From positions 4,278,001 to 4,342,000 of the forward strand of contig JAWMAR010000148.1 in the NCBI GenBank assembly GCA_036785375.1: a stretch of 64,000 nt of DNA, written 5' to 3'. The notes beneath the pieces were generated by a model. That model was not told the DNA's origin. It was given only the letters and a program-made list of their open reading frames with translations, and made no database searches. Made by a program: the position numbers and the translations under genes. Positions 1-64,000 of this stretch are shown here, piece by piece (position 1 is the first letter of the stretch; each line of letters starts with the position of its first letter). The DNA comes from Leucoraja ocellata (lineage: Eukaryota).

Positions 1-289
1 TCTGGTGCACTTCAAAAAAGTTACCCTTCAGCCTCCTACACCTCCCACAAAGAAATGAGTCCAAGCCTCTCCAACCGCTCCCTATAACTCAAGCCTGCAA
101 GCTCAGGTAACATCCTGGTGAATCTCTTCTGCATTGTTGTAGAGAAATGCAGAGTTCATAAATCTTGCATTATAATCCTTCCAATCATTTAATCACTTTG
201 GTTTCTACCTATTTGTTAATTCATCACCCTTTCCTCGTTTTTCAATGTCAGTGCATACTTGAAAGTTATTTCATTACTAACTTTCCTTA

Positions 290-563
290 GTGTAGTGTAG
301 TTTAGAGATACAGCGTGGAAACCGACTCTTCATCCACTGAATCCACCTGATCAACGATCATCCTACACACTAGGGACAACTTACAAAGGTCAATTGAACT
401 ACAAACCGGCACATCTTTGGAATGTGGGAGGGAACTGGAGTACACAGAAAAAACCCATGTGGTCACAGGGAGAACGTGCAAACTCCGAACAAACAGCACC
501 TGTAGTCAGGATCGAACCCGAGTCTCTGACACTGTAAGGCAGTAACTCTACCGCAGCACCACT
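290..563 (-). mobile_element. tRNA-derived V-SINE (HE1-like)
   Basis: Minus strand has an A-box-like GTGGTGCTGCGGTAGAG, a B-box GGTTCGATCC, a V-domain-like TTCCCTCCCACATTCCAAAGA and a CR1-like tail ending in (ACTAA/ACTAC)n. Confidence 0.85.
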
Positions 564-2429
564 GTTACGAAAGGTCACCAATCTAAAATGTTTTTCTCTT
601 CACAGATGATGCTTGATGTGCTGCGTGTTCGCAGCATGTTTGTTCTTCATGAGGTTGTTGATCTCGAGTACTTGGGTTTATGGAGTTGTTAAACTGCTGG
701 CTATTTTCACAAACTCTCACGAAATGGAACGAATGATGCAATGTATATTTGTTTACATTCAATGGTTTGACTCACCTTTAGGTCAAAACCCCCAACTGGT
801 GTTGTTTGTAATTCTAGAACTAACATTCTGTGTCTCAGCTAATAAAGTAAAGCACATTATGACCTTAAAACCAGGTCATACAGTGTCCTGCCACTGATAT
901 GGATCTGTGGACACACAGACCAATGTCCCCCTGTTCCTTCAGTCTATTCAATATTATTGTATTTAATATATATTTAGATATGCTGGACCAGTCCAAAAAC
1001 ATTATCTTATTCTTGAGCAAAGCACAAAATGCTAGATTAACTCAGAAGCTCAGGCAGCATTTGGTGAGGGTAAGGGCAGACGACATTTCGATCTGACAGC
1101 TCCTGATCCAAAACGTTGCCTGTTCACTTTGCTAAAGATTCGAGCATCTGCAGTTCCTTGTACCTCCATTGCCTTATTCTTCTCTGACTAAATAATACCA
1201 TCTCCCATTTTTCTACCCAACTGATACAACCATCTAATCTTGCCTACTCTCAAAAGATTTATTCTATCACATTGAAACTTTTTGTATCAACTACAAACTT
1301 CTATTATATGCCCCCAACATTTAATATGCACATTACAAAATGCAAGGGAATGAGAATTGAAACCTACGGGATGGAAAAATTAAATATTAAAGAGCATAGC
1401 TTTAAAGTACCGGGCAAAGTATAAAGGAGATGTGTGGGGCGGGTTTTTTTATATCAAGGGTGGTGAATGCCTGAAACATGCTGCCAGGGATGGTTGAAAC
1501 AGATAGGTTAGCTCCTCTCAGGGTCCAGACCTGAAACGCCACCCATCCATGTCCTCCAGAGATGTTGCCTGACCCTCTGAGTTACACCGACACTTTGTGT
1601 TTATACTCAAGAATCCACACATGCAGTTCCTTGTGTCCCCAGATCCTCTCGCCAGTACACACCAAACAGTACAGTACAGTAACAGGCCCTTCAGCCCACA
1701 ATGTCCATGCTGAACATGATGCCAAGTTAAACTGATCTCCTCTACCTGCACGTGATCCATATTCCACCATTGCCATGTGCCTATCCTAAAGAAAAGATTG
1801 AACAACTGTGGCCAGTGCTCCTGTAATTTATTTTTGTTTTTTTGTTTTTAAAAGATTTGAGGGTATATTTCATCTCCTAGTGACATTAACACAGAATGGT
1901 TTATTACACAACACTAACCTATTTGGGAGCTCTTAGAGAATCATACAGAGGAGTTAGAACATGGAAGGAGACCATTAAATTGTATTTACACAAAGGCTGG
2001 TGGGTACATGGAAGGAGCTGCCAGAGGAGATAGGCGAGGCAGGTATCAACATAACATTTAAAGAGACATTTGGACAAGTACATGGATAGGATAGGTTTGG
2101 AGGGTTATGGGCCAAGCACAGCCAGATGGGACTGGTGTAGATGGGGCATGTTGGTCAGCGTGGGCCGATTGGGTCAAAGGGCCTGTTTCCACACTGTATA
2201 ATCGATGTGGTTTTAGTTTGTGCTGATTTTAAGCAGGAACAATCTCTGGTCCTAGTTCCCAGAGCCCTGTAAATGTTTATTACTCATCCAGCTTCCTTCA
2301 CAACACCACAATTAAATCAGATTTTCCTGGCAGTTCATTAAAAATAATGTAACATCATTTTCGCTATTCACCCAAACGTCATTGTGATATTTGGCTCGAC
2401 TCTTTTGTCCATGAGTAAGTGTCTCATGA

Positions 2430-3080
2430 TCTCAAACATCTCTATATTATCACACCTTATACTCCTGCACTCCAAAGAATCAAATCCTTGCTTACCCAAC
2501 CACTCCCTACAGCTCAGGCCCTCATTTCCTGGTAACATCCTCATAAATCTTCTCTGAACTCTATCCAGCTTAACATCATCCTTCCAATAACAGGGTGACC
2601 AAAACTGAACACAATACTCCAAATGTGGCCTCACCAATGTCTTGTACAAATGTAACTTACAAACCCAACTCAATACCCCGACTCGTGAAGGCCAATGTGC
2701 CGAAATCCCAGGTTACACAAAAAAGCTGGAGAAACTCAGCGGGTGCAGCAGCATCTATGGAGCGAAGGAAATAGGCAACGTTTCGGGCCGAAACCCTTCT
2801 TCAGACTGATCGGGGGCGGGGGTGGGTGGGGACAAGAAAGGGAAAAGGAGGAGTAGCCAGAAGGCTGGGGGATGGGAGGAGACAGCAGGGGGGCTGAGGA
2901 AGGGGAGGAGACAGCAAGGACTAACAAAATTGGGAGAATTCGATGTTCAAATTCGATGCCGAAATCCCATCTCCTTGAACACCCCTTTCAAAGAACCATG
3001 TACCTGCATTCCTAGATTTATCTGCTCAACACTCCCCAGAGCCCTGCCATTTACTGTGAAGGTCATGTCCTGGTTTAGTT
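2430..3080 (-). mobile_element. CR1 LINE ORF2 fragment, interrupted by the 2711-2956 insertion
   Basis: ORF 2368..2673 reads LYKTLVRPHLEYCVQFWSP...LDRVQRRFMRMLPG, a classic CR1 ORF2 motif. Confidence 0.9.
2711..2956 (-). mobile_element. Penelope-derived 3' fragment with hammerhead-like core, inserted in a CR1 fragment
   Basis: 13-bp direct repeat TGCCGAAATCCCA at 2698-2710 and 2957-2969. Its right end resembles 47858-47907 (end of the GIY-YIG frame). Confidence 0.85.
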
Positions 3081-3430
3081 AGGATTTTAAAAAATAAAAG
3101 TTTAGAGGTTAGCAAAATTATAGTGGACATTTAAAATTTCTCCAGCTTCCACGTTTGTGTGTTGGATCATTTTTACAGTAAAATGGTTGGGGGAAGTACA
3201 TCCATAAAGGTGGTCAAGGCTAGACGCTGGAGTTCTCACCCCCTACCCACTCCACCGGCCAACACTTCATACTATTTCAAAGTGTGAGGGTGTTATTGCT
3301 GATTCCACAATCAAACCTTTGACTAGATGTAGGGATACCGGCCAACCGCAGGCAAATGGGACAACTTGGTCAGCATGTACGAGTTGGTCTGAAGGGCCTC
3401 TTTCTGTGCGGTATGAATCTATGACTATGA

Positions 3431-4095
3431 TTTATTAATGAAAATACAATGAGGCAGATATCTATAAGTGAAATTTTGGAAGCGACGATAAAACATGCTG
3501 CTGTGAACTACATTCGCACCAAACAGAAGTGACTGAGGACATTTTTGCTTCAATGTTTCTATGAACACACACTCATGGACAGACAGACACAGATTTACAT
3601 ATATTTTGTATATTTGAGTATTAACCATGTCAAAAAAATACAGAGTATGATTTTACATAGAGAACTTTAGGCTATATAATAACACTAAACAGGACAAAAA
3701 AAAATCATCTGTCCAATAAGTGAAACATTAATTTAAATATTAAATAAAAGACAAATAAAATAGAATGTTTCAACACTAAACTACTTCTTGTTTTTACTAT
3801 TGCAACACATCCAATAAAGTGGTTTGTGACTTCCATTGTAACAGTACAGATAATATCAGGACAACATGGTTTTCATTCCAGTCTTCTGCTTGCTTGAAGT
3901 ACAAGGGATTTTATTTAAAACACTTACACAAGACTGGCCCACTGTCTAATAGGTGCTGGGGTTCTAAATGACTAGTACCAATAATTTATCACAATTACGT
4001 ATTGTGCATTATTTTATTTCCATTAATTAGCTGAACATGTACCATTCGCCAGAAAAAAAACCCCAGAAAATATGTCCTAAGGAATACAAAGGTTG
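3431..4095 (-). other. ATOSA: ATOSA 3' UTR with putative polyadenylation signal AATAAA at 3431-3436
   Basis: Repeat-free AT-rich stretch after the stop codon. Plus-strand tttatt at 3431-3436. Other AATAAA hexamers near 3910 and 4013 could be proximal sites. Confidence 0.6.
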
Positions 4096-4249
4096 CTAAC
4101 AGCGCGCTGAGAAATGAGGGTTTGTTGGAAACTCTGTATAAGATTTTAATTCATACGCAGCACCACTGTCCACTTCCATCGACTTCCGAGAAAAAAGGAG
4201 CCGGACATCTCTGTGGAGGTAGATCTTCCCAGATTTTGAACTCTGGAAC
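4096..4249 (-). CDS. ATOSA: ATOSA last coding exon: FQSSKSGKIYLHRDVRLLFSRKSMEVDSGAAYELKSYTEFPTNPHFSARC*
   Basis: Acceptor tttatctag, TAG stop at 4096-4098, phase 2 in. Near-identical to the recalled FAM214A C-terminus (Chromosome_seg-type domain). Confidence 0.97.
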
Positions 4250-4669
4250 CTAGATAAAGTGCAAAACAAGCCGATTAAACATCCAGCAGATCTCAAGCTA
4301 TTAGAAACAAAGTTAGCATCAGATTTGTCTACACACCTTTCGCACAAAGGGTGTATGGACCAAGCTTTCAGAGGAGGTAGTTGTGGCAGAGACTATTGCA
4401 ATGTTTAAGAAACATTTAGACAGGTACATGGATATGACAGGTTGAGAGGGATATGGGCCAAACGCAGGCAGGTGGGACTAGTGTAGATGGGACAAGTTGG
4501 GCCGAAGGGCCTGGTTCCACTCAATATGACTCTACAACCTACTTGGAAACATAGATATTAATGATCTTGATATCTTTTGGTATGCTTCCCAAAAGAGTAG
4601 TTATGACCCATTATTCAAAAGAATGTAGTATTACACAGGTGCCTTTACTGAAGAATACATTTGAATGTT

Positions 4670-5195
4670 GAAGTCACCATTACACGCGGATGAATTCGGG
4701 ATGCATCACAGCATGGTTTGGGAACAGCTCCATCCAAGACTGCAAGAAATTGCAGTCATGGACGCACCCAGACCATCATACACACCAAGCTCCCTTCCAT
4801 TGACTCTTTTTACACTTCAGTGCCTTGGCAGGGCCACCACCATAATCAAGGATGTCTCACCCCAGTCACTCCCTCTTCTCCCTTCTCCCATCATCCAATA
4901 GGGACAGAAGTGTGAAAACACCTACATCCAGAATCGGGGACAGTTTCTTCCCAGCTGTATCAGGCAACTGAACCATCCTATCAACGACTAGAGAGTGGTC
5001 CTGAACTATTATCTACCTCATTGGAGACTATCTTTAATCTGAATTAATCTTGCAGTAAACATTATTCCCTTCATCATGCATCTGTACACTGTGGATGGCA
5101 TGATTGTAAACATGTATAGTCTTTTCACTGACTGGTTAGCATGAACATAAGCTTTTCTCTCTCCTTCAGCACATGTGACAATAAACTAAACTAAA
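4670..5195 (+). mobile_element. Rex1/Babar-like LINE 3' end. Related fragments at about 14430-14830 and 27715-27992
   Basis: GCITAWFGNSSIQDCKKLQ and ...DSFFPA. The 14375 ORF ends RFKNSFFPATIRLLN. Tail ACAATAAACTAAACTAAAC. Confidence 0.75.
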
Positions 5196-6054
5196 CAAAT
5201 TTGGCTGAGGCAAGTCTTTAGTTTAACACATGTTCCGGAAGACCATACAATTCATTGGGCACTGAATTAATGTTGGATTTATCCCAAAATACCAAATTTA
5301 TGTCAATCTGGCATCATGGATATTGTGGGCCTACAGTTTTTCAGACCTTGGACTGCAATAGCATTTTTCTGCCTTTATCAACAAGACCACTCCAAAAAGC
5401 TGCATCACCTCATACTTTTTAAACAACTTTCAACTAATGTTTCCATTTATTCTCCTTTATCCTTTAATTATCCAGTGTGGAACTTGAAAATGGCCAAAAT
5501 CCATGTTTCGACTACATCCAATATATTCCCCTTATTAATTAAGTCTACAAAGATAGCCCGACATAACCATTCATTTTTTGGCAATCCATGTTACTCCTGG
5601 CTACTGCCATTGACTGGTCCTTAAAATGTTCCCACAAATGACATGAATACCTGCAATTACCCAGACCAAAATAAAGTAACATCCGAGCGACACTCGGTTT
5701 TTGGCTCGCATAAACACTAGGTGGAATTTTAATCATTCCAAGCACATGGTATAGTTTATTTCTCATTTCCCTTTAAATCCTAACATACATCCAGGGTTCA
5801 ACCGGAAACAAATCATCCCCTTGCCAAATGTATCTTTCTAAAAATATCATAATATCATTCAACTTGCTATCACCCAAGTCAGCATTCATCATCTCTTAGA
5901 TATCCCTTTCTTCTCTAAAACACCAAACATCAAATTTCATGCTACTTTCTTTGAGCATTATCTGCTAATTAACAACGTGGAATTTTGCAATGTTCTGGCC
6001 TATATTAAGATGTCAATGAACATCACTCGTACAGACCAAATGTCTTAATGTTAA

Positions 6055-6320
6055 TGAAGCACGAGGAATTACAGCTGCTGGAATCTCGAGCAAAGAAAAC
6101 AAACTGCTGGAGGAACTCAGCGGGTCAGGCAGCATCTGTGAAGGGAACTAACTGACAGGCGACGTTTCAGGTGGAGACCATTTAGACTGAGATGCGCTGT
6201 TTCGGGTCAGGATCCATTTTAGGACTCTAAAGAAGCGTGCTGACCCCTAAATGTCATCTGCCCATTCCCTCCATGAATGTTGCCTGACTCAATTATTCCT
6301 CCAGCACTTTTTTATTTTGG
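6055..6320. mobile_element. Older palindromic Penelope-derived copy. Further copies near 1020, 1515, 6920, 7705, 8070, 8230, 8480, 9240, 12530, 15930, 19430, 20280, 35070, 37220, 40940, 42545, 45850, 50065, 52730 and 63800
   Basis: Shared consensus TGCTGGAGTAACTCAGCGGGTCAGGCAGCATCT...GACGTTTCGGGTCGAGACCCTTCTTCAGACT or its reverse complement. Confidence 0.8.
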
Positions 6321-8723
6321 TCTTAATATGTCATTGGAGTCTTGGGACCTTTCTATATATAAATTTCATCAGTAATATGAAAATGACAATTGGCAGAAAG
6401 TACTTTGGGATCTGTTGAGATTTTATAAGGTGCTCCAAAAGTGCACGATTTTTAATATATTGAGAAACCATCGTAAATCCACACAGTGCTGTGAATTTCT
6501 TCTTCTGTCTCGGCAGTTTTCTGCTGTTCTTGTCCACGCGAGTAAGTTGTCACGTTTAATTAATGTGGACCTGGACCAGTGAAACCATTACCAGCAGTTT
6601 GATTGAAAATGCTGGATCTAAACTCAGTGTTGTAAAGTTGTACTTTTAGCAATTGCAGAAAATTGTTTCCCTTGAGGCTCGTGTGAAGTCTTGAGAATTA
6701 CATAAATCTCTTTTTATTTGAAGTCAAAATCTCAGATAGCTTCCAAAACGGATCTGACAGAAGAGCTGCATCAAACTTAAATATATGAAATAAAAGGCAC
6801 ATCCACAAAGTACTGCAGGGACTTTGCCTACTTTCTACCTTATATTTGAGGTGTATTTTAACAAACCTTAAAATTTAAGGCTAAGGCATTTAACCTCGAG
6901 TCCAACTGCATATGTAGTTGTAGGAAGGAATGTAGGAAGGAACTGCTGGTTTACACCGAAGATAGAAGCAAAATGCTGGATTAACTCAGCGGGATGGGAA
7001 GCATCTCTGGAGAGCAGGGATGGGTGGTGTTTTGGGTTGAGACCCTTCTTCAGACTTCTGAAGAATGCAGAATTCTCCATCATTGTGTCTACCTATATGT
7101 GATCTAATTATGTATAAAATCAGCATTTGTTACACATTCCGTAATATCTCTAAGTAACAGAAATAGACAATAGGTGCAGGAGTTGGCCATTCGGCCCTCC
7201 GAGCCAGCACCGCCATTCATTGTGATCATGGCTGATCATCCACAATCAGTACCCCATTCCTACCTTCTCCCCATATCCCTTGACTCCGCTATCTTGTATT
7301 GAGGTTAACAAATATTTTATCTTTATATACTCGATTATGGTACATGTTATCTTGCAAGCATTAATCAAATCACCCATTAACTTTCTAAGTTCCAAGGAAG
7401 CCTTCATGATTTAATCCTTTTAATCCAGGTAAGAAATCCCGCTGCATTCCAAAAAGTCGGGTATTCCAAACTATTTGCAGTACTTTAAGGATTTAGACCA
7501 TGACAAATACTCCTTGTATTTCATTCACTAAATATTAAATATATTTATTAATATTTTTGATAATTTTCTCCACCCATCCACAGAGTTTAAGTAAGGTCTG
7601 TAACCACTCTCCCTCCCCAATGTCTCTTTATATATCCACTAATTTTAGCTTTTTTTACTATTTAGAAAATATTTGTTGTCTTTTCAGCTCAAATTAAATG
7701 GGCACACACAAGTGCGAAACACAAAGCGCTGGAGGAACTCATTGGATCAAGCAACGTCTGTGGAGGAATGGACAGGCGATATTTCAGATCAAGAGAGACC
7801 CTTCTTCACACTGATGCACGTACAAATATCCAGTTACCACAGTTTTATCCATTTGGTTAATTTATTTACATTTCAGTGCTTCTACCTACATTGATTACAC
7901 CATTACCTAACTTTCTGTCAGCAGCAAAGCTATACATGGCTTTTCATTTCAAAATTGAAGTGATTTAAAAAAAAATATATTGTGAAGAGTCGTGCACCCA
8001 AGCCAGATCTTCATGGCAAAGAGTAACATCCAGTCAACTACCAGTGGCAAAATCGATGAGGTTTCGAAGTGCTGGAGGAACTCAGCGTGTCAGGCAGCAT
8101 CTGTGGAGGTAATGAGCAAACTAATGTTCAGATCGGGGACCTTTTTCAGACTTTCCAGGACAGTCTGAAGAAAGATCCCAACCAAAATGTCGTCTGTCCA
8201 TTCCCTGGTCAAAAAGTAAAATAATTTTACTATGTATAGGAAGGAACTGTAGATGCAGGTTTAAACAGAACATAGACACAAAAAGCTGGAGAAATGGAAT
8301 AGGTTTCAGTCGAGACTCTTCTTCAGACTTATCGCATTTTAAGCAGATTCCAAGCTAATGTAAAAAATTGCAGACATTTTTTTCCAGTGATCAATGCGAT
8401 AAACTAATTAAAATATTTTGGCATGGAAGTTGCCCGTTTTAGATTCAGAACATTTGAATGCTTTGGCCACTGGCATTCTGACGAAGGGTCCCGACCCAAA
8501 ATATCGACTGTCTATTCCATCCACAGATGCTGCCAGACCTGCTGAGTTCCTCCAGCACTTTGTGTTTTGATCAAGATTCCAACATCTGCAGCTTCTTATG
8601 CCAATATTCTAAACCACATTGTTTTGTGTGGAAATCAAAAATAAGTCAACAGCTATAATTAGCAACTTATTCTACCGCTGTTAATGGCAGCCTACTGTAA
8701 CACGATTCTATTTCTTGCGTTAC

Positions 8724-8923
8724 CTCAAGTGTACGAGGTAGCGAAGTATCCTTTCTTCAGTCTGTATTACGTTTTCTTTATTGGCATGTCCAACAGCTTC
8801 ACGTTTCACAGGAACGGAGAACGTCCTCTGTCGTAGGAATGTCTGGTGATTGGCTGGCATCTCTCTCAAGTCATAAATCACGACAAACATCTTCACCACT
8901 GTCTTGTTAGGATTGAATAAGGT
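8724..8923 (-). CDS. ATOSA: ATOSA coding exon: TLFNPNKTVVKMFVVIYDLREMPANHQTFLRQRTFSVPVKREAVGHANKENVIQTEERILRYLVHL(R)
   Basis: 200 nt, acceptor ctgtttcag, donor GTAACG, phase 0 in and 2 out. Confidence 0.97.
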
Positions 8924-9639
8924 CTGAAACAGAATTTACATTTGAAACATAAACATTGTCGTAGAGGTAAAAGCGCAGCATAAAATGTCTTTGCAGGTCC
9001 TGAGCGAATGAGATGAGTGGCAGAATCAATGTGCACAAAATGGAACTCTTTTAAAAATCGTGATATAATACCTGCCTACATGGCAAACAAAAAAAATCTA
9101 CTTCTAATAATGCTAATTATTAATGACAGCATGATATTGTAACGTTTCCAAATTCCAGAAACAGATATGATATCTGTTGACGGGGTTGAGGAAGCGGCAG
9201 GGAGAGGGGGGTGGATCGAAAGTGGGAGAAATAGATGCCTACTGTGTTGGGGGGGGGGGGGGGGGGGGGAGGGGGGCACAGGAAAGAGAGAGGAGGGGAA
9301 GGGGGTTGGTGGGGCATAACTTAAAATTGAACAATTCGATGTTCATTTAACTGCAATAGATCTGAAGGGGAGGGGGGACTCCCGACCAAAATCATCGCCT
9401 GTCCATTCCCTCCACTGCCATATGGCCCGCTGAATTTATCCAGCAGTTTGTGTTTTGTTCAAGATGCCAACATCTCCAATTCCTCGTGTCTGTGATTTTA
9501 GTTTTCTCCCAGTCTTCCATGGTCACCAACTATGGCTGGGCATGAGAAAGCTCTGCTGCTTTGCCAATGCTTCTTAAAGCCAGAAAACACACAGATATTG
9601 TTCAGCACTCCGAGAGTTGTGCTGGAGAGAGTTCCTGCA

Positions 9640-9947
9640 TTTGCTCCATACATTAATGTGTGTGATAATCTGTGAGGGAAGTCGCAGAGGAGGAGGAACC
9701 GCAGAGCCCCTGGCCCCGTGTGCGGTGCGAGTTGTGGAACTCATGCTGCCTTCATGCTGCTCGTTTTCTCTGTTCCCACAACCAGATGCATGCCGCACGG
9801 CGCATTGATTAACCCTAGTTCTCTCCCCGCTGCCGCCACCTAATGTAGTGTTGCACGCTGCCTGTCAACCCCTACCACGAACGGACGTCTCAGTCTGCTA
9901 TAACCAAAATCCGTTATAACGAGGTCCATAATAACGAGGGTAGACTG
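9640..9947. mobile_element. One end of a pogo/Tigger-like Tc1/mariner element
   Basis: Ends ...CGTTATAACGAGGTCCATAATAACGAGGGTAGACTG|TA with repeated TATAAC motifs. CpG-rich interior. No partner TIR found. Confidence 0.55.
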
Positions 9948-10032
9948 TATTCTTAAAACCAGTATCGATGATACAGACTACAATGACACATGAACGCTGT
10001 GACTAAATCCTAGTCTTATTTTCATTCTCAAA

Positions 10033-10128
10033 TCTTAACATGGACAATAGCACTATGGAACCATTGCATTTAACATGGCCAATAGCACATTGCATCTTAA
10101 CATGGACAATAGCACTATGGAACCATTG
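10033..10128. repeat. Short tandem repeat, 3 units (36/26/35 bp)
   Basis: TTAACATGG(A/C)CAATAGCAC[TATGGAACC]ATTG repeated. Confidence 0.85.
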
Positions 10129-11034
10129 ATTTAAACCAAACGTACACATAGTTTTTTTCTTTCAAGTAATTCTCAATTTTAAGTTCTTGAGCCAATTTAT
10201 TCATCATTAATACTAATCTTTCTCGGGACCATTGATACAGACTATCCATGGGTGCCTGTGATTTGAGCCTGCTTTAAGTGGAGTGCTGATTTTCTGTTCC
10301 TGTTCTGTCCCTGATATGGACCGGGTTGGCCTTCCCAGCAGTTCCGTTTCACAACTACAGTAACTGCTGAAAACAATTAACTGTAACAAATGAAATGATT
10401 TACTGGAATACGGCTCTCGGAGTGATCTAATTTAATAAAGACTCAGGAGAAATTTCTTCTCTCCTGGGACTGAGTGTGTGGAATCTTTACTCCAGGGAGT
10501 TGCGGATGTCAAGTTATTAAGTAAACTCAAAGCGGAGATGGATAAATTTTTGGACCATAGGGGAATTAAGGGTTATGGGGATCACGCAAAGAAGTGGAGT
10601 TGTAACCAATGATCAGATCAGCAACGATCTACTGAATGATGAAGCAGACTCTAGAGGCCATAGGGGCCTCATGCTCCTATTTCTTATGTTCTTATAACTT
10701 GGCTTGGTTGACAGGACCAAGCCAGACAGTTGTCATATTCAAGCCTAGTACTGAAGAAATGTTGTATTGTAACAGGATGATGCTTCAACCCGAGCCCCTG
10801 ACAGCCTTCAGGTGGATGTGGAGAAATTTTATACGGAGGGTGGCTTGGTATATGGAACGAGCTGCTAGAAGAGGTAGATGAGGCCAACAATTAAAAGACA
10901 TTTGGACGGGTGCATGGACTGGAAAGGTTTAGAGGGATAGCGGCCCAATGCGGGCACATGGGACTAGCTTGGATAGAGCATCATGGTTGGCATGGATATG
11001 TTGGGCCTAAGGACCTGTTACTGTGCTGTTATAA

Positions 11035-11963
11035 CCAAAGATCTTAGAGCGGAGCAAGATGGGTTACTCTCACGCAAACGTGTAGTACGGTCATGGGCAG
11101 ATTCATGGGTGATTATAGGACCCATTTTAGCAACCAGCCTCCGCCATCTTGTTCCGCCATCTTGCTTCCGGCCAAAGATCGGATCTTTGTTTCCGCTTCC
11201 GCTCCCGTATCTTCACTTTGGTCTTTGACTTGGGCGGGGAGAAGGAGTGCGCGGCCCGGGGAGAAGGAGTGTGCGGCCCGGGGCAGCGGGGAGAGGGGCA
11301 TAGGAGGGGGGGGGGGGGGAAGACATTGTAGTGTGGGGGGAGGCGAGGGAGTGCCGGGGGGGAGGTTTACAATGTTTCTTATTTAATGTCCCTTGTCTAG
11401 TCTGAAATAAAGTTCATCATTGGATATAAAAATCAGAAGAAATATAATTGTGTGTGTTATATGATTCTATACATTTACATCGCATTCATGTATGCGTGTT
11501 TATTAACATTTTATTCTTTAACAAGAATTAACAGAAGTATGAACTAACAGAATTATGAATCTAACCCTATATCACACACAAAAACTTCCCCCGCAACGTC
11601 AATTACCCTGCGAGTCGGGTAGGTTCCGGTTACTACAAAATCAACTCAAACACTGCTTATGAGCCATTTAAAAATAAATGATTTCAAAAACATTAAAAAA
11701 AGACAATTACCAGAGTCAAATTTTATTCTTGACGAGAAGTATGAACTGAGAGAATTATGAATCTAACCCTATATCACACACACACACAAACTGTTGCCCC
11801 GCAACATTGATTACACCTCGAGTCGGGTCGGGTCAGGTCAGGTAGGCTCCGGTTACTAAAATGGTCGGGGAAAAATGCCCAGGATCCCTGCCGTAGCGTA
11901 GTACACGTCAGCCCATTGTATTTCGCAGGAGTGACCTATCTTGCTCCGCTCTAAGATCTTTGG
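11035..11963. mobile_element. Non-autonomous DNA transposon (MITE-like, unclassified), about 35-bp TIRs, flanked by TTATAA on both sides
   Basis: Left CCAAAGATCTTAGAGCGGAGCAAGATGGGTTACTC, right GAGTGACCTATCTTGCTCCGCTCTAAGATCTTTGG. TTATAA at 11029-11034 and 11964-11969. It interrupts a CR1/HER1 tail. Confidence 0.9.
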
Positions 11964-12864
11964 TTATAACCCTATTTGCAGAGGAGCGTGGAATTTTCTG
12001 AACACCATCATCAACATAGTTCACTCAAGGGAACACAATTAAAATAGATTGTTCTTATTTCTGAAAACAAATTTCCATGCCATCCTCTGAATTAATCATT
12101 CCTGTGCTTCAAAGATAGTCATTTGCACTTGGATATTCTTCAAGATCATAATCTGTTACTAATTAACATGGTCTTTGCTTAACAAAGTGGCAAAACTATT
12201 TTATGAGGCAATGTAGCTGAGATAATGAATCACTGCCTTTCAACACCTGTATCCCGATTAATGCAGAAGATGTTACTAATCTATTGTTTTTTAGCAATAC
12301 CCTGTTGCAACATGTGGAGAAAACACATGAGTATCTGAAATAAATTGTACTTCACTGACTAATTTCTAGCCAAAATTACAGTACATTTTGCTTTGAGTAA
12401 TTAAACAGGGAAACAGGCCCTTTGGGCCAACTCGTCCATGCTGACGGAGATGCCCCATCTAAACTAGTCACATTTGCCCATGTTTGGCCCATTTCTCTCC
12501 ATATTTTCCTATCATGTACCTAACCAAATGGGAAAGAACTGCAGATGCTGATTCACACCAAAGATAGACGCAAAAAGCTGGAGTAACTGAGTGGGTCAGG
12601 CAGCATCTCTGGAGAAAAGGAATAGGTGACGTTTCAGGCCAAAACACTTCTTCAGACTGAGAGTCAGGGAAGAGGGGAAACTAGAGGTATGAAAAGGTTC
12701 AGAACAAATCAGAGCCGGCACTGAGGAAAGGTGGAGCCCACAATGGTCATCAACAATGTAGTCATCAATACCTGGTGGTGTCTCTTCACTATATCACACT
12801 GTCAAAAGCTCTGTCGGCATAAAGAGTCATCAATAAATCAGATAACAATTCTAGCCTGACTTAC

Positions 12865-12933
12865 CACTTGTATGGTTCCTGATGGAGGCACTCGATAGCC
12901 TCGTTTTCCCAAGGATTCCAAATTAATCACACC
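12865..12933 (-). CDS. ATOSA: ATOSA coding exon: GVINLESLGKRGYRVPPSGTIQV
   Basis: 69 nt, acceptor gtttatag, donor GTAAGT, phase 0/0. Confidence 0.96.
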
Positions 12934-13177
12934 CTATAAACAAATAATCCTCAATTCAGAACAGATAGTTTCAAACAAGAAGTTGCAATTCTCAAAAGAA
13001 AAATCAAGTGACTCATTTCAAAAGCATCAATTTCAACAAACCCATAAAGAAACAAAATTCAACAAATGAATAAATGAGTGATTTACCAGTCTGAGAGATA
13101 CGGGTCCTAATCAATTAGTGCTACACCATGACCTTGATCACAAGTCTTTAACTACAGGAATGTGTAAGAACACATAC

Positions 13178-13336
13178 CATGTAGGGTGATGGTGCATTAT
13201 CATCAGAGACACTGTAGAACCAGACTTCAACTGGAAGAGTCATGTGACTGGGACAGAACGTTCCACTTGCTCCCACCTCGGCTGTGAAACCATCAACTGC
13301 TCCTAATGGTTCCAAGCGGAAATTCAAGATAGATTC
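13178..13336 (-). CDS. ATOSA: ATOSA coding exon, DUF4210/Atos conserved domain: ESILNFRLEPLGAVDGFTAEVGASGTFCPSHMTLPVEVWFYSVSDDNAPSPYM
   Basis: 159 nt, acceptor gttctag, donor GTATGT, phase 0/0. Hallmark GFTAEVGASG.FCP and DDNAPSPY motifs. Confidence 0.97.
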
Positions 13337-16300
13337 CTAGAACGTTAAGATATATCAATGTTAAGAGTCGCAACTCACAATATTTTTTTATTTCTTCTGT
13401 ATATGGATTCATAGAGCTGTACAGTACAGAAACAGGCCGATTGGCCCACCTTGTCAATGCTAACCAAGATGGCATTTTGGGCTGGTCCCATTTACCTGCA
13501 TTTTGGCCCATATTCCTCCAAACCTTTTATTTCCATACTACGGCTTTTTAACAATAAACCACAATATATCTGATTCTTGCTCCGGTCTTGCAAACATTTA
13601 AATATCCCATTACTTGATGAGACATTGGTATAACAAATCTATTTAATACTCACCACTAGTAATACACCATGTTATGCTTCTCATACTGCGCAGAGTTCTC
13701 CAATTTCAGGCAACCTGTTCTCCCTCTGCCCCTTTTCCTCTCTTTCTGATCTACCCAGGTCGTCTCACCCAATCCCTTCTTTTCAACCCCACTTCCAATC
13801 ATCCAGTTCCCTTTCCCTCCCCCACCCAACCATTCTTTTGTATCAAAAGAATTTACACAAGACTTCAAATATAATGTATTCAAAATTCTACTCTAAAATA
13901 AACTATTTACTATAATATTAAATACCCAAGGATAAAAATAGTCAGTGCTTTATTTGTGATGGTACGTGTTGGTACAGTGTAGCGGCACCCCTCAAATTTT
14001 TGTAAAAGATTTTTACAATTTTTAATATTACAAAAAGATTGTTAAAGTTTAAAAAATAACATTTATTAATTTAATTTGGCAGGCAGGTCCAAAAAGAGCT
14101 TAAACAGGATATAGGACGACAATCCACTAAACCAATAGAAATGGTCAGTTTACAGTGTTTAATTTGTAACTAAGGTGCAATTAGATGTAGACCGAGCATT
14201 TTCCATTTTTGCTTAACAAGTACTAATATTGTGCAAAGATTGCAATGTTAATCATCGTTCAATGAAAATGCAGCAGGCTCATATTTGGTTAAATTAAAAA
14301 CATTTGCTCAACTGAAGACTGAATTGAATCGAAACTGATGCAATTAGGTTCCTTGGTACAATATATGTTCAATTATGATTTTTGTTGGTACTGTTAAGGC
14401 CTTGCAACCAATGAAAGGATCTATAGGTGACACTGCCTCAAAAAGGCAGCCAATATCATCAAAGATCCACACCACCCTGGCCATTTCCCTACTACAATTG
14501 GGAAGAAGGTGCAGGAGCCTGATAACCGTGACCTCTAGGTTCAAGAACAGCTTCTTTCCAGCAACTATCAGGCTCTTGAACACTGCATAACACTGCCCTC
14601 AGCAACTATGATCTTATCTGGACTATGTCCTTTGTGACATGATGGACTTTGTTTTTTTGCATTATTTTGGTTGCCTATTATCACAGTTATTAATTTATTG
14701 TAATTTTGATTATTATATATCTATTTGCGTATTATTGCAGTTACGGGCCTGTTAAGCTGCAGCAAATAAGAATTTCATTGTTCTGTTTTATTGGCAATTA
14801 TAATTACAACATGACATTAAACATACTTGACTTGTTTAGAAGTTCAAATACTGTCCGCTATTGCCATATTATCCTGTAGCACAAGACCCAGGAACTGTCT
14901 TCACCTATAGTTTATAGCTTAGTGTGGGCTCTCACCGGTACTTTAATCAATTGTAATTTTCTCATGAGCACTTTAAGTGGATGAAAGGTGAATGGTTTAA
15001 AAGCCCTGGTACACTGATCTGCTTTGTTTTCCTTTTGCTCTCATGAGAAATTAACATTTCAAAGCCTCATTGTTAAAATAAAATAATACAAATGTAAAGG
15101 TGGCTACAACTAACCAAGAAATTAACCACAAAAATAATGATGCAAATAATGTTTTAAACCGTTTAGCTTACTAAGGTTTGGTTCACATTAATGTAGGTAA
15201 AAAAAAACGCATGTTGGCTCCAATTTCATGGTTTCATAAATTAGTCACGTAAAATGAGTAATGACCTCATCAGGTTATAAATATCTTCTGGGACATTTAA
15301 TTTCGTAGCTTCCTTGTTACTGATGTTGGTCGAACATCCACTGACCATGAATTGAATAGATGCCATATAGTATGCAATGCTTTTATTGGGACCTATTCTT
15401 GACCAGTCACAGTTCTGCTGGCAAGGTTAAACAAAACAAATTGTAGAGTCAATTCGCCAACTGGAAATATAAATAATTAGGCTATGGTATCATTATTACC
15501 AATAGATTTTGTATTAAAAAAAAAGCAAAATATATGTATCAAAGTAAGACATGAACAGAATCTATAAGGAAAAAATAAATCTACTTTTGGGCAATTTGAT
15601 GCAGGGAGACATTTATCTGCCATGTGGCATAATGACAGAGCAGGAGAAATGGGACCAAGTTAAAGTCCTTGCTGAAAGCAAACATAAAAGCATAATTGGC
15701 TGAATGTCCTCCAATTGTAGTGTAGAATATTTCATACACTATTTTCTACCAGATTTTTTCTCGAATCCCTATCTAGTCATGGAAACATTTTAATTCCTTC
15801 GAGTTACTGTAAATTCTGAAAAGGTTTGGGATTCTCAAGAGTGGCAATTGTTTTCAGTCACAACCATTGTATTTTGATTAATAAAAATGTGCCCGTATGC
15901 ACACAACGTAAAAGTTTAAAAAAAAAGGCAGAAACAAGAAACCGCAGATGCTTGTTTACAAAAGATAGACACAAAGTGTTGGAGTAACTCGGTGGTCAGG
16001 ACGCATCTAAAGAACATGGATAGGGGACCTTTCAGGTGGGGACCCTTCAAAGAAATTGAGAAATTAGGAACTGCAGATGGTGGTTAACAAAAAAAAAGTT
16101 ACATTTTCCAACATTTTTTCCCCATCAAAATCAAAATTTCTTTTTTGAATTCGTGACCAATCAACTAATTTAACAAATGAAGAAACTAATAACTAAAAAG
16201 TAAATACAATTTCTAAAAATCTGAAAATCTACTTTGTAACCTTATATAAAGTGCACTGCACTGATGAGTAATGTCACAAATAAAACACTGGTCACAACAG

Positions 16301-16555
16301 CACAGAGCAATATAATTTTTGAAAATTGGTGTGATACATAATCCAAATTCTGAAGGAAGAGTTCTCCGAGTCTTCTTCCATAAACTCCTGTGCTCTCCAG
16401 TTTAAATATAAACTACACCAAACATTCAGCAACTCATCAGTGATAGCTGTGGCACAGCTGGTTATCTTTAAAACAGCCATGCGACCTGTAAACTTGCTGC
16501 CACAGCAGATCTGTGAAATAGTAGATATGAATAAGTCCAAAGAGTCTTTAATTCT

Positions 16556-16860
16556 TTTAGTTTAGATTAGAGATACGGTGAGGAAATAGGCCCTTCGGCC
16601 CACCGGGTCCGCACTGACCAGCGATCCCCGCACATTAACACTATCCTACACAAACTTGGGACAATTTTTACATTTACCAAGCCAATTAATCTACAAACCT
16701 GTACGTCTTTGGAGTGTGGGAGGATACCGAACCTCTTGGCAAAACCCCACGCAGGTCACGGGGAGAACGTAAAACTCCGTACAGGCAGCACCCATAGTCC
16801 GGATCGAACCCGAGTCCCCGGTGCTGCAAGCGCTGTAAGGCAGCAACTCTACCGTTGCGT
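16556..16860 (-). mobile_element. tRNA-derived V-SINE (HE1-like)
   Basis: Homologous to 290-563, with B-box GGGTTCGATCC and CCTCCCACACTCCAAAGACGTACAGGTTTGTAG. Confidence 0.87.
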
Positions 16861-17006
16861 TCTCATTCTCATACAAAAAAAATCTTGAAACCCAAGAACA
16901 ATCCTTCTATTGAACAAATAAAACCCCCTTTCAAATGGCCTAAACACTGAATCAATTGTTTAACCTTTTTCTTTCTGGATGATACATATGCATTGCTAAT
17001 CTGTAC

Positions 17007-17112
17007 CTCAAAGTTTCCAAGCAGGCTGAGACTGGTTGCTGGTGGAGCACTAAAACTCAGGAACTGCTTCCCTTGGTCAGCATCATTCTCTGGTCTTAAA
17101 TACCTCCTCTGG
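17007..17112 (-). CDS. ATOSA: ATOSA coding exon: QRRYLRPENDADQGKQFLSFSAPPATSLSLLGNFE
   Basis: 106 nt, acceptor ctttatag, donor GTACAG, phase 2 in and 0 out. Conserved SAPP.TSLSLLGNFE motif. Confidence 0.95.
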
Positions 17113-17564
17113 CTATAAAGAAAAGAAAACACGTCATAAAACCAAGCAATTTGGCCTTTTGTTCAGTGGAGTCAACATCACAAAGAACCAAATCAATGAA
17201 TCATGTAAAAGCTGTATAAATGGAATATATTGTTATAAATTAAATGCAAGAAACAACATTAACCCTTAATTAACTCAAATAAATGGATACTAATATCTCT
17301 AAATCCTGGGTTTTGACATACACGTCTCTCATTGAAATGGTTTCTCACAATCGTGAAATCAGTGTAACAGAAATGACAAAGATTAGAATATGCCACCTCT
17401 ATACAGAATGGTTTTCACATCCCCTCCTCTAGCTTGCAGTTCTTTCCATTTCTGTACTTCAACTTTTCACTGGGGATTCTTATGTTGGTAATGAGCACTG
17501 TTATTTTGCACAAATACAGGATCAAAAACAAAGTGCCTCAACATGAGAGGAAAACACTGCTGGC

Positions 17565-17583
17565 TTGCCAGCAGATGGTGCTC
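17565..17583 (+). promoter_or_regulatory. Candidate CTCF site
   Basis: GCCAGCAGATGGTGCT closely fits the CTCF core CCASYAGRKGGCRS. Motif match only. Confidence 0.45.
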
Positions 17584-18317
17584 AACTCCATTCATTGGAC
17601 TTAAAAGCCAAGATATGAACCTAGCATTGTACAATCTACAATTGTAGATTATAGGAACCTAGCAATTGTAAAATACGGAGTTATCGTCTTAATACTGATT
17701 TTAACAACTGCATGAAGTCTCTCCCTAGAAAGAGGATATATGCGGATCTGGGTAAAGTTTGATGTGGGCTTTTTAATTTAAAAAAGTGTTGCAGGTTGCA
17801 AATGATGAATTACATTGTAATTTATCCAATAAATGTGAATTTTGTACTTGGGCACTCGCAGATTAAAATATGTCACAATGGCAAAAGTGGAATCAAACAT
17901 TCCAATTAAAATGAATTGGAGCGTAACAAAAATAAATCTCAAAAACATGAGTTCCATGGCACATACAACTGTCTGGGTAAACCATCCTAAAAACACCATT
18001 CCACTTACAGCTTTGTTTCAGTCTCTTGACTAGAAATTGTGTCTTGCTTAGGGCATTTAAGGAAAGAAGTCAATAGAGTGAAATCACCTCAGTTAAAACA
18101 ATGATATTTGTTTTGAACAAAAACAGAACATAGCCAACTTATGTAATCGGCAATTGAATCTTAAAACATTGTAAAATCCTGAAAAGCAATTCATTAGAGT
18201 TGATGAGTAAATTGCCAACTAAATTTGGTTTGCATCTGTATCAAAAGACTGACACTTGATTACTGTTGAATGCCACTTGTTTTTTTTTTCAAACTGTAGA
18301 AACAGACACAGAAATAC

Positions 18318-18397
18318 CTTTTGCAAGGTACCCCTTTTAGTCTTTGCAATGAAGTGTCCAGGTCAAAGTATCCCGATTGTTTTTTTCTTGGTGGAAC
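18318..18397 (-). CDS. ATOSA: ATOSA coding exon: VPPRKKQSGYFDLDTSLQRLKGVPCK(S)
   Basis: 80 nt, acceptor caccaag, donor GTATTT, phase 0 in and 2 out. Resembles FAM214A VPQRKTQSGCFDLD. Confidence 0.9.
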
Positions 18398-21300
18398 CTT
18401 GGTGTACAACAAGATAAATTCTATTAACAATTAAGATATGCTGATTTACAGACTCTGACACTAAACCACACCTATGATTGTAACAAACAAAAATGTTCAA
18501 CAATAACCCTTAGGTAATACCGCAAAAGACTTTTAGATAATAAGGAAATTAAGAAAGATGGGGTTAGTGTAGGAAAACAGGGTTGAGGTAAGAAAATTAG
18601 CCATGGTCTTATTGAATGGCAAGGCTGCATGATCTAATAGTGCTTCTATTTCCTCTGTGTTTTATAATCCATAAAGATTATTTTCTAATGCCATTAAAAA
18701 TGGCCCAAACATGAAGTTTACTCGCAATTGGAAGCACAACCAGATTCCACAGCAGGAACAGCACGCTTATATTTAAGTTTAGTTTGAAACCTATATATAT
18801 TGAAATAGAGCTTTCAATGGTACTTTTATAGGAATACAGATGTAGGTCATTCAGCTGTTGTCATTCAATTAGATCATGGATTATCTGTAGCTCAATTCCA
18901 TTCACCTGCTTTTGATCTCTGTATCTGCGAATAGCCTTAGCAAACACAAATCTGCCAATCCTCTACGTGGAATTTTCAATTGACACAGCATTATTAACTG
19001 TTGCAGGGTGGGGAGGCAGACTGAGAGAGTTCTGGATTAGTAGAGTGAAAAATAGTTTTCTGATTGCAGCCAATATAATGTAGCTCAAATGCAAAAAATT
19101 CTCCTGTATTCTGGATTTCCCTCACAGCCTCTCTGTGTCTGTTTTACTGAATCCCATTACCATTTTAAAGACTGGGTCAAATAATTTATAAAATGTATTC
19201 CATCAGTCCACATAATGCAATTGTTCAAGTCCATTTTCCAGTCTGGTGAATCTGCACTGCACTCCTCCATAATGGTCACATATTTCTGAATAAGTGCATA
19301 AAACTAAAATGAGTTCTCCAGACTGAGGCGAACCAAAGCTCTGTACACCTGAAATATCTCTTCCCTATTATTGTATTCCAAGACTCTTGAGATGTTGCAT
19401 AACATTCTATTAGCCATTCCATCGGTCTACAAGAGACTGCAGATGCTGAAATATTGAGCAAAAAACAAAAGGTTGGAGGGTTGGACAGATAATATTTTGG
19501 GTCGGGACCTTTCTTCAGCCTTCTTGTTCATCTTTTGCTGTGCCGCATTATTTTTAACTGATTATTTGCAAATGGTTCATCGAATTCTTTTGTTCCTCAG
19601 CAACACTTGACCTCTCACCATTGACATGAACTGAATTCTCCATCTCGGATCCAGAATGGATATAATCTCATATCGCCCTGCACTTATTTCTATAAGCCAT
19701 ATTTTTATTAACTCATTCAATATTTCTTCCTACTTGCATTTACATGTTACTTGTAAATGTGACTTGTTATTTATAAACATAACCTTTTGTTCCTTCATCC
19801 AAATCATTTACATAAATATGGTGAAGTGTTATCGCTGCAGACCAATGTCTTGAAAAAAAATGATTCATCACATCTTAATAATTACAGAATTGCCATGACA
19901 CAGTATTGGAAAGTGGAATTAGAATAGATGGGTACTTGATGCTTGACGTGAACATGCTGGGCTAAAGGGCCTATATTCATGCTGTATGATTCCATGAGAG
20001 CATTTACATTCTATTTTAAAGTTAATTGGCCTCTGCAATTTGGTCTTAATGTGGAGAGAGTGGATGTGAAAGTGGGATATCATCAAATTAGTGTGAATGG
20101 GTGATGGATGGTCAGCATTGACTCGGTGGGCTGATGGGACTGTTTGCATGTCAACACTAATTAACACAAACAGGTAGAAATCAAAGTCTTGTGTATCTTT
20201 GATCCTAGTAGTTTCTCCATCATCAATTTTTTTTGTATGAAATCCAGTTAGCTCACCAAGACCAGCTTATCAATCCAAAGAGTCCTGACCCAAAACGTCG
20301 CCTCTTCATTTCCCTCCACAGATGCTGCCTGACACGCTGAGTTCCTCCAGCACTGTATGTTTTGGCCAAGGTTCCAACATCTGCAGTTCCTTGCATCTCC
20401 AAGCTCACCTCTAGAGGTCTTGTTTTTGGTTCCCTTAGATTAATAGCGTTCTATTCTCTTCCCCTATGACAATTATTTTTACCTATAACAAACATGTTAC
20501 TGGCATGCCTACAATGCCTTGTCTTTGTTGTCTCAACTGCAATTGTTTTAGTGCATCAACATTCATCTTTATCAATCCTCTTCTCTTCATATATTTACAA
20601 ATGGATGGCTATCGCTAGTATGTTTACAACTTCTCACAATTAACTTCTGCTAAGTTGACTGTGAGCTGGCTCATTTATTATCCCATCAAATAACACTCTT
20701 CCTTCATCCTCTCAAATTTAATGTCAATTTCAGTCAATTGCTCATTTTAAGATAGTTGTCAGATTTTTAATGGATTTATTCTCACCATCGCCGTCATAAA
20801 CATTTAGGTCAAATCTATTTCATTGTCGCACTAAAGTACTACAATCGACAAACCTACCCTGAAAGCATTCTGGGAACGCGTCATTACTTCCGTAGTTCAC
20901 CTTTAGTGAAAAGTAAAGCTCTTGCCAACCGCATTGTCTTTTTTGTTAGAATATTCTATGCTCTCTATATTTACACATGACCCAGTAACATAACTCGTAT
21001 TAGGAGATCTAAGCTCTTACAACTATTTTCTTTTTTCAAATTAGATCAAGGACATTAATTTATTTAAGCTTACAAGCAACTGAATATTACATAAACCTTT
21101 CACAGTAATCTGCTTCACCCATTGCACATCACAAGTTCATTCACCTAGTTCTAACTGGATTGACTGAAGAGGCAGAATTCAGTATTAGAATTATTACCTG
21201 TCAAAAAAGATTCGTTCAATTATTCTCGGAGACTGGAAATTGAGGTACCTCACCATGCAATTGCCTGCTCAAAAATGCTGAAAACAGCAATGGTGAGCAT

Positions 21301-22394
21301 TTCAAAACTTTTAAGAGTTGAAACCAAAATTACATCATGTTTGCTTGCCAAACATAAAGAGGATGTCGAGTTTAATTTCCAGACTTTGATAAACAACCAT
21401 AGCGGCATGACTCATAAATATCAAACGTTGTTAGCACTGACAGCATAGATGAACATTGAAAAGGATATCCACCAGAAAAAAACACTATATTTATTCATGA
21501 CATTCAAAACCATGGCTTTACACAGTAACACTGTTAAATTATGCTACTGTGAAACAAGTTATTGAAGTATATGGAGGAAAAAAGTTGCTATTTTCCTATC
21601 TGACCAAATTCAATATAAATGTAATTGGTGGCAATGGAATTTAAATTGTTCAAATCTCACTTCATTGGTTGTAATAAAATTGCTTTGTTCCACGTAACTG
21701 CGTCACTTTGAAAGTTTTAAACATTTTAAATTCCCCTTGGTGAACTAAAGCAAAGAGAAGGATCCACATGAACTTTCATGAAACTAGAACCAAACTAGTA
21801 AGCACGTTTCATGGGATACTCAGGATGTAGAATACAATTTTAATATTATCTAGCTGAATATAGTATTTCAATTATAGAGTCAGATGGCATGGTAACGGGT
21901 CTGTTAGACCCACTTGTCCTATTTGCCAGAGTTTGGCCAACATCCCTCCAAACTTTTCCTATCTATGTTACTTGTTCAAATGTCTTTTAAATGTTGTTAT
22001 TGTACCTGCCTCAATAAGTTCCTCTGGCATACAGTCACCACCCACTGTGTGAAAAGGTTGGCCCTTAGGTTTGTATTAAATTTTCCCCCTTTCCTCTTGA
22101 ACCTATGCCGCTAGTTCTTGATTCCTCTATGCAGGGAAAAAGACTGTCCATTCACCATATCTATTCCTCTCATGATGTTATACATCTCGGCCTCGTGTAC
22201 TCCTTGCCAGCCCGATCTTTCCTCATACCTCAGCCCCTCGAGCCTTTGAAAATCTTCTCTGCTCTCTTTCCAAAGTAATAACATATTTTCTATTGCCATG
22301 TTGTAAAACTTTCATAAACAGTCAAAAGTTGTAAATTATATTCTTACTGAAAATATATATTTGTTTTATTCTACCATCAATGCTATTAACTTAC

Positions 22395-22523
22395 AGGACT
22401 TGAATGTAAGGGTAATCCAGTACATGGATGAAAAACTTTTGTTGAAATCCCATCTAACGAACGGCGATTCTGTTTCTTCCAAAAGTTCACAGAAGGTCTC
22501 AGAGGAGATTTTGAAAAATTCTT
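22395..22523 (-). CDS. ATOSA: ATOSA coding exon: KNFSKSPLRPSVNFWKKQNRRSLDGISTKVFHPCTGLPLHSSP
   Basis: Acceptor tttttcttgcag, donor GTAAGT, 129 nt, phase 0/0. Motif SLDG...FHP.TGLPL.SSP. Confidence 0.93.
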
Positions 22524-24227
22524 CTGCAAGAAAAATATTTATTATTATCTTTATTTCAAGTTTTAGAGCAGGATATTTTTTTAAATGTCTTTATTGGGAC
22601 AGCGTGTTATGCAGGGATATTGCAACTTAATAACAAATGCTATTGCTCTTTATTTGAATTTACAACTCTCACTATAACTCTTTTGTTTACAAGCAATAAA
22701 TACAGTGAGCTTGAGTAAGATCAAATGAGTCTTTTGTCCTTGTGAACAAACAGCTGAAAAAAACGAACCAAAAATGCAAGAGTGGATAGGAATTATTATT
22801 ATTATGAGTGCTAAAATTGGAATGTTCATGCTAGGACATGATGTGGTGTGAGGTTGATTTTAACGAAAACTGAGTAGTTTGGGTTGGATGCAATAAGATT
22901 TCTCAGACCAAACCCTCAGTCCACACTTCTAGAATTAGTGGAGGGAGAATGAAAAATAGATTATCATCAGATGGCAAATGGGATGGGAAATTCCAACCTT
23001 CACGTGGTCCACCCTGTTTCGACTAATGTAATCAACCCAGTGTGCACAAACTAGATCAAATAGAACAAGTTGACCTACAACTTTAGGCTGTGGACGCCAT
23101 ACGCAAGAAGAAGATGGCAAATTTGACCCATTTTGGCCAATTGGACGAGTTTTCCAGGCCACTTGAAAAGTGGTGCTATTGGGAGTCAAAAACATCTGGG
23201 TCTCCAACAGGCTTGTGTTTCTCAGTGTCTTCTGACTCACTCACTGAATCCATCTTACTTGCCTCTCAACAGCAACATAAGCCATCATTTCCTATTGACT
23301 AGACCTATTTGATCAACCACCCGTCTTCTTGAAATTTCCAATGTCATTGCCCTCCCTCTTTCTCTCTGCATCCCAGCTAGGGTCCAATGATACAGGGGTC
23401 CCTACCGACAGCCTATTACACCTCAATCTTAATATCTGCAGTTGGGAAATAAAAGCAAAAAAAAGTTAAAATCAGGATTTTTTAAAATCCATTCGTGAAA
23501 CATCCTTGGTAATGCCATGATTTATTCTCCTTTGCTAATCAATCAATCAGTTATGATCTTTTCATTATAGTGTAGACTCAATGATGATTGGGATTCAGCC
23601 CTCGAATATCTAAGTCCACATGCTTTAACTGTGTATTGCAGTTCCATGACTGAGGGTGGAGAGATTTTGGATTTAGAATGAGGATGATGTAGATTTAGCA
23701 GTTTCCCATTTATCTTGTCGATCAACTTCAATGTAGTTCCATTTTCTATTAGTCATTCTATTTCAGTGGGATGCTTGCTGAAGATGAAGTATAGTTCAGT
23801 GAGACTGAGGAAATAGTTAGGGTGCTGTTCAGTCTTCCAAACAGCATTCCCCTCTGAGAGTGGGCCTTTTAAAGACTTGGCTCACACCAAGGCTTGTATG
23901 CCATCATGCCATCGAAGCAAGTGCAGACAATTTTTTGGAGGCAACCTTATCGTACAATGATGAAAGTAAAAGATTTTCAGAGGTCATAAAACAATCATAT
24001 ATTGTGGCTAATTCAGTTTCCGATATTTTTTTGGGAGTTAACACGTGGTGATGATCATGTCCTTTGTGTCTCCATATAGAAAGAACATAATTGGATAGGT
24101 AAAATTCACAATGCTATTCAGGATTGTAGCTCTTTTGATACTCCAGAGGATAGAGGACGACCCTGGCTATGATTGTTTCTCCCCTGCAGTAGACAGCATG
24201 AACCCTCTGTTGTTACCTCAATTGGAT

Positions 24228-24782
24228 AGAAACATAGAAAATAGGTGCAGGAGTAGGCCATTCGGCCCTTCGAGCCTGCACCGCCATTCAATATCATCAT
24301 GGCTGATCATCCAACTCAGTATCCTGTACCTGCCTTCTCTCCATACCCCCTGATCCTTTTAGCCACAAGGGCCACATCTAACTCACTCTTAAATATAGCC
24401 AATGAACTGGCCTCAACTACCCTCTGTGGCAGAGAGTTCCAGAGATTCACCACTCTCTGTATGAAAAATGTTTTTCTCATCTCGGCCCTGAAAGATTTCC
24501 CCTTTATCCTTAAACTGTGACCCCTTGTTCTGGACTTCACCAACATCGGGAACAATCTTCCTGCATCTAGCCTGTCCATCCCCTTAAGAATTGTGTAAGT
24601 TTCTATAAGATCCCCCCCTCAATCTTCTAAATTCTAGCGAGTACAAGCCAAATCTATCCAGTCTTTCTTCATATGAAAGTCCTGACATCCCAGGAATCAG
24701 TCTGGTGAACCTTCTCAGTACTCCCTCTATGGCAAGAATGTCTTTACTCAGATTTGGAGACCAAAAACGTACGCAATACTCC
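24228..24782 (-). mobile_element. CR1-clade (HER1-like) LINE 3' end, relatively young
   Basis: ORF 24316..24579 reads TRGHSLRIKGKSFRAEMRKTFFIQRVVNLWNSLP (CR1 ORF2 C-terminus). Tail (TTTCTATG)n. Confidence 0.92.
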
Positions 24783-24961
24783 TATGTCTCCTTTCTTGGA
24801 GATGGTCATAATTGTGGGATTTGAGGTTCCCAGGCATGTCCTCCCCTTCCCGGAAGTGAGAGATGAATTTGCAAATGTGTAACTGAAGATTCTCTCTGTT
24901 CAAGGTTTTACTGGTTTTATCATTTGCCTGCTGGCATCTTGTCAGTCTGGGATGGATTGCT

Positions 24962-25328
24962 GTCGGATAGAATTAAGGTGAAAGGACTGGACAAGCTAGA
25001 TACAGAAAAAATGGTCCCAATGTTGGGGGAGTCCAGAACCAGGGGCCAGTCTAAGGAGGAGGCCATTTAAAATGGAGATGAGAAAATCTTTTTCACCCAG
25101 AGAGTTGTGAATTTGTGGAATTCTTTGCCACAGAAGGCAGTAGAGGCCAATTCACTGGCTGAATTTAAAAGAGTTAGATAGAGCTCTACCGGCTAGCGGA
25201 ATCAAGGGATATTGGGAGAAGGCATGCATGGGTTACTGATTGTGGATGATCAACCATGATCACAATGAATGGCGTTGGTGGCTTGAAGGGCCAAATGGCC
25301 TCCTCGTGCACCTATTTTCTATGTGTTA
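24962..25328 (+). mobile_element. CR1/HER1-like LINE 3' end
   Basis: TTCACCCAGAGAGTTGTGAATTTGTGGAATTCT...GAAGGGCCAAATGGCCT, the reverse complement of the neighbouring copy. Confidence 0.9.
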
Positions 25329-26659
25329 TGAAATAGTCATGGGTGAAGAGTTCTTCAAACTGTTCCTTCCCCTTTCCCAGTGGGTAGTAACTCTCTATTT
25401 TCGCTCTTGGTTAACTCTCCTCCATTCTTTGGACAGCAGTTAGACCATTGCGTGTGTTTACTAAATGTAGTAATGACACAGTTGAAGAATATGCACTTCA
25501 TGGTTATCAGCAAGTTCCTGGGCATCCTTGCATTTGATCTTGACATCGTCTGATTTGATGATTGGACATACTCGACCTTGACAATAGGCCAACCTTTTCT
25601 CGCAAAGCCACCAGCCTTGTTTGGAATGGCCAGCTTCCACCACTGGGACATGTGAGTGCAGGCACAAGTCTTGCCTTTCCCTCAACAGTGTGCCCATGGC
25701 CACCTCATGCACTTTAATGAAACATGGGAAACTGTCCTCTAAATTTGAATCAAGTGGAGATGGATGTGATGAGAATGGTAAATACATTGATTTCATTCTA
25801 CTTGATTAATTACATTTATTTAAAATATTGTTTTTAATGGCATGTTTTTTTTTAAAGTAATTTATTGTAAATTCTATTTTTTTATTAGAAAGATTTAACA
25901 CATGAGCAGTCTTTGTGAGTATTGCAGACATTCCGAATCGTTCAATCTCGACCACCTTGGCAGCAGCTGAGCCTGACGATGGTGTGGACTCATTGGCTAT
26001 CAAGGCCATTTTTGACCTTGCTGATCACCTGGTCTTCCACAGCTCCAGCATTTACCTGGGAGCTCACTTCAAAGACCGGCAAAGATCTGGCTAATTGTTG
26101 CAAACACTGGAAAATATGTTTCATGCGACCACTGATAGATATCCTTCAAGATAATAGTCATTTTATTTTGTACATGTGCATTTGTAAATTGCTTGAGAAA
26201 ACTGATGGACAGATAGCTCTCACATGTCAACAGGTTGCACTTGCTTTGTCTTCAATAGTCCAGATGTTTCAGATTATTTTCAGTACAATTCGAAACAGCT
26301 GAGATTTCTGAATCAAAGTTACATTAAAATAACTCAATGTCTAACCTCTTCTTCAATCCACTTGTACTTACAATGTCACAGGCGAAATGTGCCAAGCAAG
26401 CCCAAAATGTTGTGTGAACCACACTTAAGTACTTTAATAGCAACAATGACAATTACGATAGCACTCTGAATTAATTGTGTTGCAATACTACATCTGCATT
26501 GAAAATACAATTGTATGAATATAAACAGTTTGTATTGAAAATGTTCTTAATTCAAGAAATTTAAAACAAATGGTCACCAACTTGTCAACATTCTCAAGCA
26601 ACCAAAGCAGTTCCATCTACAGTTTGACTTTAGCTTTTATGACGGTTCTTCAAGTCAAC

Positions 26660-27080
26660 AGAGCAATGGAATAGCCTCTAATTGCTTGGAGAACACAGCT
26701 CACTTTGGAAGCTAAAGACCGTACATGACAAAGTTGGATTGATACTCCATCCAACGCCTTAATGTTGCATTCCATACATCCTGGCACATCATGGTTGCAG
26801 TGACCATCATCTAAAAATACATTGGAGCAGCTTGGGTCACTAAATGCATCTTGCACATTTAAGATTTCTGCTATCCAAGAGGACAAGGGATGGGACACCA
26901 TAACCTGGAGGATTCCCAAGTGGCATACCATCGGGATTTAAAAATACAAAATCATTCCTTCATCATCACTAGGTGTGAATCTCGGAACTTTGTACCTTGC
27001 AGCATTGTAGACATACCTCAACTAGGATAGCATTAGGTCAACAAGTGGCTCACACCAAATTATTGAAGTAAATTAGGGTT
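26660..27080 (+). mobile_element. Old CR1/L2-group LINE 3' remnant
   Basis: Diverged similarity to a common shark LINE 3' end as I recall it (GAGGACAAGGG...ACACCA...TTCCCAAG...TTCCTTCATCATCACT). Confidence 0.5.
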
Positions 27081-28260
27081 AACAATGTGATTGTCAGAAG
27101 CATGTGTTTCCCAAAATATAAAATAAATGTACAGGTGTGAAAGGATTTTGATTTGGCATCCATTTCTTTTCTTAAAAGATGAATATCTAAGCAACGTCAA
27201 TATTTAAGCCACTGTAACATTTCCTCAGGAAGACGTCCGAGAGTGCCGTACATACATTTTGCATCAGGTAACAATATTATATTTAAATAAATAATAGGTT
27301 GGTTCAATTAACAATTTGAAAATTGACACAAAAGGAAATAAAATTATATGAATTAGCATTGCTTTTTTTTGGAGTTATGATGCCCCTGACATCCTCCAAA
27401 CAAGTGATTATGGTGAACATGTATGTTTGTGAGGATGCTCAGAATCCACATGTTAAGTGCTTTAATAACATTTTTTCAAGTTGTAAAACTCCACACAAGG
27501 TTGTGTGTCAAGCACGGAGGAACTATTTGCTGACTTTTATTGTCACAATTTGCTCCTGGATATGGGTGCAATAATATGTATGTGTGCAGTGATACATTGA
27601 GTGGACAGCACACTGAGCAGCATATACAAGCGGAAGGGCAGCCTCCTACCTGAATCTCAGAGGAACAATATGGGTTCCAATAAATGTGTCCTCACTTGAA
27701 TCTGTGAATATGCACATCACCAGATTCAGGGACAACTTCTTCCCAGCTGTTATCAGGCAACTGAATCATCCTACCACAACTAGAGAGCAGTCCTGAACTG
27801 CTATCTACCTCTTTGGTGACCTTTGGACTACCCTTGATCGAACTTTGCTGGTTTTACCATGCACTGAAGTTATTCCCTTACACTGTAAATGGCTCAATTG
27901 TAATCGTGTGTTGTCTTTCTGCTGACTGGATAGCACGCAACAAAGGCTTTTCACTTGCACATGGTACGAGTGACAATTAACTAAACTGAACTGATCTGCT
28001 ACTTCCTGCATCCATGACTGGACAGCACATAGAACACATTGGCAGAGCCGGTGGCGGTGATGATTGCAGTCTTTGTCTCTAGCTCCTTCCAGATTAGTGT
28101 TGGGGAGACTTGCAACATCATTTAGATAACTAGGCACCCTGTGTAAACAAGATCAGTGAGGCTCTCCATTCAAAGAGAAGTGGCTTTATTTAATTATCTG
28201 CACTGGGGGATTGACCGTTAGGGAGAACAATCTTCTTTGCCATGGCTGCTTTGCTTTTGA

Positions 28261-28437
28261 AGATAGACAAAAGTGCTGGGGAAACTCAGCGGGTGCAGCA
28301 GCATCTATGAAGCGAAGGAAATAGGCAACGTTTTGGGCCGAAACCCATCGCTCCATAGATGCTGCTGCACCAGTTGAGTTTCTCCAGCACTTTTGTCTAC
28401 CTTCGATTTTCCAGCACCTGCAGATTCTTCTTAAACA
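28261..28437. mobile_element. Palindromic Penelope-derived element (centre deleted)
   Basis: Inverted arms. 15-bp direct repeat CTGCTTTGCTTTTGA at 28246-28260 and 28438-28452. Confidence 0.85.
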
Positions 28438-29356
28438 CTGCTTTGCTTTTGAGTTGTGCATTTCTTGCTGCCCATTCTGAACCAAAATTAATTGAACTCC
28501 AATATGTAAAAGCAAAATACTGCTGCAAATACTGAATATGCATTTGGCTGCTCTACTAAGCTGCATTTAACCTCCAGCCATCTTCTATTGCCTGGACCAA
28601 AGACTTCATTTGCAGAATAATTCATATATAATCTCTGCACAGACAGTACCCATGATCAGGTTCGAACCCAGGCCTCTAGAGCTGTAAGGCAGCAACTGTG
28701 CCGCTGCACCACTGTGCCGTCCCATCACATTGAAGACAACACCTGGAGAACCTCTTGGCCTGGTCTTTAACAAGCCATTTCCATCATCAAAACCCAAAAT
28801 AAACACTGGGCACTGTTTCCTCCTGTACAGTGCCATGCTTCAATGTTTTTCCAGGTCTGACAGACAATGTACCCCTCCCCTTTCTGAGGTGACTGGATGT
28901 TGCAATCATGAAAATAACTGGACAGTATATTGTTGTTATGCTTTCTTCAAGCAGTTAATTGTGCATCATATCCCACTACATTTCCCGAGGCTATGAATTT
29001 AGCTCTCAAGCAATCTAAAATTATTGAATGATTGCCATGGAACAACATTCTCTTACCTAATCATCTCACTCATTCACGAATACCTCAATCGAATATCGGA
29101 TTGAACATTATTTTTTTTTTTTAAACATTGAAATTTCCCCCAAAGCACAGAATGACGTTCCCATTAGATTCATTTGAGATGAAGATACAACCTCCTATAT
29201 TTTGAGTTCTATGCAGACTTGTATATCATCAATAATGAACCTTATTATAACACTATAATCCTGATGTTAACAGTTTTCATGCAGTCAAATTAAACTGCTT
29301 TCATTTGAGGCCAATAACATTAACTACCGATGTTGGAAAAAGTAAAGCTTCCTTAC

Positions 29357-30950
29357 AGTTTGCATTTGAGATTCTCCAGGTCTTTCTCTGCAGTCTCCAA
29401 TAAGTCTTCTTGGCATCGTTAAATTACGTAAGCAGTGCGATGAATCACAGCTCTGTATCTGCACGTCAATATTTTCTTGGTCTCCCTTCTTAAAACTGAC
29501 AGTTTCATTTGTTTTTATTGTACCAGAATTGTCTTCGCTGGAAATATCCAATTTATTCCATTCATTTTTAGACCCAAACTTGCTGCAGTCTGCACAGTCT
29601 GAATGCCAGGTACATGAGCATTCTGTACTAACGGGCTTATTTTTTACATTGTTGACACCAGTTTCACTACGAGTGCCTGAGTCCAAGTTAATGGTATAGG
29701 AGCAGTCTGATTTGTTTCTATCAAATGTATTTGTATTAATTTCTGAAGGATCATGATGTATGGGAGGGGTATGTTGTTTTAATTCAGAATAATCTGTAGA
29801 GTTCACAATGTTCTTATGAAAGGAACCAGAACATGATGACTCGACTTTAGATTGTTTGTCAATTACACTGTTGCCAGATACTGCGCATTTCCAGTTCATT
29901 TTGCCGATGTAATTGACTTGTGATAGTTCTGATTTACCATGCTTACTTACAGTTCTTTCAGCAGTACGTTTTGTTTCAGATTTGCCAATTGTTTCAGGAA
30001 AGGAATCTGCAGAAGATAATTTTCTTTGTGTCTGTGGCTTAGGTGAAGTTTTTTTATCATTGTCAAGTTTAGCCTTTCTACATAACAAGAGTGGAGTATC
30101 GTGAGAAGGGGTTCTGCTCTTTTTTCTGTTATTTTCCAATAAAATGCTTTCAGTATGGGTGGCAGAACTACAGAGAGTCTCTTTCCTTGTACTTGGGCTT
30201 TCCTCTTCAAAAAAGCTCTGCAGTCGCTTTGCACTCGAACTTGACTCTTGCACGGTATTAAAATGGCTTCCAGAAACAGATGGAGGGCTTTGATCACAGT
30301 AACTCAGTTGTTGGGCAATTCGTGCAATCACTTCTTCCCGTTCCTGAAGCAAGCTTCCTATCAGAGGGTTCATCTCACCTGAAGAAATCTGGGAAGCTGA
30401 ACTGCTGGTTTGATTGGAATCTGTCGCAGAGAATGACTTTAATGTTTTGACTGAATGGGTTTCACAACGATGGACTTTAGTTATTTCAGCAGTGTTTGTC
30501 CAATTACAAGGTTGAGTCTTAGTTTGTGAATTTCTGATTTCAGGTATTTTGTCAGCATCACTTAATGGTCCCATTTTGCTTGTGTCCAAGATCTCAGGAG
30601 AAGGGCATTTTCTTACGTTTATGGAACTTGTTGGCAACAATTCATGGTTTCGAACAGCTGTGTAAGCCTGCTTGTTGTACCTCTGTTGGATCCCTGGTGT
30701 GTTGCTGTACTCTTGCTCTTTTACATTGGTATGTTGATAAGCATCCTTCTCTTGACTGGGCATAGTTTTCCCAAAGAAACTGAAGTTGGTGTGAATACTG
30801 CATGTTAACAGCGGGTAACTTGGCTGCCTTGGCAAGGACAGAACGCTCACTCGCAAAGCCAGGCTGTGTGAAATATTAGGAACTGGAAACACATGTTCAA
30901 CTGGAGGCTGATTAAAATTTAGCAACATGTCTTCATCTGTTGCACTTATT
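29357..30950 (-). CDS. ATOSA: ATOSA large central exon (1594 nt): ISATDEDMLLNFNQPPVEHVFPVPNISH...QMQT
   Basis: Overlaps the 534-aa ORF 29324..30928. Acceptor atttag at 30951-30952, donor GTAAGG below 29357, phase 2 in and 0 out. EHVFPVPN, SLPRQ and NPLIGSLLQEREEVIARIAQ motifs match FAM214A. Confidence 0.93.
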
Positions 30951-31701
30951 CTAAATATAAAAAAAACAACAAATTTAAGATGTCACAAACAAAAGCATTA
31001 GAATATTGTATGATGCTATCGTTCAAACTCTCCATTAACTTGGTTAGTGTCAGATTTTGGCCTCATCCAGTAAAGAAAGTAGTTTATTTCTCATTTACCC
31101 TATTTACCTTAAACACTGAAAACTATCATTCCTTAAATAAAGAGGCATTGGAGCCAAATGCATATTGTCAAATGCATTGGGGCCAAAACAATGACATTCT
31201 TACTTGATTTAGCCTTACAGGCTGCAGCAGTATTCCCTCAGTTCTATATTTCAGTCAGTGTCATACAGCATTGAAACAGGCCTTTCAACTCAATGTCCAT
31301 GCAAACCAATTTGCCTCATCTAAGCTAGTCCCATTTGCCCCAATTTGACCCATATCCTTCTAAACCTTTCTTATCCAAGTACCCGGCCAAGGGTCTTTTA
31401 AATGTTGTTATTGTACCTGCCTCAACTACTTCCTCTGGCAGCTCATTCCACACACCCACCTATTTCTGAGTGAAAAAGTTGCCTCTTCAGGTTCCTACAA
31501 ATTATTCCTCCCTCACCTTAAATTTATATCCTCTAGTCCTCGACTCCCCTACCCTTAAAAAGGACAAAATATATGCTATTATGAACATAGGCATTACATT
31601 TGAAAAATGTATTTCTAGATTACATTCATAAGAAGGCATAATTTTAAGTTATCCAAAGTCATAATTTTGAAATAATAATAATAATTCCAGACATCACTCA
31701 C

Positions 31702-31827
31702 CGATACAGAATATTGCGTGGAACAGCACCTTGTGACGCACTCAGCCAAGCACTCAGCTGAGAAAAGAAGACATAAGAACGGACAGCCTGCAGAAGGCTT
31801 TTCTCTTCAATAAAACGATCTCCAGTT
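31702..31827 (-). CDS. ATOSA: ATOSA coding exon: TGDRFIEEKSLLQAVRSYVFFSQLSAWLSASQGAVPRNILY(R)
   Basis: Hand translation. Acceptor tcataag, donor GTGAGT, 126 nt, phase 2 in and 2 out. Confidence 0.95.
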
Positions 31828-33311
31828 CTTATGATTAAAAAGAGGGAAATATTAATAATAGTTAGTACAAAGCGTTAATAAAACTAAGCATCTGTTAAAC
31901 ACAGACACTAGTGAAACACTCTCAAAATCTAATTCTGTCATTGGACAATGAGAAATACTTGACTGGGGAAGTGAAGGGAATGGTAACTCTTGCTCGTCTT
32001 TCTCAAACAAGTCATTCAGTTAAGAACGCAATTGGTGCCCAACGTGTCAATGATTTCATGATTTTGTTTAAGAAAGTAGATGTGCTACACACCAAAACTC
32101 TTCAACTATGCATTCATTAACCAAAAGACTTGGTAATTCTAATATATACCTGACAGTTTCCTCATTCTCAAGGTATTTCAAAACTCTGCTGCAGTTGCCC
32201 CTTTCTCTTATCGCGCTGCATGATAATTTATAAGGGCACCTAGTTAAGCAATACCGTGGTCACTTCTCATCCGGGCCAAAAGTCCCCCCCATGACATCTA
32301 CATATCTGTTCCAGAGATCATTCTCAGATTTAAATGGCTCCGCTACTCATGGCTGTATCTACAGCTGCCAAGTGCCAAATAACCTCCCTACCTCTGCTCT
32401 ACCTTGAAGCCACCTCCATTAAAACAAACTCATGTGACACAGGTTTTGGGCATCATCCCTAACTGATCATTATGGGCCCACATAACATTTTGCTTGGTAA
32501 CCCTTCTTGGTGCCCTGTGGAATTAAAGACACCAAAGGTACTTGTATTTTCTGAAGGTGAGTGAAACTTATTTATGTTTTACCCAAATTTATATGTAACC
32601 TCCTAATTTTTACTTTGTTTTTAATCACAGTGCTGCAGAGTACTTCATCCATTATTCAAATTAACGGAGGTTTTTCTCAGTGAAAAATATTCCTCCCAAT
32701 GCAAAAACTAAACGTATAAACCCAGGGAATCTGAACAGGAGGATATAGCAATTTAATGCTAATGTGCCGGAAATTGTGGCATTGAACTATTACAAGTCAT
32801 GTAAACACCTGTAAATCGAGATGCACAGCGATAAATTTAACTACCCAGGAGACTGCTACACATTTTATTCAATACTATTTGGTAGAGCAGGCTATAAAAG
32901 ACAGGGAAATACTTTAAAGATGCATTCAACACTAAATGTAGTCACATGCTTTCAGTAGCATGTGTAGCATTACACATGTGTAGCAGTAGCATTATTTTAC
33001 AATTTATCACAATGATTGCACCAAGAAATTTACATTGTACCTATAAAAGATGCTGTGTTTTACTTGTTGTGAAACAAAATGAGTAAACCCACAGCTGTAG
33101 TGTGCTGTGCCTGAACACATTCCAACAAAATACATGGCCTGTAAGCTAATTCTTACTCAGACAATGGTTTCTGTATTTATATTCTTTGTTTCAACTGTAT
33201 GGCATTATTCATTTTTTTATACAAGACAAAAGGAGGGAAAAAATATATAGATAGTCATTGATTTTGTTCATTTTTTTGAGTATTTCATTACAATGAAGAA
33301 CAAAGACTTAC

Positions 33312-33517
33312 TGTTTGGGCAGTGGCTGTAAAGACCACCTTTCTAGCAGTAAAGCATCTTGTTTGATAGCAGGGTCGTTTATATCACTTCCCTCGGTGGA
33401 TGGACCATCTGCATCACTATAGCAACAGTCAGGAAGCAACATCACCTCAACCATGATGGAAATGTTATTCCTCCACAGAACCAAAACCTGAGATTTGGTT
33501 CTTTTGGCCTGATAACA
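33312..33517 (-). CDS. ATOSA: ATOSA coding exon: CYQAKRTKSQVLVLWRNNISIMVEVMLLPDCCYSDADGPSTEGSDINDPAIKQDALLLERWSLQPLPK(Q)
   Basis: Hand translation. Acceptor ttgacag, donor GTAAGT, 206 nt, phase 0 in and 2 out. Motifs MVEVMLLPDCCYSD and KQDALLLERW are recognisable from FAM214A. Confidence 0.95.
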
Positions 33518-33751
33518 CTGTCAAAACACAGGTGCAAAGGAAAAGAAAATTAATAGAAAAATATCTGAACAACATTTTCTAGAACCAATCAAATCTTATA
33601 ATTTTGTGCCGGTAGATATGATGTTTATTTGAAAGAAAAGTTTAAGAAAAAATAGGAATTCTGTACATTTCATGTTTCATTTCGGAACATATGATAATAA
33701 AACACTCTTAAATTTTAATATATGGCGAGAACTTTAGTTATGAATCTATAC

Positions 33752-33936
33752 CTGCGGCACTTTTTCAGTGCATTCGTGCTTTGTACTTAAGGACTGTCCA
33801 AGCTGTGCTGGAGGGCAGTGAAACCCTTCTGTACGACCTTTCACAGAGCATTCTGGTGTCCGGCCCTCTGTGATTAGCAAGGTCAGAGAAAACAAAAACT
33901 CCTCTGCGTCATATTCAAAGTACTCATCTATAGTAT
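33752..33936 (-). CDS. ATOSA: ATOSA/FAM214A coding exon, N-terminal region: (D)TIDEYFEYDAEEFLFSLTLLITEGRTPECSVKGRTEGFHCPPAQ...KVPQ
   Basis: Translation matches my recollection of the human FAM214A N-terminus (DTLDEYFEYDAEEFLVSLALLITEGRTPECSVKGRTE). Acceptor tttacag, donor GTATAG, 185 nt, phase 1 in and 0 out. Confidence 0.95.
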
Positions 33937-36277
33937 CTGTAAACAACAAACAGAGTCTACTTAATGCACAGGATATCTATTCATCCTTTTTATTAGCTTT
34001 CAGTTTCAATGCATACGAATTGTTACAAGAAGCTGCTCCAAATACTAAACAACGCTACATGTTGTAGATGGCAGTTCCACAAGTTCACAAAGCTCAGTCA
34101 ACAAAAACTCTCCACCCGTAATCATGGGTAATCATGAACAATTGGCACAAGACAAAAGATGTGCAAGAAACTGACAAGGATTATTTGTGTTCATGCCAGC
34201 TGTTTGTGGGACAATTAAAATGGTCAAACAATTACATGGGGCTCTTTTAAATCACAAAATACAAGTTTCCGAATGTATTCCTCCATTACGTTTCACTTCG
34301 GGTGGCAGTTAGTCCTCAGTAGACATTGAAAGATGTGAACACGGCCAGTTATAAAAGCCCTTGTTTCCTCGTTAAATGTAATAATGTCCACATCCCATCA
34401 TACATAGAGAAGGATTCATGATGAAAAAACAGTCGATCCTTTGTTACCAGCTGATACCAAACCTAGCCAATAATTAGCAGCAGGAATTAAAATTTAGCAC
34501 TTCACGGCGATTATAATTGCAGCTGTCATTGGACATGTTGCGGAGCCCTTTCTGGGTTTTACTGTAAATTCTGCAATGCCAACAAAACTACAGCAACATT
34601 TTATTCTGCAGCCACAATGATATATTGAGCAAGGTAAATATTTCAGAACATCATTGTAATCATTAAAATGTACAAAATATGAACAATTGTGTGTATGACA
34701 GTGTCATTTCCAGTTCAATCTGTAAAGAATACAATAGGAAATGTAATTCAGGAATAATTCCATGAGGAGTCCAGCTATTTCCATTAGTACTACTAAAATG
34801 AGCATAGTCCACCTGAATATTTATGCAATCACTTTTGGATACTCAAAATTACATTGTCAATAGCATCTCCTGAAGTTCAGACCATAATTTGTCTTGGCAC
34901 AGTGATATTTAATTATGGCACGATTATATATTACCTCTATATGTGTGTGAAAATTCTCCAGCATTTACCAGAATCTTTCATATACACTTTACTTGACAGA
35001 AATACTGTATTCTACAGATGATTCCCCCCCCCCCCCCCCAATATTAAATATCAAATCACAATGCTCAAGAATCTGGAGCAAATGATGTGCTGGAAGAACT
35101 CAGCAGGTCAGGCAGCATCTGTGTAGGAAATGGACAGATGGCATTTCAAGGCATGACCTTTCTTCCGACTTCACACCAAAAGTCCAGAGAGGGTAGAAGG
35201 CCTACAGGGGTCCAGGAAAAGGGGGAGGAGGAACGGTCCCAACCCGAAACATCACTTGTACATTGTCTCCACAGATGCTGCCCGATCTGATGAATTCTTC
35301 CAGCACTTTGCATTTCAATAACATGGAGTTTTCTTTGAAGCTTCAATTTCCCAGTAACTTGATCAATTATGTCAAGTGCCTTCCACTTCTGAAAACCCAG
35401 AATTAATTCATCCCAGCCTCTACCCATTAGCTTCTGGACAATAAATGGATGTATTGAATCGGTTTTCCAATTGTTTATTATCTGCAGAATCTAATAATTG
35501 TGATATCCCATTGCTCTTTGTAATTTGCCTCGGTTCCTTACAAAGCCACCTGCTAATGGATATTAGGCATGGCTTGTGGTAGCATCTTTGCTCATGAGAA
35601 GATGGTGGGTTCGAGCACTACTTATCAGATTCCAAACTGCACTTGCCCTATAGTAACCAAGACCAAAAGTTATTTCAGTTTTCCACAAAATATAACATCC
35701 CACAAAAGGCAACAAGTTCAATTCTGGGGCAAAGTTGCAAATGAGTGGTCAGAGTATTACATGTCTAGTTGCCAGCAGACAAATTATGGGTTGGGTAATT
35801 GAGAAAGACAAGTGACGATGGATGCCGGAGGGGAGGAGTAATGCAATATTATTTTTTGCTAATGCCAAAATATATTTGACATTCTTGCATACAAAAATTA
35901 ATGGTTTGATTCAAATAGTTAAGTTGCTTTATTTCATGTTGACTGACCAAAGAATAACGGTTATGATGGATTCCATTTATTTCAATCAATACAACTTGTC
36001 TTTGCACAATAACAGACTGACCACACCAAACATTCTGATATCATTTAACTAAAACACAGTAGGCTAGGATAACACCTCTTGGCGGTGCAGACTTATGCCG
36101 TTTTCTGTGTCCTCTTCACAGAAATGAAACAGAATGTGTTCTATAAAATAATAAATATAAAGTTCTTCCACTGTTTACATATTATTTACTTGTGGGGAAT
36201 ATCTTACATCTTGAAGTATTCTAAAAAATGTAGATGACTCCTGTTTAAAATAATTAAATAAACTAATGATTTCATAT

Positions 36278-36341
36278 CATGTAGGAAAGAACTGCAGATG
36301 CTGATTTAAATCGAAGGCGATTCCAACATTTTGTGTCTACC
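36278..36341. mobile_element. 64-bp remnant of the same Penelope-derived family
   Basis: GTAGGAAAGAACTGCAGATGCTG...CATTTTGTGTCTAC between 13-bp direct repeats AATGATTTCATAT (36265-36277, 36342-36354). Confidence 0.75.
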
Positions 36342-36865
36342 AATGATTTCATATTCTTTGTTAGGATAGTATGCAAGATGTTCAAGTAATTACTATTCAA
36401 TTGTAGACACCGTTTGCTTTAAACAAAATGTAGCAAAAAAGATAGCAAATAATGAATGAGATTAGTCAAATATTTTGGTGGAAGATTATTTTGCAGGTCA
36501 TTTAGAGATCAGCCTCCGTGTCTGTCGATCTACCCAAATCAGCTGAAATAAAAGATGTCTTAATTTAATACAACATAATAAAGAACACTTCAGTGAAATG
36601 CCATCCAAAACCATACATTCAAATCTTAGAGGAGCTTGAACTCAGAATATTTTATTCAGAAGTAACAGAGACCCAACTGAGAAAACTTACATGAACCATT
36701 TGATCTGCATAAAGTATGTAATTTTTGTGCAAAGGTTTACATGACAATTGTACTTCCCAAAATAATCAGAAAAAGTTTATTGAATACAAATGTAATTATT
36801 GTATTAAAAGTAATTTATACTACAGCTATTAAGTATACAGTCAGAATAAACACTATTTAGGTGGC

Positions 36866-37086
36866 CACAAAATGCTGGAGTAACTCAGCGGGCCAGGCAG
36901 CATCTCTGGAGAGAAGGAACGGGCGACGTTTCGGGTCGAGACCCTTCTTCAGTCTTCAGTCTGAAGAAAGGTCTCGACCCGAAACGTCACCCATTCCTTC
37001 TCTCCGGAGCTGCTGCCTGTCCCGCTGAATTACTCCAGCATTTTGTGTCTACCTTCGATTTAAACCAGCATCTGCAGTTCTTTCCT
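36866..37086. mobile_element. Palindromic Penelope-derived element with two opposed hammerhead-like cores
   Basis: About 90-bp inverted arms centred near 36955. Direct repeat ACACTATTTAGGTGGC at 36850-36865 and 37087-37102. Confidence 0.88.
36957..36991 (+). ncRNA. Minimal hammerhead-ribozyme-like motif (CTGAAGA-A-AGGTCTCGACCC-GAAA-CGTC)
   Basis: Core boxes CUGAnGA and GAAA, stem II hairpin, palindromic ACGU stem III, GUC triplet. Stem I is very short, so activity is uncertain. Confidence 0.55.
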
Positions 37087-40000
37087 ACACTATTTAGGTG
37101 GCAATTTTTTGTTGTTATTTCTGGTATCATTGCAATACTAACAGTAGATTTAGTTCAAGTAAAAAAGATAGTTGATGCTTATTGACGCATTGTGAGTCAC
37201 AAACTGCACAAGTTCGAAACATGTGTCGGAAGGAATTGCAGATGCTGTACAGCGGGACAGGCAGCATCTCTGGAGAGAAGGAATGGGTGACGTTTCGGGT
37301 CAAGGCCCTTCTTCACTCTGAAGTTACTCCAGCATTTTGTGTCTATCTTCAAGTTCTGATCAGTCGGAGACAATAATGTTTACGAGAGAGCATTGGTCTA
37401 GTTTGTGAAATCACGCTGTACATTGCAAAGCAGCAATTCATAAACTTTGTAGATTGAATACTAATACCTATATAGCTCGTGCTTAAACCTGCAACATAAT
37501 AATTAAAGTCAATGGGGTTTACTAACAAGGATTTCTACAAGAAACTATTTATTCAATATTTTACCTTTAATTCTGAAGCTGATTTAGTCAAGTTTAATAA
37601 TCACCATCTTCTGTTTAAATGGCAGGCTGAAAGGTTTATTTTTTTTACTCCAGCATACACCATCCAATTTGTTGTGTATCTTGATCATAATAAGAGTGGA
37701 GTTAGAGGCCATTCATTCTTCCTGCCTTCCACCATTCCATATCACAATGAGTCTTTACCTCAGCCACTCGACTGTACTCACCTCATATCCCTTAATTGCT
37801 GAAGATGTATTGATCTGCTTGAGTTTATTCAGTGACAGGGCCTCTTGCATAGAGAATTCTGAGGATTCTCTAATCTCTGGGTGAAGTTTCTTCATCTTCC
37901 AACTTGAATTGTCAACCTCCTATTTTGACACTGAGAACCCCGACACTGAGCAAGAGAAAACAGTATTCCACAATCTATCCTATCAATCCACAGAAAATTT
38001 GTGCATGTTTTAATGTGATCACGTTTCATTCTACTGAACTCAAGTGCAGCGTATTGGTCGATTTGCTTAAACAGGGTATGTGAAAAAGCAATGAGATGAG
38101 CAGCAATAATGAGTTTTAAATGACATGGGAGCAAATTAGGTGATCACCATGTTATGTGTTGCTTTACTCACTAGTGCAAAGGTACACAAATGAACACATC
38201 ATATGCTACACGATAAATCAATAAAATGAGTCATTTAGCTTTAAGCAATTCAGCCGGACACAAAAAATACAAGGCAGAGCACAAGGTGAACGAGGGTCTA
38301 TATTTACTCTAGCAAATGACGAGTCAGTAACTATATATAATTGGAAAATAATCAACATAATGTTATAATAATTCAAACTTCAAAGTAGGAAAGAATAATT
38401 CTCTTCAAATACAACTTTGTAATACTGCATCTAATTTCACTTCATATGTCAAAAAAACAAATCGCCAGTACAAACTGTATTTATGAGGGAGTGGGAATGA
38501 AATGCTGCTTAAACAAATGGTTTATTTTAAAGAAGTTCAGAATGATAGTTAGCACTTGTGGAAGCCGCTAACAATTTCATAATATGAAAATAACTTGAAA
38601 TGTTTGTTCCAGTTTCAAAAATCAGAGAGAAAGAAAAACAGGATAAAAACTAATGTCCAAATACATTTCGAATGATTTCAAGATAATGTAACAGAACAAT
38701 AACCAGCAAAAGGAAGCAAACATTAAAATAAATCCCTTTATCTATTTTATCCTAATATAAAATACAGAACACATGTGAAAACCACTGGTTTAGTTCAGTG
38801 AAAATCTTGGGAGCAGAGGAAATAGCTGAGTACTGAAAAACAAGATGAGTGCTGGATGGGTTTCTTAGAAACAAAGCATAAGCCAGCTAGCTCCATCCTT
38901 TATGCTGATGTCATTGTGAACATAGGCAGCTGGGAATGTTTAGTCATAAACACAACACGCCCTGTATGTCACTGCTGTGTTTAACATTACTTCACATTAA
39001 CCGGATAGCTTCTAATGACATGCCCAAAGTTTAAATTCCAAAATAATTTACCCAGTTAACAGTTCCACACTGAACACATTAGTTAAATTCACACAATTCT
39101 TTTAAATGCTCTTTTATTGGCAGAGAACTGGATACCATATGGCCTCAGGTAAACCTTACTGCAACAAATGCCTTGCTCCAAAACAATGTGTATCCAAGCA
39201 CTCCACCCAAATGAAAGCATGGAGTTGTCAGCAGTGTTCACAATGGTATCATAGATCTCTACAAACTTTATAGCAACAGCAGCTTTGTGTTTATCGAGTT
39301 CATTTTAAAGTCGATGGTGCGTGGCACATGACAGAGAAGTGAGGAATCTGAATCTCAGTCACATAAAGGTTCTCGAGGATGATGGAAAGGACAAAGCTCA
39401 AAAGGAATGGGATTTGAGAATGATCTGGTGACCTTAAAATTCAGTACAGTTCTAGAATTCTATTTGTTCCCCCAGATAAGTAACATATTTTCACATGAAA
39501 TATAATTACATTTTCTATATTTGTTACTTGATGTCCGAGTTCTAGTGCTTCCCTCCCTTTCAGATTCACGTCAAAATGCAAAAACATTAATAAAGGCTTC
39601 TTTACCTGGTAATGGTTATGTCATTAATACACAACAGGCCAAAAAGAATGAGCTTAGAAGTAATATTCACTACATACAGTCAAAGAGTCATTCAGCATGA
39701 AGTAGACCTTCAATCCAACTTAGTTCTGACCAAGATACTCCACCTACATTCATCTCATCTGCCCACATTTGGTCCACATCTCTCTAAACCTTTCATATCT
39801 ATGTACCTGTCCAAAAGTCTTTTAAATGTTGCAGTACCTCCCTCAACTACTTCCTTTGGCAGCTCGTTCTATATACCCACCACCCTCCACGTGAACCTCT
39901 CAGGTGCCTATAAATTCTTTCTCCTCTCACGTTAAACCTATGTCCATGAGTTCTTGATTCCCCTTAACTGGATAAAACACAGCATTCACCCTATCTATTC

Positions 40001-42240
40001 TCCCCATATTTTATGCACATAATAATAAAAAAACATTACATAACAATGAATAAATAATATCAACTTGACATTAAGAACACTGGCTCCAGAGTGCTGCCAT
40101 AGTCACATTAGCTTTTTGAAGCCCTGTTCTGGTACTCGGAGTTCAGAACTTAGCCTTGGCTCCCAATCAAACTCAATTAGGCAGTTTCATTACAGTTTGG
40201 TCATCTAAATAGAGGTAAATCTTGCAGTACGGGGTCAGACATCCCAAACTTTCATGCAGTTAGACCAATTCAGATTACAGATACATCTCCAGCTCAGCCT
40301 GTTCTCCTGACTATTATTAGCGTAAAGAAAAGAAAAGTAAATGATAAAAAAGATCAAATGACTTGAGAATCTGGAAAATATACTTCCATAAAATACAAAT
40401 TTAACATTTACTTTGGACCCAATTAGGTTAGAGGACCATATATTCCAAAACAAACCTAGAAGCACTAATGTCCAGAAAGATTCAGGGATCTATGTGCATA
40501 GTGGACAAGGGTGTGATAGGATTGCTTTCAAGATATCAAGGAGAGACAAGAGTGTTTGGAAGAAATAATTTCCATTGGTTGAAAGTTCAAAATCTGGAGA
40601 CATGCCTAAAAGTTTGAACCAGATAAAGTGTGATTGAAGTTAAAATGTAACCTGTAAATTGAATTTAATGCTATGGCGTTAGTCAATTTAAAATCTGTGA
40701 TAGACTAGTTTTTAAAAAATGAAAAAAATATGGGCAAAGGCAGGTACGTGAAGCTAGATTAATCATGATTGCACTGACGTGTGGGAAAAGGCCAGATGGG
40801 CTAAATCACTTATTCCTGTTCCTACATTATGATGTTCACAATTCTGGTTTTGTTGGATGGTGGAATTAAATGTAGCCATTGAAAATTAAGAGATAATTCT
40901 TGTTCTGGAAAAAGTTGTGTGACTTCCATAATGAATGGATTAGGAAGGAACTACAGATGCTGGTTTAAACCGAAGATAGACATAAAATGCTGGAGTAAGG
41001 GTATCGAAGGAAGAAGGGTCTGAAGAAGGGTCTCGATCTGAAACGTAACCCATTCCTTCTCTCCAGAGATGCTGCCTGTTCCGATGGACCAAGTCTCATT
41101 TGCTTGGGAGTGGTGAGAAAAGGTTCAACTGCAGACTGAATGTGAGCAACTTGAATTAATGCATAACATTTGACTCTAATTTTCTAACCATATCCATAAA
41201 TACTCATTAATTGTTTATCAAGCTTAATTGTAGAATGCCGCATTCAATAAGTGTGTATCATAGCAATTAATTTGTTTACTTCCAAATCAGAATAATTTGA
41301 ATTGACTCCATGAAGCACATCATTCAAGTCCAAGAAAATACGGCATAAATCGAGATGCCAAATAACACAGCTTTAAAAAACAAAAACAAATTTAAAAAAG
41401 ATTTTCTTTAATAAAAGTGCACTCATAGCTTACCATGTTAAGAACAGAAACAAAGTCCATTATCCACTTTACTTCAGCATGAGCTTCTTTATGAAGAGAA
41501 TGTTTAATAGGACAGTGTTGGAGTTCATGACAATCGATACACCATCTTGCTGGCTACAAAACAATGTGTGAAGACAACTGGGGTTAACCCCATTTGTTAC
41601 TGCATGGTACACTGTGTGCACATGGTGTCATCCTGATATATACACACATCCATAATTAAAACTGTGCTAGTGAATTTGCAGTGGTATCAGTTTCATTATA
41701 ACTGATTGGCACAGAGATGCTTGTACCTACGAGAATAAATTATTTAATTTATTCTCTGGGGTTTGGTTCTGAGAGTCTTTTAAATGACATGATTCTGATT
41801 TAATTTTAGCTGAAATATAAGCGGCGTTTAGCTCCAGCAGGACCTCGTGTATTTAATCTGGCCTCCCTCTATGGAGCACGTTAGCATACTTGTGGATAAT
41901 TACTGCTTTACACAACTATTCTGTTCATCAGCAAGTCTGTGTCAGAGTCTGCATTTTCTTTTCATGTTTTACCATGGCAATCACTACATTCAGGCTTAGT
42001 ATGACAATGCTATCTTTTCTTCCACCACACCAAACTCAGAATTCAAGTTGCAGTGATTAGATGAACTAAGCAGAAAAGACTCCGATACATGATTTCTAAG
42101 ACTAATCAAGAATCTGCTAACTCAGCATTTGCAGTGAAGACTGAAGTCCAATTCATCTACATCGAACTACACACAAAGACACACACACACAAAACCACAG
42201 TCACACGCAGACACACACGCAAGCACACACAGCCAGATGT

Positions 42241-42243
<3 letters not shown>

Positions 42244-42289
<46 letters not shown>
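42244..42289. repeat. (CA)n microsatellite
   Basis: About 23 perfect CA units, with degenerate CA-rich sequence upstream. Confidence 0.97.
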
Positions 42290-42291
<2 letters not shown>

Positions 42292-43594
42292 GTCTGTGGA
42301 TCACCAACGTCTCTGGCAAAACTGTTACTCGTGCTTTCTCATTTATACTAACAGATCTGGTTGAGTAAATATCATTAAATTTTAAATTTAGTTGAGCGAT
42401 ATGGGTCAGAAATTAAAAAAAAGAAATTGGGTAGAAAGGAAAGCAGGAGTTATCAGTACACCAATGCACATCACAGTTGTGTGGATGTTATACATTTGTT
42501 AGGAGGTTTGAAATTACAGATACAGGAATCTGGTGCAAAAGAAATGGAGCAATCCTGGAATAAGTCAGTGGATCAGACAGCATCTGTGGAAATGAAGTGG
42601 ATAGTCGGTTTCAGGTTGAGACCATTCATTTGGACTGAAAAGGAGTGAGGAAGTATCACGGAAAGGGTATCAAGCGGTGGAAGTGGGGAGGCAAGAGCCA
42701 GTAAATAACAGGTGAAGAGGGATTGATTGGCAGATAAGAGCCAGGTGAGAAGGGAAGGATGTAGAAAGCAGAAGAGCCTGGGATGTGATAAGTAGGGAAC
42801 AGAAGTCTGCAGATTCTGGAATCAGATGGGAAAGGAAGTTGAAGAGTGGAATTGAATAAAGAGGGATGGTGGCAGATCGACAATAGACAATATGTGTAGG
42901 AGTAGGCCATTTGGCCCTTCGAGCCAGCACTTCCATTCAGTGTGATCATGGCTGTTCATCCACAATCAGTACCCCGTTCCTGCCTTCTCCCCATATCCCT
43001 TGACTCCACTATCTTTAAGAGCTCTATCTAACTCTCTCTTGAAAGCATCCAGAGAACTGGCCTCCACCGCCCTCTGAGGCAGTGGCCAAGAGTGGAAAGG
43101 GATGAGCAGTGAGGTGGTAGGTGATTCCAATGGGAGGAGTATACAAGTGATGAGCAGATGGTATACATATGGGGAGGGGAGAGAAACAGAGTGATAGGTA
43201 ACTGGGAGGGGAGGGGAGGGTGGGGCGGGGGAAAGAATGCTGTGGGGAAAAAACAAGTGTGTGAGAGAACCAGGGTAGATGGGGGATACAAAAACTGAGG
43301 TGGCACGGGTTTCTTGAAATTGAAGAATTCAATGTTCATGGTGTTGGGGTAGAATATTTAGACAGAATGCTCCAGTTTGCGTTTGGCCTCAACATTGCAG
43401 TGGAGGTGTCGGAGAATAAACAGGTCGATGTGGGAATGGGAAGGGGAATTAAAACGTGAGATCCAGATCTCCAGAATGGACAGAGCTCTGGTGCTCGGCA
43501 AAGTTTTAATTTAAACAATTTTAAATGTTTTGAACTTAAGTGACAAAGTCACTTGTTGAAAACTGCAAACCTTCTAGCATTGCACATATAATAC

Positions 43595-43628
43595 CTTTCT
43601 TCTGAAACTGGCTGTTAAGGACTTCCAT
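43595..43628 (-). CDS. ATOSA: Candidate first coding exon of ATOSA (MEVLNSQFQKK + G), within a putative 50-nt exon 43595-43644
   Basis: Acceptor ttttgttag above 43644 and donor AAG|GTATTA below 43595. ATG at 43628 gives 34 nt ending in phase 1 with G, which completes GAT (Asp) with the next exon. No homology support that I can recognise. Confidence 0.4.
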
Positions 43629-43934
43629 ACATCAGCTTGGAAGTCTAACAAAATATGTGAGTGGGCATAGTTAATTTATTAGGCTTCCAAACAGAACTAA
43701 TTCTGATCACGCCAATTTTATTCAAAGTTGTACTTGAGAAAATGGTTGCTTGTCTCATTGTCAATGGAAAACATGAAAAAAAGACTCAAATCCTGGCTTA
43801 AATTACATATTTATGTAAGAATGTTCTAATTTTCTGGGTGGGTGGGTGTCGTGGGTGCAAGGTTATATTATTAAGATTTCACAGGGATGTTAACAGAATA
43901 GGGAAGGACAGTGCACACAGAGGGCATGTTCTCA

Positions 43935-44091
43935 ATGTTTGTCTCAACTCTGGGGTGGGAGATTGCAACCTTCACGTGGTCCGCCCTGTTTCGACGAATG
44001 CAATCAACCTGGCATGCACAATCAAATAAGGTCAAATAGAACAAGTTGTCCTACAACTTTAGGCTGTGCATGCCACACGCAAGAAGAAGAA
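43935..44091 (+). repeat. Unclassified retroposon 3' end with (GAA)n tail. Second copy at 22983-23113
   Basis: Both copies share CAACCTTCACGTGGTCC.CCCTGTTTCGAC...CCTACAACTTTAGGCTGTG...ACGCAAGAAGAAGA. Confidence 0.75.
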
Positions 44092-47000
44092 GTCTTGACT
44101 CAGATGTTGCTGGATCTTCTGCACATAGCCAGCATTTTCTGTTTTTATTGCACATCTTTAGTTCCAATTTTTCTATTTAGCCTTTGGTTGAAATACTGTA
44201 TACGTTTAGTGAAAGCACAGACAGTCTTGACTAGGTTATCCTCAAGAAATCATACATAGAGAGTAGGTGGTATCTGGAATGTACCACCAGAGGATCTAGT
44301 GGAATCAGACACAAGCACTATGTTTAAGAGGCATTTAGGCAGGACATGCAGGCAAATGGGATTAGTATAGATAAGGAAACGCGTGCTCTCTGACTGTGAC
44401 TCTAAAAGTTGGAAGTTCAAATCTTGCTGACAGTTATCACGCAAATTTATTTGGTCTGGATAAAGAAGACAAATCTTGTTGAGCTGAAGCATCCCAGACT
44501 TTGGTGACGAGTTTTAAATATTGACAAGGGCTAATACTGAGTGGAAAAGCTCACTCCCAAAACTCGCAAGATAGCTGACAAAAATCATAACCCCAGTTTT
44601 GCCTGCTGCCAGAACAATAAGGATCTAATTGAAAATGTAAAACATTACAATCCCCTGCCCAAAGTTGAACAATGCTCCCTTTGGTTCAGCTCACCTCCTC
44701 CTAATAAAAGGTGTTACAATGGGAACCTCCACATCTGAGTTTTCATGCAATAGGACGAGCATTCTTTGTTCTATCCATGTTTGTGTTCAGACATACTGTT
44801 ACCATGTAACTTGCCATGACTGCTTGCCACCTCACTTTGGTTCACTCTCAACCTTCCACCGTCCCTCTGAAACCTAATGGAAGCTTGAAGACCACATCTG
44901 ACCTTACTATACAGTATTTTATACCTTTCAGTTTCAACAATTATTTCAATAACTTTTTATCATAATTTTTGATTTTGCCCTTTTCATTTACAGCATCTCC
45001 ATTCCAATTTCTTGTGTAGTAAATATTTTGCCGACATTGTCATACCGTTTTATTAATTCATCACTCCACCCCTCACTCCACATGAGCTTTTCTTCTATTC
45101 TTTCGCTCCATCACCCATTGCTCTCGTTTTCCTCCAACTTCCTGCTGTTCGCACTGAATGTTAGCACTCTCGCTCCACAGACACCTGACCAGCATTTTGC
45201 ACTCTTCTAGCGAAGCAACTCTTCTGGATGGCACTTGGAATCTATACAACAAATGATCATCTGCACTGAAGCATCAGCCTTGGGATCAAAAGTGTTATGT
45301 ACTTGCAATTCACCATCCATTAAGCTAATTCAGATTCATAGATAGCTCTCATGCCTCAAATTCAGAAGGATGTGTGCTCCAGTACACTCCAAAAAGGTGA
45401 GCGCATTACAACAACATACTAATTCTGTACAGACAATATTCCAGTTAGAATTAATATCTTCTGAAATGTGATACTAAATTAAGCTTTTGCCTGCCCACTC
45501 TGTTGTATTTAAATGTTCCAGAAGCATTGCAAGAAATAATAATTATTTATTTTGTTGGCTCGATTAATCTCAAATCAAACAATACCAATGTTTGACCCTC
45601 ATGCAGCACCGCCAGTCTTTTATATTTGTCTTACTACCGTGTGCAAAATGGAAGCCATATTTTCTCATATCACGTTAACTGTTTCATTAACCACAAAGTA
45701 TGCCGAAGTCCAAGTACTATAATGGTGACACATGAAAGAGAACTACAAATTGGATAGGCTCAGGTGCTTGGTGGCCAAATTTACCTTTAAAAAGCAGAAA
45801 TATACAGTATCATTGAAACAACATCCATCATATCACTAGCCAGGTTTTGTCATGTCTCTCCCCCCACCCCCACCCCCTCTTTTCCAGCTTTCTCCCCCCC
45901 ACCCCCCTTACAACAATTAATCTAAAGAAGGGTCCAAAGCCGAAACATCACCCATTCATGTCTTCTACAGATGCTGCCTGACCTGCTGAGCGACTCCAGC
46001 ACTGTCTTTTTTTGGAAACCGGCGTCTGCAGTTCCTTGCGTCTCCATCATAATATTGATCCAAATGCTGATAAATTAAACCACTGCATATATTTTATTTC
46101 ACTTCGGCATTGTTATTATTCCATTAGATGAAAAATAATGAATATATCTTTCTATTGTCATGTTTGTGGTTTCCTCAAGTGGTGCTTTGTAGTTAGAAGT
46201 TAAATGCAATTTCTCTCTAATGAATCGTTTAAAGATGTCTTACTATGTTTTTCCAGATTCAACGTGAACTGCCGGCTCTGACTGAATACTAAAATAGAAA
46301 ACTACACGAATAGGCCCTTTGGCCTAAAGCACAGGAACATGCCCTTACTCCACAATATTAGTGCCAACCATGACGCCGATCAAAACTAATCCTATCTACC
46401 TGCACATGGTCCATTTCTCTCAATTTCCTACCCGTTCATATGTCTGTCTAAATATCTCTTAACCCTCCCCTGTCAATATGCTCCAGACATTCACCACATA
46501 ACAAAGAATTTGCCTCATAAATCTCCTTTAAACCTTAAACCATACTTGCGCAAGGCAGTTGAGAAACAGGAGATAGCACCTGCAGCTCATTTTCTACGAG
46601 TTTAACATCTCTGCTCATATAATGAGTCTTTCTCTGCCATATTCAAGAATTTTCAAATCAGGTTTCTGACACCAATTACAATCCAATCCATTGGAAATAC
46701 CTCAATAACTGCTTGCTTTATGATTACTGTGATTTGATACCATTTAATTACCTCCACATTGCTTTTAAATCAACACTATTAAATTTGTTTCAAGCAAAAC
46801 TGAGCAGATTCTGAAGTTATTGTAATTGGCTCATTCTCCAAATTACTGGTCTGAAATTACACTTCCCTTTGCTTTTGTGGAATTTACGACCGATACAAGA
46901 AATTGAATACCATAAAAAATGTTGAAATTCTATATTTTTTTGCAGATCAAGTTAATCTTTTCTCTATTTGGTAATTATTTCCACATATTCAATATATTCT

Positions 47001-47799
47001 TAAGTATCCATGCTTTTCTGCATTTAATTTGGATAATATTTCCACAAGGCTAAAATTGCAACAGTAGTTCAAGACCAGTTGTTAAGCCATACGTAATTTA
47101 GCTTATTTTTGAATGTCTCTAAAGTATTCTCAACTTGTACTTAATAGATTAGGTGAGCAAAGTTGGAGTGTAGAAATGTATTTTGAAAAGGTTTAGCAAA
47201 CTGTGTGTCTTACATAAAATTTGTAAGTATGTCAGACTACAATTTAAATGCAACGTATACATAAATCTAGCTATCAAATAAAGTAATTCACAGCAACAGA
47301 AGTTAATATTTACAACAGCAGAGCCCTAAAGAAAACCAGTGGGCAGTAAAATGGAAAACTTCAGTGCGAAAAAAAAGCAATAAAATGCTGCAGTTTGTTA
47401 GATATCATTCACTTTAATTAAAGATATATATGCTTTAAGCAAGGAAACATTTTATAGTGTAAAAGGGCAGAAAAGTAGATAAGCAATTTACATGAAGCAA
47501 CATCAGATTTACATAATTATCGTTGCAATTTCCACAGTAAAAACGTAATTAAGTACAGAGTACTGCCATTCAGGTCAAAACAACTTTCTTGAAATCCAAT
47601 TTTCAGAAAGGTATGCAATATGCCAGATGTACACGATGAATTACAACCCCATCAAGAAACAGATAAAAGATCAAAATATTTAAGTACAGAATAAACAATT
47701 TGTGAATTTGCCAAAATTAAGTTTTGAAATTTCAAGCATACTGAAAGGAATATTTCGGAAACTAATGAAAAGTAGCATGGGTATTTTCTCAAGCACCCC

Positions 47800-48200
47800 C
47801 CCGGAGAAGAAAGGAGAAATAAAGAGGAGGAGCCCGAGGGCTGAGGGAGAGCTGAGAAGGGGAGGAGACAGCAAGGGCTACCGGAAATTGGAGAAGTCAA
47901 TGTTTATGCCGTTAGGGTGCAGACTGCCCAAGGTGAGGTGCTGCTCCTCCAATTTCCGGTGGTGTTCACTCTGGCCATGGAGGATGCCCAGGACAGAAAG
48001 GTCGGATTCGGAATGGGAGGGGGAGTTGAAGTGCTGAGCCACCGGAAGATCAGGTTGATTAATGCGGACCGAGCGGAGGTGTTCGACGAAACGATCACCA
48101 AGCCTAAGCTTGGTCTCACCAATGTAGATCAGCTGACACCTACAGCAGCAGATGCAATAGATGAGGTTGGAGGAGATCCTCCAATCTCATCTATTGCATT
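47800..48200 (-). mobile_element. Penelope-like element 3' fragment encoding a GIY-YIG endonuclease
   Basis: Open frame 48174 to 47878: SSNLIYCICCCRCQLIYIGETKLRLGDRFVEHLRSVRINQPDLPVAQHFNSPSHSESDLSVLGILHGQSEHHRKLEEQHLTLGSLHPNGINIDFSNFR*. Shows LIY...YIGET, R, E and N motifs plus CxxC and His residues typical of Penelope endonucleases. Confidence 0.92.
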
Positions 48201-50389
48201 CTGAAAATATTACAGAAGTTCTGAAGGTAACGGGGGGCTTGGTGACAAATGGGATGGTAGGAATGAGGATCAATGATCATATAAAGGGTGGTGGGAATTA
48301 ATATCCTATAGATACAAGAAATAATTTTAGTAACACTTCCAATGTATGCACAAATGCAATTAACCCGAGGTGGAATGAATAAAATTCATGCGATTAAAGA
48401 CACAGGAAGGTGCTGTGCTTAACAGAAATAAATCTTGACTCTGTTAAATTGCTTGAGGGTCAAAATTAAAGTTATGTCCATATGATCTTGAGTTTTCCAT
48501 TGATACCAAAACTAGTGATTCTGTTGATACCACAACAATTAGATAATTAAAAGGATCGAACAAGTGCGCAGACTCAGTGGTCCGAAGTGCCTGTTTCCAC
48601 GCTGTATCTCTAACTAAAACAAACAATCCCAGAGAGCACATACAGTGAAAATGGAAGAACAGCAAAACAAATCTGATACCATATTGTACTAACAGCAAGG
48701 GGAACAAGAAAAGGAGGGCAGGAGCTTGCCATTCATATTAAGAGAAAAGATATTGGAAAAAAATGTTTTAGTAGATGTTAAGTGCTAAAGTAGTAATAGC
48801 TGCTGAGAGAGACATCGATCTGAGCTCTGGACAACTGAAAAGCTCCAATCCTGAGAATGCTTTGGGGGGGGGGGGGGGGGGGGAGGATGGTGGGGGATAG
48901 AAATCCGGGTATGTGCCAAGGTAATTGAAAACAGAACAAAACAGTTTGAAGCTGGAAAGTTAATCAGAGGTTATCTGGCAAAGGGAGTTCAAAAGTTAAC
49001 TTTGTGCAGTAGTTTATGAATTGAGGGTTGCAGGGTGCCTAGAGCTGACTGGGAATTAAAAGTGAAAAAAAAAATCTTAACCACAATAGAAACTACTTTT
49101 TGAACAAAGGTTTCCATGAAGGATTTGTTTTAAATTGGAACAATCCAGTAACATTATTTTATATACATGATTATTGAATTAGTTAATGCAAACTTTAAAA
49201 AAAAAGTCAACCCAGTAATTTGAAGCCAAGATTTGAGAAAACTACCACTAAAGGTCACATTTTGAAACGTGATTAAATACAAAGCCTCAGTCTTTCAATG
49301 TCTTGGTGCAATGACATCAGTACAGCAAAATAAAAAAAGGTCACATTATCAAGCACTGCTGCCTAAGCTCATTGCAAAAGCCTTTTTACAAGGAGTCCTA
49401 GTTTCTTTGTGATAAGGAGATTTATTCTCTTGAGTTGTACTATGGGATATTGTTTCAACTTCTCATGTAAAAGGGGTAATTATGATAACCAAAGTAGTCA
49501 GTCAAATCCCTTACAATCATGGTTTTCAATTTTTTTTTTGTTTGCAAGAATCCCTGAAAATACCAACATGTCCCCTGGAGACTCCCTGCAAATGCTGATT
49601 ACCCTGGGGGGATGCTGTTCCCTGAAAAATAACACTAGTTATCCATGGACAAACACTGATTTTGTTTTAAAGGATCCACAATGACAGAAATAAAATGCAA
49701 GAATGGTAAACACAACTGTGATCCCTCTGGGAATCCCTGCCAATCCCCAGCATCTCCTTGCAGGCCTCACAGAATCAGGACTTCATGTTTGAAACTATGC
49801 CCCAGAACATTTACAGAATTAAAATCCACAGTATAAGTCAACCTACAGATGAAAATAAATTAACATGATTTTGACATCAGTAAGATATAATCAAGCAAGA
49901 ATTTGAATATGTATTGGAAGTTGCAATGAATCGTATTTAGAAACTACTTCAACTAGTCTTTTGGATTTTGCATCGCACTTTGGCTTTGTCCAACAATCTG
50001 TCCATCAAAAACCACTCATACCTGTCCACACCTATAATTGCCAGGCTTTGTTCTACCCCTGGTAGACAGTGGGTCAGGCAGCATCTCTGGAGAAAAAGGA
50101 TGGGTGATGTTTCGAGTCAGTACCGTTCTTCAGACTGAAAGTAAACGGGAGGGAACTGGAGGTAAAAAAAAAGACCTGAACAAAGCAGGGCTAGTAACAG
50201 ATGACCAAGGAAGTGCAGATCCCATATTGGCCCATTGTTCAAGGTATCCCTGTTTTGTCCTACCCCTCTTTCAACTTTCTCCGCCCCCACAACCAGTCTG
50301 AAGAAGGGCCCCGACCCAAAATGTCACCTACCCATGTTCTCCAAAGATTGCTGCCTAACCCGATGAGTCACTCCAGCAGTTTGTGTCTT

Positions 50390-50632
50390 TTTTCACACAG
50401 AGAGTGGTGAATCTCTGGAATTCTCTGCCACAGAGGGTAGTTGAGGCCAGTTCATTGGCTATATTTAAGAGGGAGTTAGATGTGGCCCTTGTGGCTAAGG
50501 GGATCAGGGGGTATGGCGAGAAGGCAGGTACGGGATACTGAGTTGGATGATCAGCCATGATCATATTGAATGGCGGTGCAGGCTCGAAGGGCCGAATGGC
50601 CTACTCCTGCACCTAATTTCTATGTTTCTATG
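50390..50632 (+). mobile_element. CR1/HER1-like 3' end. Other tail fragments at about 1385-1500, 1980-2205, 3325-3430, 4345-4535, 7160-7295, 10400-10690, 10820-11030, 21880-22270, 31260-31555, 39680-40010, 42880-43085 and 53270-53520
   Basis: Near-identical to the reverse complement of 24228-24470. Confidence 0.88.
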
Positions 50633-51234
50633 TTTTTTAGATTTTCCTTTTCTCAATTCATGATTCATACGTTTACATTTTCCACGGAAATCTTTAACAA
50701 ACTTAGTTAAAAACCCTTCCAAACAAAAATGCAAATTACAATCCACATATTATCTCAAATCCGAAATGCTAACCAATTATCGCCTGTGTTTATTTCTTAT
50801 TTGTTGCTTTGATTTGTTTGAAATTTGTGGCCGTGGTGATTTGGAAAGAGGCGTTCTTTTTGCTGTCACTGAGTGTTGCGTAAATCCTAGAACGGAATAC
50901 CAAGATTTACAACTATTAACAAAATGAGATACGCAAATGAACAAGAACATCAATTTAAATATTGCATGGACTTTGGAAGTTCCACGGCAACCACTAAGAT
51001 TAAATACCTGGGCACTTTTGCTCTGTAGTTTGATAACTCACAGGCGAATAAATGTTATATGTTTTAAGCTATCTCTAATTCACCTTTCCATAGTAGAACT
51101 TTATTGTTTAATAGTATATTGTTTCATAGAAGAACCGTTACTATTATTTTAAGCAATCCTAGTAGAAAGGAACAGTGGGAACCACCACCTCCACATGTTC
51201 CGAACCTCATTCAGTCCTTCTATGAGAATATGCA

Positions 51235-52430
51235 TGGTACAGTTTCCCCATAAGAAATGGAGTGAAGTAAGGCTGTGTCCTAGCGGCCATTGTTCAGCAT
51301 CTGCCTATCTGCCTTTCTGTCCGTTACCTTCCCGACAGACACGGAAGGAGTGTATAATGACACCAGAAGCGACGGGAAGCTCTTCAATCTAGCAAGGGTG
51401 AAAGTCAAGATGAAGGCGAGTACCATGCTTTTAAGGGAACTTCTGTACACTGTCCCAACTGTCTGCACTCATTGCCCCAACGATAGGAGGACTTCTAGGG
51501 CTGATGGAGAGACTGTCTCATGCTTGCAATAAAGACCGACTGACAATCAGCATTAAGACGACTGTTGTCAAGGGTCAAGGCACTCACCCTAAACACCACT
51601 CTGCTAGAAGCAGTCAACAAATTTGCCTACCTAATATCTAAGGTGACCGATAGCCTACCTCTGGATGAGGAAATCAATTTACGCATTGGTAAAGTAACAA
51701 CTACCGTCGGATGTCCAACCAAGTGGGCATGGAAGAAAAGGAACTCACAATCAAGACCAAGATAACTGTCTACAAAGCGTGCATCTTGAACACGTTACTG
51801 TACAGCAGTGAAGCTTGGACGACTTATCTACATCAAGAATAGAAATTGAATAATTTTCATTTCTGCTGTCTACGCATCCTGGGAATTTCTTGGCAGGACA
51901 AAAATCACCAATGAATCTGTCCTCTCCCTGGCCAATATGCCTAGCATCCCTGTGATCCTCAAGCAGAAACGTGTCTCTGCTGGCTTGGACATGTACACAG
52001 GATGGAAAATGGAACCATCTCCAAAGATTGGCTATACAGGGAGGTCGCCACTACACGGAGACCAAGAGGAAGTCCAAAATTTGGCGACAAGAATACGACT
52101 AAAAGAGATATGTCAATTTTTTAATATTACCACTGACAACTGGGGAACATCTACTGAGGACTGGAGAAAGGCCCACCAGGCAGGTATGAAGGATCACAAC
52201 AGCATGTGGTTCAAGACCATGAAGGTCAGACACCTACACCACAAAATCGTCAATGGCAGCAGCAACACAATCCAACAGCCAGAGACAACTTCACCTGTGG
52301 AAGCTGTGTGAAGGTCTGCTTGTCAAGGATAGGCTAGTCAATCACAGCAGGAAATGCAACCATGGTTGAAACATTCCCCTCTCCAAGCAGGACAATGTCA
52401 AAGCCGCACCATCATCTCTCGAAGATGGAT
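51235..52430 (+). mobile_element. RTE-clade LINE, 3' portion, degraded
   Basis: TRSDGKLFNLARVKVK...LLRELLY, VYKACILNTLLYSSEAWT, RILGISWQD and a terminal CxxC-like segment, with frameshifts. Confidence 0.85.
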
Positions 52431-54840
52431 GGATCCTAACAACCTATTGGAAAGGAACAGAGGGGATGTGGGGGATGAGATGATGGGTTAAATGCAGTGA
52501 AAACTTGGACTATTAGCCAGGCAGCAATGATCAGAACATGTCACAACATTCAAGTCATGGAAAACATTATCATTAGTGGGATTATGTTTTATTTCAAGAC
52601 TTTGAAAGGCTTCAAGGATTTTAAAGTAATATTTATTGTAGCAGCCATCAGAAATAAAATATATTCTGCCACTAGGCAAGTCATGGATGATAAAACAATT
52701 GCAACCAGTTATGTTACATTGCTAGAAACCAGAAACTGCAGATGCTGGTTTACAAAAGAGGACACGGAGTGCTGGAGTAGCTCAACGAGTCAGTCAGCAT
52801 TTTTAGTCTTCTCTAGGTACACTGCTGTTCACAGTCATGTAAATATTGGGAAAGTTTTCATCCCTGCAATGCGTTCTTGATGAAGATGAAAGAGGAGGTT
52901 TGAAGAGGAAAAGGTTTGTGGAACTATCCTCCCACAAAATATTTGTGTTGCTCTCCTTTTTCAAAAGTGGTTCTTACCCAAATTTTAAATTTGCACAACT
53001 AATTAACTATTGGGCTCAACAACCATCTTTGCAGTATATTTTTTACTAATACAAAACCTTCAGATGTAAACCAATTATGTTTAGATTGTTTTTCTCCTTC
53101 TACAACATGCCACTTCTTTGATGAATCTACAAACGTGTTACATGTGTTAACCATGCAAATCTGTAACATACTAAAGCAAGACTTCAATGTGGCTGGCCCC
53201 AATTTCTTGAAGATGTGGCAAAATAAACTTTCAGATGCAGAGGAATTGATAATGTTTAGGATGCCACATGGTTATAGTTTGAGGGAGAAGAGTTAAAGGT
53301 GAAAATATTTAATAGGAATCTGAGGGGTCACTTTTTCCACACTAATGGTGGTGGGTATATGGAAGTTATGGAACAACCAGGTGCTTCGGCCCACAATGTC
53401 CGTGCTGAACATGTTGCCAAGTTAAACGCACCTCCTCTGCCTGCGTGCGATCCATATCCTCCATTTCCAGCATATCTATGTGCCTATCTAAAAGTCTCTT
53501 AAACGCCACTATAGTATCTGCTTTAATAGTTGGAAGGAATAATGCCAGTTAAAGAAAAGAGACTTGCTGAATGAATCTTGTGTAAATAATGCCAGGAGGT
53601 GCAGTAGTGCAGTGAACGAGTGGAAGAAGAGGTGGTAGTGATGGCTGCATCAGGAAAGCAGATGTCGAGAAGCAATTCCAATGAGGAAGGCTAGAAATGT
53701 GCCTGAGAAAACATGTTGCACATAAGGAAGCGAGTACATAAGATTGCAGACCAAATCAGGGAGCTACACCACTGTTTCAGTGAACTTGATACACTGTCAA
53801 CAACAGGGAACACACACACATAACTGACCTCACTATTGCTGCACCAAATGTCATACAATCACTTCTTCAACAGGAACAGTCAATCTAACCTTGCATGATT
53901 AACAAAGAGAACTGTACATCAGACTGGAATTTCCATAATTATTCTCTTGTGCCAGAAAGTCAAGCAGTAAGTTAATTGAAATTCAAAAATTCCTTAAACT
54001 TGACAACGTTTGTGGAGTTGAAGAACATCAGAAAAGAATTTGCAGCACGATATACTGGAAGGATTAATAAATTATTTAATAGTATGTAAATCATTAATTT
54101 TCTAGCTAAATGCTGAAATATAAAGGTACTGCAGTGTGTCTTTAGCCTTCACGTAGCTTTGTTTGAAGGACAAGATAGGTTGAGAATGCACTAAAGTCAC
54201 AACTTAGAACAGAAGGCGTGCATAAAGAGAAGCCTGGAAGGTGCCTTTGTATGTGTTTCACTCAGTTATTTGCATAGATTGTAAGCTATGTCCCACCTTG
54301 GGAAGACAAATACCTACAAAAGATTTGTTTCCGAGGTAATTTAAAGGTAAAATACTTCTGCAGCCAGAAACTAGAGAAAGCTGATCTACTAAATGCAAAT
54401 GAAGCATAATGAAACAATCTAAATGTTGCTATTCATTGGGTAACTGACGATAATGTGAACCGTAAGTAATAAATCTATTGAATCACACAAAAGAATAAAG
54501 TTAGGGAGGTCTCAACATTTCTGTGTACACTCTTGTGCTCCACCCCCTTAAACATGTTACATTGGGGGATAATGTAAGAGAAAGCAATGACAATATAACA
54601 CACAAAAGCACTCTCCACAGTACACACCTTTTCTATGCAGCCATAATTTTCCTTTTTGAACAAAGAATGTTTGACTTCTTGAGTAAAGGAAGTTGCCTCT
54701 GGCTAATGCTGGGCTGCACTGTCAGTATCTGAGTGCACCAGATGTCTGCAATGGTCAAAACAACATGTTCTGCTGTGGTGCATATTAGCTCCAGCCTATC
54801 ACTCTGCAATGCACTGCCTCTACAATGAGGCAGACTTAGA

Positions 54841-55030
54841 GCAGGCATAGCAACAGCCGTGCAACCCGATTGGCTGGCAGCAATGTGAAACCCACAGTGT
54901 CAAACTCTGCTATAGTTTCCTGTCCAGCAGCAGCAGCAGCAGCAGCGGCAGCGACATCTCTACTCACAGCTGCAATCAGACAAATTAAAGTTCAGAGTAC
55001 AACAGCAGCCTCTCGCACCGGCAACTGTAG
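54841..55030. promoter_or_regulatory. Candidate promoter or alternative first-exon region
   Basis: RFX-like CATAGCAAC, NF-Y box CGATTGGCT, local CpG enrichment and a minus-strand donor GTGAGTA at 54961-54967. Confidence 0.3.
54925..54951. repeat. (CAG)7 CGG CAG trinucleotide repeat
   Basis: Read directly. Confidence 0.95.
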
Positions 55031-55092
55031 AACCAAGTCAATATATATATATATATCTATATATATATGCCAAAGAAATTGTAAAATATACT

Positions 55093-55285
55093 ACTATGCA
55101 AAGCAAGCATGTCCACTGTCAGCTTAAATACAGCATTACTTCAGTAGGTTTAAAGAATTGTTACAAAACTTACAATGTTGACTTACAAAACTATGCAGAG
55201 CAGGCGTGTAAACTGTCAGTTTAAATAGTTTGCTACATCAGTATGGTTTATGAAGAATTGTTACAAAACTCCTACAATCATGAAC
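55093..55285. repeat. Diverged tandem duplication, period about 97 bp
   Basis: ACTATGCA.AGCA.GC.TGT..ACTGTCAG.TTAAATA...AAGAATTGTTACAAAACT occurs twice. Confidence 0.8.
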
Positions 55286-56379
55286 ATTAATATTTCCAAT
55301 ATAAAAGTAATCAACACATAAGTTTAATGGGTATGCCATGAAACCAAATAATGTTAAATATAATTTTAAATGAGGAAAAGCTTCCTTCAGCCACCTTCCA
55401 TGAACTGCAAATCAGCCATCTCCAAATGCCTAGTGGATGGTTCTTTAAACCAGTCACCAAAGCTAATCAATTATCAACTGGGTGGAGTGGCACAAGGCCC
55501 TCCTCAGAAGTAACTGATGATTCATTTTCTTTCTTGCACACATGCATAAACCTCTTTTAACATCAATTAAGACGCTTATGGCCATCAAAGAAGTAATCCA
55601 TCCTCCAATCTCAAGCAACAGGCTCAATGAAGGAAACTGATGAAGTTGACAAAACACCTTCAGAAATTTAAAAAAAAAGCCACAAACAAGACCTCAAAAT
55701 AATCCTACATGTTCACAAGAGGGAAAGAAAAAAGACACACAGAAATGATTAATGTTGTAATCTAATCATAGTGTATGTGATGAATGTAAACCAGTCAGTA
55801 GGAAGGATCGTAAATGGTTCTGAGTTTTACAAAACTGTTCTTTGAATCTGGAATTTCAGTTCAAAGCTACTGCACACCACTGGGATTTAATCTCCTGCAG
55901 CTTGTAGAGATCTTATCAAGAGCATACCTAGTTCTGAAAATTTATCGATATTACAGATGAACCATATAGGGAAAAAAAGGAGTTGAATCACAGGTCTGTC
56001 CAATTTAGTTGAAGACAAAAAAAAGTTTCCACGGTGGAACACAAAAAGAAATCTTTGATAACAAGCAAACACGAATGTCAGAATCAGCACTAGCTACAAA
56101 ATTCTACGCTATGAAATTCGGTATCAAGATTTATTTGAATTATGGTCATTTGGGGAATGTATCAAATGGTACTTGGTGCCCTTGGAATTACAATGAAGCC
56201 AATGGGTAGGGAGATTGATAGGGTGGGAAATCAATAAGCAAAATAAAAGCACAAAATGAGCCTGGATCCTTTTGAAAAAGGCCATAACATACATGCACCA
56301 GTAAATTGGCTTTAGACAGTATGACAAATGGAAAATTCAACTGGTCAGTAGAGTGTATAATGAAGGTAACCTAATTATA

Positions 56380-56790
56380 TTTACGGTTCATACACAAACC
56401 ACTATCAGTGTACTCTCCCAGGCCAACTCCATTGACTCTGCTGCACAGGCCATGGTATTTGCGCGTCCAACACCATCGCTCGAAACAGACGCTCTATTCT
56501 GAGCTCCATCTTGCAAAAAGATGAGCAGACGGAAGAAAAATGCAACACTCTCCCCAAATCTTAGGATTGCACTGCGAATGATCGTTCAAAGTGGAGAAGG
56601 AGCTTTCAGGGCGATGTTAGGAACCTTAAATTAATGCATCAGGAGCACAATGGCCCCCTCTGAAAACAACAGAACGAGAGCACCTCTTCAAACATTAATG
56701 TCAGGTATTCCTGGCCCATTTGGCAGGGAGTCTGCAGTTCCCTTGTTGGCCTCATCATAACCCACTGAATGGGTGGTGACCTCGGACTCC
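56380..56790 (+). mobile_element. Degraded RTE-like LINE fragment
   Basis: Remnants resembling SVLSQAN...AGH...KQTLYSEL...RSKWRR. Confidence 0.55.
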
Positions 56791-57877
56791 ATAGAAACAA
56801 AGCTTCCGAGGAAAATTGTTCAATTTTCCTACCTTCATCAATAATTATTTTAAGTAACCCACTTAACTGACTGACATAATTCAAACTCTGTAATTACTGC
56901 CATGATGATAACTTGCGTTGTTCAAAACTTTGGAATACATCGTGATGTATGTCACTGCAATATGACAAATAGGGACAAACATTTGAACTGAATATGATAG
57001 TTAATGCAAAAGAGGAAAACATCGAAATTACTAATAAATGAACGAGCAAAAATAAAAACACAAACTCGTTTCCAACTTTTGAAACTTCGTATTTAATGAA
57101 AAAAAGTAGGTGCCAGGTCACAACAATAATGATTAAATCAAAGGAATATAATAACAAATTTCCATTAGAATTTTCTGAAATCTTCAAACTCAACTAAACA
57201 ATCTTAAACCAAAATGTTTTTGTGGAACCAGTGTAATCATGTTAGTGACAGGCAAGTGGATGAATCTAGTTTAATGAGCTATTTAATTTTCAGATCTTGC
57301 AGCACCAATCTGACAAAGACATTAAAAGTTAATTTATCAGAAATACTATTCTGTTTTGCCGAAGGCCATAAAAATGAGATGTAGAAATTGCAAGTCATGT
57401 TGACTATCAAAGAAATAAAATCATTAAGGCTTCAGAATAAATATTTGCTTGATTTGGTTACATTACGAAGTTAAATATAAAATCCAAGTAATATTTGATC
57501 CTAGACTTTGAATGTACAACACCATACTAATTTGCATGTTACCCAAATTTTAACAGATAAAGTTAGGTTAATATTTTGTAAAGTTTCATTTGAATTGCCT
57601 TATTGCAGGTAAACTGTCATTTAATCCACATTTTAATGTAAAATATAGGTTGGTATACATGTAAATATGATCTTTAAAAATTAAGAATTTAGAAAAGGAC
57701 CAATGTTGGCCAAGTATTTTTCCTTGCAAGTTGCTATAGAAGCAAAAGACAACTCCCGCCCACTTCTCAGATTCTACCTTGAGCTCTTCATCAACTTTGT
57801 TGGAGTATGGCTACGTTTTATACACAAGCAAGATCCCACATTCAATGAGGACAGGATGAATGACCAGCTAATGGACC

Positions 57878-58192
57878 GCACTGTGGTGCAGCAAGTCCAG
57901 CTGCAGCCCAACAATATCTGAAACTTGGGTTCGATCCTAACCTTGGGTGCCGGCCGCAAGTGCTTGCATGTTCTCCCTGTGACCGCAGGGGTTACATCTG
58001 CGTGCTCTGCTTTCCTGCACATGCCAACAGTTAATTGGCATCTGTAAATTGGCTCTTCTGTGTTGGGAGTGGATGAGAAAGTAGGACAACAAGAATTAGT
58101 GTAAACAGGTGATAGATGGTTGGCATGGACTCGGTGGGCCAAAGCACAGTTTCCGTGCTCTGTTGCTAAACTGAACTAAATGAAATTAAACT
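57878..58192 (+). mobile_element. tRNA-derived V-SINE (HE1-like), diverged. Partial copies at about 28635-28722 (-) and 63680-64000 (-)
   Basis: GTGGTGCAGC...GGGTTCGATCC...GTTCTCCCTGTGACC, tail (CTAAA)n. Confidence 0.78.
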
Positions 58193-58864
58193 GATGGTTT
58201 AGGAACTAATAACTGCCAGGTACGAATAAAAATGTGTTATTCCCCCCAGCCATGTTGGGAAGGCAAAGTCATTCACACAACAAATATACGGCTCCCAAGA
58301 GAATCAAGCTGCGTTGGGACAAAGCGGACAGAGAAAAAGATTATAAAGATGTGTTCAAAGGAAAAATAAAACCACAAAAAAATGGTATCATCTCCCACTG
58401 ACTCCTGGTAGACACTGTCATGGGAGCACGCAAAGCAGAGAACATGGTATTGAGAACCAAAGCCTTGAATTATATGTATCAGGAAGCCCTGCCTAACTGG
58501 CGGAAGAAGTGTACTCCTTCACAGACTACTTGTCAGTCACCTCTTTCTGCAGAATATTCATCAATGCCCACATTGCCCTCATTAGCCATGCCATAACCTG
58601 CAAAACTGAAGTGAAGGAAGAATAGGAAAATACATTGAGAGAACTAGACGTGAGGAGAGGACAAAACAGAGTGAGGAGGGAAGTGGATAAACTGGGGCAG
58701 TTCGGAGAGGATAAATAGGCAGAGAGAGGATAAAGGTGGAGAATGGAGAGAAAATAGAGGGTGAAAATGGAAACAGATGAAAATGGAAAACTGGGGGTGG
58801 GGAGGAGGAGGAAGAGTGATGCACAGAGAGAGATTAGAGCGAGAGAGCAATTAGAGGGTATTTA

Positions 58865-59110
58865 CATAACTGTTCATGACCTCAGGCATCCTAGACCTTT
58901 TAAATCCGGTCATTGGTTTATTCCACAAAATTAGACTCATTGCGCTTTAACCAACATTATAGGATATTTTAACATAATTAATAATGCAAAGGATTGCCAG
59001 TTTAACACCTTGTCAAAGAAATATCTCTGACAATGCAGTGCTTTAGATCCCAATAAATATTAGCCCTGATTACATGCTCAACAGCTTTAATGGGGTTTGA
59101 ATCTACTGTG
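58865..59110 (-). mobile_element. Ancient Deu-domain-type SINE remnant. Similar remnants at about 36540-36680 and 45340-45530
   Basis: CTCTGACAATGCAGTGCT...AGCCCTGATTACATGCTCAA...TGGGGTTTGAA resembles SacSINE/AmnSINE-type consensus from memory. Confidence 0.45.
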
Positions 59111-60060
59111 TTTAATTGATTTAAGAAATTTTGGAAACAGTTCAATGATATTGAAAACTTTACATGTAACGGTTAAGGAGTGTCAGCACATTAGAATGTT
59201 TTCCCTGTCTTCAGTAATGCATTTTATCCAGTTTTAAAATACTACAGAGTTTACACAAATGTAACCTCAAGCCACACTATTCAAAACAACTTCAGAACTT
59301 AGTGATTAAAAATTGCATGTGCCTGTCTCTCTGACTGCAGTTTAACAAACTGTTAAATTCAAGCAGGAAACCCAACTTGCAACACAATACCGAAAATCCT
59401 GAATTATTCTACTGAATGATCACTTTTAACATTTGCTTATTATACAGGTTTAACGCTCCCATAAATACTGAAAGCAAATGAAGCATGAAATGTGGTTAAT
59501 ATTACGGAATTCAATTTATGTTAATTGGAACTAGTTTCTGGGAAAAGTCTATTTGCAAAGAATAATTGTTCTTGCACCTGTTGATTACTATGCTTAAAAC
59601 AATACTGGAGCTGGTGGAAGAAAAGCTATGGATTGTATTCTGCTGCAACTACTTATTTTGCATTCTAGACAAGACTTCGGAATCCCATTTGCAATCACAT
59701 GAGTGCATTGCTCTCATTCCTTTAACAAAACTACTATACTTGTAAACAAACCACCCAAATAGGAACATGCTGCTATCTTCATGACCTTCACAGCACAATA
59801 ATCTTCACAGCTGCCCAAACAGCAGGAAGTGACGTGATGATGACAGATACACAAAGTTGTTGCTAGGTGGTGAAAGCCATATCCTATTACATTGGGTTAA
59901 TGCAAGTCTGAAAGCAGCTAGAATGATTAATACCAAGTAGAGTACAAGCACCAGACACACCAATCAAAGTTAAATCCGCTCTTGCACCCTCCTTAAAAAA
60001 TACAAAATAACATTTTTAATCTGTTTTCAAATTCAACAAATTCTTGATAGTTCATCAATA

Positions 60061-61590
60061 CAGTGCATTCCGAAAGTATTCAGACCCCTTCAATTTTTTC
60101 ACATCGTTAGGTTACAGCCTTATTTTAAAATGGATTACATTCATTTTTTTTTATCAATCTACACACAATACCCCAGAATGAAGAAGCGAAAACAGGTGTT
60201 TAGATATTTTTGCAAAGTAATTGAAAAGAAATAACTGAAATATCACATTTACATAAGTATTCAGTCCCTTTCCTATGACACTCAAAATTGAGCTTAGGTT
60301 CATCCTGTTTCCATTGATTATCCTTGAGACGTTTCTACAACTTGATTGGAGTCCACCAGTGGTGAATTCAATTGTTTGGACATGATTTGGAAAGGCACAC
60401 ACCAGTCTATACCAGACTGAGGTCCCACAGTCGACAGTGCATGTCAGAGCAAAAAAAAAAAAGCCATGACGAAGGAATTATCCGTAGACCTCTGAGAGAG
60501 GATTGTGTCGAGACACAGATCTGTGGAAGGGTATAAAACAATTTCTGCACCATTGCAGGTCCCAAAGAGCACAGTGGCCTCCACCACTCTTTAATGGAAG
60601 AACTTTAGATCCACCAGGACTCTTCATAGAGCTGGCCGCCCGGCCAAACTGAGCATTCGGGGGAGAAGGGCCTTGGTCAGGGAGGCAACCAATGGTCACT
60701 CTGACAGAGTTCTAGAGTTCCTCTGTGGAGATGGGAGAACCTTCCAGAAGGGCAGCTATATCTGCAGCACTCCACCAATCAGGCCGTTATGGTAGAGTGG
60801 CCAGATAGAAGCCACTCCTGAGGATTGATCTCTTCGGCCTGAATGCCAAGCATCACGTCTGTAGGAAACCAAGCACCGCTCATCACCTGGCCAATACCAT
60901 ACCTGCGGTGATTCATGGTGGTGGCAGCATCATGCTGTGGGGATGTTTTTCAGTGGTAGGAACTGAGAGACAAGTCAGGATCGAGGGAAAGATAAACAAA
61001 GCAAAGTACAGAGAGATCCTTGATGGAAACCTGCTCCAGAGCATTCCTCAGACTGGGGCGGAGGTTCACCTTCCAACAGGACAATGACCCTAAGCACACA
61101 GCTAAGACAACACAGGAGTGGCTTTGTGACAGGTCTGTGAATGTCCTTTAGTTGCCCAACCAGAGCCCGGACTTGAACCCGATAGAACATCTCTGGAGGG
61201 ACCTGAAAATAGCTGTGCATCGATGCTCCCCATCCAACCCGACAGAGCTTGAGAGGATCTGCAGAGAAGAATGGGAGAAATTACCCAAATACAGGTGTGC
61301 CAAGCTTGTAGCATCATACCCAAGAAGACTTGAGGCTATAATCACTGCCAAAGGTGCATCAACAACGTACTGAGTAAAGGGTCCGAATACTTACGTAAAT
61401 GTGATATTTCAGTTATTTCTTTTCAATTACTTTGCAAAAATTTCTAAACACCTGTTTTCGCTTCTTCATTCTGTGGTATTGTGTGTAGATTGATGATAAA
61501 ACTAATGAATTTAATCCATTTTAGAAAAAGGCTGTAATGTAACAAAATGTGGAAAAAGTGAAGGTGTCTGAATACTTTCTGAATGCACTG
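60061..61590 (+). mobile_element. Tc1-family DNA transposon, full length but defective (IR/DR type, about 210-bp TIRs, TA target duplication)
   Basis: TA|CAGTGCATTCCGAAAGTATTCAGAC ... GTCTGAATACTTTCTGAATGCACTG|TA. Inner direct repeat AAGTATTCAG.CCCTT near 60256 is mirrored near 61377-61392. Transposase remnants include [22 protein letters not shown] and SPDLNPIEHLW with D34E spacing. Confidence 0.97.
60466..61373 (+). pseudogene. Tc1 transposase pseudogene (DD34E), with frameshifts, stops and internal deletions
   Basis: KELSVDL*ERIVSRHRS N-terminus. 34 codons between D of QQD and E of PIE, including an in-frame TAG. The first catalytic D region appears deleted near 60820. Confidence 0.92.
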
Positions 61591-64000
61591 TATATCAGGT
61601 ACGTTCGAACAATGGCATTACCATACTTCTCTTGGCCAGGTCAGTCTGTACAGTGCCCCAACTTTCAATTTTTTCCCCAAAACAAGTGCAGTCCTCCTAT
61701 AAAACTGCACTAAACTCCCTGCGAATGAATATAAGCCATAACTCTGTAGATTAAACATTAATGCAGGGTCATGTAAAATATTTTGATATATTTAAAAATA
61801 TATTTTAATATGGTTATATTCCATAAAGTAAAAATTACTAAAAGTACAGAATCAAAGGGTAGCACCTGAAAACCCACCATCTCAATCCGACACAGACTGG
61901 GATCTGCAGGAGTGAGGTTTCACATACTGTACATGTCTGAAAGTTATTTTTAAAAAAAGGTGCCTCTTTATTTAAAAAGTAAACATTAACGGTTGGTTGT
62001 TAACTGAGTTATGTAAAGGTACTCTACAAACCACAGACTCTTGAATGGAATCTTAGAAGCTCCTGCTCAAATTTCTAAAAATAAAACGAAGAAACTACAA
62101 ACATTTCTGTCTGCTGAAGTTCCCAACTCTGCTCCCCCTGCTTCGCCACCACCCTTCCTGTTTTTCTTTTTAAAAAAAATGAAAATGGTATCCATGCCTT
62201 TAGTTTCTCACTATGCTCTCAAATGTTCCCTTCCACCATCTTCTTAGCTGCTACAACTTTCTCCCCTTGACGATGTGAGGTGTTATCGGTATTGTTGTAC
62301 TTGGTACAGGTGGGACCAATACGCTGGTCTTCTGTGTTACAGTCATCCAAACCATCTTCGATTTCATCTGGAGATCTAAGATGGCCAATAGGTCACAACA
62401 CACAAGTCTGCAGATAATGAGAGGAAATGTGCCCACCATTGCCCTTGTCCCCTGATAGCCATCTTTGTGTGAGGTTGCATCAAGTTGTGCATAGTGTCAA
62501 ACAGGGCATCATTACATCCCCTGTGCTGCAACGGATGGGCCTAGCTTTGTCGCCGTGCAATGTTTCATTCAGTGGACCTTGCAACATTAGCTGGCTTTCA
62601 TGGCAAAGTTCTTTCAGGAAAACATATTTGACCACAACACTATTAGGCACAGTAGTCAGTGCAGAGGGTCCTGCAAGCTTTGAAGAAAGAAACAATAAAT
62701 TCTGTGTAGGGATTCCCAAGCAGATACCAAAATGCCTCATCACCAGTACAAGCACCTTGCTTGATTGACTGTGAGAAAGTCCTCACTGTCAGACCTTCCT
62801 GCATGGGTGGATTATCATTCCCAATGCCCTAGAGATGGTTGTGATGAGGATGAGATGTTTTCTCATTTCTTTATGGATTGTAGCTTTGCAAAGAATGGAC
62901 ACAAGCATCCTTGTCAAAGTTCATCCCAAGCAGCTGTGTAACAAAGGACTGAGCTCTGGGATGATCCCAGAGATTCACACCAAGACGAATGTCTAGTTCT
63001 GCTGCAAGATCATTAACTCACTGAAAAATGCACTCTGGTCTGTAAAAATTTAATTAAATTTGAATTATTATTGGTGAAAAATATGATTTTCTTTTCTATT
63101 CGCTTCTTTTTATCATTTTATTCTGTATCTGTTGATGATTTAGCATTGATATTGTAATTTATACTTCCTTGTTTAAAGAAGGCTCAATGATGATTCCGTA
63201 ACCAAATTGGTTGAAATAACAACTTTTGTGCAGTCACTGTCCCAGATCTCCTGCAGAGGGCGCAGTGTTGCCAGATAATTACTTATAGCCCATGAAAAGT
63301 CTGTGGGCAAGTTGCAAGCAGAATGTTTGTTCACCACAGACTCCAAAATCTTAGTTATAAATATTGTAGCATTGCAAACATTCAACACTTCCTAACCCAT
63401 TCACTTTTCCAACATATGCCTGCTAACACATCAAATCCTGGACCCTTACTCAAACAACTGACGTTGTCTCTATAAATACAAATAGTCAGGCCTAAAGTCA
63501 GCTGTTCATGCTTTCAAATATATGGGAAGCAGTCACAGGTGGTGGAAACTATAGTAAGAACGACTGTTAAAGGGCAAGAAATGCATGTGTTTCGGGGGGG
63601 GGGGGGGGACAGCCTTGGGGAGCAAGGTTCCTGTCCATCTTTTTTAAATAGAATCACATAACTTTTTTTAAATATAAAGACACAGCATGGAAACAGGTGC
63701 TTCAGCCCATCAAGTCCACGCCAACCATTGATCACCCGTTCGTACTAGTTCTATGTTATCCTACTTTCTCATCTGCTGTGTACATGCTAGAAAGCAATTT
63801 AGTCTGAAGGGTCTCCACCCAAAAGGTCACCCATCCCTTCTCTCCAGAGATGCTGTCTGTCCTGCTGAGTTAATCCAGCTTTGTGTCAAAGCAATTTACA
63901 GAGGCCAATTAACCTACAAACCCACATGCCTTTGGGATGTAGGAGGAAACTGGAGCACCCAGAAAAAAGCCTCATGGTCACTGGGAGAATGTGCAAATTC

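Follow-up and report, generated by a model that had tools for sequence, protein, structure and literature searches.

Dispersed stubs of a Penelope-like element in the Leucoraja ocellata genome carry minimal hammerhead motifs that are probably inert

Hammerheads in the terminal repeats of Penelope-like elements (PLEs) form an already published class (PMC4209133, PMC11167929). Minimal type I hammerheads (min-HHR) in the pLTRs of metazoan PLEs were described by Cervera and De la Pena (2014; PMC4209133), and the Poseidon element PAc of Anolis by Frangieh et al. (2024; PMC11167929), who showed that priming occurs at internal sites in the tail. The EN+ PLEs, including the Neptune clade, were treated by Craig et al. 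(2021; PMC8557442), according to whom a CX2-5CXXC linker is common to Neptune and Nematis.

The window analysed here is a 64-kb stretch of the Leucoraja ocellata genome containing the host gene ATOSA (FAM214A). A sequence-only reading had described in it about 25 copies of a Penelope-derived repeat with a minimal hammerhead layout. The coordinates and strands of the five copies cited there are all correct. The count given there is imprecise: the family has 34–35 nhmmer matches against none in a reversed control, far above chance, and the literal motif occurs once, or at 12 sites if up to 6 mismatches are allowed. The main features are as follows.

568..63887, both strands (19 minus, 15 plus in one count): all family fragments, the core mostly broken or truncated
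2711..2949, minus: young 5'-truncated Penelope insertion, comprising the ORF end, a pyrimidine-rich spacer, an intact minimal hammerhead and a short tail
4099..33937, minus: ATOSA, 11 coding exons mapped, the exon for residues 1–5 lying upstream of these
6062–6312, 8065–8206, 28256–28436, 35084–35313 and 37196–37352, both strands: further inverted pairs
12530..12660, minus: hammerhead and tail stub with intact core, C3 at 12655, in an ATOSA intron in the sense orientation
36857..37090, both strands: head-to-head fold-back pair of stubs, C3 at 36952 (minus) and 36961 (plus)
40940..41086, both strands: core-intact stub, C3 at 41020 (plus), preceded by an inverted tail fragment and antisense to ATOSA
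47846..48177, minus: GIY-YIG end from this Penelope family with part of the spacer, stopping short of the hammerhead
50067..50139, minus: sixth core-intact stub, C3 at 50133, with a mutated palindrome

The motif is spanned by 21 of 34 family matches in the window, and only six of these 21 retain both catalytic boxes and the U-H, namely the five cited copies and 50133(−). Five of the six keep the ACGU, while four stem II pairs together with a 2-bp stem I are found only in 2804(−) and 41020(+). Forty arbitrary stretches elsewhere, totalling 400 kb, gave 193 matches, or about one fragment per 2 kb genome-wide, in agreement with the spacing of one per 2–3 kb originally noted. The density in the window is therefore the genome average, and is nothing special to the ATOSA locus.

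The insertion at 2711..2949 is 96% identical over 239 bp to an intact element (L183), has its C3 at 2804 and is flanked by a 13-bp target-site duplication (TSD). It provides the only match to the strict descriptor in the window, and is situated some 1.15 kb downstream of the ATOSA stop codon, beyond three AATAAA sites. Copy 12655 has one mismatch in stem II and a G-U in place of G10.1-C11.1; copy 41020 has two G-U pairs in stem II, and owes its 4-bp stem I to a short local duplication; copy 36952 has no stem I. The fold-back pair to which 36952 belongs is predicted to form a single long hairpin in which both cores are buried (MFE −179 kcal/mol, compared with −72 for mononucleotide shuffles). 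The fragment at 47846..48177 is 81% identical to the intact element in amino acids and 85% in nucleotides, with a Pfam GIY-YIG match (E=0.005) weaker than the curated cut-off.

The proposed Penelope origin is supported by intact tandem elements elsewhere in the genome, which repeat with a period of 3,946 bp and carry the motif in the pLTR, where 117 nt separate it from the preceding ORF stop and 164 nt from the following ATG. At 26 of 30 loci chosen by protein alone, a few of them duplicates, the motif lies 3' of the GIY-YIG end on the same strand. The ORF is 1,221 residues long from its ATG and contains DKG, YIDD, a CX4CXXC linker at residue 1088 and GIY-YIG, although neither its RVT_1 match (E=1.5e-6) nor its GIY-YIG match (E=0.013) quite reaches the curated cut-off. 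It has 843 protein relatives and, among the 120 listed, most have the RT and some the GIY-YIG. A single ORF that combines an RT with GIY-YIG at its C-terminus is characteristic of EN+ PLEs, and tandem pLTRs, inverted 5' copies and a 30–40 bp tail are likewise all present. The linker lies between RT and EN and conforms to CX2-5CXXC; the element is thus putatively assigned to Neptune, from linker motif and host range and not from a tree. The long open ORFs point to recent activity of the family.

On the basis of these observations, we conclude with a probability of roughly 0.8 that the repeat is the terminal piece of this PLE, consisting of the minimal hammerhead and 65–100 nt of tail, dispersed as stubs in which the hammerheads are likely to be inert. 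Genome-wide there are 78,697 matches to the strict descriptor, a count probably inflated by a duplicated assembly. A search for motifs with N7=U and an unconstrained stem II found 3,620 sites compared with 119 in a control and, among the 100 sites listed, nearly all belong to the same family. An Rfam scan of the window gave no hammerhead match at E<=5; minimal forms lack the helices that those models score. Metagenome and viral contigs scanned for relatives from other species gave 4 and 0 matches; the three inspected are unrelated, GC-rich chance matches.

The ends of the stubs are informative. Most stubs begin 0–9 nt ahead of the core and stop at either of two positions some 35 nt apart. A start near the cleavage site is seen in only about 4 of 290 fragments. 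TSDs of at least 9 nt flank 36 of 345 copies, compared with 6 in a shuffled control, and 25 of these 36 have their 5' end 0–9 nt before C3; the 3' ends are at +88 to +94 (19 copies) or +125 to +135 (13 copies). The 192 copies that include the 5' box divide into 99 lacking any element sequence upstream, 46 with an inverted partner, 44 with the spacer and 3 with a direct partner; about 8 of 70 "bare" copies inspected by eye do retain spacer remnants. The pairs are predominantly head-to-head (97 of 290 fragments, compared with 13 tail-to-tail). It is likely that the stub ends mark the start of the element's RNA and two internal priming sites. The 5' starts, however, scatter across some 9 nt, and at least −4 is reached by 82% (32,828 of 39,948) of the young exact copies, which does not establish a single RNA start. 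There is only a weak cap-G signal (36% G among the non-C bases at −4, compared with about 29% expected), and a clean untemplated G after the TSD is present at 2 of 20 G loci. Contigs assembled from sequencing runs have no pile-up of ends, which is uninformative either way as contigs show no RNA ends.

These features suggest the following route. Transcription would likely start at an initiator-like TCAGTC just 5' of the core. The element RT would then prime on target DNA at one of the two internal tail sites, and would run off the 5' end of the RNA after 100–135 nt, leaving a stub; template switching would produce an inverted or a tandem pair. A whole unit would be copied if, on a tandem read-through RNA, the RT primed at the downstream repeat. 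The hammerhead is predicted to be kept inactive by a competing helix and its 2-bp stem I, and would require the element protein or a partner RNA. The inserted copies appear to decay neutrally.

It is possible, though doubtful, that the same element acquires its sharp 5' edge differently, either by stalling or snap-back of the RT at the palindrome at the start of the core, or because the edge is a 3' splice site. The palindrome is the centre of 1,683 perfect fold-back junctions genome-wide, but fold-back cannot account for the bare stubs. For splicing, the core is directly preceded by a pyrimidine tract and CAG, a GT occurs at the ORF stop in the subfamilies inspected, and the end of the Penelope intron in D. 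virilis maps to helix I (PMC4209133). However, no genomic copy has the ORF end fused to the core over a gap of 14 nt or less, even though PLEs are known to retain introns, and the bare copies have no common upstream exon: 10 of 99 share sequence, which represents duplicates, spacer or other repeats. Of 41 and 43 joints, 15 each were listed, and none of those at the spacer was of intron type, a result from contigs only and uninformative either way. In-frame splicing of the ORF into the hammerhead was dropped because there is no joined copy and the frame differs between subfamilies.

The hammerhead itself has the minimal type I layout first reported, with both boxes and the U-H present in the intact element and the main subfamily consensuses, ACGU as the consensus of the palindrome that stands for stem III, and a stem I of 2 bp adjoining the core. 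Of the checks proposed with that reading, one was negative within this genome and another gave no clear result in its favour. Covariation in stem II is limited to a one-sided U-A/U-G between subfamilies that are closely related and from one genome, and the core is not significantly better conserved than the tail (5/240 changes in the core, 44/1152 in the tail, p=0.25). The A's of the GAAA box have decayed slightly less than tail A's (7.4% and 9.3%), but U16.1 leans the opposite way (12.7% compared with 7.9%). Pooled decay is lower in the core (5.6%, compared with 7.8% in the tail, p=2e-5); this difference was set aside as biased because only copies with an alignment across the core had been selected, although both less biased tests also lean slightly towards lower core decay.

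Folding predictions, whose energies leave out tertiary contacts and proteins, are similarly discouraging. Of 96 intact copies, just 12 are predicted to form stem II with P>0.5 and 67 have G8 sequestered, and the pairing probability of stem I is near 0. The active dimer fold is calculated at −7 kcal/mol, compared with −33 for the MFE. In the youngest subfamily, three extra base pairs of stem I could form after a 2x2 loop in read-through RNA.

It could be argued that even the active element carries the motif only as a defunct relic, retained as part of the promoter or of the RT-binding sequence. The youngest subfamily, whose 2-bp stem I includes a G-U pair and whose triplet is GUU, is consistent with this, as are the lack of two-sided covariation and the four subfamily consensuses, where core conservation does not significantly exceed that of the tail (variable columns 2/13 and 20/65, p=0.33). 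Against it, the two differences in core and palindrome are CpG-type changes in old clusters, and the others fall at positions that hammerheads tolerate (loop II, U-A to U-G, H17 and N7). We consider this explanation rather unlikely, and retain the view of a terminal piece whose dispersed copies are likely inert.

The suggested link to ATOSA was not borne out: nine copies are sense and six antisense within the coding span (p=0.61), and the only core-intact sense copy there is 12655, with its broken stem II. The ATOSA copies are mostly decayed and unlikely to cut RNA, and nothing points to an effect on the gene. More generally, a subset of the roughly 79,000 intact motifs might cut host transcripts with the help of the element protein or a second copy, so that the family shapes host RNA. 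The anole PLE hammerhead cleaves only with its protein (PMC11167929), the stubs retain the tail, which is probably the RT-binding part, and the family combines high copy number, long open ORFs and 792 head-to-tail junctions with 5–30 nt spacers genome-wide. Nevertheless, a partner on the same strand lies within 300 nt of just 11 of the 154 copies that reach the core, the active fold is predicted to lie at least 9 kcal/mol above the MFE in 12 of 12 tandem loci, no RNA ends were seen at the anole site in vivo (PMC11167929), and activity is reported to be low even for dimers (PMC4209133). A host role is further disfavoured by the absence of strand bias in ATOSA, of significant protection of the core after insertion and of two-sided covariation in stem II, by the 2-bp stem I and predicted competing helix, and by the third of fragments that lie in inverted pairs. 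It is thus very unlikely. Slighter still is the prospect that the family, still active, has scattered protein-switchable ribozymes by the tens of thousands: on expression of the element, its protein would bind the tail kept in each stub, open the competing helix and allow intact stubs to cleave host pre-mRNAs in trans. The amplification arose as a side effect of short retrotransposition products, and not through selection for ribozymes.

The published association of minimal hammerheads with Penelope terminal repeats is extended to a cartilaginous fish, at very high copy number; no cartilaginous fish was found in the consulted parts of PMC4209133 and its supplement file 2. Neither the family in sharks or skates nor a 5' pile-up of copies was found described in the openly accessible papers searched. 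The interest lies in the mechanism: because the genome holds an intact element that is young and many stubs with mappable ends, it records where PLEs prime and possibly where their RNA starts, which bears on the transposition cycle and on the role of the hammerhead in this class.

Like the non-LTR retrozymes (bioRxiv 10.64898/2026.07.22.740005), the stubs are non-autonomous and PLE-derived with a type I hammerhead. Retrozymes, however, are by definition tandem arrays with a hammerhead per unit, whereas the stubs are dispersed monomers or inverted pairs; this identity was rejected on the counts of same-strand partners (11/154) and short tandem junctions (792) given above. The motif resembles the min-HHR (PMC4209133) in its core boxes and in three of the four hallmarks named for it, the extra base after A9, G10.1-C11.1 (G-C in 257 of 356 copies) and the palindromic stem III (15.2-16.2), covariation being the exception, and also in its pLTR position, mostly single dispersed copies and opposite-strand pairs. 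Stem II has 4 bp here and 7–8 in the Schistosoma families, and stem I has 2 bp compared with 4–5 in min-HHR generally and 2 in D. virilis; the 78,697 matches compare with about 9,000 in Xenopus, with different descriptors and a partly duplicated assembly here. PAc (PMC11167929) shares the tandem units, the pLTR hammerhead, two 3' ends a tail-length apart and copies made from uncleaved RNA. Its ATG, however, is at stem II, whereas here it is 164 nt after C3, so that the tail is non-coding, and the protein linker is of the Neptune/Nematis type, unlike that of PAc. The Neptune EN+ PLEs (PMC8557442) have in common with it the RT, zinc-finger-like linker and C-terminal GIY-YIG, as well as extensive 5' truncation, partial tandems, inverted 5' copies and a 30–40 bp tail. 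The element differs from these in a long proline-rich insert that brings the ORF to 1,221 residues, where the relatives listed mostly have 700–1,000, and in that its truncations cluster at the 5' edge of the hammerhead.

All five hammerhead-like motifs cited in the sequence-only reading, at 2774-2808 (-), 12625-12659 (-), 36922-36953 (-), 36957-36991 (+) and 41016-41051 (+), were confirmed. Searching the window with a profile of the repeat gives 34-35 fragments, against 0 in a reversed control; the fragments are parts of a 130-nt unit in which the hammerhead-like motif is followed by a tail. The abundant repeat thus stands as a family, but the literal motif proposed for it occurs only once. 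The motif is spanned by 21 of 34 window fragments. The catalytic boxes and the U-H cleavage site are kept in 6 of these 21, the stem III palindrome ACGU additionally in 5 of the 6, and all of these together with four stem II pairs and a 2-bp stem I in 2 window copies. The same profile gives 193 matches in forty arbitrary 10-kb stretches of other contigs, and the density in the window is therefore average. Genome-wide, 78,697 sites fit the strict descriptor (control 0), a count possibly inflated up to about twofold because the assembly contains near-identical duplicate regions (98-99% identity). The region of the window is itself present a second time on its contig, at a distance of about 290 kb (G000:C148 about 4.02-4.04 Mb; L002, L032) and with 98-99% identity, and search matches often fall in such duplicate pairs, representing an uncollapsed haplotype or segmental duplication.

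A first-look genome search with the GIY-YIG fragment at window 47846-48177 gave 143,713 candidates, and in 26 of 30 such GIY-YIG loci the hammerhead motif follows at a distance of 74-132 nt, on the same strand. Querying the genome with the RT gave many long open frames, and several loci have head-to-tail units of 3,946 bp, each with a 1,221-aa ORF containing DKG, YIDD, a CX4CXXC linker and GIY-YIG. In the intact element C3, the core cytosine used as reference point, is 117 nt past the ORF stop and 164 nt ahead of the next ATG. The downstream motifs and the intact units that carry them bear out the proposed Penelope origin. The parent is an EN+ Penelope-like element (PLE), which linker and host range would place in Neptune, following PMC8557442 and bioRxiv 2026.07.22.740005. 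Intact tandem units are found at L181-L182 (G000:C8 about 5.6 Mb), L183, L187 and L188; their ORFs are near-identical, with a long proline-rich insert, pointing to recent activity of the family. ORF and hammerhead are separated by a spacer, a pyrimidine tract of 79-283 nt (window 2810-2925; ORF ends in L031-L090), which is bounded by GT near the ORF stop and CAG before the core and has an intron-like look. Sense copies could provide cryptic 3' splice sites for host introns.

The long minus-strand ORF in the window is an exon of the host gene ATOSA, with rays as best named relatives (76% and 71%) and sharks next, which marks the DNA as that of a ray- or skate-like fish; 11 coding exons were mapped, from 33937 to 4099. 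The suggested effect on this gene finds no support: sense fragments in the coding span number 9 and antisense fragments 6 (p=0.61), and in the sole core-intact sense copy there, at 12655, stem II is disrupted. Stem I is missing from the copy at 36952, which is predicted to base-pair with the inverted copy at 36961 (-179 kcal/mol). The best copy, at 2804, inserted recently, has a 13-bp target-site duplication (TSD) and lies past three AATAAA sites. The hammerhead copies in ATOSA are likely to be inert. The window also contains:

60146-61501: inverted arms of 129 nt, 94% complementary, 1.1 kb apart
1681-1762, 12412, 13431, 16585, 46337, 53376, 63692: second dispersed short repeat family, not related to the hammerhead unit
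2368-2712, 24226-24618, 42882-43082, 50389-50631: LINE-like 3' fragments
62421-62782, both strands: overlapping open frames

We take the inverted arms to resemble a Tc1-type DNA transposon remnant and the LINE-like fragments to resemble CR1/L2-type elements. Pfam searches of two of the four LINE-like fragments, and of the open frames, gave no match.

Fragments that begin close to the cleavage site number about 4 in 290, so cleaved RNA is not the template. The 192 copies that retain the 5' box have upstream of them no element sequence (99), an inverted partner (46), the pyrimidine spacer (44) or a direct partner (3), and in the bare copies likeness to the element fades over -3 to -7 relative to C3. 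TSDs occur in 36 of 345 copies (control 6), 25 of the 36 starting 0-9 nt ahead of C3. The start of these stubs overlaps TCAGTC, an initiator-like motif. An initiator-type internal promoter is described for the terminal repeat of D. virilis Penelope in PMC2377424. The 3' ends of the TSD copies cluster at +88 to +94 and at +125 to +135, in agreement with the anole element, which has two internal priming sites and a tail of 30-40 nt (PMC11167929). The base at -4 is C in 32,828 cases, G in 2,563 and A or T in 4,557, G being 36% of non-C bases against about 29% expected. The order TSD, untemplated G, element is seen in 2 of 20 G loci, and a hand count of the base before the restart gave about 20 G versus 7 A/T among 100 tandem junctions listed, duplicates included. 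The cap signature is weak. We suggest that the RT would prime internally and would then run off the 5' end of the RNA, giving the stub. The sharp 5' edge is possibly instead an RT stall, snap-back or 3' splice site, as 1,683 exact fold-backs might indicate, but there are 0 joined copies.

The core is predicted to form a competing helix with the +30 to +47 strand: in predicted folds of 96 intact copies, stem II is formed in 12 and G8 sequestered in 67, and the dimer fold lies about 26 kcal/mol above the MFE. The competing helix and disfavoured dimer agree with published work: activity is low even for dimers (PMC4209133), and the anole element requires protein for cleavage, can insert without being cleaved and shows no RNA ends at the cleavage position (PMC11167929). 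Short hammerhead-only head-to-tail repeats occur at G000:C2:2705385-2705478 and L235-L246 (period 33 nt in one case), and are candidates for natural cis-dimers. There are 792 head-to-tail junctions with 5-30 nt spacers; in the 12 head-to-tail loci folded, the active fold is predicted not to be favoured.

Four subfamily consensuses, from 124, 109, 27 and 15 of 288 copies, differ in loop II, H17 and one U-A/U-G pair; old clusters show two CpG-type changes, touching G12 and the palindrome. The pooled test of post-insertion decay favours the core over the tail (core 5.6%, tail 7.8%), but is biased by the manner of choosing copies. The difference is not significant in ORF-anchored copies (core 5/240, tail 44/1152; p=0.25) or in varying consensus columns (core plus palindrome 2/13, tail 20/65; p=0.33). 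An internal decay test on 166 copies has the core lower for A (7.4% vs 9.3%) and higher for U16.1 (12.7% vs 7.9%). The proposed check for stem II covariation, run on this genome's copies, found none that was two-sided.

Our literature search found no published description of this PLE family, which is modestly useful for tracing how PLEs insert. PLE hammerheads of this kind are already known, and the family is a further member: the minimal type I layout originally recognised is present, with the core, the extra base after A9, G10.1-C11.1 and the palindrome, these being features that PMC4209133 gives for minimal hammerheads.
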